The notes below the pieces were generated by a model, which saw only the letters and a program-made list of their open reading frames with translations, searched no databases and had not been told where the DNA came from. A DNA stretch of 64,000 nucleotides from the NCBI GenBank assembly GCA_028873795.1, contig JAPPNP010000051.1, positions 71,641 to 135,640 on the forward strand, read 5' to 3'. Both the position numbers and the translations under genes were made by a program. Of this stretch, positions 1 through 64,000 are shown one piece after another. Position 1 is the stretch's first letter. Every line of letters begins with the position of its first letter. The stretch is from Chloroflexota bacterium (GTDB lineage Bacteria; Chloroflexota; UBA11872).

Positions 1-3
1 TGG

Positions 4-25
4 CCCACGCTGCGTGCAGCGTGGG
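4..25. repeat. GC-rich perfect hairpin CCCACGCTGC-GT-GCAGCGTGGG (copy 1 of 3 related hairpins)
   Basis: Inverted repeat read directly; related copies at 4543-4564 and 6078-6098 with compensatory changes in both arms. Confidence 0.6.
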
Positions 26-98
26 ATTCCTTGTGGATTGATCTCCCCGGCGGGCGCCCCCTAAATCCCCCCGAACGCCCGCGCCCACGCCCACAAGT

Positions 99-122
99 AG
101 GGGCGGTTCGCGAACCGCCCCT
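99..122. terminator. 24-nt perfect palindrome AGGGGCGGTTCGCGAACCGCCCCT just 3' of panE; flanked by direct repeats CTAAAT(T)CCCCCGAACGCCCGCGCC (61-84 and 138-164)
   Basis: Self-complementary sequence read directly; position immediately downstream of minus-strand panE stop; no U-tract so terminator role is inference. Confidence 0.3.
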
Positions 123-139
123 ACACGGAATCCCGCGCC

Positions 140-1069
140 CTAAATTCCCCCGAACGCCCGCGCCTTGGCCTTGAGCGACAAGTAGATGGCCTCGAGCGCT
201 GGCGTGGGCACGCCGGCCTCGCGGCCGCGGCGGACGACCGCGCCGGTGAGGTACTCGAGCTCGACGCGGCGCTGGTGGCCGAAGTCGACCTGCAGCGAGG
301 TGGTGTTGTCGGCCGGGGCGGATTGCAGCAGGGCCACCAGGTCGTCGCTGGTCGATTCGGGCAGGTCCACGCCCAGCGCCCGCCCAACGGACGCCGCTTC
401 GTCGAACATCATGCGGTATGCGTCCTCCATGCCCTCGGTGGACAGGATGTCGCCGAGCGGTAGCTGGCAGGCGGCGCTCATGCCGCCGTGGACCGATAGC
501 AGCACGATCTTGCTCCACAGGATGCGCGTGATGTCGTCGCTGACCTCGGTCTCGATGCCGCAGCCGCGCAGCGCCTCGGCGATGGCCTCTACGCGGTCGG
601 AAATCCCTCCGGCGGGTTCGCCGATCGCCGCACGCACCAGCGCGTCCTGATACTCGATCACGCCCGGCCCGTCGATGTGGGCCGTCAACCAGGTGGCGCC
701 GCCGATCACGTGCTCCGCGCCCAGCACAGACGACAGCATCGGCACGCTGTCGATGCCGTTCTGCAGCGTGAGCACCGACGTCTCGTCGCCGACCGCGGGG
801 ACCAGCAGCTCGGCGGCCGACTGTGTGTCGTAGGCCTTGACCGCGAAGACTACGAGATCGAACGTCGCCCCGGCATCCGCGGGACGCTCGACGACATCAA
901 CCTGAAGATAACGGCGCGACCCGTCTTCGCTGAGCATGCACAGCCCGTGTTCCCGAATGGCTTCCAAGTGCGCCCCGCGGGCGACAAAGGTCACGTCGTG
1001 GCCGGTTTCGAATAGCCCGGCCCCGACAAAGCCGCCAACCCCGCCGGATCCCATCATCATCACGCGCAT
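140..1069 (-). CDS. panE: 2-dehydropantoate 2-reductase (ketopantoate reductase, ApbA/PanE family)
   Basis: N-terminal GSGGVGGFVGAGL Rossmann motif and overall ApbA-like organisation; 309 aa. Confidence 0.75.
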   Translation of the reverse strand: MRVMMMGSGGVGGFVGAGLFETGHDVTFVARGAHLEAIREHGLCMLSEDGSRRYLQVDVVERPADAGATFDLVVFAVKAYDTQSAAELLVPAVGDETSVLTLQNGIDSVPMLSSVLGAEHVIGGATWLTAHIDGPGVIEYQDALVRAAIGEPAGGISDRVEAIAEALRGCGIETEVSDDITRILWSKIVLLSVHGGMSAACQLPLGDILSTEGMEDAYRMMFDEAASVGRALGVDLPESTSDDLVALLQSAPADNTTSLQVDFGHQRRVELEYLTGAVVRRGREAGVPTPALEAIYLSLKAKARAFGGI

Positions 1070-1139
1070 GCTGCTCTCCTTGTCCTATGGGGTCTCTTGA
1101 ATGGCCCGGTCAGATGCCGGATGTGCGGGACGCAGCCGG

Positions 1140-1330
1140 GGCAGATCCCATCTTGTTAGGGGTGGATTCCCGCCTTCGGAGACCCTTGCAAAACCCGGCC
1201 AGGCTCGAGGATGACTGGGCGAACGCCATCCGCCCCCAGGTTCAATGAAGGGTGGATTCCCGCCTTCGCGGGAATGACGAAGGGTTACGCAAAGGTCTCC
1301 CGTCGCGGGAGTGACGGAGGGGTTCGTGGG
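1140..1330. repeat. MITE/REP-like intergenic repeat module (GGTGGATTCCCGCCTTCG..GCGGGAATGACGAAGG hairpins, two copies, plus CTCCCGTCGCGGGAG hairpin)
   Basis: Same module found at 4681-4715; inverted repeats read directly; ORFs called here (1085-1366, 1211-1618) are low-complexity and rejected. Confidence 0.55.
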
Positions 1331-1366
1331 AATAGCGGAGGCGGCTTGCATGATTCTTCGAGCCAA

Positions 1367-3247
1367 CTATCCCGCGCCGTCGCCGAGGGTTACCAGCGCC
1401 TCGGTCACAGGTCCGCGGGTCTGGCCGTCCACGCGAATCTCGACCGTGAGGATGCGGCGAGCGTCCGAGTGCGCCGGCGCCGTGGCATTGAGCGTCAGCT
1501 CCCCGCGCGCGCCGGCCTCGAGGTCCAGGGACTCGAATGCATCGCTCGTGCGCCAGCCGTCGGGAGCCAGCAGCCGCGCGTCGAGCCGCACGGGCCGCTC
1601 CGCGTTGTTGCGGAGTAGGAGACGGTAGCTGCACGCCTCGCCGGCTTCGACGTGGCGCAAATACGGGATCAGCCGCGCCCACCAGAGGTCCACCCCCTCG
1701 TCGGCCGGTTCGTCCAGCAGGTCCCGCACCACGCGCTCCTTGCGGGCGATAAAGTCGCGGTACTCCGCCGCGCGGCGCGCGTCCCACGGAATCAGCTCGC
1801 GGTGCCCCGGACAGACCAGGTCCGGGTGCACCAGGTCCATCACGTCCGCGCAGCGGCGATGCATCCATAGCTGCAGGCTGTTGCGCAGCACCGTGGTCTG
1901 GTAGAGCTGCGGGGTCACCTCACCGGTGATGCCGGGCGCCAGCTCCAAGAAAACGTTGTCGCCAGTGAAGGCCACTTTCTGCCCATCGACGTGCGTGGCA
2001 AGGACCGAGTGGAATTCCGTTTGGCCGGGCGCGTGGTGGACCTCGAACTCGAACTCCTCCCACTGGAACCGCTCGCCGTCGCGCAGCTTGCGTTCGATCG
2101 GAATGGGATACGGCAACGTGCAGGGCGTGCTGCACCAGCCGGCCGGGTCCTCCAGCACCTGCGCCACTTCGTCGAGCGCCCAGACGCGCGCGCCCTCGTG
2201 CCGCACCAGGTAGGGGATGCCCGCCGTGTGGTCGTCGTGGATGTGCGTGACCAACACCATGTCCATCTCGTGCACGCCGTAGGTCTCGCGCAGCTCGTCG
2301 AGGTGATGCACCACGAAGCGCATCGTGTCGCCGTCCTCGCGCTCCTGGGCAACACCCATGTGCGCGAAATGCGAGTGCCCATAGTCGATGAAGCACGCCT
2401 TGCCGCTCTCGGACAGCAGCACGTAGAAGTTGGAGCAGGTGTGCGGACCGCCCCACAGGAGATGCCGTGAAACCTGGATGAACTTCGGATCGGGCAGGAG
2501 ATCAAGTCCATGTCCCCCGTCGCGGCCCAGGAACCGCATCCCGGCGCCCAGCCGCGCCAGGGCCATCAGCCGCTCTTCGAGCCGCGCGCAGTCACCGATT
2601 GGGTCCTCGATCACGTCGCCATGCGAGGGCAGCGCCAGATCGGGCGTTTGCCGCCGCAGCGCCTGCAGGGATTCCAGCGTGAACAGTGCGCCCTGCTGAT
2701 CGGCGTAGCCGTACTCCATGGCGTGGTATTGGTAGAGCACGCCGCCGGCGCATAACAGGTCGCCGGTGAATGCCACGCGGCGGCTGTCGACTTGGCCGAT
2801 GAGCATGCTACTGCCGTGCGTGTGGCCCTTGGCCGGGATGATTTCAAACTCGACGTCGCGCCAGGTGAAGGTCTCGTAGTCCGCGAGGTCGGCGTCGACC
2901 GCCACGTTCTCCGCCAGCGAGAAAAAGGTGTTGCGGTCGTTGTAGTTGTCGTAGACACGCTTGTGTTGCCAGAACAGCTCGGCCTGCTCGAATAGATGCC
3001 GCTCTTGCTCCGGCACGGCGACTCTGGCGCCGTGGTCTTTGAGCCGTCCGGTGCCCCAGCACTGGTCGCGATGGTGATGCGTGTGCAGCACCCACTCGAC
3101 TTGCCGCACGCCGATTTCGTCGAGATGGTCCACGGCGGCGCCCGACCCGGCGTCGATCAGCAGGCCGCGGTCGCCGGCGGTCACGCAGTAGACGTTGCAG
3201 GTGTCGGCCCAGCGAAAGATGCGCGGGGAGACTTGGTCCCAGGCCAT
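1367..3247 (-). CDS. Tandem metallo-beta-lactamase-fold hydrolase (two MBL domains: HTHHHRDQ and THIHDDH motifs) with ~120-aa C-terminal domain
   Basis: Two HxHxDH zinc-binding motifs about 300 aa apart, followed by His/Asp ligands; 626 aa. Confidence 0.7.
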   Translation of the reverse strand: MAWDQVSPRIFRWADTCNVYCVTAGDRGLLIDAGSGAAVDHLDEIGVRQVEWVLHTHHHRDQCWGTGRLKDHGARVAVPEQERHLFEQAELFWQHKRVYDNYNDRNTFFSLAENVAVDADLADYETFTWRDVEFEIIPAKGHTHGSSMLIGQVDSRRVAFTGDLLCAGGVLYQYHAMEYGYADQQGALFTLESLQALRRQTPDLALPSHGDVIEDPIGDCARLEERLMALARLGAGMRFLGRDGGHGLDLLPDPKFIQVSRHLLWGGPHTCSNFYVLLSESGKACFIDYGHSHFAHMGVAQEREDGDTMRFVVHHLDELRETYGVHEMDMVLVTHIHDDHTAGIPYLVRHEGARVWALDEVAQVLEDPAGWCSTPCTLPYPIPIERKLRDGERFQWEEFEFEVHHAPGQTEFHSVLATHVDGQKVAFTGDNVFLELAPGITGEVTPQLYQTTVLRNSLQLWMHRRCADVMDLVHPDLVCPGHRELIPWDARRAAEYRDFIARKERVVRDLLDEPADEGVDLWWARLIPYLRHVEAGEACSYRLLLRNNAERPVRLDARLLAPDGWRTSDAFESLDLEAGARGELTLNATAPAHSDARRILTVEIRVDGQTRGPVTEALVTLGDGAG

Positions 3248-3398
3248 GGACGCCTCGCGGTGCCGTGCCGGCGACAGTGGGGGCAGCGTACGGGACGGCG
3301 GTCGGGACAGGCGAATAGGCGGCTGCGGCGAGCCTGCGAGGTATACGCGTCGGGCGTTGCTGTAGTCTGAGCAGGCTAGCCAACCGGCCTAAATCACC

Positions 3399-4514
3399 AT
3401 GCCTGAAACCGGCGCCATTGCCGTCTTCAACGGAATCCGCGAGCCGTTCGACCTGCGGGATTTCCCCGTACCGGACCCGGAGCCGGGCGCCGCGGTGATT
3501 CGCATGCGGCTGGCCAACGTGTGCGGCTCCGACATGCACTACTGGCGCGGCGACACGGACCTGGTCGCGCGCGGCTTCAACCTCCCGGGCACGCTGGGGC
3601 ACGAGGGCACCGGCGAGATCGCCAAGCTGGGCACCGGATTGACCGTCGACACTGCCGGCCAGCCGCTGCGCGAAGGCGACCGGGTGGTCTTCGGCTTCTT
3701 CCACCCATGCCTGCGCTGCGCGAACTGCCTAAAGGGGCATACCTACGCGTGCCCAACGCGGCAGACCAATCGGATGACGCTGCTGGACGAGTGGCCCTAC
3801 TTCCGCGGCACGTTCGCCGACTACTACTACCTGTTTCCAAAGCACGCCATATTTCGGGTACCCGATCACCTGGACGACCACCTCATCTCGGGCGTGAACT
3901 GCGCCTTGAGCCAGGTGGTCTCCGGGCTGGACCGCGCCGGACAGACCGTCAACGAAACGGTGGCGATCCAGGGGGCCGGCGGCTTGGGCGTCTACGCCGC
4001 GGCCGTGGCCCAGGCGCGCGGCGCGGCGCGCGTGATCGTGATCGACGGTGTGGAGGAGCGGCTGGAGCTGGCGCGCGCGTTCGGCGCGGACGAGACGGTC
4101 GATATGCGCGACTACGAGACACCTGAAGCGCGTGTGGCTCGGGTCCAGGAGCTCACCGACGGCCTCGGCGCCGACGTGACGATGGAGCTGGTGGGACATC
4201 CCGGCGTGTTCGCGGAGGGGGTCGGCATGACCGCGCCGGGCGGGCGCTACGTCGAAATTGGCAATGTCTGCGTCGGGCACACGGCGAGCTTCGATCCGTC
4301 CACCATCGTCTTCAAGAGCATCACGGTGCTGGGCGTGGCCCACTACCGCTGGCGGGACCTGAAGCAGGCGCTGGACTTTGTGTCCCACAACGTGGACAAG
4401 CTGCCGTTCGATCGCGTGCTGTCTCACACGTATCCGCTGCACGAAATCAACGAGGCGTTCGAGCGCCAGGACGAAGGTCACGTGACGCGCAGCGCGCTTG
4501 CGCCCGCGTCCTGA
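3399..4514 (+). CDS. Zn-dependent alcohol dehydrogenase (MDR superfamily)
   Basis: CGSDMHYW...GHEGTGEI catalytic-zinc motif; structural-zinc Cys cluster CLRCANC; GAGGLG NAD-binding motif. Confidence 0.8.
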   Translation: MPETGAIAVFNGIREPFDLRDFPVPDPEPGAAVIRMRLANVCGSDMHYWRGDTDLVARGFNLPGTLGHEGTGEIAKLGTGLTVDTAGQPLREGDRVVFGFFHPCLRCANCLKGHTYACPTRQTNRMTLLDEWPYFRGTFADYYYLFPKHAIFRVPDHLDDHLISGVNCALSQVVSGLDRAGQTVNETVAIQGAGGLGVYAAAVAQARGAARVIVIDGVEERLELARAFGADETVDMRDYETPEARVARVQELTDGLGADVTMELVGHPGVFAEGVGMTAPGGRYVEIGNVCVGHTASFDPSTIVFKSITVLGVAHYRWRDLKQALDFVSHNVDKLPFDRVLSHTYPLHEINEAFERQDEGHVTRSALAPAS

Positions 4515-4542
4515 TGCAGCGCAGCACCGGAAGCTCACCGTT

Positions 4543-4564
4543 CCCAGGCTGCACGCAGCCTGGG
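4543..4564. repeat. GC-rich hairpin CCCAGGCTGC-AC-GCAGCCTGGG (copy 2)
   Basis: Perfect inverted repeat 29 nt downstream of ADH stop; covaries with copy 1. Confidence 0.6.
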
Positions 4565-4565
4565 C

Positions 4566-4737
4566 CACCGGACCCGCGGTCTGGGCCACCGGGCAATACG
4601 CCACCGATCTGTCATTCCGAGCGCAGCGAGGAATCTAAGGCGCGGCCCTACGTCCCTAGCGGCTCCAGGATGGACGACCGGTGGATTCCCGCCTCCGCGG
4701 GAATGACGAAGGACTACCCGAACGGTTTCGCTCGAAC
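4566..4737. repeat. Composite intergenic repeat: GTCATTCCGAGCGCAGCGAGGAATCTAAGG arm plus GGTGGATTCCCGCCTCCGCGGGAATGACGAAGG module
   Basis: Shares left arm with repeats at 10759 and 21323 and right module with 1250-1292. Confidence 0.6.
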
Positions 4738-6063
4738 ATGGCCCATATAACACCGCCCGAACACGACCTGCTCGACCAGGTCTTTCCCGTCGGTACGGTC
4801 CGCGACGACGCCGGCGCGCTCGTCATCGGCGGGGTCGATGTCGAGGCGTTGGCGGAGGAGTGCGGCACTCCGCTCTACATCTATGACGAGGCCACGCTGC
4901 GCGCGGCCTGCCGTGGCTATACCCGCGCGCTGGCGGACACCTATCCCAACGCGCTGGTGCTCTACGCCGGCAAGGCCTACGTGGATCCCACGCTCTTGCA
5001 GGTGGCGGCCTCCGAGGGCCTGGGGATGGACGCCGTCTCCTCGGGCGAGGTGCACGTGGCGCAGGCCGCCGGGATGCCGCTGGAGCGCGTGGTGCTTCAC
5101 GGCAACAACAAGCTGCCGCGCGAGATCGACCTGGCGCTCGAGCTTGGCGTCGGGCGCATCGTCGTCGATGCGCTGGAAGAGATCGAGATCATCGACGATT
5201 TGGCGCGGCGACGCGGCCAAACGGCGCAGGTGCTCATGCGGCTCACGCCGGGCGTGGAAGCGCACACGCACGACTACATCCGCACCGGCGCCGTGGACAG
5301 CAAGTTCGGTCTCGGGCTCGACTCCGGCGCGGCCGAGGAAGCTGTCGCGCGGGCAATGCGGGCGCCGAATCTCGACGTGATGGGGCTGCACGCCCACATC
5401 GGGTCCCAGATCTTCGACACCGAGCCCTATGCCGACACGATCAACATCACGCTCGACTTTGCCGAGCGCATGCGGGCCGCCCACGGACTCGACCTGCGGG
5501 ATCTGAGCCCGGGCGGCGGCGGCGGCGTGCGCTACACGCTCGACGACGATCCACCCGATCCGGCCGACATCGTCGAGGCCATCACGTCGACGGTGCTGGC
5601 TCGCGGCCTCGCCCATCCGCCGCGGCTGCTCATCGAGCCCGGTCGATCCATCGTGGCGCGTAGCGGGGTGGCGCTCTACGCCGTGGGCACCGTCAAGCAC
5701 ATCCCCGGCGTGCGCACCTATGTCTCCGTCGACGGGGGCATGGCCGACAATCCGCGTCCCGCGCTCTACCAGTCTAAATACGCCGCGCTGCTGGCGAATC
5801 GACCCGCTGACGGTCCACCCGAGGCGGTAACGCTCGCAGGCCGCTACTGCGAGTCCGGCGACGTCCTGCTGCGCGACACGGTGCTGCCGCCGCTGCGCCG
5901 CGGCGACCTCATCACCATTCCGACGTCCGGCGCCTATCACATGAGCATGGCCAGCACCTACAACATGGTTGGCCGGCCCGCCGTGGTGATGGTCGCGGAC
6001 GGCCAAGCCCGCCTGACCCGCCGCCGCGAAACCGACGAGGATCTGCTGGCGGTGTTTCCCTAA
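4738..6063 (+). CDS. lysA: Diaminopimelate decarboxylase
   Basis: Fold-III PLP decarboxylase pattern (GTPLYIYDE..., AGKAY lysine, GGG loop, EPGR, CESGD); start moved to ATG 4738 because upstream part of ORF lies inside the repeat. Confidence 0.85.
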   Translation: MAHITPPEHDLLDQVFPVGTVRDDAGALVIGGVDVEALAEECGTPLYIYDEATLRAACRGYTRALADTYPNALVLYAGKAYVDPTLLQVAASEGLGMDAVSSGEVHVAQAAGMPLERVVLHGNNKLPREIDLALELGVGRIVVDALEEIEIIDDLARRRGQTAQVLMRLTPGVEAHTHDYIRTGAVDSKFGLGLDSGAAEEAVARAMRAPNLDVMGLHAHIGSQIFDTEPYADTINITLDFAERMRAAHGLDLRDLSPGGGGGVRYTLDDDPPDPADIVEAITSTVLARGLAHPPRLLIEPGRSIVARSGVALYAVGTVKHIPGVRTYVSVDGGMADNPRPALYQSKYAALLANRPADGPPEAVTLAGRYCESGDVLLRDTVLPPLRRGDLITIPTSGAYHMSMASTYNMVGRPAVVMVADGQARLTRRRETDEDLLAVFP

Positions 6064-6077
6064 GCCCGCCCGGTGGC

Positions 6078-6098
6078 CCAGGCTGCGTGCAGCCTGGG
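6078..6098. repeat. GC-rich hairpin CCCAGGCTGC-GT-GCAGCCTGGG (copy 3), 15 nt after lysA stop
   Basis: Inverted repeat read directly. Confidence 0.6.
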
Positions 6099-6206
6099 AT
6101 TTGTCGTCCGCACGCTTCGGTAGCCCGACGTGTCGTCCCGCGGCGCCCCCGGGGCTTGTTCATGACCGCAATCCACCCAGAGATGTCGATCCAATCGACC
6201 ATCCAC

Positions 6207-6641
6207 CTACCGCAGCGGGTCGACGACCTCGAGAAACGGAAAACGATGGAAGTGGGTGTCGCGGGTGCAAACGCGGCTGACGCCGTGCTCACGCATCAAC
6301 ACCGCCGTGTGCAGGTCGTGCATCAGGTTGCCGCGGACATCCGGCAGTTCCGCCAGCGTCTGCGCCAGGACCGCCTGGTGCCGCTCGGTCGGCCGCAAAA
6401 GCGCGAAGCCTGGGGAGTCGAGGAGCACGCCGAGAAAGCGCCACGCGTCACTGGGATGCCACGGCGCGCGGAGCACTTGCGGATGCGTGCTGACCCGCAG
6501 GAACTCGTAGCAGACGTTCCACGTGAGAAAGGTCGGCGTTGGATCGACTCGCCATTGGTTCACGTGCTCCCGGCAGGCCGCGTGCGCCTCGGCATCCTGG
6601 TCGGCCGCATAGACAAGCACATTGGTGTCAACGGCGAGCAC
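6207..6641 (-). CDS. vapC: PIN-domain toxin (VapC-type ribonuclease)
   Basis: N-terminal VDTNVLVYA and conserved acidic residues typical of PIN; adjacent downstream of small antitoxin gene. Confidence 0.75.
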   Translation of the reverse strand: MLAVDTNVLVYAADQDAEAHAACREHVNQWRVDPTPTFLTWNVCYEFLRVSTHPQVLRAPWHPSDAWRFLGVLLDSPGFALLRPTERHQAVLAQTLAELPDVRGNLMHDLHTAVLMREHGVSRVCTRDTHFHRFPFLEVVDPLR

Positions 6642-6881
6642 TCACTCCTCACCCATCGCCGCATAGAGCTCATCTCGGTTGGCGACGTCGACCAGCGCGC
6701 CGCCGCTGTTCCAGCGCGGCAGCTCCGGCAGCTCATCGCGTTCGGTGACATACGGCGGCGCCGGCTCGAGCACGCGCATGATGCCGGCCTCGACCAGGGC
6801 CGTCATGGTGGTGCCGCGCCGCGCGGCCTCTTCGCGCAGGCGGCGCATCACCGTGTCGTCGAGATTCAGCGTTGTCTTCAT
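6642..6881 (-). CDS. vapB: VapB-type antitoxin (ribbon-helix-helix)
   Basis: 79-aa protein MKTTLNLDDTVMRRLREEAARRGTTMTALVE...; immediately upstream of and abutting the PIN gene; internal ATG of longer spurious ORF. Confidence 0.65.
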   Translation of the reverse strand: MKTTLNLDDTVMRRLREEAARRGTTMTALVEAGIMRVLEPAPPYVTERDELPELPRWNSGGALVDVANRDELYAAMGEE

Positions 6882-7054
6882 TTGGTCGACCTTGCGTCGC
6901 TGGTATATGGCAAACCATACAGCATATATGGCTATATGCCAAGCCCTGGATGCATTCGCCCGTCCGCGGCTCTTGGCAGCCTGCCGCCTGGAGTTGACCA
7001 ACCTCGCGCAGCCGCCCTCTGACCCATACCCGGGAGAGGCGGCGTGTACGCCCG

Positions 7055-7921
7055 CTACCCAGCCGCGTAGCCTTCGAGAATCTGCGCGGCGCTGGTGCGC
7101 CGCAGCTTGGCGAGCGCCTGGGCTTGCAGCTGCCGGATGCGCTCGGCGGTGAGGCCGAGTCGGTTGCCGATGTCGACCAGGCGCAGCGGCTCGCGCCCGC
7201 CGAGTCCGAAGCGCAGGCGCAGGATGGTGCGCTCGCGTACGTCCAGCGTGGCCAGCGCGCGATTGAGGTCGGCGCAAAGAAACTTCGCGCGCAACTCATC
7301 GAATGGCTGCGGGGCCGCCTCGGCGTCGGACGGGGTCGCCGGCGCCTCATCCTCGGCGGTCGCGCTATCCAGCGAGATCGCCCGCCCGGCGAACCGGCGC
7401 AGTCGCGCCAACTCGGCAGCGGGCAGACCGAGGCGACACGCCACTTCGCCGTCCTCGGGATCGCGCTGCAACTCGGCCCGCAGCTCGTCCCAGATCCGCC
7501 GTGAAGATGCCAGCTTGCGGTGCACGTAGTCGGGAAGCCGCAGCGGTAGGTCGGCCTCGGCCGCCGCCCGCGCGATGGGTTGCTGCACCCACTGCATGGC
7601 AAAGCTGCTGAACCTGAACCCGTGCCGCCAATCGAAGCGCTCCACGGCTCGCATCAGGCCCGTGTTGCCTTCCTGGATGAGGTCGAGCAGCGGCGCGCGC
7701 CCGTCGGCGAAGCGGCGCGCAACGGCCACCACCAGGCGCAAGTTGGCGGTGATCATCTGTTGGCGGGCCCCCGGCTCGTTGCGCTCGATGCGCTGCGCCA
7801 ACTCGACTTCCTCGCGTGCCGTGAGACGGGGAAACCGGCGGATTTCACTCAGGTAGGCACGCAGGCTCGACGCCTCGTCCAGCTGGGCGGTCGGCCCTAC
7901 TCCTCCACGTTGTGGGGACAT
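7055..7921 (-). CDS. RNA polymerase sigma-70 family factor (regions 2, 3 and 4 present)
   Basis: Region 2 motifs (DLIQEGNTGLMRAVERFD), region 4 HTH (LRLVDIGNRLGLTAERIRQLQAQALAKLR); start set to ATG 7921. Confidence 0.75.
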   Translation of the reverse strand: MSPQRGGVGPTAQLDEASSLRAYLSEIRRFPRLTAREEVELAQRIERNEPGARQQMITANLRLVVAVARRFADGRAPLLDLIQEGNTGLMRAVERFDWRHGFRFSSFAMQWVQQPIARAAAEADLPLRLPDYVHRKLASSRRIWDELRAELQRDPEDGEVACRLGLPAAELARLRRFAGRAISLDSATAEDEAPATPSDAEAAPQPFDELRAKFLCADLNRALATLDVRERTILRLRFGLGGREPLRLVDIGNRLGLTAERIRQLQAQALAKLRRTSAAQILEGYAAG

Positions 7922-8028
7922 TGGGGGCTTGTCGGCGCTGCCTCTCAGGGCCCGGCGGATCCTCGACGCGGCAAGTATACGCGGGGCCGCTCGATGCCTC
8001 AGCGGCCCTAGCCGCACTTCGGTGGGCG

Positions 8029-9033
8029 CTACGCCATGCTTTCGAGCTGATCGATGGTGACTTCGTGCCTCAGCGGCTGGCCGTTCGCGTGCCGCTCCAG
8101 CTCATCGAGCATCGCGTCCATCAGCCGGGACCGCCGCTCGGGGGTTAGCCCCGCGACATGGGGCGTCAGGAGCACCCGCCGCATCCCCATCAGCGGGTGA
8201 TCGGGCGGCAGCGGCTCCTCGTCGAAGACATCCAGGGCGCAGTCGAATCGCTCCTTGGCCAGCTCGGCCACCAGGGCGTCGGTGTCGATCAGGGCGGATC
8301 GCGCGTTGTTGACCAGCACGGCATCGTCCTTGATCAGCGCCAGCATCCCGGCGTCGATCATGTGGTGGGTTTCGGGCAGCACGGGAGCGTGAATGCTGAT
8401 CACGTCGCTGGTTCGCATCAAGTTCGGCAGCTCGAGCTTGGACACGCCCAGCCGCTGCGCGTCGCTCGCGGTCAAGTAGGGATCGGCCACGACGACTTCG
8501 ACGTCGAACGGGCGCAGCAGCGGGATGAGGCGCCGTCCCACCTTGCTCGCGCCGACGATGCCATAGCGCTTGCCATACAGCTCTCGGTCCACCGCCGGGC
8601 CGATGTCGCGCCAGCGTCCGGCGCGCATGGCGGCGTCGAAGTCGCCCGTGCACCGCAGCAGGGCTAGCACCACGGTCAGCGTGTGCTCGGCGACGCCGAG
8701 GGCGATGAAGTCGGCGGCATGGGTCACGCGCACGCCGCGCTCGAACACAGCCGGCGGCGCCACGCTACGGATCGTGCCCGCTGCGTAGCAGATAACTTCC
8801 AGGTCCGGCGCGGCATCCAGCAGCCGCTCGTCGTAGGTGCACGAGCCCCATGAGGCCAGCACAGCCGTCATGCCGCCGATGCGCTCTCGCACCGCCGCGG
8901 CGTCCCAGGCCCGATCGGCGTCGTTGAACGTCACCGATTCGGCCAGGCGCTCCAGCCGCGCGAGCGCTTCAGGCGTTGCGATGCGCCGGAGCAACGGCTG
9001 CTCAACAGTCACCAGCACGCGCGGTGCGGACAT
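8029..9033 (-). CDS. D-isomer-specific 2-hydroxyacid dehydrogenase (PGDH/GyaR-like), NAD-binding
   Basis: GxGxxG-like GIVGASKVG motif, catalytic His/Glu/Arg pattern; start trimmed to MSAPRVLV. Confidence 0.7.
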   Translation of the reverse strand: MSAPRVLVTVEQPLLRRIATPEALARLERLAESVTFNDADRAWDAAAVRERIGGMTAVLASWGSCTYDERLLDAAPDLEVICYAAGTIRSVAPPAVFERGVRVTHAADFIALGVAEHTLTVVLALLRCTGDFDAAMRAGRWRDIGPAVDRELYGKRYGIVGASKVGRRLIPLLRPFDVEVVVADPYLTASDAQRLGVSKLELPNLMRTSDVISIHAPVLPETHHMIDAGMLALIKDDAVLVNNARSALIDTDALVAELAKERFDCALDVFDEEPLPPDHPLMGMRRVLLTPHVAGLTPERRSRLMDAMLDELERHANGQPLRHEVTIDQLESMA

Positions 9034-9116
9034 CGAGCATCTCCTCGGTGACGATCGGCCTGCGCTGGCATGATAGGCGCGCACCACGCGGTCCCGGCGG
9101 AAGCGCGGCACGCCCG

Positions 9117-10010
9117 ATGCAAATCATCCTGTTCACCAAGTTTTTCGAGACGCTCGAACCGCAGGCGTTGGGCGAACACGTCGCCGGTCTCGGTTACGAC
9201 GGGCTGGACCTGACGGTGCGGCCCGGCTATCCGATCAACCCGGACAACGTGCGAGAGATGCTGCCGCCGGCGGCGCGGCAGTGGGAATCGCTGGGGCTCT
9301 CATGCCCAATGATCACCATGCCGACGGACTTCAACGACCCGGCGCAGGCGGAAGCAATTGCAATCTACGAGGCGGCGGCGGAATCCGGCGTGCAGGTCAT
9401 CAAGACGGGCTACTTCATCTTCAAGCCGGGCATGGACTACTGGCAGGCGGTGGACCACGCGCGCCGGCAGCTCGAAGGATTCGAGGCGCTGAGCGCGCGC
9501 ACCGGCGTCAAGTCCCTGCACCACACGCACAGCGGCGCGGTGCTTGGGTCCAATTGCGCCGGCCTGATGCACCTGCTCCAAGGTCGCGACCCGGCTCACG
9601 TCGGCGCCTACATCGACCCGGGGCACCTGGCGGTGGACGGGGAAGACATCGACATGGCGTTCGCCATGTGCGACGAGTACCTGGCCGCCGTCGCCGCCAA
9701 GGACGCCTGTCACCTGCCGGACTCCCGGCCCAACGCCCCGGCGGCCTACGGTCCGGCTTTCGTGTACGTGGGCGAAGGCGCGGCGCCGTGGAGACGCGTG
9801 CTGGAACTGCTGGCCGAGCGGAACTTCGACGGACCGCTCACGGTGCACACGGAATACACCTCGCGCCAAGACGTGATTGCGACGGTGGGCGGCAAGGATC
9901 ATTCGGCGGACGCCGACGCCATACGCGCTCGCGGAGCGACGCAGGACCTGCAGTTTCTCAGATCGAGCTGGGCGGCGATCCAGCAAGCCAAGGAAGGGGC
10001 GGCGTCGTGA
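9117..10010 (+). CDS. Sugar phosphate isomerase/epimerase (xylose isomerase-like TIM barrel)
   Basis: AP-endonuclease-2/XylA-like TIM barrel pattern; start ATG 9117 (MQIILFTKFFE). Confidence 0.6.
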   Translation: MQIILFTKFFETLEPQALGEHVAGLGYDGLDLTVRPGYPINPDNVREMLPPAARQWESLGLSCPMITMPTDFNDPAQAEAIAIYEAAAESGVQVIKTGYFIFKPGMDYWQAVDHARRQLEGFEALSARTGVKSLHHTHSGAVLGSNCAGLMHLLQGRDPAHVGAYIDPGHLAVDGEDIDMAFAMCDEYLAAVAAKDACHLPDSRPNAPAAYGPAFVYVGEGAAPWRRVLELLAERNFDGPLTVHTEYTSRQDVIATVGGKDHSADADAIRARGATQDLQFLRSSWAAIQQAKEGAAS

Positions 10011-10732
10011 ATTCGCCCCGCGTGGCGGCGGTGTTCGGAGCGAGCAGCGGCATGGGTCGGGCGTCGGCTCTGGCGCTGGCCGCCGAGGGCATGGACGTCG
10101 CCGTGCTGGCGCGGCGCGAGGCCGAGTTGGACGTCGTGGCGGCGGAGATTCGCGAGTCTGGACGCCGCGCCCACGTGGAACCCGTGGACCTGACCGACGG
10201 CGCTGCGGCCCGCCGTTCGGTGCAGGAGGTCGTCGACAGCCTCGGCGGAATCGACGTGCTGGTGTATGCGGCCGGCTGGAACATCCCTAAGCGTCGCCTC
10301 GACGAGCTCAGCGGCGACGACTGGGAGGCCATGCAGCGCGTCAACCTGTGGGGGCTCTACGACGTGGCGCAGGCGGCGTTGCCGGCGCTGCGGGCGTCAC
10401 GCGGGCGGCTGGTGGTGATCTCGTCCGCCGCCGCGATCATGCCCGACGCGTCGGGGGTGGCCTACCAGGCCGCCAAGAGCGGCGAAGCGGGCTTCACCCT
10501 GGGCATGATGCAAGAAGAGGCGGAAAACGGCGTGCGGGCCACGGTGATCTATCCGGGTCTCACGGACACGCCGCTGCTCGAGCAACGGCCGACGCCGACG
10601 CCGCCCGAGATCGTGGCCCAGGCGCTGCAGCCCGAGGACGTGGCGCGCGCGGTGGTATTTGTGAGCACGCTGCCCGATCGGGCCTACGTGCCCGAGCTCA
10701 GCCTGCTGCCCGCCGCGGTCCAGCAGCGCTAG
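10007..10732 (+). CDS. Short-chain dehydrogenase/reductase (SDR)
   Basis: GASSGMG cofactor motif, YxxxK catalytic dyad (YQAAK); GTG start overlapping upstream stop; the 9281-10006 part of the ORF-track ORF is rejected. Confidence 0.75.
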   Translation: MNSPRVAAVFGASSGMGRASALALAAEGMDVAVLARREAELDVVAAEIRESGRRAHVEPVDLTDGAAARRSVQEVVDSLGGIDVLVYAAGWNIPKRRLDELSGDDWEAMQRVNLWGLYDVAQAALPALRASRGRLVVISSAAAIMPDASGVAYQAAKSGEAGFTLGMMQEEAENGVRATVIYPGLTDTPLLEQRPTPTPPEIVAQALQPEDVARAVVFVSTLPDRAYVPELSLLPAAVQQR

Positions 10733-10734
10733 GC

Positions 10735-10880
10735 CAATACGCCGCCGGTCGCCACCCGGTCATTCCGAGCGCCAGCGAGGAATCTAAGGAGCGCGGAGCA
10801 TGCACCAACGTCCTTAGATTCCTCACTTCGTTTCGGAATGACATGGGGGGTTGCGGAGTGACATGTGGGCTGCCGCTGAG
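10735..10880. repeat. Long imperfect hairpin repeat (GTCATTCCGAGCGCCAGCGAGGAATCTAAGGA / TCCTTAGATTCCTCACTTCGTTTCGGAATGAC) plus short direct repeats GGAATGACATGGGG / GGAGTGACATGTGGG
   Basis: About 30-bp stem inverted repeat read directly; near-identical copy at 21323-21400. Confidence 0.65.
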
Positions 10881-10895
10881 CGAAAACTCCTGTGC

Positions 10896-11987
10896 CTACC
10901 GGAACGGGTCGTAGACCAGGCCCAGGCTGCGGTCCGGCAGCGGGAGGTCGACGCGCACGTTGCCGCGGCGGTGCGACTCGTTGAGGGCGATTTCGATCTC
11001 CATCGCATTGCGCACGCGGCGCCCACTCGCCCGAGGTTCCCCGCCGTTTTCCATGCAGGTGATCAGGTCGTCAATGCCGTAGAGCACCGACCAGTTCCCG
11101 GCCAGGCGCGGCTCGGGGAACGGCACCTCGACGCGCTGCGTGCCGGAAATCGTCTCCACGTCTTGCCAGAGGCGCAGCTCTTGCCAGTCGAAGGTCAACT
11201 CGCCGGTTTCGCCGGTGATGCGCACCCACGGCGCGCCCGGACGCAGACAGACGGGTAGGCCGCTCTGCAAGCGGATGAACCCTGAGCCTTTGAATTCGCG
11301 CCCGGCCTCGACCTTGGCGTCGTCGTCCGCGACGCCGATCACCCATTCGCCGGGCGAATCGAGCAGGTAGTTCCACGAGTTGTGCTGCGCCATCACCAAA
11401 TTCGTATCCAGGCTCAGAAGATTCCCGATCGCGCCCTCGTCCAGCAACCGACGCGCGTTGGCCACCGCTGGGTGGTTCATGCTGACGGCGCCGACCACCA
11501 GCGGCACGCCGGCCGCCGCGCACACGTCGACCATGGCGTCGGCGCCCTCGAGGGTTGGCGCCATGGGCTTCTCCGTGATCACGCCCTTGGCGCCGTGCTC
11601 CACCGCCGCGCGGGTGGCTTCGGGCCTAAGGGCGGCATTCGAAGGAATACCCACGATGTCCAGGCGCTCGCGGGCGATCATCTCCCGGTAATCGTCGTAC
11701 AGGGCCACGCCCGCGTAGCGCTCACCAAACGCCTCTCGGCGCGGGTCCGAAAGTTCGCAGGCAGCTACGAGCTCCGTCGCCGGATGGAGCACGAGCGAGT
11801 CGGCAAATCCGCTCGGCAGGCCCTCCCGCCCTGGGTGCGCCGTGGGCGGCGGGTCGCGGTCCGGCCGCAGCGGCGGCATGGGCGTGTCACGCCCGGCGCG
11901 CCCGTAATTTGCCTGCTGTCGCGTCGCCACGTCGTATAGCCAGCCCATCCACCCCAAACCGATGAGCCCTGCCCGGTAGGTCGCCAT
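10896..11987 (-). CDS. Gfo/Idh/MocA family oxidoreductase
   Basis: N-terminal GLIGLGWMG Rossmann motif and family-typical length. Confidence 0.75.
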   Translation of the reverse strand: MATYRAGLIGLGWMGWLYDVATRQQANYGRAGRDTPMPPLRPDRDPPPTAHPGREGLPSGFADSLVLHPATELVAACELSDPRREAFGERYAGVALYDDYREMIARERLDIVGIPSNAALRPEATRAAVEHGAKGVITEKPMAPTLEGADAMVDVCAAAGVPLVVGAVSMNHPAVANARRLLDEGAIGNLLSLDTNLVMAQHNSWNYLLDSPGEWVIGVADDDAKVEAGREFKGSGFIRLQSGLPVCLRPGAPWVRITGETGELTFDWQELRLWQDVETISGTQRVEVPFPEPRLAGNWSVLYGIDDLITCMENGGEPRASGRRVRNAMEIEIALNESHRRGNVRVDLPLPDRSLGLVYDPFR

Positions 11988-12112
11988 TGCATTCGCTCCA
12001 CCGCCTCAACGCCGAGGATCATGGTACGCGCGGCGGCAGGCCGCGTTGCAGTCGCGGGGCGGTTCTGGTACTCACCGTGGCAACCGGTACTTCGCCGCGG
12101 AAGGGCAAGGCC

Positions 12113-14668
12113 ATGACCCAAGTGATGCAGGGCGCACAGACTCCCTCCCGACGGGCCGTTGGGCAGTGGATTTGGATCGAGGGCGAAGCCAAGCCCTACA
12201 ACTTCTACCTCTACGCCCGTGGAACGGTCGACGTGGACGGCACGCCGGCGGCCGCGAAGCTGCACGTGACGGCGTCGGACCGCTACATGCTGTATCTGAA
12301 CGGCGCGTACGTTGGCCGGGGTCCGGCCCGCAGCGATCCCCGCTTCAAGACCTACGACACCTACGACATCGCCGCCGCGCTGAAACCGGGCCGCAACGTC
12401 ATCGCGGTGCGGGCCTATCACTTCGGCCAGCCCGTGGAGGGCGAGGGCTGGAACAGCATGAGCGGCAACAGCTTCACCGTGGGCGAGCGCGCCGGGCTGT
12501 GGGCCCAAATCGAGATCACGGACGCCGACGGCGCGACGCACGTCAGCGGCACCGGCCCCGATTGGCGGCTGTTGCCCTCGCCGGCCTGGAATCGGAGAAC
12601 CCCACTGGTCAACTGCGGAATGATCGGGTCGAACGAGATCTACAACGCCGCGGCGGACATTCCCGACTGGACGGGCGTCGACTTCGACGACAGCGAGTGG
12701 ACGCGCCCGTGGCTGGTGCCGCTTGCCCAGAAGCCATGGCACCTGCTGGAGGCTCGCGACATTCCCCTGATGCGCGAAACCGATGTGCCGCCCGCCCGCG
12801 TGTCGCTGGTGGGCGAGCTGATCGACATGGCAAACGCGCGGCAAACGGACATCTACCAACTGATCCTGGAGGGACTGCACTTTCCACTGGAGCACGCGAC
12901 GGCCGAGAACGTCGATGCGCTGCTGAACGACGGTCCGGACTCGGCGCAGTTCCAGGGAGTATTCGCGCACACCAAGGGCATTCGCGCGCCCTACGTGGTC
13001 CTGGACTTCGGGCGCCAGGTGTTCGGGTTCCCGCGCGTGCGGCTGGAGGCCGAGGCCGGCGCCATCCTGGACCTGACGTATGGACAGCAGCTCATCAACG
13101 ACCGCATTCCCGGCGCGCTGTCCTATGCCGACCGGTACATCACCCGCGACGGCGACCAGAGCTGGGAAGCGGCGGAATACAAGCAGTTCCGCTATCTCTT
13201 CATCGCCGTCCGCAGCACCTACAGCCCGGTGCGCATCCGCTCGATCTCGCTCAACGAATACGCCTATCCCGCTCCGCTTCGCGGCAGCTTCGAGTGCGCC
13301 GATCCCGTGCTCACGACGCTGTGGAAGTCGTGCGTCGACACCACCGACCTGCATCTCGAGGACACGATCGTTTGCGACGCCTACCGCGAGCGGATTCCGT
13401 GGAACACCGGTGACGGCAGCCACGGCATGCACGGCGCGTTGATGGCCTACGGCGACATTGCGCTCCACGACCGGTTCCTGCGCCAATTCATCACCACCGA
13501 TCGCGGCGACGGCAGGCTGCAAATGGTGTTTCCGCGCGACAACCCGACGAACCACTGCCACCCGCAGTTTCTGCTGCAGTGGTCCACCCGCATCCGCGAG
13601 CACTACGAGTACATCGGCCGGCGCCCGCTCCTGGAGCAGACCTACCCAAGCGTGCGGCGGCTGAACGATTGGTTCGAGCCCTACCGCGACGACCTGGGCC
13701 TCCTACGCGACATTCCCGAGAATCAATGGATGGACTGGACGCCGGTTGACCTGCGGGGCGCGAACTTCAGCACCAATGCGCTTTATGTCAACTCATTGGA
13801 GGACGGCGCTTGGCTGGCCGCCCAGATGGGACGCGAGGACGATCGGGCCCGCTGGCAGGGCATTGCGGACGAGGTGCGCGCCGCGCTGCGCCAGCACTTC
13901 TGGAATCCCGACCTCGGCGTGTTCGAGGACTCCCACTACCGTGACGAACTCACCGGCGTGACCGGCGAGTTGGCGCAGGGATTCGCGCTGCTCTACGGCA
14001 TCGCCACGGATGACCAGGCGGCGCGGATGTGCGCGAGCCTGGCCGGGCGCGGAACCGAGCTGTTTCAGGCTTCGCCGCTGTGGTACCCCTACGTGCTCGA
14101 AGGCATGTTTGCGCGGGGCTTCGGGGCGGAGGCACTGCGGATCATCCACAACCGCTACGCCTGGATGATGTCGGCCCACCAAAACCCGACGCTTTGGGAG
14201 GGCTGGGACCCGTTCACCGCCGGCTCGGCAATCAAGACCGACGCGGACTTCGAGCTGCGGCACACCGCGCACAAAGTCCGACCGGCCGGCGTGCGCAGCC
14301 TGGTGCACTCCGGCGGCGTCTACGTGGGCTGGGTGCTCTCGACTCGCGTCCTCGGCGTGCGCGCCGCGGCGCCGGGCATGTCGCACCTGCGGGTGCATCC
14401 CCGCACGGGCAACCTGGCCTGGGCTCGCGGGACGTTTCCCGTTCCCGGCGGCGACGTTGAGGTCGCGTGGCGCCGCCGCGGTGGCGCGACGCGGGTGACG
14501 CTGGACCTTCCGGAGGGCCATACCGCGGACGTCGTGCTGGACCGCGCGAGCGACGCGCAGACCGTGTTCGCCCACAACGGCCAGCGGCTGGAAACGCCGG
14601 CCACCGGCGCGTCGGTCGAGGTCGCGGTTGGACCCGGCCGGCACACGGTCGAGCTGGGTCGGGGGTAG
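12113..14668 (+). CDS. Glycoside hydrolase family 78 (alpha-L-rhamnosidase-like)
   Basis: About 850 aa; N-terminal WIWIEGE...YxYARG motif, six-hairpin glycosidase-like central region; family assignment by pattern recognition only. Confidence 0.55.
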   Translation: MTQVMQGAQTPSRRAVGQWIWIEGEAKPYNFYLYARGTVDVDGTPAAAKLHVTASDRYMLYLNGAYVGRGPARSDPRFKTYDTYDIAAALKPGRNVIAVRAYHFGQPVEGEGWNSMSGNSFTVGERAGLWAQIEITDADGATHVSGTGPDWRLLPSPAWNRRTPLVNCGMIGSNEIYNAAADIPDWTGVDFDDSEWTRPWLVPLAQKPWHLLEARDIPLMRETDVPPARVSLVGELIDMANARQTDIYQLILEGLHFPLEHATAENVDALLNDGPDSAQFQGVFAHTKGIRAPYVVLDFGRQVFGFPRVRLEAEAGAILDLTYGQQLINDRIPGALSYADRYITRDGDQSWEAAEYKQFRYLFIAVRSTYSPVRIRSISLNEYAYPAPLRGSFECADPVLTTLWKSCVDTTDLHLEDTIVCDAYRERIPWNTGDGSHGMHGALMAYGDIALHDRFLRQFITTDRGDGRLQMVFPRDNPTNHCHPQFLLQWSTRIREHYEYIGRRPLLEQTYPSVRRLNDWFEPYRDDLGLLRDIPENQWMDWTPVDLRGANFSTNALYVNSLEDGAWLAAQMGREDDRARWQGIADEVRAALRQHFWNPDLGVFEDSHYRDELTGVTGELAQGFALLYGIATDDQAARMCASLAGRGTELFQASPLWYPYVLEGMFARGFGAEALRIIHNRYAWMMSAHQNPTLWEGWDPFTAGSAIKTDADFELRHTAHKVRPAGVRSLVHSGGVYVGWVLSTRVLGVRAAAPGMSHLRVHPRTGNLAWARGTFPVPGGDVEVAWRRRGGATRVTLDLPEGHTADVVLDRASDAQTVFAHNGQRLETPATGASVEVAVGPGRHTVELGRG

Positions 14669-14871
14669 CTGGGATGCGAGCGAGCGTTCAATGGACGCAC
14701 GCGCCGGCGCACGGCGAACGTCAATAGGCCACAATGGCGCCGTGATGCGGACTTTGCCGAACACTCACGGCCAGGAGCGACCGCTGACTCCACGCAGGTC
14801 GCGCTGCGGCCGCCCCGGGCAGAAGACCCCTGATCAACCTGCGAAACAGAGCCTTGAGAGTGGGCCCGGTT

Positions 14872-14894
14872 CCCTCTCCCTTCCAGGGAGAGGG
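14872..14894. promoter_or_regulatory. Hairpin CCCTCTCCC-TTCCA-GGGAGAGGG whose 3' arm is the Shine-Dalgarno of the following lipoprotein gene (GTG 14900)
   Basis: Inverted repeat read directly; GGGAGAGGG lies 5 nt upstream of the start codon. Confidence 0.35.
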
Positions 14895-14899
14895 CTAGG

Positions 14900-15535
14900 G
14901 TGAGGGTCATCCGGCGCTTGGGATTGGCAGGTCAAGGCGCTTTGAAACCACCGTCGCGGCTCATTCCGACCGCCTTGATCTTCGCAGTCGTTGCCATTGT
15001 CGCGACGGCCTGCGACATCGGCGGCGACGAACCGGCCACGCCGACTCCCGAACCCACGCCCGTCGCCACGCCCACGCCATCGGCGCCGCCCACACCGACT
15101 CCCGTCCCGACCCTCAGCCCCGACGAGGCCTATCTGGCATTCCTCCGCAGCACGGTCACCACGCTTCGCGCGATTACCCCGGAGGTCCGTGAGCTGGTGC
15201 GCTCGCCGCGCCTGGACGACGGGTTCTGGAACGTGGAGATCCGGGAAATGGCCGCAGGTCTCTCCAGCATCTTCGATCGCCTCGTCGGCAAGGATCCCCC
15301 CGACGATTGGGTGCGCTATCACCTGACGCTGGTGTCTGCGCTGGGATCGACGGCTGAGAACGTGAGTCTGATCGTGACGTCACTGGACAGTCTCGACTTT
15401 CAGACGTTTACCACGGCGCTGGGAGTGAGCGTGCAGGCGGCGGACCGCCTCGCCGAAACCCTGCAGGAATACGAGACGCTGGACCCGGGCGCCGTGCCGC
15501 CCATGCGGACGCCCGCGACGCCGTCGGACGGATGA
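14900..15535 (+). CDS. Putative lipoprotein with Pro/Thr-rich linker (unknown function)
   Basis: Signal peptide with lipobox VATAC, PTPEPTPVATPTPSAPPTPTPVPT linker. Confidence 0.5.
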   Translation: MRVIRRLGLAGQGALKPPSRLIPTALIFAVVAIVATACDIGGDEPATPTPEPTPVATPTPSAPPTPTPVPTLSPDEAYLAFLRSTVTTLRAITPEVRELVRSPRLDDGFWNVEIREMAAGLSSIFDRLVGKDPPDDWVRYHLTLVSALGSTAENVSLIVTSLDSLDFQTFTTALGVSVQAADRLAETLQEYETLDPGAVPPMRTPATPSDG

Positions 15536-15548
15536 GGCGCCGTCGGCG

Positions 15549-15944
15549 CTAGGCCCCTCGCAACTCCGGGAAATACGTGGCGTAGAACCCGCGGTCGCGA
15601 GTGAGGAAGGCGTCAGAGGAGACCACTGCGTGGGCGCCGATCAGGAAGTCGGCAATTATCCGATTCCGCGGTCCGCCGGCCGCCCGATACTGCTTCCAAC
15701 GCAATCCGGCCTCGTAGGCGATCGGCGAGTCTATTGGGGAGAGTGTCGCCCCAATCCCACGAATCGCGCGGTCCAAGGCCCTCCGGTCTCCGAATGCCGG
15801 CACCAGCTCGGCGTACACGATGTCGCAGATGACGACGGCACCCCGGTCGTAGGCTGACCGAAGTCCCTCGCGCGAATCGGCGTGGTGGGGCGAAGCGGTG
15901 TTAAACCAATCAAGTAGGACGTTTGTGTCGGCCGCGGTGATCAC
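15549..15944 (-). CDS. vapC: PIN-domain toxin (VapC-type)
   Basis: ADTNVLLDW N-terminus and PIN acidic residues; overlaps upstream antitoxin by 4 nt. Confidence 0.75.
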   Translation of the reverse strand: MITAADTNVLLDWFNTASPHHADSREGLRSAYDRGAVVICDIVYAELVPAFGDRRALDRAIRGIGATLSPIDSPIAYEAGLRWKQYRAAGGPRNRIIADFLIGAHAVVSSDAFLTRDRGFYATYFPELRGA

Positions 15945-16159
15945 CTTCCTCGAATCTCCTCAATGTATTCGTCGACATCGAGGCCGGTGCCATCCAGGAT
16001 CCCGGCGAACTGATCCACGGGATGCATGGCAGCCGTCCGCTTCTGAATCAGCAGACCGCTCTCAGTCGGACTGATTTCGACTTCGACGTTGTGATGCAGC
16101 CCGAAACGGTCACGCAAGGTTTTGGGGATCGTGATTTGTCCGCGCTCGGAGACTCGCAT
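15941..16159 (-). CDS. vapB: AbrB/MazE/SpoVT-type antitoxin
   Basis: MRVSERGQITIPKTLRDRFGL swapped-hairpin motif. Confidence 0.7.
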   Translation of the reverse strand: MRVSERGQITIPKTLRDRFGLHHNVEVEISPTESGLLIQKRTAAMHPVDQFAGILDGTGLDVDEYIEEIRGR

Positions 16160-16429
16160 GTGCTACTCAATATGAATTCCGTATACAGATGATCATACTT
16201 GGATTTTCATCAATGGTCCATCCGAGTTCAACCGAATTCACTGGCCACGACGGGGGACCGTAGCGGCGCCATCGCGCCTTCGGATCTCTCCCGCCACCTT
16301 CACCGACCCAAGCGCCGCTTAGCCGAAGCCCGCGACCTCCAGACCAAAAGGCCTAGCGAGACCTCCCAGCGGTGCAGCGCTTCGAGCCCAAACTCCGCCG
16401 TTCGTCGTCGATAGAATCGTGTACTTGGA

Positions 16430-17482
16430 GTGCTCGGATTCTGCTGTGAACCGGCGCGAAAGGCTGGTGACTTGCGTCAGATAGTGAAGCCCGTCGGTGC
16501 CACGACGGTCGCGCTCGCCAAAGTTCCGATTCCCGAGGCGGGTCCGAGACAGGTGCGCGTCCGGGCCGTGCGGAGCCTCATCAGCCGCGGCTCGGAAACC
16601 GGGCGGCTCACCATCGGCCCTGACGACGAGCGCTACTCGCCCGAGGAAGCCGCCGGACAGCCCGTGCCATTGGGATATTCCCTCGCGGGCGTCGTGGACG
16701 CGCTTGGACCCGGCGTTGCGCGCCACTGGCTCGGCCGACGCGTGGTCGCCCGCGAGCCGCATGCCGATTACGTGGTGGTAAGTCCGCCAGCCGCTCCAGA
16801 CGACCAGCCGGACGTGTTCCCGATTCCGGACGGGATGTCGTTCGAGACTTCCGCCTACTGGATCCTGGCCGCCGGCGCGGCGACGTGGGTCGAGATCGAG
16901 CGCGTGCATCCCCGGGACGCCATCGTGATTCTCGGCCAGGGACTGGTTGGAAGTCTGATGCTCCAGGTTCACAAGGCGGCCGGCAACGGTCCGGTGGTGG
17001 CGGTGGACGCCCTGGAGCTGCGCTGCGATTTGGCCGAGCGCCTGGGCGCGGACGTGGTGATCAACGCGGCCCGGGAAGACCCGGTCGAAGCGGTGCGGAG
17101 CATCACGGGCGGCGTCGGCGCGGACATCGTCATCTATGCGGTGGGCGGCAGGGACGGCGCCAACGCCTTCCTCCAGGCGCTGGACATGCTCGCGGTCGGC
17201 GGGCTGCTCCATCTCATCGGACTGTGTGAGCCAGATCCGCTGCCGCTGCCGTCCACCAAGATTCAAGGCCGGCGTCTGCTCGGCGGGTACTACGGGCGCG
17301 CCAACGACGCCTGGACGGCGAGAACGGGGATGGAATTGCTCGCGTCCGGCGCGATCAACGCCGCGGCCATGACCACGCACCGCTTTCCCGCCGACCGCGC
17401 CGGCGACGCCTTTGCCCTGCTGCAAGAACGACCGGGCGACGCCCTCGGCGTGATCCTGGAGTGGGACGCGGACTTGGCCTGA
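16430..17482 (+). CDS. Zinc-binding/quinone oxidoreductase-type dehydrogenase (MDR family)
   Basis: GQGLVGSLMLQ cofactor-binding motif, MDR architecture; true start uncertain (may be internal GTG). Confidence 0.6.
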   Translation: MLGFCCEPARKAGDLRQIVKPVGATTVALAKVPIPEAGPRQVRVRAVRSLISRGSETGRLTIGPDDERYSPEEAAGQPVPLGYSLAGVVDALGPGVARHWLGRRVVAREPHADYVVVSPPAAPDDQPDVFPIPDGMSFETSAYWILAAGAATWVEIERVHPRDAIVILGQGLVGSLMLQVHKAAGNGPVVAVDALELRCDLAERLGADVVINAAREDPVEAVRSITGGVGADIVIYAVGGRDGANAFLQALDMLAVGGLLHLIGLCEPDPLPLPSTKIQGRRLLGGYYGRANDAWTARTGMELLASGAINAAAMTTHRFPADRAGDAFALLQERPGDALGVILEWDADLA

Positions 17483-17489
17483 GCGCCGC

Positions 17490-18401
17490 TCAACCGAAGC
17501 CGGTGACCTCCACGCCGAAGACCGCTTCAATCAACGCCCGATATTCCTTGTTGATGGTCCAGAGGCCGGCTTCCGACGCTTGTTCCGAGGTCGTTTGGGT
17601 GTAGTCGTATCGCGGCGAATCGGACAGGCTGTAGTTGATGAACCCGTTCACCTCTCGGGAATCGAAGAACAATTCGCGGCAGCGCGCCGCGCGCTCGTCC
17701 CAGGTTGCCTGATAGCTCACGTCCCGCTTCACGTCGTCGGGCTGATTCGCCATGATCGAGGGGTCGTTCATCAGGTCCCATGCCGAGGCGAATCCGCCGT
17801 CGGCCTTGCGGAAATAGACCCCCATCCGAGGATCGACGTAGGCCCATTCGCCGACGAACACCTCCGCCGTCACGTGCCCGCCGATCACGTGGTACAGGAT
17901 TCGACCCGGAATGCCCGCGACTTCGCAGAGCGGCACGTAAAGCCGCGAGAGTCCCTCACAGAGCCACTCACCCTTGGCAATCAGCTCCTCCTCGGTGCCG
18001 CCGTAGATGTAGTCGTCGTGCGAAGGCTCACGGCCGGCCTCCCGGTGCACGTCGCGACAGAAGCGCATGAGCGCCAGCGCCTTGTCCGCCGGCGATTCGG
18101 CCTGACTCGTGGCACGGCCCACGACGCACTCCAACCCGGGGCGCGACCCGGCGACGTACGAGGTGCGTTCGGGCGTATAGGAGCGATAGAGGAAATCCGC
18201 AGTCTGCGGGCAGAGCAGCACGAGCTCGCGGCGCAGCTGAAAGTCGACGGTCCCGGAGTAGTTCACGTCTAGCTGGTTGTAGTTGACGATGTAGGCGGCG
18301 CGCCGCCGCTCGCCCACGATCCGCTCGGCGGCCGCCAGCCCGGTGTAGTGGCGCAGGTCGTCCAGCGACTCGACAGGCGGACCGGCAAACATCTCGTCCA
18401 T
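17490..18401 (-). CDS. Transglutaminase-like (Cys-His-Asp) domain protein
   Basis: GEWLCEGLSRLYVPLCEVAGIP Cys motif followed by HV...D; start trimmed to MDEMF. Confidence 0.5.
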   Translation of the reverse strand: MDEMFAGPPVESLDDLRHYTGLAAAERIVGERRRAAYIVNYNQLDVNYSGTVDFQLRRELVLLCPQTADFLYRSYTPERTSYVAGSRPGLECVVGRATSQAESPADKALALMRFCRDVHREAGREPSHDDYIYGGTEEELIAKGEWLCEGLSRLYVPLCEVAGIPGRILYHVIGGHVTAEVFVGEWAYVDPRMGVYFRKADGGFASAWDLMNDPSIMANQPDDVKRDVSYQATWDERAARCRELFFDSREVNGFINYSLSDSPRYDYTQTTSEQASEAGLWTINKEYRALIEAVFGVEVTGFG

Positions 18402-18510
18402 CCGACCGCCCCTCGTCACTGTCTGTCGACCGATATCGCAGGATAGTCGGAACGGCGTCGCCGCCGGCGGCTGAGGCGCCCGCTCGCGGGTACCATCGCC
18501 AGCCAACCGG

Positions 18511-20178
18511 TTGCTCTGGGAGGGCCGCACGGTGTCCGGTCGCTCATCCGCCACGGGCGCATCTCACCTGGTCGCGGCGCTGATCGAAGCGGGAGTCGAG
18601 CGCCTCTTTTCGCTGTCGGGCAACCAGATTCTCTCGATCTACGACGCGTGCCTCGATGCGGGACTCGAGATCATCCACGTGCGCCACGAGGCCGCCGCGG
18701 TGCACATGGCGGATGCGTGGGGCCGGTTGACCGGGCGCCCCGGCGTCGCGCTGCTCACCGCGGGTCCCGGGCACGCCAACGGGCTGACGGGACTGATCGT
18801 GGCGCGCGAAGCCGAGTCGCCGCTGGTGGTGCTCAGCGGCCAAAGCGCTCGCGCCGACGACGGCCGCGGCTCCTTCCAGGAGATGCCCCAGGCGCAACTG
18901 GCCCAACCGCTCTCAAAGGCTGCATGGACGGCGGAGCACTCGGGATCGCTCGGCGACGATGTGCGCCGCGCGCTTGACCTGGCGGTGCAGGGTCGACCCG
19001 GTCCGGTGGCCGTCAGCCTCCCCAGCGACGTGCTCGAAGCAGAGGCCCCACGCAGCGACGGTGCATTCGCAGTTCCAGATGTGTCGGCGCTGACCGAGGC
19101 TGATCGGCGCCGCGTCGGAGAGCTATTCGCCGCCGCCGATCGCCCAATCATCCTGGCCGGTCCGGCCATGATGCGGCCACCGGCGAGCGTTGACCTTGAG
19201 CAGCTGGAAGCAGCGACGGGCATTCCGGTCGTATCCAGCGAAAGCCCGCGTGGCGTGAACGACCCCAGCTTGGGAGCATTCGCCGAGGTTCTTGCCCAAG
19301 CCGATTTCCTGTTGCTCCTCGGCAAGCGCCTGGACCACTCGCTGCAGTTTGGAGCACCGCCGTTCTTCGCCGCCGACGCATGCTTCGCCCAGGTAGACGC
19401 CGATGTCGCCGAGCTCGACCGCACCCGGCGCAACGTGCGCCCACCCCAGCGACTGGCGCTTGCCGTTGAGGCGCATCCGGGGCAGGCGGCGCGCCAACTC
19501 GCGGCCGTCGCTGAAAGCGCCGCGGACGATGGCTGGCGAGAAGCCGTGAGAGCCGCCGTCGACCACCGCCCCGCGGCATGGGACGCCTGGCAGTCACCGC
19601 CCGAGGGTCCGCTGCATCCAATCGAGCTCTGCCAGTCAATCCGTCCATGGGTCGATGACGGCATTGTCGTGATTGACGGCGGCGAGTTCGGGCAGTGGGC
19701 CCAGGCGCTCCTGAGCGGTCGCCGGCGAGTAATCAATGGACCGGCCGGGTCCATCGGCACCGCGATCCCGTTTGCGCTCGCGGCCCGTCTGTTCGACCGC
19801 GAAGCGCCGATCGTCGCAATCGAGGGCGACGGTACGGCCGGCTACCACCTCTTGGAATTCGACACGGCGGTGCGCCACGACCTGCCGTTCGTCGCCGTGG
19901 TGGGCAACGACGCCGGGTGGAACGCCGAGCGCCGGCTGCAAGCGCGAACCTACGGCGAAGACCGAATCTTCGCCTGCGACCTGCTCCCGACGCGCTACGA
20001 CCTCGCGGTCGCGGCCCTTGGCGGTCACGGCGAGCACGTGACGAAACGGTCAGGCCTGGACGCCGCGCTCGAGCGAGCCTTTGCCTCGGGGCTGCCCAGC
20101 CTAGTCAACGTCGCGATCGAGCCCGCCGAGGCGCCGATCGTGCGGCGCGAGGGGACTCCGGTGCGCACAGGGCACTAG
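18511..20178 (+). CDS. Thiamine pyrophosphate-dependent enzyme (acetolactate synthase/benzoylformate decarboxylase family)
   Basis: N-terminal TPP-Pyr domain (GASHLVAALIEAGVERLFSLSGNQ), C-terminal GDG...NN TPP motif (IEGDGTAGY...NDAGWN); start may be GTG 18532. Confidence 0.75.
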   Translation: MLWEGRTVSGRSSATGASHLVAALIEAGVERLFSLSGNQILSIYDACLDAGLEIIHVRHEAAAVHMADAWGRLTGRPGVALLTAGPGHANGLTGLIVAREAESPLVVLSGQSARADDGRGSFQEMPQAQLAQPLSKAAWTAEHSGSLGDDVRRALDLAVQGRPGPVAVSLPSDVLEAEAPRSDGAFAVPDVSALTEADRRRVGELFAAADRPIILAGPAMMRPPASVDLEQLEAATGIPVVSSESPRGVNDPSLGAFAEVLAQADFLLLLGKRLDHSLQFGAPPFFAADACFAQVDADVAELDRTRRNVRPPQRLALAVEAHPGQAARQLAAVAESAADDGWREAVRAAVDHRPAAWDAWQSPPEGPLHPIELCQSIRPWVDDGIVVIDGGEFGQWAQALLSGRRRVINGPAGSIGTAIPFALAARLFDREAPIVAIEGDGTAGYHLLEFDTAVRHDLPFVAVVGNDAGWNAERRLQARTYGEDRIFACDLLPTRYDLAVAALGGHGEHVTKRSGLDAALERAFASGLPSLVNVAIEPAEAPIVRREGTPVRTGH

Positions 20179-20189
20179 CCCGCCGTCGG

Positions 20190-21227
20190 CTAGCGCTTCG
20201 CCTGAACGTAGGTGCCCGGCCACGGCACGTCGACGCCGAGATCCGCGGCGGCGCGGAGCGCCCAGTAGGGATTGCGCAGCAGCTCGCGCCCCAGGGCGAC
20301 CAGATCGGCGCGACCGCTGCGCACGACCTCATCCGCCACGTGGGCGTCCTCAATGAGACCAACCGCAATGACCGGCCCGCCGGCCACACGGCGAATAGTC
20401 GTCGCGACCGGCAACAGATATCCGGGGTAGACCCTGGGAGCGCTGGGCGTGACGCCGCCGGCGCTCACGTGGATCAGGTCGGCGCCAGCCTCGCGCAGGC
20501 AGCGGGCGCCGATGGCCATGTCGTCGGCGGTGTTGCCGCCATCCACGAAATCGGTGCCCGAGATTCGCACCGAGATCGGCATCCAATCCGGAATCGCGGC
20601 GCGAACGGCAGCGACGACCTCGCACGGCATGCGCGACCGCTTCTCGATGCTGCCCCCGTATTCGTCGTCGCGCCGGTTGGTCAGCGGGGAGAAGAACTCG
20701 CTGAGCAGATAGCCGTGGGCTGAGTGAATCTCAATGGCCTGGAAACCGGCCTCCACTGCTCGCCGCGCAGCGGACGCAAAGGCATCTACGACGTCCGTGA
20801 TCTCGGCAGGTGCGAGGCTCACAGGCACGCGCCAGCCGTCGTCGAAGCGCAGCCGGCTGGGGGCCACGAGCCGGTGGCCGGAATGGCCGCGCTCGTCGTA
20901 GTAGGCCTTGCGCCCCGCGTGGCCGAGCTGGATGCCGATCACCGCACCCTGCGAGGCGCAAAAGGCCGCGATGCGCCGCAGGGGCTCGATCTGGGCGTCG
21001 TCCCAGAGGCCAAGGTTTACCGGATAGATCACGCCCCGAGGCTCGACTGCCGTGACTTCGGTGAAGATCAGCCCCACGCCGCCCACGGCCCGCGAGCCGT
21101 AGTGCACCACGTGCCAGTCGCCGGCCGCACCGCCGTCCACGGCCGCCAGCTGGTCCATGGGGGCCATCACCACGCGATTGCGCAGCGTCACGCCGCGGAC
21201 GCGCAGGGGATCGAATAAACCGGGCAT
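20190..21227 (-). CDS. NADH:flavin oxidoreductase (Old Yellow Enzyme family)
   Basis: RNRVVMAPM and HGAHGYLL OYE motifs; start trimmed to MPGLFDP. Confidence 0.8.
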   Translation of the reverse strand: MPGLFDPLRVRGVTLRNRVVMAPMDQLAAVDGGAAGDWHVVHYGSRAVGGVGLIFTEVTAVEPRGVIYPVNLGLWDDAQIEPLRRIAAFCASQGAVIGIQLGHAGRKAYYDERGHSGHRLVAPSRLRFDDGWRVPVSLAPAEITDVVDAFASAARRAVEAGFQAIEIHSAHGYLLSEFFSPLTNRRDDEYGGSIEKRSRMPCEVVAAVRAAIPDWMPISVRISGTDFVDGGNTADDMAIGARCLREAGADLIHVSAGGVTPSAPRVYPGYLLPVATTIRRVAGGPVIAVGLIEDAHVADEVVRSGRADLVALGRELLRNPYWALRAAADLGVDVPWPGTYVQAKR

Positions 21228-21300
21228 TGGTCGCTCGCGGTAAGGTTGAGCGTTGAAGTCTAGTGGGCGTGGCGCGGGCACGTCCCGGCACCCCACCGCC

Positions 21301-21450
21301 GTCATTTGAAGCCGCCCCTATCTGTCATTCCGAGCCGCAGGCGAGGAATCCAAGGGGCAGCGAGAAGGCACCACGTCCTTAGATTCCTCACTTCGTTCGG
21401 AATGACAGATTCGGGTTTCGGAGTGACAGATTGAAATTTCGGATCAATAG
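21301..21450. repeat. Long hairpin repeat (CTGTCATTCCGAGCCGCAGGCGAGGAATCCAAGG / TCCTTAGATTCCTCACTTCGTTCGGAATGACAG) followed by three TTCGGA(A/G)TGACAGATTC-like direct repeats
   Basis: Near-identical to 10759-10860 copy including the loop GCACCA(A)CGTCC. Confidence 0.65.
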
Positions 21451-21469
21451 ATTCGACCGCCGCAGGATT

Positions 21470-22483
21470 GTGTGGCGTTCACCGTTTCACGTCGCCGGAT
21501 ACCATGGCGCCGCGTCGCGCAGCGGAAACAGTGACACGGACCAGGACCAACCGGTACTCGAGTGCCGCGACCTCCGCAAGAGCTTCGGCGAGCTCACGGC
21601 GGTCGACGGCGTGAGCTTCCGCATCGCGGCTGGCGAGACCTACGGCCTGCTGGGACCAAACGGCGCGGGCAAGACCACCAGCATTTCCATGGCCGTCGGA
21701 CTGATGCAGCGTGACGGCGGCCAGGTGCTCGTGGACGGCGAGCCACTCGACCCCGGCACTACCGGGCTGAAGGCCAAGATTGGGTTGGTCCCGCAAGACA
21801 TTGCCATCTATCCCGACCTGACGGCGCGGGAGAACCTGCGGTTCTTCGGTCGCCTCTACGACATGCCTCGGGCGAAGCTGCGCGGCCGCGCGGACGAGGT
21901 GCTCGAGATCATCGGGCTCGGCGATCGCGCCGACGATCGCGCCGACACGTTCTCCGGCGGGATGAAACGCCGGCTCAACATCGGCATCGGGCTGCTGCAT
22001 GCCCCGCGCCTGCTCGTGCTCGACGAGCCGACCGTGGGGGTGGATCCGCAGAGCCGCAACGCCATTCTCGAGAGCATCGAGCAGCTGGGCAGCGAGGGCC
22101 TGGCCGTGCTCTACACGACGCACTACATGGAGGAAGCCGAGCGCCTTTGCGACCGCATCGGCATCATCGATCGTGGGCAGATCAAGGCCGAAGGAACGCG
22201 CCGCGAGCTGGCCCAAATCGTGCGCGAGAACGACCGCGTGCGCCTGAGCGCCACCGGCTCTTTGCACGCCGGCGCCGAGGCCATCGGTCGCATCGACGGC
22301 GTGCAGCAGGTCGACGTCGTCGACGGCGGCATCGACGTGCTGGTCGAGCAAGCCGGGAAATCGCTGATGGCGCTGCTGTCCGCGCTGGACGAGGCCAGTG
22401 TGTCGATTACCGGCGTCGAGATCGACGAGCCGAATCTGGAAGCGGTGTTCCTGCACCTCACCGGGCGCTCGCTGCGGGACTAG
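21470..22483 (+). CDS. ABC transporter ATP-binding protein (ABC-2/DrrA-like)
   Basis: Walker A GPNGAGKTT, signature FSGGMKRRL, Walker B LLVLDEPT; start uncertain (TTG 21431 or GTG 21470) because the 5' end overlaps the repeat. Confidence 0.8.
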   Translation: MWRSPFHVAGYHGAASRSGNSDTDQDQPVLECRDLRKSFGELTAVDGVSFRIAAGETYGLLGPNGAGKTTSISMAVGLMQRDGGQVLVDGEPLDPGTTGLKAKIGLVPQDIAIYPDLTARENLRFFGRLYDMPRAKLRGRADEVLEIIGLGDRADDRADTFSGGMKRRLNIGIGLLHAPRLLVLDEPTVGVDPQSRNAILESIEQLGSEGLAVLYTTHYMEEAERLCDRIGIIDRGQIKAEGTRRELAQIVRENDRVRLSATGSLHAGAEAIGRIDGVQQVDVVDGGIDVLVEQAGKSLMALLSALDEASVSITGVEIDEPNLEAVFLHLTGRSLRD

Positions 22484-22485
22484 GC

Positions 22486-23679
22486 ATGCGGTCCGCCCTG
22501 GTCATCGCGGCGAAGGACCTGCGGCAGCGCGCCCGCGATCGCTCGGTGTACGTGTTCGCCATCGTCGCCCCGCTCGGCCTGGCGGCCATCTTCGGGTTCG
22601 TCTTCAACCCCATCAGCGACGCCGACTTCACGGCCACGTTTGCCGTGGCGAACGTCGATCGGGGGCCGCTGGCGGCTCCGCTGGTCGACGGCGTGCTCGG
22701 TGGGCTCGCGGAAGACGGCAACGTCAGGCTGGTGGAGGCAACGAGCGCGGAAGAGGCCACGCGCCTCGTCGAGGGCGACGGTGAACGAGCCGACCAGGAC
22801 GTCGACGCGGCCATCATCATTCCGGCCGAGTTCTCCGCCCGCGTGCAGACTGGTCGGCCGGCGGAACTCCGCGTCGTCCAGAACGTGAACTCGACCCTCG
22901 CGTCGACCCTGGCGTTAGCGATCGTCCAGGAGTACGCCAGGCAACTCGACTACGTGCAGGGCGCGGTGACCACGCTCGGCTCACTGGATCCCACGCGATT
23001 GGCCGACGCGGCAGCCATTGCGCAGCGCGCGGGGGCGACACCCAGCCCCGTCTCGGTGCGAGACGTGTCCGCCACCGTCAAGCAGCTGGACAACACCACG
23101 TTCTATACCGCTGGTCTCGCCTCGTTCTTTCTATTCTTCACGGTGACGTTCGGCGTCAACAGCCTGCTGGAGGAACGACACGCCGGCACGCTGAGCCGCT
23201 TGCTGGCGGCGCCGCTGCCGAAGTGGTCGATCGTTCTCGGCAAGGCGATCACGTCGTTTGGCCTCGGCCTGGTCAGCATGCTGATCCTGATCGTGGCGAC
23301 GAGCTTCATCCTGGGCGCCGACTGGGGCAACCCCGTCGGTGTCGCGCTGCTGGTCGTTGCGGCGACCGCCTCGGCCATCGGCGTGATGGCCATGGTGAGC
23401 GCCCTGGCGCGAACGTCCGAGCAAGGCGCGGTGTTTACGTCCATCGCCGCCGTCGTGCTCGGGATCCTGGGCGGGACGTTTTTCCCAATCAGTCAAGCCG
23501 GCGGCGTGCTGGCGAGCTTGCGATTTGTCGCGCCGCACGCCTGGTTTCTCCAGGGGCTGGGCGATCTGGCCGGCGGTTCGATTGGCGACACCGTGCCCGC
23601 GATCGCCGCGCTGCTTGGATTCGCCGCCGTGACGTCGGGGATCGCGGTGCCGCTGCTGCAGCGAAGGCTCAATCCATGA
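22486..23679 (+). CDS. ABC-2 type transporter permease (6 TM, large extracytoplasmic loop after TM1)
   Basis: ABC-2 permease topology; start ATG 22486 just after ATPase stop. Confidence 0.7.
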   Translation: MRSALVIAAKDLRQRARDRSVYVFAIVAPLGLAAIFGFVFNPISDADFTATFAVANVDRGPLAAPLVDGVLGGLAEDGNVRLVEATSAEEATRLVEGDGERADQDVDAAIIIPAEFSARVQTGRPAELRVVQNVNSTLASTLALAIVQEYARQLDYVQGAVTTLGSLDPTRLADAAAIAQRAGATPSPVSVRDVSATVKQLDNTTFYTAGLASFFLFFTVTFGVNSLLEERHAGTLSRLLAAPLPKWSIVLGKAITSFGLGLVSMLILIVATSFILGADWGNPVGVALLVVAATASAIGVMAMVSALARTSEQGAVFTSIAAVVLGILGGTFFPISQAGGVLASLRFVAPHAWFLQGLGDLAGGSIGDTVPAIAALLGFAAVTSGIAVPLLQRRLNP

Positions 23680-24848
23680 AGGCGCTCGCAATCGCCGCCT
23701 CGAACTTGCGCCGCTTCGCGCGCGAGCGCAGCAACGTGTTCTTCGTCCTCATTCTTCCCATGCTGCTCATCCTGGTGCTGGGCTCGGTGTTTGGCCGCGG
23801 ATTCGAGCCGCGCGTGGGCCTGGTGGCTCCGGGGACCGGCGATCCGACGAGTGCCCTGGTCGAGGGCCTCGAGGCGCACGAGGGATTCGTGGTGCACCGG
23901 CACGACGATGGCGACACCGTGGTACGCGCCGTCGAGCGCGGCGAGCTGGAGGCCGGCCTGATCCTGCCGCCCGGCTACGACGAGGCCATTCGAGACGGCA
24001 GCGCCGTGGAGATCGACTTCATCGCTCGCACGGGTCAGGATTCGCTGAGCATCCGCCGCACCATCGACGCGCTGCTGGCGGAGCAGATGGCGCTGCCGCG
24101 CATCGCGGCGTTCGTGTCTCGGGAAGCCGAGATCTCCTACGACCAGGCCCTGGCTCGAGCGGCCGCCGTGACGACTAACGCCACCGGGGTGCAGGTCGCG
24201 GCAACGGTTGCCGGCGAGTCGTTCATCGCCCGCCGCAGCTGGGGGCAATTCGACCTCGGCGCCCAGCAGCAACTCATGCTCTTCATGTTTCTCACGTCGC
24301 TCGCGGGGTCGGCCGCGCTGGTGCAGACGCGGCGTCTGGGCATCGCGCGCCGCATGTTCGCCACGCCCACGACCGTGCGCACCATCCTGCTCGGCGAGGG
24401 CCTGGGGCGATTCGGGGTCGCCCTGGTGCAGGGCGTCTACATCATGCTGGGCACGATGCTGATCTTCGGCGTGCGCTGGGGCGATCCACTCAGCGCCGTC
24501 ATGATCGTGCTCGCCTTCGGCCTCGTCGGCAGCGGGGCCGCCATGCTCATGGGCGCGCTCTTCAGCAACGACCAGCAGGCGGCGCCGGTGGGCGTGTTCC
24601 TGGGACTGGGCACGGCGGCCCTGGGCGGCTGCATGATGCCGCTCTACGTGATGGAGCTGTTCGCCCCCGCCGTATGGACCGCGGCGCACGTGATGCCGCA
24701 CGCCTGGGCGCTGGAGGCGTTCGAGGTCCTCGCGATCCAGGACGGCGGCCTGGGCGACGTCCTGCCGTTCCTCGGCATCCTGCTCGGTTACGCGGCGGCC
24801 TTCTACGTGCTGGCGATCTGGCGGCTGCGGGTGGTTCTCACGCGCTAG
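23676..24848 (+). CDS. ABC-2 type transporter permease (paralogous second subunit)
   Basis: Same architecture as upstream permease; ATGA overlap with upstream stop. Confidence 0.7.
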   Translation: MKALAIAASNLRRFARERSNVFFVLILPMLLILVLGSVFGRGFEPRVGLVAPGTGDPTSALVEGLEAHEGFVVHRHDDGDTVVRAVERGELEAGLILPPGYDEAIRDGSAVEIDFIARTGQDSLSIRRTIDALLAEQMALPRIAAFVSREAEISYDQALARAAAVTTNATGVQVAATVAGESFIARRSWGQFDLGAQQQLMLFMFLTSLAGSAALVQTRRLGIARRMFATPTTVRTILLGEGLGRFGVALVQGVYIMLGTMLIFGVRWGDPLSAVMIVLAFGLVGSGAAMLMGALFSNDQQAAPVGVFLGLGTAALGGCMMPLYVMELFAPAVWTAAHVMPHAWALEAFEVLAIQDGGLGDVLPFLGILLGYAAAFYVLAIWRLRVVLTR

Positions 24849-24908
24849 AGAGAGAAGGGCAACCACAAGGGTTGCCCCTACATGGCATGGACTCGGTCGC
24901 CAGGAACG

Positions 24909-25670
24909 CTACCGCCCGATGCTGCGCAGGTACTCGCGGGAGATGCGCGCCCGTTCGCGCGGCGGTTGGTCGACCAGGCGTCCGCCGTGGCAGACCACCC
25001 AGCCGTCAAACTGGATGTCGTCGAGGGTGTCGAAGATGGCGGGAATGCTCGGAAACAGGTCCCCGCCACCAACGTTGACGTAGCGCCAACCGCGGTAGTC
25101 CTGCAAGTGGACGTACGCGAGCCGCTCGGCGAACTCCCGCAGGCACTCGCAGGCGTCCCAGCCGACCAGCTGTGCGTGCGACACGTCAATGCACAGCTTG
25201 AGATCAGGGGCGGCGTCCAGCACCTGCCGGATTTCGCGCTCGGTCTGGACCAGTTGTCCCGTATGGAAGTGGAACACGACCGTGGCGCCCCGGTCGGCGC
25301 CGAACGTCCGCAGGGATTCCGCCGCCGCTGCGAAGCGGTTGATTTCATCCGTTGACGGCGGACGATTCTCGGGCCGTTCCGGGGCCATGATCACGAAGGC
25401 GTCCGCGCCGATGTCCGCCGTGAACTCGATCCGCCGGCAGTTGGCTTCGAAGACCACCGGGTCGTCGGCGAAGTTCCAGTCCCGCCCGCACACGCCGGCC
25501 ACCGGCAGTCCGGCAGCCGAAGAGATTTCGGACACGCGCTTCGCGGAGCCGAGCCAGTCGAGCGACTGCCGCACCTCCCAGCCGTCCCAGCCGCTCTGCT
25601 TGAGCTCATCGAGCATGGGCGCCAGGTCCGGCGTGGGGCCGTACTCCAGGCTGTTGTAGGCCAGCTTCAC
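24909..25670 (-). CDS. Sugar phosphate isomerase/epimerase (xylose isomerase-like TIM barrel)
   Basis: AP-endo-2 TIM-barrel pattern with conserved His/Glu/Asp metal ligands. Confidence 0.6.
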   Translation of the reverse strand: MKLAYNSLEYGPTPDLAPMLDELKQSGWDGWEVRQSLDWLGSAKRVSEISSAAGLPVAGVCGRDWNFADDPVVFEANCRRIEFTADIGADAFVIMAPERPENRPPSTDEINRFAAAAESLRTFGADRGATVVFHFHTGQLVQTEREIRQVLDAAPDLKLCIDVSHAQLVGWDACECLREFAERLAYVHLQDYRGWRYVNVGGGDLFPSIPAIFDTLDDIQFDGWVVCHGGRLVDQPPRERARISREYLRSIGR

Positions 25671-25690
25671 GACAATCTCTCCCCGGCTTG

Positions 25691-26803
25691 CTAGGCGTTC
25701 AGGATGAGCTGCACGGTCACGTCGGTGAGGCGCTCAAGCTCATCGAGCGGCATTGACTCGGCCACGGAGTGCACGTCGAGGTAGCCGACCGACAGGATGG
25801 CGGTGGCAATGCCCTTCTCATTGAAGTTTTGCGCGTCGCTGCCGCCGTAGGTCGAGATGTGGCGGGGCTCGAGGCCGGCGGCGGCGATGGCGGTGTCGGC
25901 GAGTTGAATGGCCGGATGCTCGTCACCAAAGCTCGTGGCTTTGAAGCGGCCCCGCTGGGTGTAGTCCACGCGACCGCCGAGGTCCGCCGCCGCGTCCTCG
26001 CAGGCCTGGCGCATGGCGGCCATCTGTCGTTCGAGGGCGTCCTGGTCGAGACTGCGCGCCTGCCCGACGAGCTTGCACTCGGGCGGCACGATGTTGGCCG
26101 CCTGGCCGCCCGACACGACGCCCACGTTGGCCACCGTCACGTCGTCGACCTGCCCCAGCGTCATGTTGTCCACCGCCCGCGCCTGCATGGCGATGGCATT
26201 GATCCCGTCGCCCGCGGCGATGCCGGCGTGCGCGGCCCTGCCGTGGAAGACGGCCTCGAATCCAAACGAGCCGGCCTGATGCGTCACGAGATCGCCCACG
26301 GGACCGCCCGCATCGAGGACGAATGCCACGCGCGCCTCGATGTCGTTCGGATCGAAAGCGTCGGCGCCGAACTGGCCCACGTCCTCGCCCACCGTCAGGA
26401 CCACTTCGATCGGCCCGTGGTCCGCCCCGGCGTCATGGACCGCCAGCACCGCCTCGACGATGGCGGCCACGCCCGCCTTGTCATCCGCCCCCAACACGCT
26501 CGAACCGTCGGAGTAGACGACGCCGTCCTTGACCACCGGACGCATGCCGGGCGTGGGCTGCACGGTGTCCATGTGGGCATTGAGCATGATCGGCGCCGAC
26601 TGCTTGCCCTTGGCCGGCCACTTGCCGATGAGGTTGCCAATCTCGTCCTGCGAGCAGACCACCCCGACCTCCTCCAGCAACGGCTGCAGGATCGCCACCA
26701 CCCGGTTCTCATTGCCCCAATAGCTGTCGACGCTGAGGATGTCGACGAAGATCTTGAGCAAGCGGTCAGGGTCGATGGCGACCGGGCCGGTTGGCGTTGT
26801 CAT
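25691..26803 (-). CDS. M20 family metallopeptidase (peptidase T/deacylase-like)
   Basis: HMDTV...GADDKAG...E(E/D) metal-ligand pattern; start trimmed to MTTPTGP. Confidence 0.7.
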   Translation of the reverse strand: MTTPTGPVAIDPDRLLKIFVDILSVDSYWGNENRVVAILQPLLEEVGVVCSQDEIGNLIGKWPAKGKQSAPIMLNAHMDTVQPTPGMRPVVKDGVVYSDGSSVLGADDKAGVAAIVEAVLAVHDAGADHGPIEVVLTVGEDVGQFGADAFDPNDIEARVAFVLDAGGPVGDLVTHQAGSFGFEAVFHGRAAHAGIAAGDGINAIAMQARAVDNMTLGQVDDVTVANVGVVSGGQAANIVPPECKLVGQARSLDQDALERQMAAMRQACEDAAADLGGRVDYTQRGRFKATSFGDEHPAIQLADTAIAAAGLEPRHISTYGGSDAQNFNEKGIATAILSVGYLDVHSVAESMPLDELERLTDVTVQLILNA

Positions 26804-27078
26804 CGTGAGGGTCGTCTCCAGGCGTGCGCGTGCCACAGCATGCTGCGCAGTGTGGCATTCAACTGGCTCGGGCGCGCAGCTTAGGGTCGTGCGCCGCAGG
26901 CGTCGCAGGGATGAGAAGTCGGGCGGCTTGCCGAGGCTGCACGGAGTCTGGCAATTGCGGCCCACACCGATGCCGAAGAGGCTCTCACGGAATCTGAAGA
27001 CATCGTCAACGGAACGCTTGTCGTGAATGCATTGCAATCAATGTAAGATTACGTGACGATGCATGCGGAGGCTACAGA

Positions 27079-27324
27079 GTGGCCAGTATCACCGTGCGTA
27101 ACCTCGACGACGGACTGAAGCGGCGTCTACGAATCCGCGCCGCTGAGAACGGAAGGTCCATGGAGCAGGAGGCCAGGGACATCCTGCGGACGGCTCTGGG
27201 CGAGGCCTCGGCAACGAGCACGGACCTTGGCAGTTCCATTCGCGCCCGATTCGCCCCGCTTGGCGGTGTCGAACTGGAATTGCCACCCCGCGAACCGATC
27301 CGCAACCCACCGTCGCTGGACTGA
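27079..27324 (+). CDS. vapB: RHH antitoxin (FitA/VapB-like)
   Basis: MASITVRNLDDGLKRRLRIRAAENGRSMEQEARDIL pattern; GTG start; precedes PIN gene by 9 nt. Confidence 0.7.
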   Translation: MASITVRNLDDGLKRRLRIRAAENGRSMEQEARDILRTALGEASATSTDLGSSIRARFAPLGGVELELPPREPIRNPPSLD

Positions 27325-27333
27325 GGCGGCGTC

Positions 27334-27759
27334 GTGATTGTCCTCGACACAAACGTCGTCTCCGAGTTCATGCGCCCAAATCCCGCCGATCGCGTTGTTG
27401 ACTGGATGTCGCGGCAGTTCGCCGCGTTGCTCTATCTCTCGACCATCAGCGAAGCCGAATTGCGCTATGGCATTGAGATTCTCCCGCTCGGCAAACGTCG
27501 TGAGCGTCTGGGCTCAGAGGTTGAAGGGATGCTGCGCGAAGATTTCGCGGGACGCATTTTGCCGTTCGATCAGGCTGCCGCGCAGGCGTACGCCGTTATC
27601 GCTGCCACGCGCAGGGCTACAGGGCGGCCAATCAATCACCCCGACTGCCAGATTGCGGCTATTGCTCGCGCCGCCGGGGCGGCCGTCGCCACGCGAGACA
27701 TCGGTGCATTCCAAGACTGCGGCGTCGAGGTGATCGACCCCTGGGCCACCGAAAGCTGA
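27334..27759 (+). CDS. vapC: PIN-domain toxin (VapC/FitB-like)
   Basis: MIVLDTNVVSE start, PIN acidic residues. Confidence 0.75.
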   Translation: MIVLDTNVVSEFMRPNPADRVVDWMSRQFAALLYLSTISEAELRYGIEILPLGKRRERLGSEVEGMLREDFAGRILPFDQAAAQAYAVIAATRRATGRPINHPDCQIAAIARAAGAAVATRDIGAFQDCGVEVIDPWATES

Positions 27760-27771
27760 CCTGCGCCGATC

Positions 27772-28914
27772 ATGTACGACGTCGTGATCGTGGGCGCGGG
27801 CGTGATGGGCAGCGCGACGGCCTATTGGCTCAGCCGGGCGGGTAAGCGCGTGGCGTTGCTGGAGAAGTACAGCCCCGGCCACGTGCGGGCGTCGTCCGCC
27901 GACGAGTCCCGCATGGTGCGCTATCAGTATCGCGGGCAGACGCTCTACACCGAGATGGTCGCCGCCGCGGTGGAGCTTTGGAAGGAGTTCGACCGCCGGT
28001 CGGGCGCCGGCTTCTACCGCGAGCAGGGCGCGCTTGCCTTGCAGGCCCGGCCCGACAATCCGCCCTTCATGGAGGGCTACGAGGGGCTGCTCGAGCTCGG
28101 CTATGAGCCAGTGTGGCTCGACGGGGACGAGGTGCGGCGGCGGTATCCCCACTTCACGAATATCGACTCCGGATACCTGCTCGAGGGCCTGGGCGGCTAT
28201 GTGGCCGCGAGGACTGCCACCCAGGCGCTTGCGGAATCGGCCGCGGAGCTAGGCGCCGATCTGCGAACCGGCGCCGAGGTCACGGAGCTGCGCGAGTCGG
28301 GCGGCCGCATCGCGCGGGCCGTCACCCAGGACGGCAGCACGTTCGAAGCCGAAGACTTCGTCATTGCCGCCGGACCGTGGACTCCGAAGTTGCTGCCCGA
28401 CCTGGCGATCCCCATCCGGTCCACCGCCGAGCGACTTCACTACCTCTCGCCCCCGGACCACGACGCCTATTCGTATCCACGACTGCCGCCCTTTTTCGTG
28501 ATGGACACGAACTTCTACGGGTTCCCGGTGCACTGGCGCGGCTGCGTGAAGGTGGCCGACGACACCATTGGCGCCACGTTCGATCCCGACCGTGACCGCG
28601 AGCATGAGGACGAGGAAGCAGTGGCCAAGCTGCGGGACTTCCTGCGCCGCCACATGCCCGGCCTCAGCGACGCCGAGGTGGTCTACAGCAAGACCTGCAC
28701 CTATTCCATGACCCCCGACGCCGACTTCGTGATCGACTATCTGCCGGATCGCGCCAACGCCATCGTGGCGGCGGGATTCTCAGGGCACGGTTTCAAATTC
28801 GGCATCCTGATCGGTCAAATCCTGGCGGACCTGGCCATGCGCGGCACGACTCGCTGGGATCTGACGCGCTTTCGCCTCGACCGCGAACCCGCGGCGATGG
28901 ACGGGCACTGGTAG
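27772..28914 (+). CDS. FAD-dependent oxidoreductase (monomeric sarcosine oxidase/N-methyltryptophan oxidase-like)
   Basis: DVVIVGAGVMGSATAYWL dinucleotide-binding motif; DAO family length. Confidence 0.7.
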   Translation: MYDVVIVGAGVMGSATAYWLSRAGKRVALLEKYSPGHVRASSADESRMVRYQYRGQTLYTEMVAAAVELWKEFDRRSGAGFYREQGALALQARPDNPPFMEGYEGLLELGYEPVWLDGDEVRRRYPHFTNIDSGYLLEGLGGYVAARTATQALAESAAELGADLRTGAEVTELRESGGRIARAVTQDGSTFEAEDFVIAAGPWTPKLLPDLAIPIRSTAERLHYLSPPDHDAYSYPRLPPFFVMDTNFYGFPVHWRGCVKVADDTIGATFDPDRDREHEDEEAVAKLRDFLRRHMPGLSDAEVVYSKTCTYSMTPDADFVIDYLPDRANAIVAAGFSGHGFKFGILIGQILADLAMRGTTRWDLTRFRLDREPAAMDGHW

Positions 28915-28932
28915 CGCGACATACGCCAGCGA

Positions 28933-29955
28933 TCAATCGTCGCGCCAGACCTCGCCAAACAGCCGCAGCCAATTGCCGCCCAGGATCTTGCGCGCCGCGT
29001 CTTCGCTGTAGCCCCGCCGCAGCAGGCCTTCGGCCACGTTCACGAACTCCAGCGGGCTGGCAAAGCCCTGCAGGAGGCGGAACGGTTGCGGCACGTCGCC
29101 TGAATCGAGATAGGGCTCGCGGCCATGCGACGCCCCGATCCAGTCGAACCACTCGAGCGACCGTCCCATGCAGAAGTCCGTGCCGATGGCCACCTGGTCG
29201 TCACCGACCATGTCCACCAGGTAGTCGACGGCGTCCAGGTAGTCGTCCAGCGTCGAGTCGTAGCCATGGCGGTGGTGCGCGGGAAACGCATTGGCGCCCA
29301 CCACGCCGCCGCGGCCGGTCAGGGCGCGAATCGCCTCGTCGGTCTTGTTGCGGGGATAGTCCGTCTGAGACCGCGCGTTGGCGTGCGTGAACGCCACCGG
29401 CTGCTCCGAGTGCTCGATGGTTTCCAGCACCGTGCGATCCCCCACGTGCGAGAGGTCGATCAGGATGCCCAGCCGGTTCATCTCGCGAATTGCCGCCAGG
29501 CCGATGACGCTCAAGCCGTCGTCATGGCGCTCCCAGCAGCCGTTGCCGAATAGGTTTCGCTCGTTGTAGGTGAGTTGGACGATACGCACCCCGAGCGCGT
29601 GGAAAAGGCGGAAGCGCCGCACGTCGTTCCCCACCGGCGCCGCGTTCTGCCATCCCAGGATGATGCCGGCGCGACCCTCGGCCTTCGCGGCGCGGATGTC
29701 GGCCACCCGCCGGACAGGTCGGATGTAGTCGGCATAGTCCTCGAACCACCGCAGCCAAGCGGTGATGTTGGCGAGGGCTTCCTCAAACCCCTCCCAGATC
29801 GCACAGGTGGCGTTGACGGCGGTGACGCCGCCGTCGCGCAGCTCACGGAAGACCTGCTCGTCGCCCCAGTTGCTGGTGTCGAGGCCGTCGATCACCACGG
29901 CCTCTGCAAAGAGGCGTCGAGCCGCGGCGCTGGCAACCGATGGACCCGCCGTCAT
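28933..29955 (-). CDS. Membrane dipeptidase (peptidase M19)
   Basis: Renal-dipeptidase-family motifs (VIDGLD, DLSHV, HANARS, GTDF). Confidence 0.75.
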   Translation of the reverse strand: MTAGPSVASAAARRLFAEAVVIDGLDTSNWGDEQVFRELRDGGVTAVNATCAIWEGFEEALANITAWLRWFEDYADYIRPVRRVADIRAAKAEGRAGIILGWQNAAPVGNDVRRFRLFHALGVRIVQLTYNERNLFGNGCWERHDDGLSVIGLAAIREMNRLGILIDLSHVGDRTVLETIEHSEQPVAFTHANARSQTDYPRNKTDEAIRALTGRGGVVGANAFPAHHRHGYDSTLDDYLDAVDYLVDMVGDDQVAIGTDFCMGRSLEWFDWIGASHGREPYLDSGDVPQPFRLLQGFASPLEFVNVAEGLLRRGYSEDAARKILGGNWLRLFGEVWRDD

Positions 29956-30243
29956 TAGCGTTCTCCCCAAGGACTCGTCATCGATTCATCGGTCGCAGGT
30001 GAGGATAGCGGGCTTGCCCTGCGCCGCGCGCCAGAGCGACGGCACGCGAGCTTCGGAGTCGATCGCACCCTCCACGCGGCGCTCCCTTGACTAATGCCAC
30101 CGAATACGCCGACGCACGGTGCAATCGGCGTGGATCGCACGCCGGAATCCCCTTATCGAGACACCATTTCTGTTGTACCCTCACGCCCGGATTGGTCGCA
30201 GGCGAAAACAGCGCCGACCAGGGTGCTATCAAGGGGTTTGAAA

Positions 30244-32193
30244 ATGGTGCCGACAAGGGAGTCAGTCGCCGCAGTGTCCACACCACCAGGCGTCCGGGCC
30301 ACGCTTGGCTTCGTTGCCATGGCAACGGTCGCAGTTCTGCTCGCCTTGGCCCTTTCGGCGGTTGGCGCCGGACGGGCTTCCGCGGAACAAATGGACTGCC
30401 AGTTCGTGCTTGGCTTCGAGGCGCTGCAGGCCGCGATTCCGGATGCGGTTGGCGACTGCGTGGAAAACGAGCACCACGACCCGCGTGACCGAATTACGCG
30501 CCAGGAAACCACCGGCGGAATGCTGCTCTGGCACAAGGCGAACAATTGGACCGGCTTCACCAACGGCTACCAAACCTGGGTGATCGGCCCGCGGGGCCTT
30601 CAGCAGCGGCTGAGCATCGAGCAGTTTGCCTGGGAGCCGGCGTCGATCGCCGTGGGGGCCGACCTGGAGGCGGACGCTCAGACGCTTGGGTATGTCTCCG
30701 CCGCCATCGCCAGGTACGACGAGGACGGCCTGGCGGCGACCGTCGCCTTCTACAACAGCGAGGCGAGCATCGAGGGCGATCGCTCGCTGCTCCTGGTCGA
30801 TCGGACGACCTTCAGGCTCTTGGCCGCGCCGATCTTCCGCCACCTGGTGGGGGCGACGCTGCCGCCCGGTCACTCACTGACGCGGCTAGTCCGCGCGGCA
30901 CCCGAAAGTGGCGTGTGGATCAACCACCTCCAGACGAATCCCCAGACCGGCCAGCGCGATTCCAAGCGAAGCTATTTCGTGCTCCACGACGGCATCGTCT
31001 TTGGTTCGGGACACTTCTCGGTCCGCGCGAACCTCGCGGGAATCATTCGGGAGTACGTGAACAACGCGATCGGGCGCTACCAATCTGAGGGCCTGGACGC
31101 GACCATCGACTTCTACAACAGCCGCGAGAGCGTTGACGGCGAGCTGTACCTGTTCCTGATGGATGCCGACGACATCTACCTCGCCCACCCGATCTTTCCC
31201 CATCTGATCGGCACGGACGTGAAGGACGTGGTCGGATCGAACGGTTACGAGCTCGGCATCGAGATCGCCAAGGCCACCGCGGAGGGCCACTGGGTCGAGT
31301 ACCTGTGGCCCAACCCGGTGACGGGCCGTGAAGAGCCCAAGACGACCTGGGTCGTCCGGCACGAGGGGTTGATCTTTGCCTCCGGCTACTACACCCCCGA
31401 CCCCACCGCCGAGCCGCCGGCCTGGCTGGGCGCCGACCCACGCGAATACACCGTGGAATACGTGCAGCGGGCCATCGAGCGCTACGAACGCGACGGCCTG
31501 GAGTCCATGACGAACTACTACAACAGCACGGCGGCGTTTGAAGGGCAGTTCTATCTGTTCGCGATGGATGCGAACGACATCTACTTCATCCATCCGCTCT
31601 TCCCGCGTCTGATCGGCACCGACATCAAGGACGTCGTTGGCTCCGACGGCTACGAGCTTGGAAAGGCGATCGCGGAGGCGACCGAGGAAGGCATCTGGGT
31701 CGAGTATCTGTGGCCTCACCCGGTGACGCTGCAGGAAGCCCCCAAGGTCACCTTCGCCATCCGGCACGACGGGCGGATCTTCGCCTCGGGCTACTACCCG
31801 GCGGCTGAGGATCCGGAGGCCCACACGATGGCCTACGTGCAGGCGGCGATCGATCGTTACGAGAGCGACGGCCTGGAGGCGACGACTGCCTTTTACAACA
31901 GCTCAGAAAGCTTCGACGGCGCGTCGTTCCTGTTCCTGATCGACGAAGACGACGTCTATCTGGTGCACCCGTTGCTGCCGCAACGGATCGGCACGGATGT
32001 GAAGCTCGTGAGGGCGCGCGGAACCGACGGCGTGGTCTACAACTACGGCGAACAGATCGCCGAGGTGACCGAGGAGGGACGCTGGTTCCACAACTTGGCG
32101 CCCTCGGCCCAGGGCACGGGCAGCACGGCGCACGTGTGGGTGATTCGACACGATGGCCTGATCTTCGGATCGGCCTACTTCGACGATGAGTAA
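30244..32193 (+). CDS. Secreted protein with four tandem single-Cache (sCache_2-like) domains and no output domain
   Basis: Signal peptide; four ~135-aa repeats each with Y..AI.RYe.dGlea...FYNS...dG.yLF..D.dd.Yl.HP.fP.liGTD.kdvvGs.GYELG...a.atEEG.WVEYLWP.PvT..e.PK.t.v.RH.GlIFaSGYY. Confidence 0.6.
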   Translation: MVPTRESVAAVSTPPGVRATLGFVAMATVAVLLALALSAVGAGRASAEQMDCQFVLGFEALQAAIPDAVGDCVENEHHDPRDRITRQETTGGMLLWHKANNWTGFTNGYQTWVIGPRGLQQRLSIEQFAWEPASIAVGADLEADAQTLGYVSAAIARYDEDGLAATVAFYNSEASIEGDRSLLLVDRTTFRLLAAPIFRHLVGATLPPGHSLTRLVRAAPESGVWINHLQTNPQTGQRDSKRSYFVLHDGIVFGSGHFSVRANLAGIIREYVNNAIGRYQSEGLDATIDFYNSRESVDGELYLFLMDADDIYLAHPIFPHLIGTDVKDVVGSNGYELGIEIAKATAEGHWVEYLWPNPVTGREEPKTTWVVRHEGLIFASGYYTPDPTAEPPAWLGADPREYTVEYVQRAIERYERDGLESMTNYYNSTAAFEGQFYLFAMDANDIYFIHPLFPRLIGTDIKDVVGSDGYELGKAIAEATEEGIWVEYLWPHPVTLQEAPKVTFAIRHDGRIFASGYYPAAEDPEAHTMAYVQAAIDRYESDGLEATTAFYNSSESFDGASFLFLIDEDDVYLVHPLLPQRIGTDVKLVRARGTDGVVYNYGEQIAEVTEEGRWFHNLAPSAQGTGSTAHVWVIRHDGLIFGSAYFDDE

Positions 32194-32238
32194 CGGCTAG
32201 GCGAACGCTCGGCGCCGCCGAGGGTTCGATTGGGCGTC

Positions 32239-32264
32239 GTGGCGGTGGACTCGACCGCCGCCAC
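32239..32264. terminator. Hairpin GTGGCGGTGG-ACTCGA-CCGCCGCCAC between convergent genes
   Basis: Inverted repeat read directly; lies between stops of 4xCache gene (32193) and permease fragment (32389). Confidence 0.35.
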
Positions 32265-32388
32265 GGCGCCCTCTAGCGTTTCCTCCCGCTAGCTCGGATC
32301 GGCCGGCGTGTGCGGAGCGCCTAGACCCACCGAGGACGGTCGCGGTCTGGGAGGCTTGGGGCCGCCGCCGCCGGCATGCGGCCGGAGC

Positions 32389-32949
32389 CTATTGCTCCAC
32401 CCGGCACGTGATGACATCGACGCCGTGGTACTTGCGATGGTGGACCGAGGACGCGAAGTGCCGGAGAAGCCTGGTCGACAGTTGCTCCGCGTCGTCGAAT
32501 CCGGCGTGGTCGCTCACCAGAGCGAGTTGATCTTCGATATTGCCGTCGATGTCTTCACGCGAGTAAACCACCAGCTCGACCTCGGCGGCGTCGCCGTCCG
32601 CGTGCACCGAGGCCACCAGCCGGCGCCGGTGGTCGGCCTCAGCGTCGCCGCCCTGCTCCAATAGCGTGAGCACGGCTTCCTCAACCGCCAGGTTGAGCCG
32701 GGTTTGCGCCGACTCACTCCACTTGTTTTGCGACGCAAAGCGATTCAAGAACGCGCCGATGTCCGCCAGCGCCGCATGGGACAAATCTGCCTGCATCTTT
32801 CGAGGCCAGAGTCCACGAAACTCCGTGACCGCTGTCATCACGATCGCGGTTACCGCGCCGAGGATCACCGTGTTCCCGACCAGCTCACTCCAAATGCCGT
32901 CACTCAACTGGCCGATGCTTCCCGCCGACAGGCCGAGCACCAGCGACAC
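32389..32949 (-). CDS. Permease C-terminal part (two TM helices plus ~130-aa cytoplasmic domain); continues the upstream fragment in the same frame
   Basis: Hydrophobic N-terminus continues the TM domain of 32977-34101 across an in-frame TAG. Confidence 0.45.
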   Translation of the reverse strand: MSLVLGLSAGSIGQLSDGIWSELVGNTVILGAVTAIVMTAVTEFRGLWPRKMQADLSHAALADIGAFLNRFASQNKWSESAQTRLNLAVEEAVLTLLEQGGDAEADHRRRLVASVHADGDAAEVELVVYSREDIDGNIEDQLALVSDHAGFDDAEQLSTRLLRHFASSVHHRKYHGVDVITCRVEQ

Positions 32950-32976
32950 ACCGGTGATGACCGATTTTCGATTGTT

Positions 32977-34101
32977 CTACGGACCCGTAAACACCCATTT
33001 CGCACCCTCGATGAAGAGCAGCCCGAAGACCATGATGTAGACCGCGCTGACGACCGAGTTTGGCGTGGCGGCGAGAGCGGCAATCACCTTCCCGAACGGC
33101 GCGATCAGGAGCGTGAGCAAACCGAGGTAGATCCCGACGGACCTGGCGGATATGCCGGTGAATCCGATGTAGACGGCGGTGGACGACCAGGGCGCCGAGA
33201 CTGGCAACGTGGCCAGAAGCCCGGTGAGCAACGTCGTCCCCCCATAGACGTTCAAGCCGCTTTGGATCGTCCTGAAGTCCACGGCACGCGGCTCGCGAAA
33301 CGAGGCGCGCTTGATGACCGAGAGATCACCGACAACCTTCAGGAACGCCGTGAGCTTCACAATCAAGAATGCCGGTAACATCGACCAGAATCTAACCCCG
33401 AAGTCGAATTCCCACTGGGGCCATTCGAGGTCTCCAAAGCTCAGCCAGGAGGCCTCCTCCACCGGCCCACCGTCGTACAGTCCCATGGGGATTGCCACGG
33501 CCAGTCCCGCCGCAACAGCAATTGGCAGCGTCCACACACGCCGCGCGGCCGAAGCCTGCACCGCGCCCCACAGTCCGGCGCCGAGCGCGAAAACACCAGG
33601 AATGACAACGAGCGCCGACCGATCCTGGGATTGAGCGATCGTCCGGTCCACGATGAATGGGACCGCGGACACGGCCACGAGCATGATGATGATCCCGCTA
33701 ACCGTGGGGGTGAATATTCTCCGCAGCGACGAGAGGCGCGAGACTAGGACGAACTGTAGAAGTGTCGACGCTATGACCAGGGTTGCCAGCAGGCCCGGAC
33801 CGCCTTCTGCGAGCGCCAACACCGACATCGCCAGCAGCGGAACATTCAGGTTCGTGACCACCAGTCCCCCCGAGCCCAGATGGCGAAACGGGAAGGCGTG
33901 AAGAATCATGCTCAAGCCGGAGATTGCCAGCCCGGTGAACGTGACCCAGGCCAGGTAGCTATCGGATTCGCCCGACGCTCGGACGACGAACGTCGTGAGC
34001 AGGATGACGCTGATCGAGTTTGGGACGAATATAAGGAGAGCCGCGCCAAGCGCCTGCCGCAGGGGAGGCTTCTCGGCCGGCTCGTATCGCATACTGTTCA
34101 T
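32977..34101 (-). CDS. Polytopic solute permease (NCS2/AzgA- or SulP-like), N-terminal fragment ending at in-frame TAG
   Basis: About 11 predicted TM segments; NVYGGTTLLTGLLATLP region reminiscent of nucleobase permeases. Confidence 0.5.
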   Translation of the reverse strand: MNSMRYEPAEKPPLRQALGAALLIFVPNSISVILLTTFVVRASGESDSYLAWVTFTGLAISGLSMILHAFPFRHLGSGGLVVTNLNVPLLAMSVLALAEGGPGLLATLVIASTLLQFVLVSRLSSLRRIFTPTVSGIIIMLVAVSAVPFIVDRTIAQSQDRSALVVIPGVFALGAGLWGAVQASAARRVWTLPIAVAAGLAVAIPMGLYDGGPVEEASWLSFGDLEWPQWEFDFGVRFWSMLPAFLIVKLTAFLKVVGDLSVIKRASFREPRAVDFRTIQSGLNVYGGTTLLTGLLATLPVSAPWSSTAVYIGFTGISARSVGIYLGLLTLLIAPFGKVIAALAATPNSVVSAVYIMVFGLLFIEGAKWVFTGP

Positions 34102-34236
34102 CGAGCTCGATGCGTCAAGGTTGATGCAACGGCCACAGAGCTATGCAACGCTTCCTGAACTCCGACGCATGGTATCAATATTCGCGCGACGTCCACGCAC
34201 CGATGCGGTCAGAATAGCTTCCAAGTACAGGCTCGC

Positions 34237-34509
34237 CTAGTGCATGTGTGGGGGGCGCTGGCGGCGCTTGGCGTACGTCGTATTCGTTACGCTGCGACGA
34301 CGATACGCTTCCCTACTGGCCCGATCTCTATGCACACTCGAACCCAGTCCGAGCGCTTCCTCAACAAACATGTACAATATCTTGAGCGGAATAAGAACAA
34401 TAATCCGCGCAATTGCTCTAAGTGACTTCACAGCAAATCTACCGGATCGTCGCGCAACGCTGACTTCTTCTGGCCCTTTATTCAAGGCAAGCTTCGCGTC
34501 ATACTTCAT
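34237..34509 (-). CDS. Hypothetical small protein inside low-GC segment
   Basis: ORF only; low-GC (~45-50%) context 34150-34620; no recognisable motif. Confidence 0.2.
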   Translation of the reverse strand: MKYDAKLALNKGPEEVSVARRSGRFAVKSLRAIARIIVLIPLKILYMFVEEALGLGSSVHRDRASREAYRRRSVTNTTYAKRRQRPPHMH

Positions 34510-34760
34510 GACTCTTCCTCCAGATCAATGGTATATCTGCCATTCCTAACTCGCGTCACTATATCACCAAGCAATCGCTGCACGATTGGAACGCGCAATG
34601 ACGGTTTCCTAGGGAAGCGGACGGGAGCGAGCTTGTCGGAGTGCTGGCCCCCCGGGGCGGCAAACGACCATCCGGCCAAACCTGATCGGAGCCTTTGCCG
34701 CGCCTGCGCCAGGAGATCGAGTCGATCGGATGGCGGGACGCCATCGATGCCGTGACGGAT

Positions 34761-35930
34761 CTAGCTGAAATAGTCCTTCATGGCACTCGCGGCAGCCTCG
34801 ATGTCCGAGGCATCGTTGAAGGCGTGGAAGGAAAAGCGGACGGCGGTGTAGCCGTCTGCAGCCCGGCACAGAATGCGGTGGGTCTTGATGCAGTGCTCGG
34901 CCAGCGGCATCCCGGAAACTCCCGCGAGCCCGACCGTGAAAATCCCCGAACGGGCCGCGTCTTGCTCGGGAGTCTTGATTTGGGCGCCGGGCACGTCACC
35001 GAAGATTCGGCGAGCATCCGCCGCAAGCGCCGCGCAGCGCTGCTGGATGGCCTCAAGACCCAGGTCGTGCACCAGCTGAATCGACGAGCGCCAGGCGGCG
35101 TACAGCGCATAGGGCCGCGCGCCGAACTCGTAGCGCTCCGCCGTCGGATGCAGGCGAAAGCTGCCCGGCGGAAACTCTGCCTCCGAAACCGCCCCACCGC
35201 CACTGCCCGATGGGTTCAGCCGCTGTTGGATTTCGCGCCGGACATACATGGCGCCCACGCCGTAGGGCCCCATGCTCCACTTGAAGGCGGGGAACGCCAT
35301 GACGTCGCAATCAAGCTGGCGCACATCGGTGGGACGCGCGGCGAACGACTGCGCCGCGTCCACCACCGTCACGATCCCACGCTCGCGGGCCAGCGCGGAG
35401 ACCTCGTCGACCGGCAGCACGATGCCGCGCTCGGTGGTGACGTGGCTCAGGCAGATTGCCCGCGTGTTGGCCGTCAGCGCCGCTTCCAGGTCTCGCAGGA
35501 ACGCGTCGTCGTCGCCGTCGACTTCGATCGCGACGAGATCCAGACCCAGGCGATCCCGCAGCGTGAGCCAGGGCAGATAGCCGCTGGGATGCTCGGCGTT
35601 GGTGAGGATCACGCGGTCGCCCTGCTGCAAGTCGAGTGCGGCGGCGACCCACGAGATGGACTCCGACACGGCCCGGATCAAGGCGATCTCGTCGGCGTCA
35701 GCTCCGATAAGCGCGGCGATTTCGCCGCGAAGGGCTTGCAACTCCGCCGTGTAGACCTGGTAAAGCTCCGGATTCGTGGTCGTCATCACCGCTTCACGGT
35801 CGTAGAGGGCCTGTTGCAGATCGAGCGTGGCCTGAGGCGTGGGCGCCACGCCGCCGGAGTTCAGGCAGCGGTAGTGGCGCAGCGCCGGCAGCGTCCCGCG
35901 CAGCTCGACGAAGTCGCTGATGTCAGCCAT
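34761..35930 (-). CDS. Class-V aminotransferase (cysteine desulfurase/isopenicillin-N epimerase-like), PLP-dependent
   Basis: Class-V fold pattern incl. SHVTTERG, DAAQSF, FKWSMGPYG (PLP-Lys region). Confidence 0.7.
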   Translation of the reverse strand: MADISDFVELRGTLPALRHYRCLNSGGVAPTPQATLDLQQALYDREAVMTTTNPELYQVYTAELQALRGEIAALIGADADEIALIRAVSESISWVAAALDLQQGDRVILTNAEHPSGYLPWLTLRDRLGLDLVAIEVDGDDDAFLRDLEAALTANTRAICLSHVTTERGIVLPVDEVSALARERGIVTVVDAAQSFAARPTDVRQLDCDVMAFPAFKWSMGPYGVGAMYVRREIQQRLNPSGSGGGAVSEAEFPPGSFRLHPTAERYEFGARPYALYAAWRSSIQLVHDLGLEAIQQRCAALAADARRIFGDVPGAQIKTPEQDAARSGIFTVGLAGVSGMPLAEHCIKTHRILCRAADGYTAVRFSFHAFNDASDIEAAASAMKDYFS

Positions 35931-36220
35931 CGGCGCGGAATATGTCAATCAATTGGCTTCCCCCGCTGGCAGAGTGCCGCCGAAAATCTGCCGGGCTGCG
36001 AATTCTCCCGCAGCGTAGGCGCACACTCAATGACTCACCAAATCGCGGCCGCATGCCTACAGCCGCTCGCCGATGAACCGAGAGGAGCTCATACCCGGGA
36101 TTGCACCGGGGAGATCAGGCACGAATTGGTCAACTTCGGCAACAGCCAACGATTGTTCAATCCAGGCATGTCCACTTCGTCGCACGAGTCGACGCCATTG
36201 CGTTCGTGGCTCCCGAATCA

Positions 36221-36973
36221 CTAGCAGCCGACGCCGAGGGTGAAGATGCAGATCACGCCCCCGATGATCTCGTCGAGGCTGCCCAGGGCGTTCAGGCCAA
36301 GTTCGGCCAAGGCCAATAGCGCTTCCGCCGTGACGACTCCGGCCTCGAGCAGTTCGAGAACGTCGGCGTTGCCGGACCGCTGCACAAGATCCGCGATTCC
36401 GGGGCCGTTGGGGTCGGCGCCGGCGTCCAGCAGCAGTTGCGCGACCGCTAGGTCGCCGCGATCCACGGCCAGGGCCAAGACCGAAAGGTCCTCCTCCGCT
36501 AGCGTGTTGGGATCGGCGCCGGCCTCCAGGAGCATATGCACCATCTCAGCGTCGCCGTGGAGCACAGCCGAGGCCAGGACGGCGATGCCGGATTCGCCCG
36601 TGGCGTTCGGGTCGGCGCCGGCGTCCAGGAGCATCGCCAGAATCCCAGTCTCGCCACCGCCGGCAGCCACGGCCCCAACAGGCTCGCCATAGGGCGTGAG
36701 CGCGTTGGGGTCGGCGCCCGCTTCGAGGAGCACTCGGACCAGCACCGAGTCGCCGAGCTCGACGGCGACCGGCAGGGCCGAACGGCCGTCGTCGTCCCGG
36801 TAGCTGGGGTCGGCGCCAGCCCAGAGCGCAATCTCGGTGAGCTCGGTCCGGCGTTCAGAAACGTGCTCGAGCAGCAGCGCATCGTTGCTAAGGACTAGCC
36901 TCAACACGTAGACCAGCGCCACGAGCGCGACGACTGTGAGGGCGACGACGGCAGTCCGATTTCGAGCTGTCAC
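36221..36973 (-). CDS. Membrane-anchored ankyrin-repeat protein (5-6 ANK repeats)
   Basis: N-terminal TM helix (AVVALTVVALVALVYVL) then repeats with LLEAGADPN / LLDAGADPN consensus. Confidence 0.75.
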   Translation of the reverse strand: MTARNRTAVVALTVVALVALVYVLRLVLSNDALLLEHVSERRTELTEIALWAGADPSYRDDDGRSALPVAVELGDSVLVRVLLEAGADPNALTPYGEPVGAVAAGGGETGILAMLLDAGADPNATGESGIAVLASAVLHGDAEMVHMLLEAGADPNTLAEEDLSVLALAVDRGDLAVAQLLLDAGADPNGPGIADLVQRSGNADVLELLEAGVVTAEALLALAELGLNALGSLDEIIGGVICIFTLGVGC

Positions 36974-37247
36974 GGTTTCCGTTCGCCTAGTCCGATTCCA
37001 CGTATCTCTCGACTAAGACTCCGGACTGCACGGCCCGACGCGTGGCGGCTATTCCCCCGACGTCCACGTCTTGCGCGGCGAGTCCGACAGGGGCACCGCC
37101 AGTTCGAATCGTCACGTCGCCCGGACGCGAACCGTCTACGCGGCCACTAGACGCCAGGCCGACGGCGCCAATTCCGCCGGGACACCGAGCCACTCGATTC
37201 GCCGACGCTGGGACGCCCGGGCCCATGGACATGGGCCCTTCGCTCGA

Positions 37248-46092: not shown

Positions 46093-46995
46093 ATGGCTAC
46101 TGCCGCGCTCGTACCAAGGCCACTGCGCAGCGCGCTCGATGTCCCCAGCCGGCGCGTGGCCTCCGTGTGGTACCAGGTGAGCCAAAACACCCTCACCGTC
46201 TTCGGCCTGATCCTGATCGCGGTCGTGGTGGTGTTCGCCATCTTTGCGCCCCTGATCGCCCCGGCGAATCCGGTGAGCGGCGACCTGCTCAACACCACGC
46301 AGCCACCGTCGTCGCAGCACCTCATGGGAACCGATCAGTTTGGGCGGGACATCTTTTCGCGGGTGGTGCACGGGGCGCGGGTCGACCTGGCGGTGGCGGG
46401 CATCGTGGTGTCTGTCGCGTTCGTGCTGAGCGTGGTGCTGGGCGCCCTGGCGGGGTTCGCTGGCCGGGTGGTGGACGAACTGGTCATGCGAGCCATGGAC
46501 GTGGTGTTTTCGTTTCCTCCATTGATTCTGGCCATCGGCATCGCGGTGACGATCCAACAAGGCGGCATGCTCAGCCTGGTGGTGGCGCTGACGGTCATCG
46601 CCATTCCGCCGATGGTGCGGATCACTCGGGCCGAGATTCTCCACCGCAAAGAGAGCCTGTATGTGGAAGCCGCCCGGGCCATTGGCAGTTCGCCATTGCG
46701 CGTCCTGGCGGTTCACCTCGTGCCCAACTCGCTGCCGCCGCTCGTGGTGCAAGCCACGTTGACGTTTGGCTACGTGATTTTGGAGACGGCGGGGCTGAGT
46801 TTCATCGGCGTGGGCGTCAAGCCGCCGGCCCCCGAGTGGGGCATCATGGTGAGCGAGGGGTCGCCCTACGTCCGTACGGGCGAGTGGTGGATCTCGCTGT
46901 TTCCCGGGCTCATGATCTTCGTAACCGTGCTCGGGTTCAATCTGGTCGGCAATGGCTTGCTGGACGTGCTCAACCCGCGGCGGCGCCGACAATGA
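46093..46995 (+). CDS. ABC transporter permease (DppC/OppC-like)
   Basis: BPD_transp_1 pattern; start ATG 46093. Confidence 0.75.
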   Translation: MATAALVPRPLRSALDVPSRRVASVWYQVSQNTLTVFGLILIAVVVVFAIFAPLIAPANPVSGDLLNTTQPPSSQHLMGTDQFGRDIFSRVVHGARVDLAVAGIVVSVAFVLSVVLGALAGFAGRVVDELVMRAMDVVFSFPPLILAIGIAVTIQQGGMLSLVVALTVIAIPPMVRITRAEILHRKESLYVEAARAIGSSPLRVLAVHLVPNSLPPLVVQATLTFGYVILETAGLSFIGVGVKPPAPEWGIMVSEGSPYVRTGEWWISLFPGLMIFVTVLGFNLVGNGLLDVLNPRRRRQ

Positions 46996-47990
46996 GCGCC
47001 AACGGCCCCCTGCTCCGCGTCTCCGAGCTTCAGGTGCACTTCAGCACCCGCGACGGCACTCTCGATGCCGTCGACCGCATTAGCTTCGAGATCGGCGCCA
47101 ACGAGATCTTCGGTCTGGTCGGCGAAAGCGGCTCCGGCAAGTCGGTCACCGCGCTCTCGATCCTCGGTCTCGTGCCTCCGCCCGGACGCATCGTCGGTGG
47201 CGACATTGTGTTTGGCGGTCGAAACCTGCGCGAGCTTCCGGAGCGCGTCTTGCGCACCATCCGTGGACGCGAGGTTGGGATGATCTTTCAGAATCCTCGG
47301 GCGTCGCTCGATCCGGTGCGCACCGTGGCGGTGCAGCTGGCCCGCGCACTCCGCGCCCATCACGACATTGGCCGAGCCGAAGTCCGCCGCCGGTCGGTTC
47401 GGATGTTAAGAGACCTGGGCATGCCCGACCCCGAGGCGGCGCTCACGAGATATCCGCATCAGCTCTCAGGGGGCATGTGTCAGCGCGTGATGGTCGCGAT
47501 GATGCTGTCCTCGCGCCCGCGGCTGTTGATCGCCGATGAACCGACCACGGCGCTGGACGAAACCGTGGGCGCGCAGCTCCTGGAGCACCTCCGGCGATTC
47601 AAGGAGGAGCAAGCCGCCTCGATCCTACTAATCACCCACGACATGGGCGTGATCGCCGAGATGTGTGATCGCGTCGGGGTGATGCACGCCGGGCACGTCG
47701 TCGAGGTCGGGCCGGTGGGCGCGGTCTTTCGCGATCCCCGCCACCCCTACACGCGCGCACTCTTGGATTCGACCTTGCGCATCGATCGCGACAGCCCACT
47801 GTCGGACATCGAGCGCATTCCGGGAGTCGTGCCCAACCTCCTGCACCCGCCGCCGGGCTGCCGATTTGCCGACCGCTGCGCGTACGTGCTGCCAGTTTGC
47901 CGGCCGGTGCGGCCAACGAGGCGTGAAGTCGCGCCGGACCATCACGTCCTGTGCCAGGAGACGGTTATCCGTGAATTCGCCGCTCCTTAG
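46992..47990 (+). CDS. ABC transporter ATP-binding protein (DppD/OppD-like)
   Basis: Walker A GESGSGKS, signature LSGGMCQR, C-terminal oligopeptide-ATPase extension. Confidence 0.8.
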   Translation: MSANGPLLRVSELQVHFSTRDGTLDAVDRISFEIGANEIFGLVGESGSGKSVTALSILGLVPPPGRIVGGDIVFGGRNLRELPERVLRTIRGREVGMIFQNPRASLDPVRTVAVQLARALRAHHDIGRAEVRRRSVRMLRDLGMPDPEAALTRYPHQLSGGMCQRVMVAMMLSSRPRLLIADEPTTALDETVGAQLLEHLRRFKEEQAASILLITHDMGVIAEMCDRVGVMHAGHVVEVGPVGAVFRDPRHPYTRALLDSTLRIDRDSPLSDIERIPGVVPNLLHPPPGCRFADRCAYVLPVCRPVRPTRREVAPDHHVLCQETVIREFAAP

Positions 47991-48987
47991 CGTCACCAAG
48001 CTGTTCAAGTATTTCCCGTCCCGAGGTCGGCGCGAGCTCCGTGGGACGCCCGAGCAGCTGCGACACGAAGGTCCGGTGCGCGCGGTGGACGGGGTGACGT
48101 TTGCGGTGCGCGCGCACGAGACCTTTGGGCTCGTGGGGGAGAGCGGCTGCGGCAAGTCCACGCTGGGGAGGTGCATCCTGCGGCTGCTCGAACCGACCGC
48201 GGGAACGGTGGCGTTTGGCGACGATGACGTGACGCAGGCGACCGGCCAACGGTTGCGCGAGCTACGTCGTCGGATGCAGATTGTCTTCCAGGACGCGGGC
48301 CAATCGCTGAGCCCGATGCGCACGGTGCGAGCCACACTGGCCGAGCCGCTGCGCATCCACGCCTTCGCCCGAGGCGAGGCCGCGGAGCGTCGCGTGCTCG
48401 AACTCTTGGGTCAGGTGGGGCTCGAGCCGATGCACCGCAGCAGGTATCCCCACCAACTGAGCGGCGGGCAGCAGCAGCGGGTGGCCATCGCACGCGCCCT
48501 GGCGACCGAGCCCAGCTTCATTGTCTTGGATGAACCCACGTCGGCGCTGGACTCCTCCTTGAAGCTCACCGTGGTCGATTTGCTCCAGCAGGTCCAGGAG
48601 GAGACCGCGGTTTCCTACCTGCTGATCTCGCACGACCTAACCATCGTGCGGCACACCTGCGACCGCGTGGCGGTGATGTACCTCGGGGCAATCGTGGAGA
48701 TTGGCGCCACGGCGCGAATCTTCGACGACGCCTTGCACCCGTATACGCAGGCGCTGATCGCGTCAATCCCGATCCCGGACCCATTCACCAATCGAGAGCG
48801 CGTCCTGTTGCCGGGCGAGCCGCCCAGCCCCGCCAACATTCCCACCGGGTGCCGGTTTCAGACGCGTTGCGCCTTCGTGATGGACCGGTGTCGGCACGAA
48901 GAGCCGTCGCTGCTGGAAGCCCAGCCGGGCCATCGGGTCGCCTGCTTCCTCTACGCCGAGGCCGAGCGCGAGGCGGCGCCAGCATGA
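47971..48987 (+). CDS. ABC transporter ATP-binding protein (DppF/OppF-like)
   Basis: Walker [10 protein letters not shown], signature LSGGQQQR; GTG start overlapping upstream gene. Confidence 0.8.
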
Positions 48988-51023
48988 GCCGGAGCCTGGC
49001 GGTCGACATTGGCGGCACCTTCACCGACCTGGTGCTGTTTGACCACGAGACACGGGAGCTGCGGGTCGCCAAATCGTCCTCAAGCCCCGAGTCATTGGCA
49101 GACGGGGTGCTGGAGTGCTTGGCCGGCGCCGGCGTGGATCTGGCTGAGGTCGCGTTCTTCGTTCACGGCACCACGGTCGGTCTCAACGCCATTCTCGAAG
49201 GCAAAGGCGTCCCGACCGGGCTGGTAACCACCCGGGGCTTTCGCGACGTTTACGCGATCGGGCGGATGGACAAGCCCGATATGTACAGCTACGTCTACGA
49301 GAAGCCCACGCCGCTGGTGCCTCGGGACCTTGTCTTTGAGGTAGACGAGCGGATCGACGCGTTCGGCGAGGTGCTCGCGCCGCTGAACACCGCCGACGTT
49401 GAATCCATGGCGGCGTCGCTCAGGCAGCACGGCGTGTCCTCGGTGGCGGTTTGCACCCTGCACGCCTATGCCAACCCGGCGCATGAGCTGGGGATTCAGC
49501 AAGTTCTCGAACAGCACATGGACGGGACGAGCATCTCGCTCTCGCACGAAGTGAGCGGGGAATGGCGTGAGTACGAGCGCACCAGCACCGTGGTGATGAA
49601 TGCCTACTTGCAGCCGCTGATCACGGCCTATCTGGAGGATCTGGGGCGCCAGTTGGCCCGGCGCGGGTATCGCCGCTCGCTGTATGTCATGCAGTGCAAC
49701 GGCGGCATCATGGACGCGTCCCTGGCCAAGGCTCGGTCGATCCAGACGCTGCTGTCCGGCCCGGCGGGCGGCGCGATCGGCGCCTCACAGGTGGCGCGCC
49801 GGCTCGGCGACGCCAACATGATCAGCCTCGATATGGGCGGCACCAGCTGCGACGTTAGCCTGGTCATCGACGGCGAGGTGGGGCTGACCACCGACACCGA
49901 GATCAACCGGCTGCCCGTGCTGGTTCCCATGCTGCAAGTGAAGGCCATCGGCGCCGGCGGCGGCTCGCTGGCGCAGGTGGAAGTCGGCGGCTCCTTGCGA
50001 GTCGGGCCGCAGAGCGCGGGCGCCCGGCCCGGCCCGGCGTGCTATGGACGCGGTGGACGCGAGCCGACCGTCACCGATGCCAACCTGGTGCTGGGGCGTA
50101 TCGGAGCAGAGACGTTTGCCCCTTTAGGCCTCGAAGTTCAGCCCGATCTGGCCGCCGACGCGGTGACGCGCGGGGTGGCGCGGCCCCTGGGCATGAACCT
50201 CGAGGAAGCGTCCGAAGGCATCGTGCGCCTGGTGACGAACCACATGGCCAACGCGGTGCGCGAGATCACCATCGGCCGCGGGCGCTCGCCCAAGGATTTC
50301 AGCCTGCTCGCCTTCGGTGGCGCCGGACCCATGCACGCGGTCGGCATCGCGCGGGAAATCGGCGTCTCCAGGGTCGTTGTCCCACCGGCGCCGGGGACGT
50401 TCTCCGCGTGGGGCATGTTGTTCGCGGACTTCCGGCAGGATTTGGTTCGAACCGTCGTGCTCCCCGCCGACGCCTGCTCGCTGGCTGAAAGCGAGTCGCT
50501 CTTCGCCGAGTTGGAGGCCGAGGGACGCGCCCTGCTCCTGCGGCAAGACGTGGTCGAGGAGTCCCACGAATTCGCGCGTCAGCTGGACCTGCGCTATCGC
50601 GGCCAAGAGCACACATTGACGTTGCCCGTGCCCCCGGCGGTAGCTGCGAGCGCGGTCAAGGATTCATTCGACGAGGCGCATCGCAGCGTTTACGGCTACG
50701 ACCTGGCCGAATCGATCGAGATTGTCAACCTGCGTCTGGCCGCGCGCGGCGCGACCGACCGGCCCGAGCTGAAGCCGATCGAGGCCGCCGAGCCCGGCTC
50801 GCGACCAACGGCCGGCCGACGGTCGCCGGTCTACTTCGAGGGCGCCTTCTGCGCCACGCCTCACTACGATCGCGCCGATTTGCGCGCCGGTCACACACTC
50901 CGCGGTCCGGCAATCGTCACGGAGGCCAGCAGCACCACCGTGGTTCCTCCGGGCGCGCGGATGTCGGTCGACGCCTACGGCTTCTTGATCGTCGACACGG
51001 ATGGGGGCGCGCATGGCGGCTGA
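48984..51023 (+). CDS. hyuA: Hydantoinase/oxoprolinase A subunit (HyuA family, ATP-dependent)
   Basis: N-terminal VDIGGTFTD and central DMGGTS acetate/sugar-kinase-fold motifs, ~680 aa. Confidence 0.75.
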   Translation: MSRSLAVDIGGTFTDLVLFDHETRELRVAKSSSSPESLADGVLECLAGAGVDLAEVAFFVHGTTVGLNAILEGKGVPTGLVTTRGFRDVYAIGRMDKPDMYSYVYEKPTPLVPRDLVFEVDERIDAFGEVLAPLNTADVESMAASLRQHGVSSVAVCTLHAYANPAHELGIQQVLEQHMDGTSISLSHEVSGEWREYERTSTVVMNAYLQPLITAYLEDLGRQLARRGYRRSLYVMQCNGGIMDASLAKARSIQTLLSGPAGGAIGASQVARRLGDANMISLDMGGTSCDVSLVIDGEVGLTTDTEINRLPVLVPMLQVKAIGAGGGSLAQVEVGGSLRVGPQSAGARPGPACYGRGGREPTVTDANLVLGRIGAETFAPLGLEVQPDLAADAVTRGVARPLGMNLEEASEGIVRLVTNHMANAVREITIGRGRSPKDFSLLAFGGAGPMHAVGIAREIGVSRVVVPPAPGTFSAWGMLFADFRQDLVRTVVLPADACSLAESESLFAELEAEGRALLLRQDVVEESHEFARQLDLRYRGQEHTLTLPVPPAVAASAVKDSFDEAHRSVYGYDLAESIEIVNLRLAARGATDRPELKPIEAAEPGSRPTAGRRSPVYFEGAFCATPHYDRADLRAGHTLRGPAIVTEASSTTVVPPGARMSVDAYGFLIVDTDGGAHGG

Positions 51024-52815
51024 CACAGTGACGATCGAGCTGATTCGCAACGCGCTGATCTCGGTCACGGGCGAGATGCGGACCAAGATCATGCGATCGG
51101 CGTTTAGCCCAATCATCTACGAGTCGCTGGACTTCTCCGTCGCGTTCTTCAACGAGCGGGCGGAGACGCTGGCCCAGGCCGACGGGCTGCCCTACTTCCT
51201 GTGCGACCTGCCCAACGCGGTGCGGGCGGTGATCGAGGACGTGGGCGGGGTCGAGCACATGCGCGCCGGCGATGTCTTTCTGGTCAACGACCCCTATCGC
51301 TGCTCGCAGCACCCGCAAGACGTGAGCATCGTCAAGCCCGCCTACTACCGGGGCGAGCACTTCGGCTTCACGGCGGTGCGCGTGCATCTGATCGACCTGG
51401 GCGGCAAGGCCGGTTTCGCGAGCACCGACGCCACCGAGATCTTCCAGGAGGGCCTGGTGATTCCGACGGTTCACCTGCACAGCGAAGGGCGGCTCAACGA
51501 GGAGATCGTGCGGCTGATGGCAGCCAACAGCCGCATGTCGCGATCCACCATGCTCGGCGATCTGCAGGCGCAGGTGGGCGCCTGCATCGTGGGCGAGGCG
51601 CGTCTCGTCGAGGTGATTGAGCGCTACGGCTTCGAGCTCTACCGCGAGTGCTGCGACGCGCTGCTGGTGCAGGGCGAGGCCTACGCCCGCGCCAAGGTCC
51701 GAGAGATCCCCGATGGCCGCTACGTGGCGGAACTCTTTCTGGACGACGACGGGGTCAACCGCGACGAGCCGGTGCACATCAAGGTGACCCTGATCGTGGA
51801 CGAGTCCGACATGGTGGTGGACCTGACGGGTTCGAGCGGCCCGTGCGCGGGGCCCTACAACATGAACCCGAACTACACCAACGCCATCTGCCGCATCGCG
51901 TTCAAGAGCCTGACAAGCCCACATCAGCCGTCCAACGAGGGGCACTCTCGGCCGGTTCGGGCGCTGGTCCCCGCCCAATCGGTTTTCAACGCCCAGCGGC
52001 CATCGCCCGTGTTCTGGGGATTCAAGACGGCGGGCACCCTGGTCGATTGCATCCGCCGCGCCGCCACCCAGGCGGTCGCGGCGCAGCCGGTGGCGGGCAA
52101 CTACGGGTGGAGTTGCGGCGCCCACGTATTCGGTGAGCATCCGGCTGACGGCAGCTTCTTCGCCATGGTGGACGAAGCCGGCGGCGGTTGGGGCGCACGG
52201 CCGGGCGCCGACGGCGAGGACGCCATGGTGATGGGAGGCATTCGCAACAACCCGGTGGAGGTCTCCGAGCGCAAGTTTCCGGTCAAGGTAGAGGCTTACG
52301 AACTCCGGGCGGGGTCTGGTGGGGCCGGAGCGTTTCGCGGCGGCCTTGGCGTTCGTCGCGCGACGCGCCTGCTGGCCGACGTGCGCCTGGTGGCGAACTT
52401 CGAGCGCTCGCAGTGCCTGCCCTGGGGGTTGCACGGGGGACAGCCGGGGCAGGGCAGCTTCATTGAGATTCACCACCCGGACGACCGCGTGGAGCGGATG
52501 CAGAAATGCACCAATCACGCGCTGCCGGCCGGGTCGCGCGTGGTCTATTTCACCGGAGGGGGCGGCGGATACGGCGATCCTCGCGAGCGCGCGATCGGTC
52601 GGGTGATGGACGACGTACGACGCGGCTACATCACGCCGGCTGAGGCGGAATCTGCCTATGCGGTGTGTGTCGACCAAGACATCGGTCGAGTCGACGAGGG
52701 AGGGACCCGGTCGCTGAGAGCCGGCCAAGGACGATCTGACGACGCAGGGGAGACAGCCACGGGGGGCGCCAGCGAGACGCGCCGTCCGCACGCCCGAGAA
52801 TCGAGGGAAGGATGA
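51013..52815 (+). CDS. hyuB: Hydantoinase/oxoprolinase B subunit (HyuB family)
   Basis: HyuB-like length and motifs; overlaps hyuA by 11 nt. Confidence 0.7.
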   Translation: MAADTVTIELIRNALISVTGEMRTKIMRSAFSPIIYESLDFSVAFFNERAETLAQADGLPYFLCDLPNAVRAVIEDVGGVEHMRAGDVFLVNDPYRCSQHPQDVSIVKPAYYRGEHFGFTAVRVHLIDLGGKAGFASTDATEIFQEGLVIPTVHLHSEGRLNEEIVRLMAANSRMSRSTMLGDLQAQVGACIVGEARLVEVIERYGFELYRECCDALLVQGEAYARAKVREIPDGRYVAELFLDDDGVNRDEPVHIKVTLIVDESDMVVDLTGSSGPCAGPYNMNPNYTNAICRIAFKSLTSPHQPSNEGHSRPVRALVPAQSVFNAQRPSPVFWGFKTAGTLVDCIRRAATQAVAAQPVAGNYGWSCGAHVFGEHPADGSFFAMVDEAGGGWGARPGADGEDAMVMGGIRNNPVEVSERKFPVKVEAYELRAGSGGAGAFRGGLGVRRATRLLADVRLVANFERSQCLPWGLHGGQPGQGSFIEIHHPDDRVERMQKCTNHALPAGSRVVYFTGGGGGYGDPRERAIGRVMDDVRRGYITPAEAESAYAVCVDQDIGRVDEGGTRSLRAGQGRSDDAGETATGGASETRRPHARESREG

Positions 52816-53786
52816 TTATCGACACGCAAGTCCACATTTTGGAGAAGGCCCACGCCAACGATCGCGGCGTTCGGATGCACTACACCTGGCACCCCATGTC
52901 GGCCGAGCTGCTGCTCGACGAGATGGACTACGCCGGCGTGGATAAGTGCTTCTTCATCAGCTACACGGCGGAGGACATCTGGCCGGACCTGGGCGACGCC
53001 TGGAACGACCCGGCCGCCAACCGCATCACCAAGGAGTATTTCCTCGACGCCCTGCCGGGGAACACCGATCGCTTGATCTGGTTCACCGATCACATCAACC
53101 CCGATCGACCGGGATATCTCGACCGGATCCGCGAGGACCTCGACGCGGGGGCCGTGGGACTCAAGATCTTCCCGGCCTATCGAGGCCACCTGCCTTCCGA
53201 TCCCGGGCTGCGCAAGGTCTACGAGATATGCGCCGAGCGCGACGTGCCGATCATCATGGCCTGGGAGCGCTGGAACGATCCGCGCCTGCGCGCCTGTGTC
53301 TCGGACTACCAGGAGTTCCTCGACCTCTTCGAGCCAGTCGCGCGCGATTTCCCGACGGTCAAATTCCTGCTGACGCATTGGGGCTGCTTTACTTGGGGCG
53401 ACCTGTGGCTGCAGAACTGCCGCCCGCCGTTTCCGCTGCTTGACCCGTTCGTGCGGTTGCTGAACCGGCACGAGCATCTCTACACCGACATCGCCGCCGT
53501 CACGATCTTCTTTGGCGATGAGATGGCGTGGACCAATGGCCGCATGGAAGGCCCGGAGTGGGAGTATCCGTACGCCAACGGACTCGCCCTGCTGGAGGGT
53601 CTCGTCCGGGGCGCGGGCGCGGAGCGGGTCATGTGGGGCACGGACTGGCCGTGGACCGACGGCCGCTGCACCTACAAGCAAAACCTCACCATGGTCTCCA
53701 CGCACGCGGACTTCCTGTCGGACGAGGAAAAGCGGCTCGTGCTCGGCGTCAACGCGGCGAAATTCGCCGGGCTGTCGATCGACTGA
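52812..53786 (+). CDS. Amidohydrolase-2 family metal-dependent hydrolase (TIM barrel; ACMSD/LigI-like)
   Basis: N-terminal IDTQVH metal-binding HxH-type motif, later His and Asp (TDWPW) ligands. Confidence 0.65.
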   Translation: MIIDTQVHILEKAHANDRGVRMHYTWHPMSAELLLDEMDYAGVDKCFFISYTAEDIWPDLGDAWNDPAANRITKEYFLDALPGNTDRLIWFTDHINPDRPGYLDRIREDLDAGAVGLKIFPAYRGHLPSDPGLRKVYEICAERDVPIIMAWERWNDPRLRACVSDYQEFLDLFEPVARDFPTVKFLLTHWGCFTWGDLWLQNCRPPFPLLDPFVRLLNRHEHLYTDIAAVTIFFGDEMAWTNGRMEGPEWEYPYANGLALLEGLVRGAGAERVMWGTDWPWTDGRCTYKQNLTMVSTHADFLSDEEKRLVLGVNAAKFAGLSID

Positions 53787-53900
53787 GGGCTGATCGAGGC
53801 CGGAGTATCGACCGCCGCGGTGATTTGTCCCGGGCGCAGGTCGCCGCCGCCGAGGTCGACACGGGCTCCGGCCTTGGTCAGAACGAGGACACGCCGAGGT

Positions 53901-56741
53901 CTACTCGTCTCCGAACTTGATGGCTTCATGCGCGCGGATGCCCCACAGCCTCCGCATGGTCACAGTCAGCACCAGCGCGAGCGCGATGCCGAGCACAACG
54001 AATAGCTTGCCCAGGTCATCCCACGCCGTGATGGCCACGAACGGAGGCGTTCTGTCCAGGCGCTCCTCGTGAAGCTGCATGAAGGGAGTGAACAGCGCGC
54101 CCGTGACGATCCCCAGCGCGGTGCCGGCCGCCGTCCCCAGCACCACCAGGAATCCGTGCTCGAACATCATGAGCGCCACCATCTGGCGCCGCGCAATGCC
54201 CATGGCGCGCAGAATTCCGAATTCCGGGAGCTGACGCCGGAACGATATGAGCGCGTAGGCCGCCAGGCTGGCCACCGTCAGCAGTACCGAAATCACAAAT
54301 CCGGTCGTGAGAATCCCGAACGTTCCGATCCGGGTGGCGTCGTCGCGGGCGCTTGCGAGCAGCTCGCGCGCGTCGAGAGCCTTAATCACGCGGAATCCCA
54401 GCTCTCGCAGGCCGCCGACGAGCTTGCCGGCTCCCACCTCAGGTCGCAGTCGCGCCAGGACGTTCCACGGTGATTCACCCAAGGTCCGTTCGAGGTGTCC
54501 GAGATCCGCCACCGCGAAAAAGCCCTCATTGGGAAAGTGGGTGGGGAAGGTGTCGATGACACCCGCGACAAAGAACCCCAGTTCGTCCTCGCCTACATCG
54601 ACACTGACAGGGTCACCCACTTGCAGATCGGGGAGCTCCGCCAGGAGACGCCGATCGACCAGCAAGGTCCGATCGTCGGTGATCATTGCGTTCATCAGCG
54701 CTTCGAGTGACGCGGGTGCGAAATCGCGGCGCCACCACGCCGTTTGGGCAAACGGACCCGGGTCCACGCCGTAGAGCGTCACCGGGCGTGAGTAGGCCAG
54801 CGGTCCGCCCGACAGCCTGACCACAGCGTCATCACGCCAGAGGCGAGCCGCCCGGTCCACCGCGGGAGCGCCGCCGGCGGTGGCGTCCAGATGCCCCTCG
54901 ATCGGGGGCATGTGCCAGATCTGCTGGTTGTCGTCGAATTCGCCGTACTCCTCGAAGAGAGCGTCCGCGCCAATCTGGTAATACGCGCTGTCTTCCAGAT
55001 TGCGGTTGATAGTGGCCGCCATCGATGCGCTGAACGTCCCGGTGGCAAAGGTCAACATCAGCAGGATCATCAGGCCGGTGAATGGACCGGTGCGCCGCCC
55101 CATCTGCCGCAGGCCCAGAAACAACACCACGCCATCCATGCGAGATCCCGCCCAGATCAGGAAACGGACGATCCAGGGGACCAACCGCAGGAAGACCAGG
55201 GCGCCCGCCAGGATGAAAACGATGGGGATGAGCACGAGCAGGGCTTGTGCGAAGGGTTGGGCCTCGGGACCGAGGTCCGGCAGGGCATCCCAGCTGCGCA
55301 GCGTGGCGTACCCATAGAGCGCCAGCCCCAGCAGCCCGAGGTCCAGAAAGAACCGTTGATAGAAAGGCCCGCGCCGGATCCGCGCGACCTGCTGTCGATG
55401 ACTCACGACCGATCGACGCGCAGCGCCGATCACCGGCGCCAGCATGGCAAGAATGCCCAGCCCGGCGGTGGCCGCGGCCAGCACATAGTGGCCTGCCGTC
55501 AGCTCCAGTCGCAGGTCGGGCCGATTCGTAAACTCCAGGAAGCCGAGCGTCTTGCCCATCGCCTGGGCGATTCCCATGCCCAGGAAGGGCCCCACGGCGA
55601 TCGCCAGTCCGGCCAGCGGCAGACTCTCCAAGAGATAGACGGCGACGACCTGCCGCGTGCTGGCGCCACGGCTCTTGAGCACGGCAATCTCGGTGCGCTG
55701 CCCGTCTACGACCATCCCGGTCGAGAGCGCCATGAAATAGAGGACGAGACCCACGACGGGCGCGCTGAGGACGAACAACGTGAGTTCGACCGTCGTTCGC
55801 TGCTGGTCCGCGGCGACCAGGATGCGATCCAGTCTGGTTTCCACGCTCGCGTTTGGCGCAATGGCTTCCGCCAGCGGGTCAAGTCGTCGCAATCCGCTGA
55901 TGATGCGCTGGTAGTTCGCGGCGCGAATGGCGTCGGGGTCGAAATTCGAATACCAGGCCGCCTCACCGTAGAGACTGGGTCGAAGGACGAGGAGTCCGCT
56001 CACGAAGGCGTCGCGGTCAACGATCACCGCGCCCTGGTCGAAATCGTCCATCTGCTTGAACCAGTAAATCGAGTCGGGGTCCCTGGGGACGAAGCGGCCC
56101 ACGATTTCGACGCTGATGAAAAATGACCCGGTGGCGCGGGCGTCGCTGTGGGTCAGCTCGACGCGGTCGCCAACCAGCAGACCATGGTTGTCCATCGCGC
56201 GCGACGACATCATTCCTTCGAGGAGCGCAAACCGCGCGCCGGATGTGTCCCGGGCCGTCCTGACCAGATCCGTCGGCAGCCGCCCTTCCAGCAGCTCGAC
56301 GTTGTCGGCCATCCCCGTCACCGCAGCGAGGAACCCAAAGATAAATGAGGACGGCCGCAGTGGCTCACCCGTTGGCGCAAACGCTTCGATGGGCATCCGA
56401 TCCGACTCGAGATAGCTCACTCGTTGGCGCTCGGGCAGTCCGACGAGGTTGGCTAGCTGCGTACCCAACGCCTCGGAGGCGCGCTTATACCCCTCTCGCC
56501 CCATCGCCGGCTGGCGGGTCTGGCCTTCGGCGTGGCTCACGACGACACTGGACGCCAACGGGAGACGCGCGTGCTCGATCTCACGTCTGAGCAGGGCATC
56601 GCTGAAGCCCGCGGCAAAGAGCGGTACCGCGGTCACCAGGGCCACGCTGGCCCACATACCCACGGCCACGATCAGCATGGCGGGCCCACTGCTTCGCAGA
56701 CGCCGGAAAACCAGAGCCGCGAGCGCCCGCGGGAAGGTCAC
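53901..56741 (-). CDS. Large ABC-transporter permease with two FtsX-like 4-TM modules (YbbP/MacB-permease type), no ATPase domain
   Basis: 946 aa; two repeated (TM1 - large extracytoplasmic domain - 3 TM) units. Confidence 0.7.
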   Translation of the reverse strand: MTFPRALAALVFRRLRSSGPAMLIVAVGMWASVALVTAVPLFAAGFSDALLRREIEHARLPLASSVVVSHAEGQTRQPAMGREGYKRASEALGTQLANLVGLPERQRVSYLESDRMPIEAFAPTGEPLRPSSFIFGFLAAVTGMADNVELLEGRLPTDLVRTARDTSGARFALLEGMMSSRAMDNHGLLVGDRVELTHSDARATGSFFISVEIVGRFVPRDPDSIYWFKQMDDFDQGAVIVDRDAFVSGLLVLRPSLYGEAAWYSNFDPDAIRAANYQRIISGLRRLDPLAEAIAPNASVETRLDRILVAADQQRTTVELTLFVLSAPVVGLVLYFMALSTGMVVDGQRTEIAVLKSRGASTRQVVAVYLLESLPLAGLAIAVGPFLGMGIAQAMGKTLGFLEFTNRPDLRLELTAGHYVLAAATAGLGILAMLAPVIGAARRSVVSHRQQVARIRRGPFYQRFFLDLGLLGLALYGYATLRSWDALPDLGPEAQPFAQALLVLIPIVFILAGALVFLRLVPWIVRFLIWAGSRMDGVVLFLGLRQMGRRTGPFTGLMILLMLTFATGTFSASMAATINRNLEDSAYYQIGADALFEEYGEFDDNQQIWHMPPIEGHLDATAGGAPAVDRAARLWRDDAVVRLSGGPLAYSRPVTLYGVDPGPFAQTAWWRRDFAPASLEALMNAMITDDRTLLVDRRLLAELPDLQVGDPVSVDVGEDELGFFVAGVIDTFPTHFPNEGFFAVADLGHLERTLGESPWNVLARLRPEVGAGKLVGGLRELGFRVIKALDARELLASARDDATRIGTFGILTTGFVISVLLTVASLAAYALISFRRQLPEFGILRAMGIARRQMVALMMFEHGFLVVLGTAAGTALGIVTGALFTPFMQLHEERLDRTPPFVAITAWDDLGKLFVVLGIALALVLTVTMRRLWGIRAHEAIKFGDE

Positions 56742-56743
56742 GG

Positions 56744-64000: not shown

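Follow-up and report, generated by a model that had tools for sequence, protein, structure and literature searches.

A family of probable Ssn-type DNA hairpin repeats, single and in inverted doublets, between the genes of a Chloroflexota scaffold

The hairpin repeats that lie between the genes of a 64-kb metagenomic Chloroflexota scaffold (the whole stretch analysed, referred to here as the window) probably belong for the most part to one family of oriented, Ssn-related (NTS/dRS3-like) DNA hairpins. An earlier note had sorted these repeats into Classes I, II and III. Classes II and III cannot be kept apart, since every unit of both reads GTCATTCC-(inner hairpin)-GGAATC. Each such unit is built from GTC-A, a 5-bp stem (ATTCC/GGAAT), an inner hairpin and a final C. 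The inner part takes either a Neisseria-like form, CGC-GAAG-GCG, or a GA-type form, in which tandem G.A/A.G mismatches enclose a 2-bp stem and a G-N-A triloop. Some units stand alone, some are truncated halves, and others are paired in inverted doublets, which constitute Class III.

The closest known counterpart is the NTS, which contains dRS3 and is the single-stranded DNA (ssDNA) target of the Neisseria GIY-YIG nuclease SsnA (Chenal 2025, PMC11893778). The Class II units at 1252-1279 and 4681-4708 differ from the NTS consensus, CGTCATTCCCGCGMAVGCGGGAATCYRG (PMC11893778), at one and two positions, respectively. Like the NTS/dRS3 repeats and the Ssn-related motifs (SRM), the repeats are multi-copy and intergenic, and each is an oriented hairpin whose ATTCC(C)...(G)GGAAT palindrome is preceded by GTC and followed by C. 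The 3 nt preceding the palindrome count most for SsnA cleavage, and the C directly after it counts most for binding (PMC11893778); these key positions, GTC and ...GGAATC, are common to all Class II and Class III units of the window. A difference is that most units here carry a GA-bulged inner mini-hairpin beyond the published SRM search pattern, which fits neither five of the window units nor any of 48 distinct GA-type units. For the GA-type units, we therefore infer Ssn recognition from gene linkage only.

All copies listed earlier for the three classes were found, in place or a few bases off (Table 1), and all repeats were intergenic; the description of a multi-copy, composite and exclusively intergenic repeat family is supported. 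The Class II and Class III 25-mers each occurred twice at three or fewer mismatches, with 0.00 occurrences expected, and the Class I hairpin occurred three times, with 0.01 expected. Seven of the eight GTCATTCC sequences in the window are units; the eighth, at 33599, was rejected as a chance match inside a gene. Some details required revision. The Class II copy at 1159-1186 is present but is merely a truncated half-unit (1161-1178) without the GGGAATGAC end, and the 21.3-kb Class III copy ends at 21406, not 21400. The GGA(A/G)TGACA tails also exist, but as 5' half-units (TGTCAYTCCG on the opposite strand) rather than as separate direct repeats; partial copies like that at 10854-10863 trail the right arms in many related loci. 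The 1252-1279 unit sits between the ApbA and metallo-beta-lactamase genes, the units at 4611-4640 and 4681-4708 make up a mixed inverted doublet (GA-type plus NTS-type) with a 40-nt spacer. Two units come in addition to those listed earlier, the variant at 1295-1315 and one immediately before the window (L001, 6557-6583).

Table 1. Positions of hairpin repeats and their parts in the window
Feature	Position	Strand	Remarks
Class I hairpin (CCGGT)GGCCCACGCTGCGTGCAGCGTGGGA	1..26	+	5' flank upstream of window
Truncated NTS-type unit, 3' half only (GGTGGATTCCCGCCTTCG on + strand)	1161..1178	-	18-nt match to 1252-1269
NTS-type unit CGTCATTCCCGCGAAGGCGGGAATCCAC, part of Class II	1252..1279	-	1 mismatch to NTS; fits SRM pattern; 8-bp hairpin
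Variant unit GTCACTCCCGCGACGGGAGAC	1295..1315	-	6-bp hairpin after GTCA; no SRM fit
Class I hairpin CCGGTGGCCCAGGCTGCGTGCAGCCTGGGA	4542..4571	-	Perfect 30-nt inverted copy of 6070-6099
Partial 5' copy of Class I CCGGTGGCCCAGAC	4579..4592	-	
GA-type unit GTCATTCCGAGCGCAGCGAGGAATCTAAGG, Class III "left arm only"	4611..4640	+	30-mer identical in L087 flank
NTS-type unit CGTCATTCCCGCGGAGGCGGGAATCCAC	4681..4708	-	2 mismatches to NTS; forms hairpin
Class I hairpin	6070..6099	+	7 nt past lysA stop codon
Doublet 1, left GA-type unit	10759..10789	+	Per-arm hairpin 100% paired across 14 doublets
Doublet 1 spacer, 22 nt	10790..10811	.	Skeleton GGC..GAG..GC.C..CG
Doublet 1, right GA-type unit	10812..10842	-	Hairpin
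5' half-unit TGTCACTCCG (the "GGAGTGACA" tail)	10854..10863	-	
Doublet 2, left GA-type unit	21324..21355	+	Hairpin
Doublet 2 spacer, 21 nt	21356..21376	.	
Doublet 2, right GA-type unit	21377..21406	-	Hairpin
5' half-unit TGTCACTCCG	21419..21428	-	

Selection on hairpin structure, which the earlier note proposed for Class I, is shown by covariation in the units, in the doublet arms and in Class I. All seven pairs of the unit had compensatory changes, 91% of cells paired, and none of 500 shuffles reached the observed score. Single-strand folding confirmed the hairpins: z-scores ranged from -4.4 to -6.4 in the two complete copies of Class III, and in Class I from -2.4 to -3.8. Class III consists of two inverted units, each with a GA-bulged inner hairpin, and the previously proposed long hairpin of ∼90 nt is not the selected structure. 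Across 14 doublets, the per-arm hairpins paired in 100% of cells with two pairs compensated, whereas the arm-to-arm pairing model had zero compensated pairs and left one inter-arm position unpaired in all 14 copies. The loops of the 10.8-kb and 21.3-kb copies, said to be nearly identical, are ∼68% identical (15/22 positions); the spacer skeleton of doublet 1 is common to doublets of other Chloroflexota MAGs.

Arm identity in sister-species orthologues was 98 to 100% against a background of 86 to 88%, and the units differed by only 2 substitutions over ∼120 nt from orthologues that were 86 to 88% identical overall. Positions 4603-4646 were identical at 44/44 nt in the orthologue L082, and the two arms of doublet 1 together at 60/61 positions in the orthologue L090, with 17/22 in the spacer. 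The partial Class I copy at 4579-4592 is missing from L082, which carries a 24-nt hairpin inserted in the loop of the 4681-4708 unit. The recent mobilisation suggested earlier is contradicted both by the 10.8-kb copy, which occupies the same site in the 88%-identical sister species, and by the divergence of the loops. Gene conversion among copies, and not necessarily selection for protein binding, could account for the conserved arms. A scan of genomes yielded more than 106 stretches, the majority in Dehalococcoidia or Chloroflexota MAGs, and eight scan loci were spread along the 3.19-Mb contig of the closest relative.

The GA-type units are associated with a GIY-YIG gene. Two of the 106 loci chosen by DNA motif encode a protein of 98 to 102 aa whose sole Pfam domain is GIY-YIG (E = 3e-13 and 5e-16), and both genes, from Dehalococcoidia MAGs, have GA-type units on each side. 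The downstream flank of the L087 gene is identical to window positions 4611-4640, while its upstream flank differs in the last bases only. Among 80 metagenome loci picked solely by similarity to that GIY-YIG protein, a unit lay within 250 nt of the gene in 53 and on both sides in 28; about a third were without a unit, many of their contigs being short. A structure-blind anchor, GTC-N5-GA-N7-GA-N5-C, reached a density of 1.13 per kb within 300 nt of the gene compared to 0.073 per kb elsewhere in these 80 loci, a ∼15-fold difference. The gene is usually bracketed by units in inverted orientation, and two relatives with 58 to 63% identity to the L087 protein have canonical NTS cores alongside. 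These related loci resemble the SsnA system, where units likewise bracket a single-domain GIY-YIG gene of ∼100 aa, and the Class III doublets have the geometry of the cassette unit(+)-gene-unit(-), minus the gene. In contrast to the SsnA system, no ssnA-like gene was found in the 64-kb window or in the 6.6 kb upstream. The Chloroflexota GIY-YIG proteins had no match in NCBIfam or PDB. SsnA homologues are mostly found in Pseudomonadati, and the main text of the SsnA study mentions neither Chloroflexota, the host here, nor conserved inverted doublets as seen here, nor tandem arrays with a 200- to 400-nt period as seen in relatives (PMC11893778).

Other known repeat systems share part of this anatomy. 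REPs and REPINs are ssDNA hairpin repeats and inverted doublets spread by RAYT, a domesticated IS200/IS605-type tyrosine (Y1) transposase, and the short intergenic palindromes, the inverted doublets behaving as an evolving unit and the clusters mixing several repeat types, as in E. coli BIME mosaics, would suit such an origin. A separate GTAG-headed hairpin of classic REP form is indeed present at 97-124. We nevertheless consider a REP origin of Classes I to III very unlikely: REPs are marked by a 5' GTAG, which these units lack, the bracketed gene encodes a GIY-YIG nuclease and not a Y1/HUH transposase, and the unit matches the NTS, the characterised Ssn substrate. Class III also resembles Correia-type MITEs in having ∼30-nt terminal inverted repeats and a length of ∼85 nt and in being intergenic and multi-copy. 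Classical MITEs arise by deletion from a DDE-transposase insertion sequence and move by cut and paste, with the transposase acting in trans. Here, however, no target-site duplication (flanks cacccg/atgggg and ctatct/agattc) and no cognate DDE insertion sequence were seen, nor was a transposase gene found among the annotated window ORFs or beside the related copies inspected, so a classical MITE is extremely unlikely. Moreover, each arm folds autonomously into a hairpin, is also found alone and, by analogy, would function independently; the linked gene encodes a 100-aa nuclease, and the 10.8-kb copy is stably inherited. What survives of the earlier label "MITE-like" is the doublet geometry, that of a gene cassette without its gene. 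Neisseria NIMEs (RS elements flanked by dRS3) similarly have variable internal segments bounded by an ATTCC..GGAAT-type hairpin, and module arrays in L037 and L060 are comparable, but NIMEs belong to another phylum and have unrelated internal segments, and no link to surface-antigen genes is seen here. To our knowledge, Ssn-driven mobilisation has been demonstrated nowhere.

It also appears unlikely that the hairpins are selected in transcripts as terminators, mRNA-stabilising hairpins, attenuators or small RNAs. The hairpins are stable, covariation alone does not separate RNA from ssDNA, and the Class I copies, with G.T pairs confined to one strand, lie 7 to 28 nt past stop codons, two of them being weak terminator-like sites. 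Such sites are not enriched, however (5 found versus 7.9 expected), and the conserved RNA envisaged earlier finds no match in Rfam at gathering or permissive thresholds. Units are found, in both orientations, between convergent, divergent and co-directional genes, and a protein partner with sequence specificity is indicated by the conserved oriented flanks and the tandem G.A motif. SsnA, the characterised partner of the motif family, binds ssDNA and not RNA (PMC11893778).

Class I forms an oriented hairpin family of its own within the same lineage. Its compensatory change is genuine and extends to 15 copies drawn from several genomes, where one stem pair is C-G in 8, G-C in 5 and T-A in 2; the covariation score was reached by 0 of 500 shuffles. 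There is about an even chance that Class I is unrelated to Ssn and serves as the recognition hairpin of another ssDNA-acting enzyme or as a lineage-specific terminator. Consistently, its flanks are conserved and oriented (CCGGTGG...GGGA), one or two of its pairs covary, it is partially duplicated at the 5' end as Ssn-type units are, and it occurs in several Chloroflexota MAGs while being absent from all 80 ssn-gene loci. On the other hand, there are only ∼15 copies, no linked gene was found for them, and most stem positions are invariant and so uninformative.

The repeats also bear on gene calling, as had been pointed out. The lysA gene is called from ATG 4738 rather than from the naive start, GTG 4681. 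On either side of the 21.3-kb copy, Pfam domains begin well inside the naive ORFs, at residues 30 and 59, and the true starts of both ORFs, including that of the 21.4-kb gene, are therefore probably farther from the element.

By analogy with Neisseria SsnA, the strand reading GTCATTCC... would fold when single-stranded, and a single-domain GIY-YIG nuclease of ∼100 aa, presumably encoded elsewhere in this genome, would bind the folded unit sequence-specifically and nick a few bases 5' of it. The doublets would be versions of the unit(+)-ssn gene-unit(-) cassette that lack the gene. Like REPINs or MITEs, they are probably propagated and kept as a whole, and the nuclease may drive their mobilisation. 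Most of the repeats would then be Ssn-type hairpins in a new sequence variant, so that they would extend a known system rather than represent a new kind of element.

The repeats listed in the earlier note were all found in the window, whose G+C content is 66%, and all of them are intergenic. The window belongs to a metagenome scaffold of 137 kb in ENA (ROBB21-1_SAMN13943215 scaffold_287). Ordinary housekeeping and oxidoreductase genes are found in its first 23 kb (gene calls near 21 kb rest on Pfam domain positions), and the two nearest public relatives are MAGs of Chloroflexota. Each of the Class II and Class III 25-mers recurred at ≤3 mismatches, with 0.00 recurrences expected from shuffles, and the Class I hairpin occurred 3 times in the window versus 0.01 expected. 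Single-strand folding reproduced the hairpins as described (complete Class III copies, of which there are two: z = -4.4 to -6.4). Two descriptions needed correction: the Class II copy at 1159-1186 is present, but merely as a truncated half-unit (1161-1178), and the Class III loops, said to be nearly identical, share ∼68% identity instead. We additionally observed a variant unit at 1295-1315 and, immediately before the window starts, one more unit.

Classes II and III, initially described as separate, proved to be a single family with a common frame. Every unit (one oriented hairpin copy) of either class reads GTCATTCC-inner part-GGAATC, with an ATTCC/GGAAT stem between GTC and C; the GTC 5' of the palindrome and the C directly 3' of it are both kept in all seven full window units of the form GTCATTCC...GGAATC, and also in the variant at 1295-1315 (GTCA...GAC). 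The inner part of Class II units continues the stem (CGC-GAAG-GCG or GGC-GGAA-GCC). In the GA-type units of Class III, it has the order G-A, 2-bp stem, G-N-A triloop, 2-bp stem, G-A (for example, GAGCGCAGCGA and GAACGAAGTGA). A Class III element is a doublet, composed of a top-strand GA-type unit, a 21- to 22-nt spacer and a bottom-strand GA-type unit. The copy at 4611-4640, previously regarded as a left arm only, has the Class II unit at 4681-4708 as its partner in an arrangement of identical geometry, and the GGA(A/G)TGACA tails are bottom-strand 5' half-units (TGTCAYTCCG). A mini-hairpin known for its unusual stability in DNA, d(GCGAAGC)/C-GNA-G, has sheared G.A pairs; the GA-type core presumably contains this mini-hairpin, which would fit a structure formed at the DNA level.

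A full-text literature search with the Class II core led to the Ssn nucleases, described in 2025 as the first site-specific nucleases reported to cut exclusively ssDNA (Chenal et al. 2025, PMC11893778). The dRS3 repeat of Neisseria forms part of NTS, an oriented 28-nt hairpin (CGTCATTCCCGCGMAVGCGGGAATCYRG), which SsnA, a 94-aa single-domain GIY-YIG nuclease, binds and cuts solely as ssDNA and on one strand only (PMC11893778). Such strand-specific binding and cutting of ssDNA, not of dsDNA or RNA, has been demonstrated for the Neisseria and Wolbachia enzymes only; cleavage depends most on the 3 nt before the palindrome and binding most on the C after it, the motif typically stands on both sides of ssnA genes (NTS-ssnA-NTS), and a degenerate search pattern for the Ssn-related motif (SRM) detects related motifs in several phyla (PMC11893778).

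In the window, the NTS consensus matched Class II units only, with 1 mismatch at 1252-1279 and 2 mismatches at 4681-4708, both on the minus strand; the published NTS search tolerated 1 mismatch (PMC11893778). The SRM pattern, HGTCWYN(0-2)YYVSBRHN(0-5)WNVSBRGN(0-2)RNCYNB, fitted the unit at 1252-1279 alone among the window units, and it was matched neither by the five GA-type (Class III) arms, 4681-4708, the upstream unit and 1295-1315 nor by any of 48 GA-type units beside ssn-like genes. Since GA-type units fail the pattern, Class III is a variant and not a member by the operational SRM definition. Judged by sequence, Class II adds new members to the NTS/SRM kind, and the GA-type units with their conserved doublets are a new variant missed by the published search pattern. 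Our literature search, whose scope excluded the supplementary tables of the Ssn paper, found no paper with the GA-type unit sequence and no later work on Ssn motifs; a search with 8-mers from the repeats returned primers only, and the Class III pattern was unmatched in viral contigs.

To define the selected structure, we aligned 14 doublets drawn from the window plus other MAGs. With each arm folded as its own hairpin, 100% of cells pair, two pairs show compensatory double changes (for example, C-G to T-A within the left arm in four genomes), and the covariation score was reached by 0 of 500 shuffles. In the long arm-to-arm hairpin, 93% of cells pair, with zero compensated pairs and one position unpaired in all sequences, and the changes compensated within an arm disrupt inter-arm pairs. 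On this covariation, the arm-to-arm hairpin was rejected as the functional structure. The ∼90-nt Class III hairpin, which the earlier note had described as one long imperfect hairpin, is therefore a by-product of two adjacent inverted units and not the selected structure. In a separate alignment of units, made with the protein-selected loci described below, compensatory changes occurred at 7 of 7 pairs (observed score reached by 0/500 shuffles), and the outer stems vary by lineage yet remain complementary (ATTCC/GGAAT, ATCCT/AGGAT, ATTCT/AGAAT, ACCCT/AGGGT, ATTTC/GAAAT and others). These data demonstrate that hairpin selection acts per unit.

The doublet at 10759-10842 resides at the same site in a sister-species orthologue (L090), where 60 of 61 arm positions and 17 of 22 spacer positions are identical, compared to 88% identity over the surrounding 7 kb. 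Contrary to the proposed recent mobilization, this doublet is old. In a second sister-species orthologue (L082), a 44-nt stretch around the 4611 unit shows full identity (44/44). Taken over these orthologues, the units carry 2 substitutions in about 120 nt versus roughly 15 expected at the background rate, and we therefore conclude that the arms are under sequence constraint or being homogenized. In the L082 orthologue of 4681-4708, a 24-nt hairpin (CCCGGATCGAGTCCGGGG...) has inserted precisely within the NTS-type unit's loop, which hints at loops as hot spots of insertion and deletion. The gap at 1088-1366, which contains Class II copies, is replaced entirely by unrelated repeats in L082; the repeat content thus turns over. 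Across MAGs, the doublet spacers share a common skeleton, GGC..GAG..GC.C..CG, suggesting from sequence that doublets descend from each other as whole units.

Several further repeats were seen in the window and in related loci. Another family (..TTCGACAGGCTCAYCACGAACGG.., with the inverted partner GCCCTGAGCCTGTCGAAGGGC) occupies intergenic gaps and takes the place of the Class II units in L082. Ssn-type units and Class I copies often have a partial copy of their 5' end 10 to 20 nt upstream on their own strand, and in two loci (L090 and L037) such copies resemble tandem duplications of the element end plus flank; the partial copies may be the footprint of cleavage and repair. Related Dehalococcoidia MAGs contain tandem arrays of 4 to 7 same-strand composite elements with a period of 200 to 430 nt, each bounded by GA-type arms and having a conserved 53- to 200-nt internal segment and repeated half-units at the end. 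These arrays hold no ORFs, and ten related array loci searched at gathering score gave no Rfam match. A ribozyme or an integron attC as a reading of the arrays was rejected, given no Rfam match, no GTTRRRY core and no ORFs between copies. In a third element type, found in several Chloroflexota MAGs, the same left unit (GTCATTCC..GGAATCTAAGG) precedes a conserved segment of ∼40 nt (ggcaggcgattgggcacaccgcctgtcaactcctcgcggcc), and no right arm is recognizable.

Scanning 185,579 species genomes with the Class III arm yielded more than 106 stretches, and nearly all listed matches came from Dehalococcoidia or Chloroflexota MAGs; the 3.19-Mb contig of the nearest relative holds at least 8 of the listed loci, in dispersed positions. 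A few exact arm matches also occurred in MAGs labelled Rhizobiaceae, Reyranellaceae, Clostridia, Binataceae, Gemmatimonadales and Thermodesulfobacteriota, possibly reflecting either mis-binning or real cross-phylum spread; one of them, labelled Alphaproteobacteria (L104), carries a doublet and a Class I copy that are both typical of the Chloroflexota set.

Among the matches listed, 2 of 106 loci (each up to 8 kb; L087 and L004) carry a 98- to 102-aa ORF with GIY-YIG as its only Pfam domain and GA-type units on both sides. Downstream of the L087 ORF, the flank has the same sequence as window 4611-4640, and the upstream flank ends 10 nt before the start codon. We then examined an independent sample of 80 metagenome loci picked solely by protein similarity to the L087 protein. 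A GTCA-stem-GA...GA-stem-TC unit was present ≤250 nt from the gene in 53 of the 80 loci and on both sides in 28. The density of a structure-blind anchor, GTC-N5-GA-N7-GA-N5-C, was 1.13 per kb ≤300 nt from the gene versus 0.073 per kb elsewhere (∼15-fold), with a perfect 5-bp outer stem in 45 of 53 near-gene matches. Upstream units lay on the gene's strand in 45 cases versus 21 on the opposite strand, and downstream units on the opposite strand in 39 versus 16 on the gene's, indicating that the gene is usually bracketed by inverted repeats. These loci demonstrate that the GA-type unit is linked to a GIY-YIG gene, and together with the covariation they lead us to conclude that this unit is a distinct hairpin design linked to an Ssn-like gene clade.

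An SRM-pattern match was found in 2 of the 80 loci, both with canonical NTS cores, and perfect-stem GA-type units in 35. Relatives with canonical NTS-core flanks are 58 to 63% identical to the L087 protein, and on sequence grounds these members appear to tie the L087-type clade to the described Ssn family. The linked Chloroflexota proteins had no match in NCBIfam or PDB, and in Pfam matched the GIY-YIG domain only. The motif-gene-motif linkage was seen in related genomes and not within the window: queries with the L087 and L004 proteins and two other GIY-YIG sequences detected no Ssn-like gene within the window or its 6.6-kb upstream stretch (70 kb in total).

Class I is an oriented unit, CCGGTGGCCCA-s-GCTGCGyGCAGC-s-TGGGA, which recurs in several Chloroflexota MAGs, and two perfect inverted 30-nt copies of it bracket lysA. 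The compensatory mutation ascribed to it is real (observed covariation score reached by 0/500 shuffles) but limited to one or two positions: among the 15 copies, one stem pair occurs as C-G in 8, G-C in 5 and T-A in 2, and another as A-T in 9, G.T in 4 and G-C in 1. The Class I motif was found in 0 of the 80 ssn loci, and two copies are weakly terminator-like.

Separately, the window contains a perfect 12-bp GTAG-headed hairpin of classic REP form (DNA fold z = -6.2), flanked by two direct copies of another sequence, and a hairpin directly after the stop codon at 24846 that has a GTAG start on the minus strand and represents either a REP-like element or a terminator. A PIN-domain gene and its 79-aa upstream partner, located between lysA and the sigma-70 gene, form a probable toxin-antitoxin pair; a naive 311-aa ORF on the strand opposite the PIN gene gave no match in Pfam and is likely to be spurious. 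Coding tandem repeats of two sets have no relation to the hairpin-repeat finding: one set has a period of 363 to 405 nt (about 125 to 135 codons; 60 to 72% identity), and the other, on the minus strand, repeats every 99 nt (33 codons), a typical length for ankyrin-type repeats.

Features of the window and of related loci
Feature	Location	Details
Genes in first 23 kb	window	ApbA, metallo-beta-lactamase, Zn-ADH, lysA, PIN toxin pair, sigma-70 factor, dehydrogenases, rhamnosidase, OYE reductase, ABC transporter
Relative CBDEVI010000002.1	window 7752-14757	88% identical
Relative DAOUKN010000150.1	window 1364-5849	86% identical
Upstream unit	L001 6557-6583	
Other repeat family	L001 6497-6540	
Partial 5' copies	window 10854-10863, 21419-21428, 4579-4592; many related loci	
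Class I motif		CCGGTGGCCCANGCTGCGYGCAGCNTGGGA
REP-form hairpin	window 97-124	GTAGGGGCGGTTCGCGAACCGCCCCTAC
Direct copies flanking it	window about 58-84 and 139-165	CCCTAAATYCCCCCGAACGCCCGCGCC; second overlaps ApbA gene 3' end
Hairpin after stop codon	window 24850-24881	GGGCAACC-ACAA-GGGTTGCCCCTAC
PIN-domain gene, adjacent small ORF	window 6207-6641, minus strand	
311-aa ORF	window 6087-7022	
Coding tandem repeats	window 30700-32010, 36400-37700	both sets
L087 protein	L087	MNHRQYYVYILTNGKRTLYTG...
Tandem arrays	L037 3935-5180 (OZ244716.1); L021, L044, L057, L060, L075, L100, L103 (OZ253489.1)	
Third element type	L056, L054, L063, L049, L076, L018, L028, L077	downstream of pattern match
Other-phylum matches	L010, L012, L046, L051, L053, L069, L074, L083, L104, L107	

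Three other explanations fit these observations worse than Ssn-related repeats. REP elements are recognized by a conserved GTAG at the hairpin 5' foot, and such a sequence is absent from Class I to III units and occurs only in the separate hairpin at 97-124; moreover, the gene linked to our units encodes a GIY-YIG nuclease instead of the Y1 transposase (RAYT) that REP hairpins flank, which argues against REP/REPIN-RAYT elements. Inverted arms are present, as in a classical MITE, but the flanks show no target-site duplication, and across some 1.2 Mb of related loci, where the search targeted the GIY-YIG gene only, no insertion sequence with matching ends turned up. The repeats are indeed composite, structure-selected and loosely MITE-like, as the earlier note had it, but that label is better replaced by "Ssn-related hairpin repeats." An RNA role, the other suggestion made there, is disfavored by the lack of any Rfam 15 match on the elements (window at gathering score, window 1-22000 at E ≤ 1 and the ten array loci), by their inconsistent orientation relative to genes and by terminator-like sites showing no enrichment.

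Motif identity and arm constraint were observed directly for these Ssn-related repeats, and a mechanism can be proposed by analogy with Neisseria. The GTCATTCC strand would fold once single-stranded, during replication, repair or DNA uptake, and an Ssn nuclease whose gene would lie elsewhere in the genome would bind the folded unit and nick just 5' of it; the doublets would be gene-less derivatives of a unit-gene-unit cassette. It is conceivable, though we consider it rather unlikely, that the GA-type unit is the recognition site of a distinct, Chloroflexota-centered Ssn clade, that the doublets and the arrays are non-autonomous replicators spread by this GIY-YIG enzyme in a REPIN-like manner without a tyrosine transposase, and that the 5' half-units are cleavage/repair footprints.

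For genome annotation, the repeats matter since they extend ORFs spuriously, give rise to false start codons and can break assemblies, and we advise masking them in Chloroflexota MAGs. More generally, a second hairpin design, the GA-bulged mini-hairpin, is linked to Ssn-like genes and occurs widely, both in Chloroflexota MAGs and across environmental metagenomes; since the published pattern misses this design, pattern-based surveys may undercount the Ssn system. The new motif provides candidate enzyme-substrate pairs of new specificity for ssDNA tools, and the gene-less doublets and arrays bear on whether hairpin-gene-hairpin cassettes are mobile elements.

Follow-up and report, generated by a model that had tools for sequence, protein, structure and literature searches.

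Results and Discussion

A putative permease gene interrupted by one in-frame stop codon

In the window, namely the whole stretch of 64,000 nt analyzed here, the minus strand of positions 32389-34101 encodes a putative membrane permease whose reading frame is interrupted by a premature in-frame TAG at 32977-32979. When this region was translated, 570 codons with one internal stop were obtained, and the product reads AKWVFTGP, then the stop, and then NNRKSVITGVSLVLGLSAGS; across the junction, the minus strand reads AAA TGG GTG TTT ACG GGT CCG TAG AAC AAT CGA AAA TCG GTC ATC ACC GGT GTG. The premature TAG occupies codon 375 of the 570-codon frame, which corresponds to codon 372 in the numbering of the orthologues, and the natural terminator of the gene is found at 32389-32391 (minus strand), where the codon is again TAG. 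In the list of open reading frames, the gene thus appears as two entries in one frame, 32977-34101 (374 aa) and 32389-32949 (186 aa), both on the minus strand. The upstream fragment starts from the ATG at 34101-34099, contains the transmembrane (TM) helices TM1-TM12, and ends at the premature TAG; the in-frame remainder (32389-32976, minus strand) contains the rest of the TM12-TM13 loop, TM13, TM14, and a C-terminal soluble domain. As the start of the downstream frame, the GTG at 32949 is taken in our list, and the GTG at 32940 (minus strand), which gives 183 aa, is taken in the NCBI annotation. The original prediction had described the two frames as lying in the same frame on either side of this junction, and all of these details, including the coordinates, are correct when compared with the sequence, the list of reading frames, and the translation.

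It had also been proposed that the coding sequence continues across the TAG. Indeed, the match to the Pfam family Xan_ur_permease (PF00860) spans the stop at 375, covering residues 30-392 of the product with X placed at the stop, and the matches to TIGR03173 and TIGR00801 also cross the stop, reaching residue 425; alignments with full-length orthologues likewise run through this position. When all frames of the window were scanned, furthermore, the permease TAG was the only stop that had at least 100 codons with the coding signature (GC1/GC2/GC3) on each side and was not a gene boundary. The interruption of one continuous gene by this TAG is far beyond chance.

Surroundings of the permease gene

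Immediately upstream of the gene, a stretch of about 75 nt (34102-34177, minus strand), with a blastn block boundary at 34177, is strongly conserved in the alignment with L001, L007, and L010, relatives of 95-98% identity, and the sequence farther upstream is unrelated. This promoter-proximal stretch could be a leader or a regulatory element; we found neither an Rfam match nor, in a simple scan, a sigma-70-like promoter in it. At 34099-34101 (minus strand), which is three codons ahead of the ATG called as the start of the orthologues (34092), the codon is ATG in the window and GTG in the relatives. The protein thereby begins with MNSMRYEP in the window and with MRYEP in the orthologue calls, and the upstream codon at 34099-34101 may be the true start in this permease family.

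We also noticed that the spacer between the permease gene and the gene for a class-V aminotransferase is a variable spot (34178-34786 in the window, 9768-9916 in L001, and 5116-9915 in L002). In the window, it is 609 nt of unique sequence with a lower GC content (0.56) and a 90-aa frame without a family match (34237-34509, minus strand), and the C-terminus of the aminotransferase differs from that in the relatives. The spacer is about 150 nt in L001, L007, and L010. Contigs L002-L006 from JGI have a 4.8-kb insert at this spot, with a GC content of 0.53 and three frames of 292, 742-769, and 292 aa; the middle frame has a weak match to nSTAND_NTPase5 (24.5 bits, below the cut-off), the other two have no match, and PADLOC gave no match for the frames of this insert in L002-L006.

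A few kilobases upstream of the permease, two genes for ankyrin-repeat proteins are located at 36221-38639 (minus strand). Eukaryote-like repeat proteins such as ankyrin-repeat proteins have been reported to be enriched in sponge symbionts (PMC8163846), and these genes agree with a sponge as the probable source of the scaffold. On the plus strand at 27160-27759, a 54-aa frame that is 100% identical in L001 stands ahead of a gene for a PIN-domain protein of 141 aa, and the two are likely to form a toxin-antitoxin pair of the VapBC type.

Identity and fold of the permease

The product with X at the stop matches PF00860 with 72.8 bits against the gathering cut-off of 27. In NCBIfam, the matches stay below the cut-offs: 84.6 versus 291.8 bits for TIGR00801 (ncs2) and 37.3 versus 40 bits for NCS2_1 (NF037981), and the match to the xanthine-permease (pbuX) model is far below its curated cut-off. 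With a profile built from 57 orthologues, matches to PDB chains of UapA, UraA, and SLC23A1 were obtained. For the structure, we used an AF2 model of P0002, an orthologue with 98% identity; the model is of moderate confidence (pLDDT 68.6) and has 14 TM helices. In Foldseek, it was matched to UraA, UapA, and SVCT1 with a probability of 1.0 and a TM-score of up to 0.76 on the target (5xls, 5i6c, 8omz, and 7yty at probability 1.0), namely to the UraA-type fold of 14 TM helices in a 7+7 inverted repeat. In this model, TM12 spans residues 345-368, the loop 369-373, TM13 374-396, and TM14 402-425, so that the interrupted site (residue 372) is predicted to lie within the short loop that connects TM12 with TM13 and is positively charged. 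The loop sequence GP-L-NNRKS is aligned with the FTRRNR loop of UapA in the profile alignment.

The permease thus shares with the NCS2/NAT transporters (UraA, UapA, and SVCT1; PF00860) the Pfam match, the profile match, the 14-helix fold, and the TM12-TM13 loop. Unlike those transporters, it scores below the NCBIfam cut-offs, has an altered NAT signature, and carries an extra C-terminal domain of about 140 aa resembling RsbW. The NAT signature in TM10, [Q/E/P]-N-x-G-x4-T-[R/K/G], is not found in the permease; in a single HMM alignment, Q408-N409-N410-G411 of UapA stand opposite S-T-A-V, and the trailing T-G alone is kept. Given S-T-A-V at the signature positions, a nucleobase is not necessarily the substrate. 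We therefore describe the gene product, as modeled, as a divergent permease of the predicted NCS2/UraA fold with a C-terminal RsbW-like domain. The original prediction of a polytopic permease of about 570 aa with a C-terminal soluble domain is consistent with this description, in that the family match, the helix map of the AF2 model, and the fold comparison all agree.

The C-terminal domain (32392-32817, minus strand; 142 aa) would be cytoplasmic, and its modeled fold is a GHKL alpha/beta sandwich of the RsbW/SpoIIAB/UsfX kind, with RsbW/SpoIIAB as the closest. By sequence, the match of this domain to Pfam HATPase_c_2 (PF13581) is sub-threshold (18.7 versus 27.4 bits); the same family matches the C-terminal domains of relatives at E<=1 in 12 of 21 cases, the best being 1.6e-5, and a comparison of the domain with the PDB by sequence alone gave nothing significant. 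The relationship to RsbW is visible at the level of the predicted fold only. When read by eye, the conserved stretch EEAVLTLL seems to lack the Asn of the N-box.

Complete proteins with this domain are about 570-600 aa and have it at the end, and hundreds of representatives preserve this pairing of a UraA-fold transporter and an RsbW-like domain. A search of the literature on such a fusion found nothing. A similar arrangement is known in the SulP/SLC26 transporters with the STAS domain: the two share the 7+7 inverted-repeat membrane fold (chains of SLC26, BicA, and SulT were also recovered by Foldseek), and both carry a cytoplasmic C-terminal domain derived from a partner-switching (anti-sigma) module. 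By this analogy, the fusion would be a counterpart of SulP/SLC26-STAS.

A leucine codon at the interrupted position in close relatives

In a search against a collection of 5.8 billion proteins, 507 matches were obtained, and the best 120, mostly from metagenome-assembled genomes (MAGs) of Chloroflexota, were listed. These include more than 100 full orthologues from Chloroflexota that are intact, 566-580 aa long, up to 98% identical, and aligned from end to end, and none of the 120 matches listed has a stop at the TAG site. As for the amino acid that belongs at the interrupted position, which the original prediction had left to an alignment of orthologues, Leu, Met, Ile, or Val is found there: the column is L/M/I/V in the alignment of 25 proteins (24 orthologues together with the window protein and its stop), with Leu in every aligned relative of at least 92% identity and L, M, I, or V farther out.

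The DNA was compared with that of L001-L007 (from ENA, JGI, and Logan), of L010 and L020 (GTDB genomes), and of more distant genomes. All nine of the close relatives (L001-L007, L010, and L020) have TTG at the site, with identical or near-identical flanks; the 36 nt on the 3' side of the codon in L001-L007 are the same as in the window, and so are the 36 nt on the 5' side in L002-L007, L001 differing there at three bases. TTG is present, within DNA that otherwise matches, in all relatives whose protein is at least 95% identical. The distant genomes have ATG, ATA, ATT, GTT, GTC, or TTG. A stop at this site is found in none of the orthologues, neither in the 24 aligned proteins nor in the 16 DNA loci. 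Since the close relatives have TTG within matching flanks, the stop is a single T-to-A transversion of the Leu codon TTG, assigned by parsimony to the window lineage; the altered base is that at 32978, with A on the coding strand in the window and T in the relatives.

We then counted by parsimony against five relatives the changes that belong to the window lineage and found nine: four synonymous, four missense (I23V, T26S, I29V, and V168F), and TTG to TAG. By the same comparison, no window-specific substitution was found in the 589 nt on the 3' side of the stop. The dN/dS ratio between the window and L002 is about 0.15 in both halves of the gene (0.16 in the downstream half), and the C-terminal half has 0 nonsynonymous and 20 synonymous differences from L007. 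These substitution patterns suggest that purifying selection acted on the permease gene until very recently. The gene has no further lesions and the downstream part no window-specific changes, and the nonsense event would therefore be very recent.

A real mutation or an assembly artefact

The same stop was found in three assemblies. The scaffold ROBB21-1_SAMN13943215_METAG-scaffold_287 in ENA (137,490 nt) is 100% identical to the window over 21,125 nt and has the TAG. A Logan contig of SRR10996925, which also carries the TAG, is 100% identical to the window over 4,665 nt. The 374-aa product is exactly MDE2991487.1 (OXU21_10535) in NCBI, from a 158,424-nt contig of a Chloroflexota MAG, and the downstream piece is registered as MDE2991486.1 (OXU21_10530; 183 aa), both halves being annotated as hypothetical proteins. 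Because three assemblies carry the same allele, a real mutation is more probable than an artefact of assembly.

Alternatively, the organism might have TTG, and the A at 32978 on the coding strand might have come from the reads, by a systematic error, or from polishing, or it might be a minority allele that the assemblers picked. Such an error would be consistent with a difference of a single base from all relatives within otherwise identical flanks, and the three assemblies may stem from one read set or sample. The exact protein with the stop repaired to Leu, moreover, was absent from the protein collection, so that this strain has no independent sighting. However, the assemblies (137,490, 158,424, and 4,665 nt) were made separately and carry the same stop. 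If ROBB21 denotes Robbins et al. 2021, which we take from the label, the data would be Illumina short reads, in which substitution errors of the consensus are rare; that study of sponge microbiomes used Illumina 2x151 reads (PMC8163846). Also, no frameshift or other defect was found in the 16 genes compared with L001: when 16 proteins of L001, a 3.3-Mb contig, were compared with the window by tblastn over 22 kb, the permease alone had a stop inside the coding region. A sequencing or consensus error is hence considered rather unlikely, and of the possibilities named in the original prediction, the sequencing error has lost ground, given the same base in three assemblies.

In the course of this comparison, a second candidate pseudogene was considered and rejected. 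A TGA at 29986-29988 (minus strand), where L001 has TGC, lies in a 40-codon 5' extension of an M19 dipeptidase gene that is called in L001 only. An ATG preceded by the Shine-Dalgarno motif GGGGAG follows this TGA, and the 340-aa peptidase in L008 (the identical ENA scaffold) is called from that ATG. The extension is probably not coding and would be an artefact of the gene call in L001.

Possible recoding or readthrough of the TAG

The pyrrolysine (Pyl) UAG genes mtmB, mtbB, and mttB likewise have one in-frame TAG and are intact elsewhere, and the TAG here might be decoded too, so that the whole 570-aa protein is made, be it with pyrrolysine, through a suppressor tRNA, or by stimulated readthrough. 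The reading frame on the 3' side of the TAG is perfectly intact, as programmed recoding would have it, and UAG followed by A, the context present here, terminates translation less strongly than the best contexts in E. coli. These points are, however, set against the use of TAG as the commonest terminator in the window, where it also ends the permease gene itself: the 42 reading frames of at least 120 aa with the coding GC1/GC2/GC3 signature are terminated by TAG in 22 cases, by TGA in 17, and by TAA in 3. Among called genes, those terminated with TAG are 8 of 16 in L008 and 6 of 16 in L001. The TAG is present in no orthologue, furthermore, and the residue at the site lies in a loop, varies among aliphatic amino acids, and has ordinary codons.

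The resemblance to Pyl genes is superficial. The TAG of a Pyl gene is shared by its orthologues, and pylTSBCD is present in the same genome; the permease TAG differs in that it occurs in one assembly lineage only, its counterpart in the orthologues is TTG, and no other stop codon terminates as many genes here as TAG. To our knowledge, Pyl-containing proteins are the methylamine methyltransferases and a few others, and NCS2 permeases are not among them. No tRNA gene was found in the 64-kb window or in 14 related loci, and as for a stimulatory RNA structure, the 126 nt from the stop onward fold no better than shuffled sequences (MFE z +0.67). Rfam detected nothing relevant around the permease gene; the sole match, to ar7 in the downstream intergenic region, was sub-threshold (E 0.12) and was dismissed as a candidate for a riboswitch or another known RNA. 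With TAG used as an ordinary terminator, no conservation of the TAG, and neither a tRNA gene in the window and related loci nor a structure on the 3' side, recoding is unsupported; pyrrolysine, reassignment of the code, and programmed readthrough were all discarded on these grounds, and the probability that the TAG is decoded in a programmed manner appears extremely low. Recent pseudogenisation, recoding, and a sequencing error had been put forward together in the original prediction; TTG in the orthologues and the single lesion argue for the first, and the common use of TAG as a terminator together with its lack of conservation argues against recoding.

It is extremely improbable, too, that the stop is partially suppressed, as by a suppressor tRNA that is specific to the strain and encoded elsewhere, so that some full-length permease is still produced in the population, or that it frees the RsbW-like domain as a regulatory change, and none of our observations points to either.

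Probable consequence of the premature stop

Taken together, the permease TAG is most probably real in the DNA and represents an ordinary, very recent nonsense (loss-of-function) allele or a nascent pseudogene. A T-to-A transversion would have turned TTG (Leu) into TAG in one sponge-associated population of Chloroflexota. Translation would then end after 374 residues and leave a 12-helix fragment without TM13, TM14, and the RsbW-like domain; if translation stops at the TAG, this domain would not be made as part of the permease. TM13 and TM14 are helices of the gate domain, and in the structures of UapA and UraA, it is through this domain that the dimer is formed. With these helices and the C-terminal domain missing, we infer a loss of function, and the 374-aa fragment is most likely non-functional, judging from topology only.

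If the gene were instead functionally split, two products would be made and would work together or separately, namely the membrane fragment of 374 aa and a downstream product with its own initiation, the latter starting from the GTG at 32949, the GTG at 32940, or an internal ATG that gives the soluble domain alone. In-frame GTG codons are indeed present 27 and 36 nt past the stop, and gene callers, including that of NCBI, annotate two coding sequences. Neither GTG is preceded by a Shine-Dalgarno-like motif, however, and a start at either would clip the first residues of TM13. None of the 120 matches listed is split at the TAG, and the complete proteins with the C-terminal domain (about 570-600 aa) have it as their terminal part. 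Two genuine genes, with orthologues ending exactly at the TAG, had been named in the original prediction as the finding that would speak against an interrupted gene, and no such orthologue is among the 120 matches listed. It is hence very unlikely that the two pieces work as a split gene.

We thus return to the nonsense allele, which has the features of ordinary nonsense pseudogenes in bacteria: the same kind of single-base change, intact orthologues, a sole lesion, and two adjacent coding sequences in the annotation. Nothing sets the permease allele apart from this class.

Conclusions

In terms of annotation, MDE2991487.1 and MDE2991486.1 should be regarded as the two halves of one disrupted permease gene. 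Screens for stop-codon recoding can also use the allele as a clean negative control, and such cases are decided by two checks: whether the site in close relatives holds a sense codon that differs from the stop by a single substitution, and how frequently the stop is used as a terminator nearby. The phenomenon itself is minor, a further case of a recent nonsense allele in a symbiont genome assembled from a metagenome, and the family of UraA-fold permeases fused with the RsbW-like domain, to which the disrupted gene belongs, may merit a separate study.
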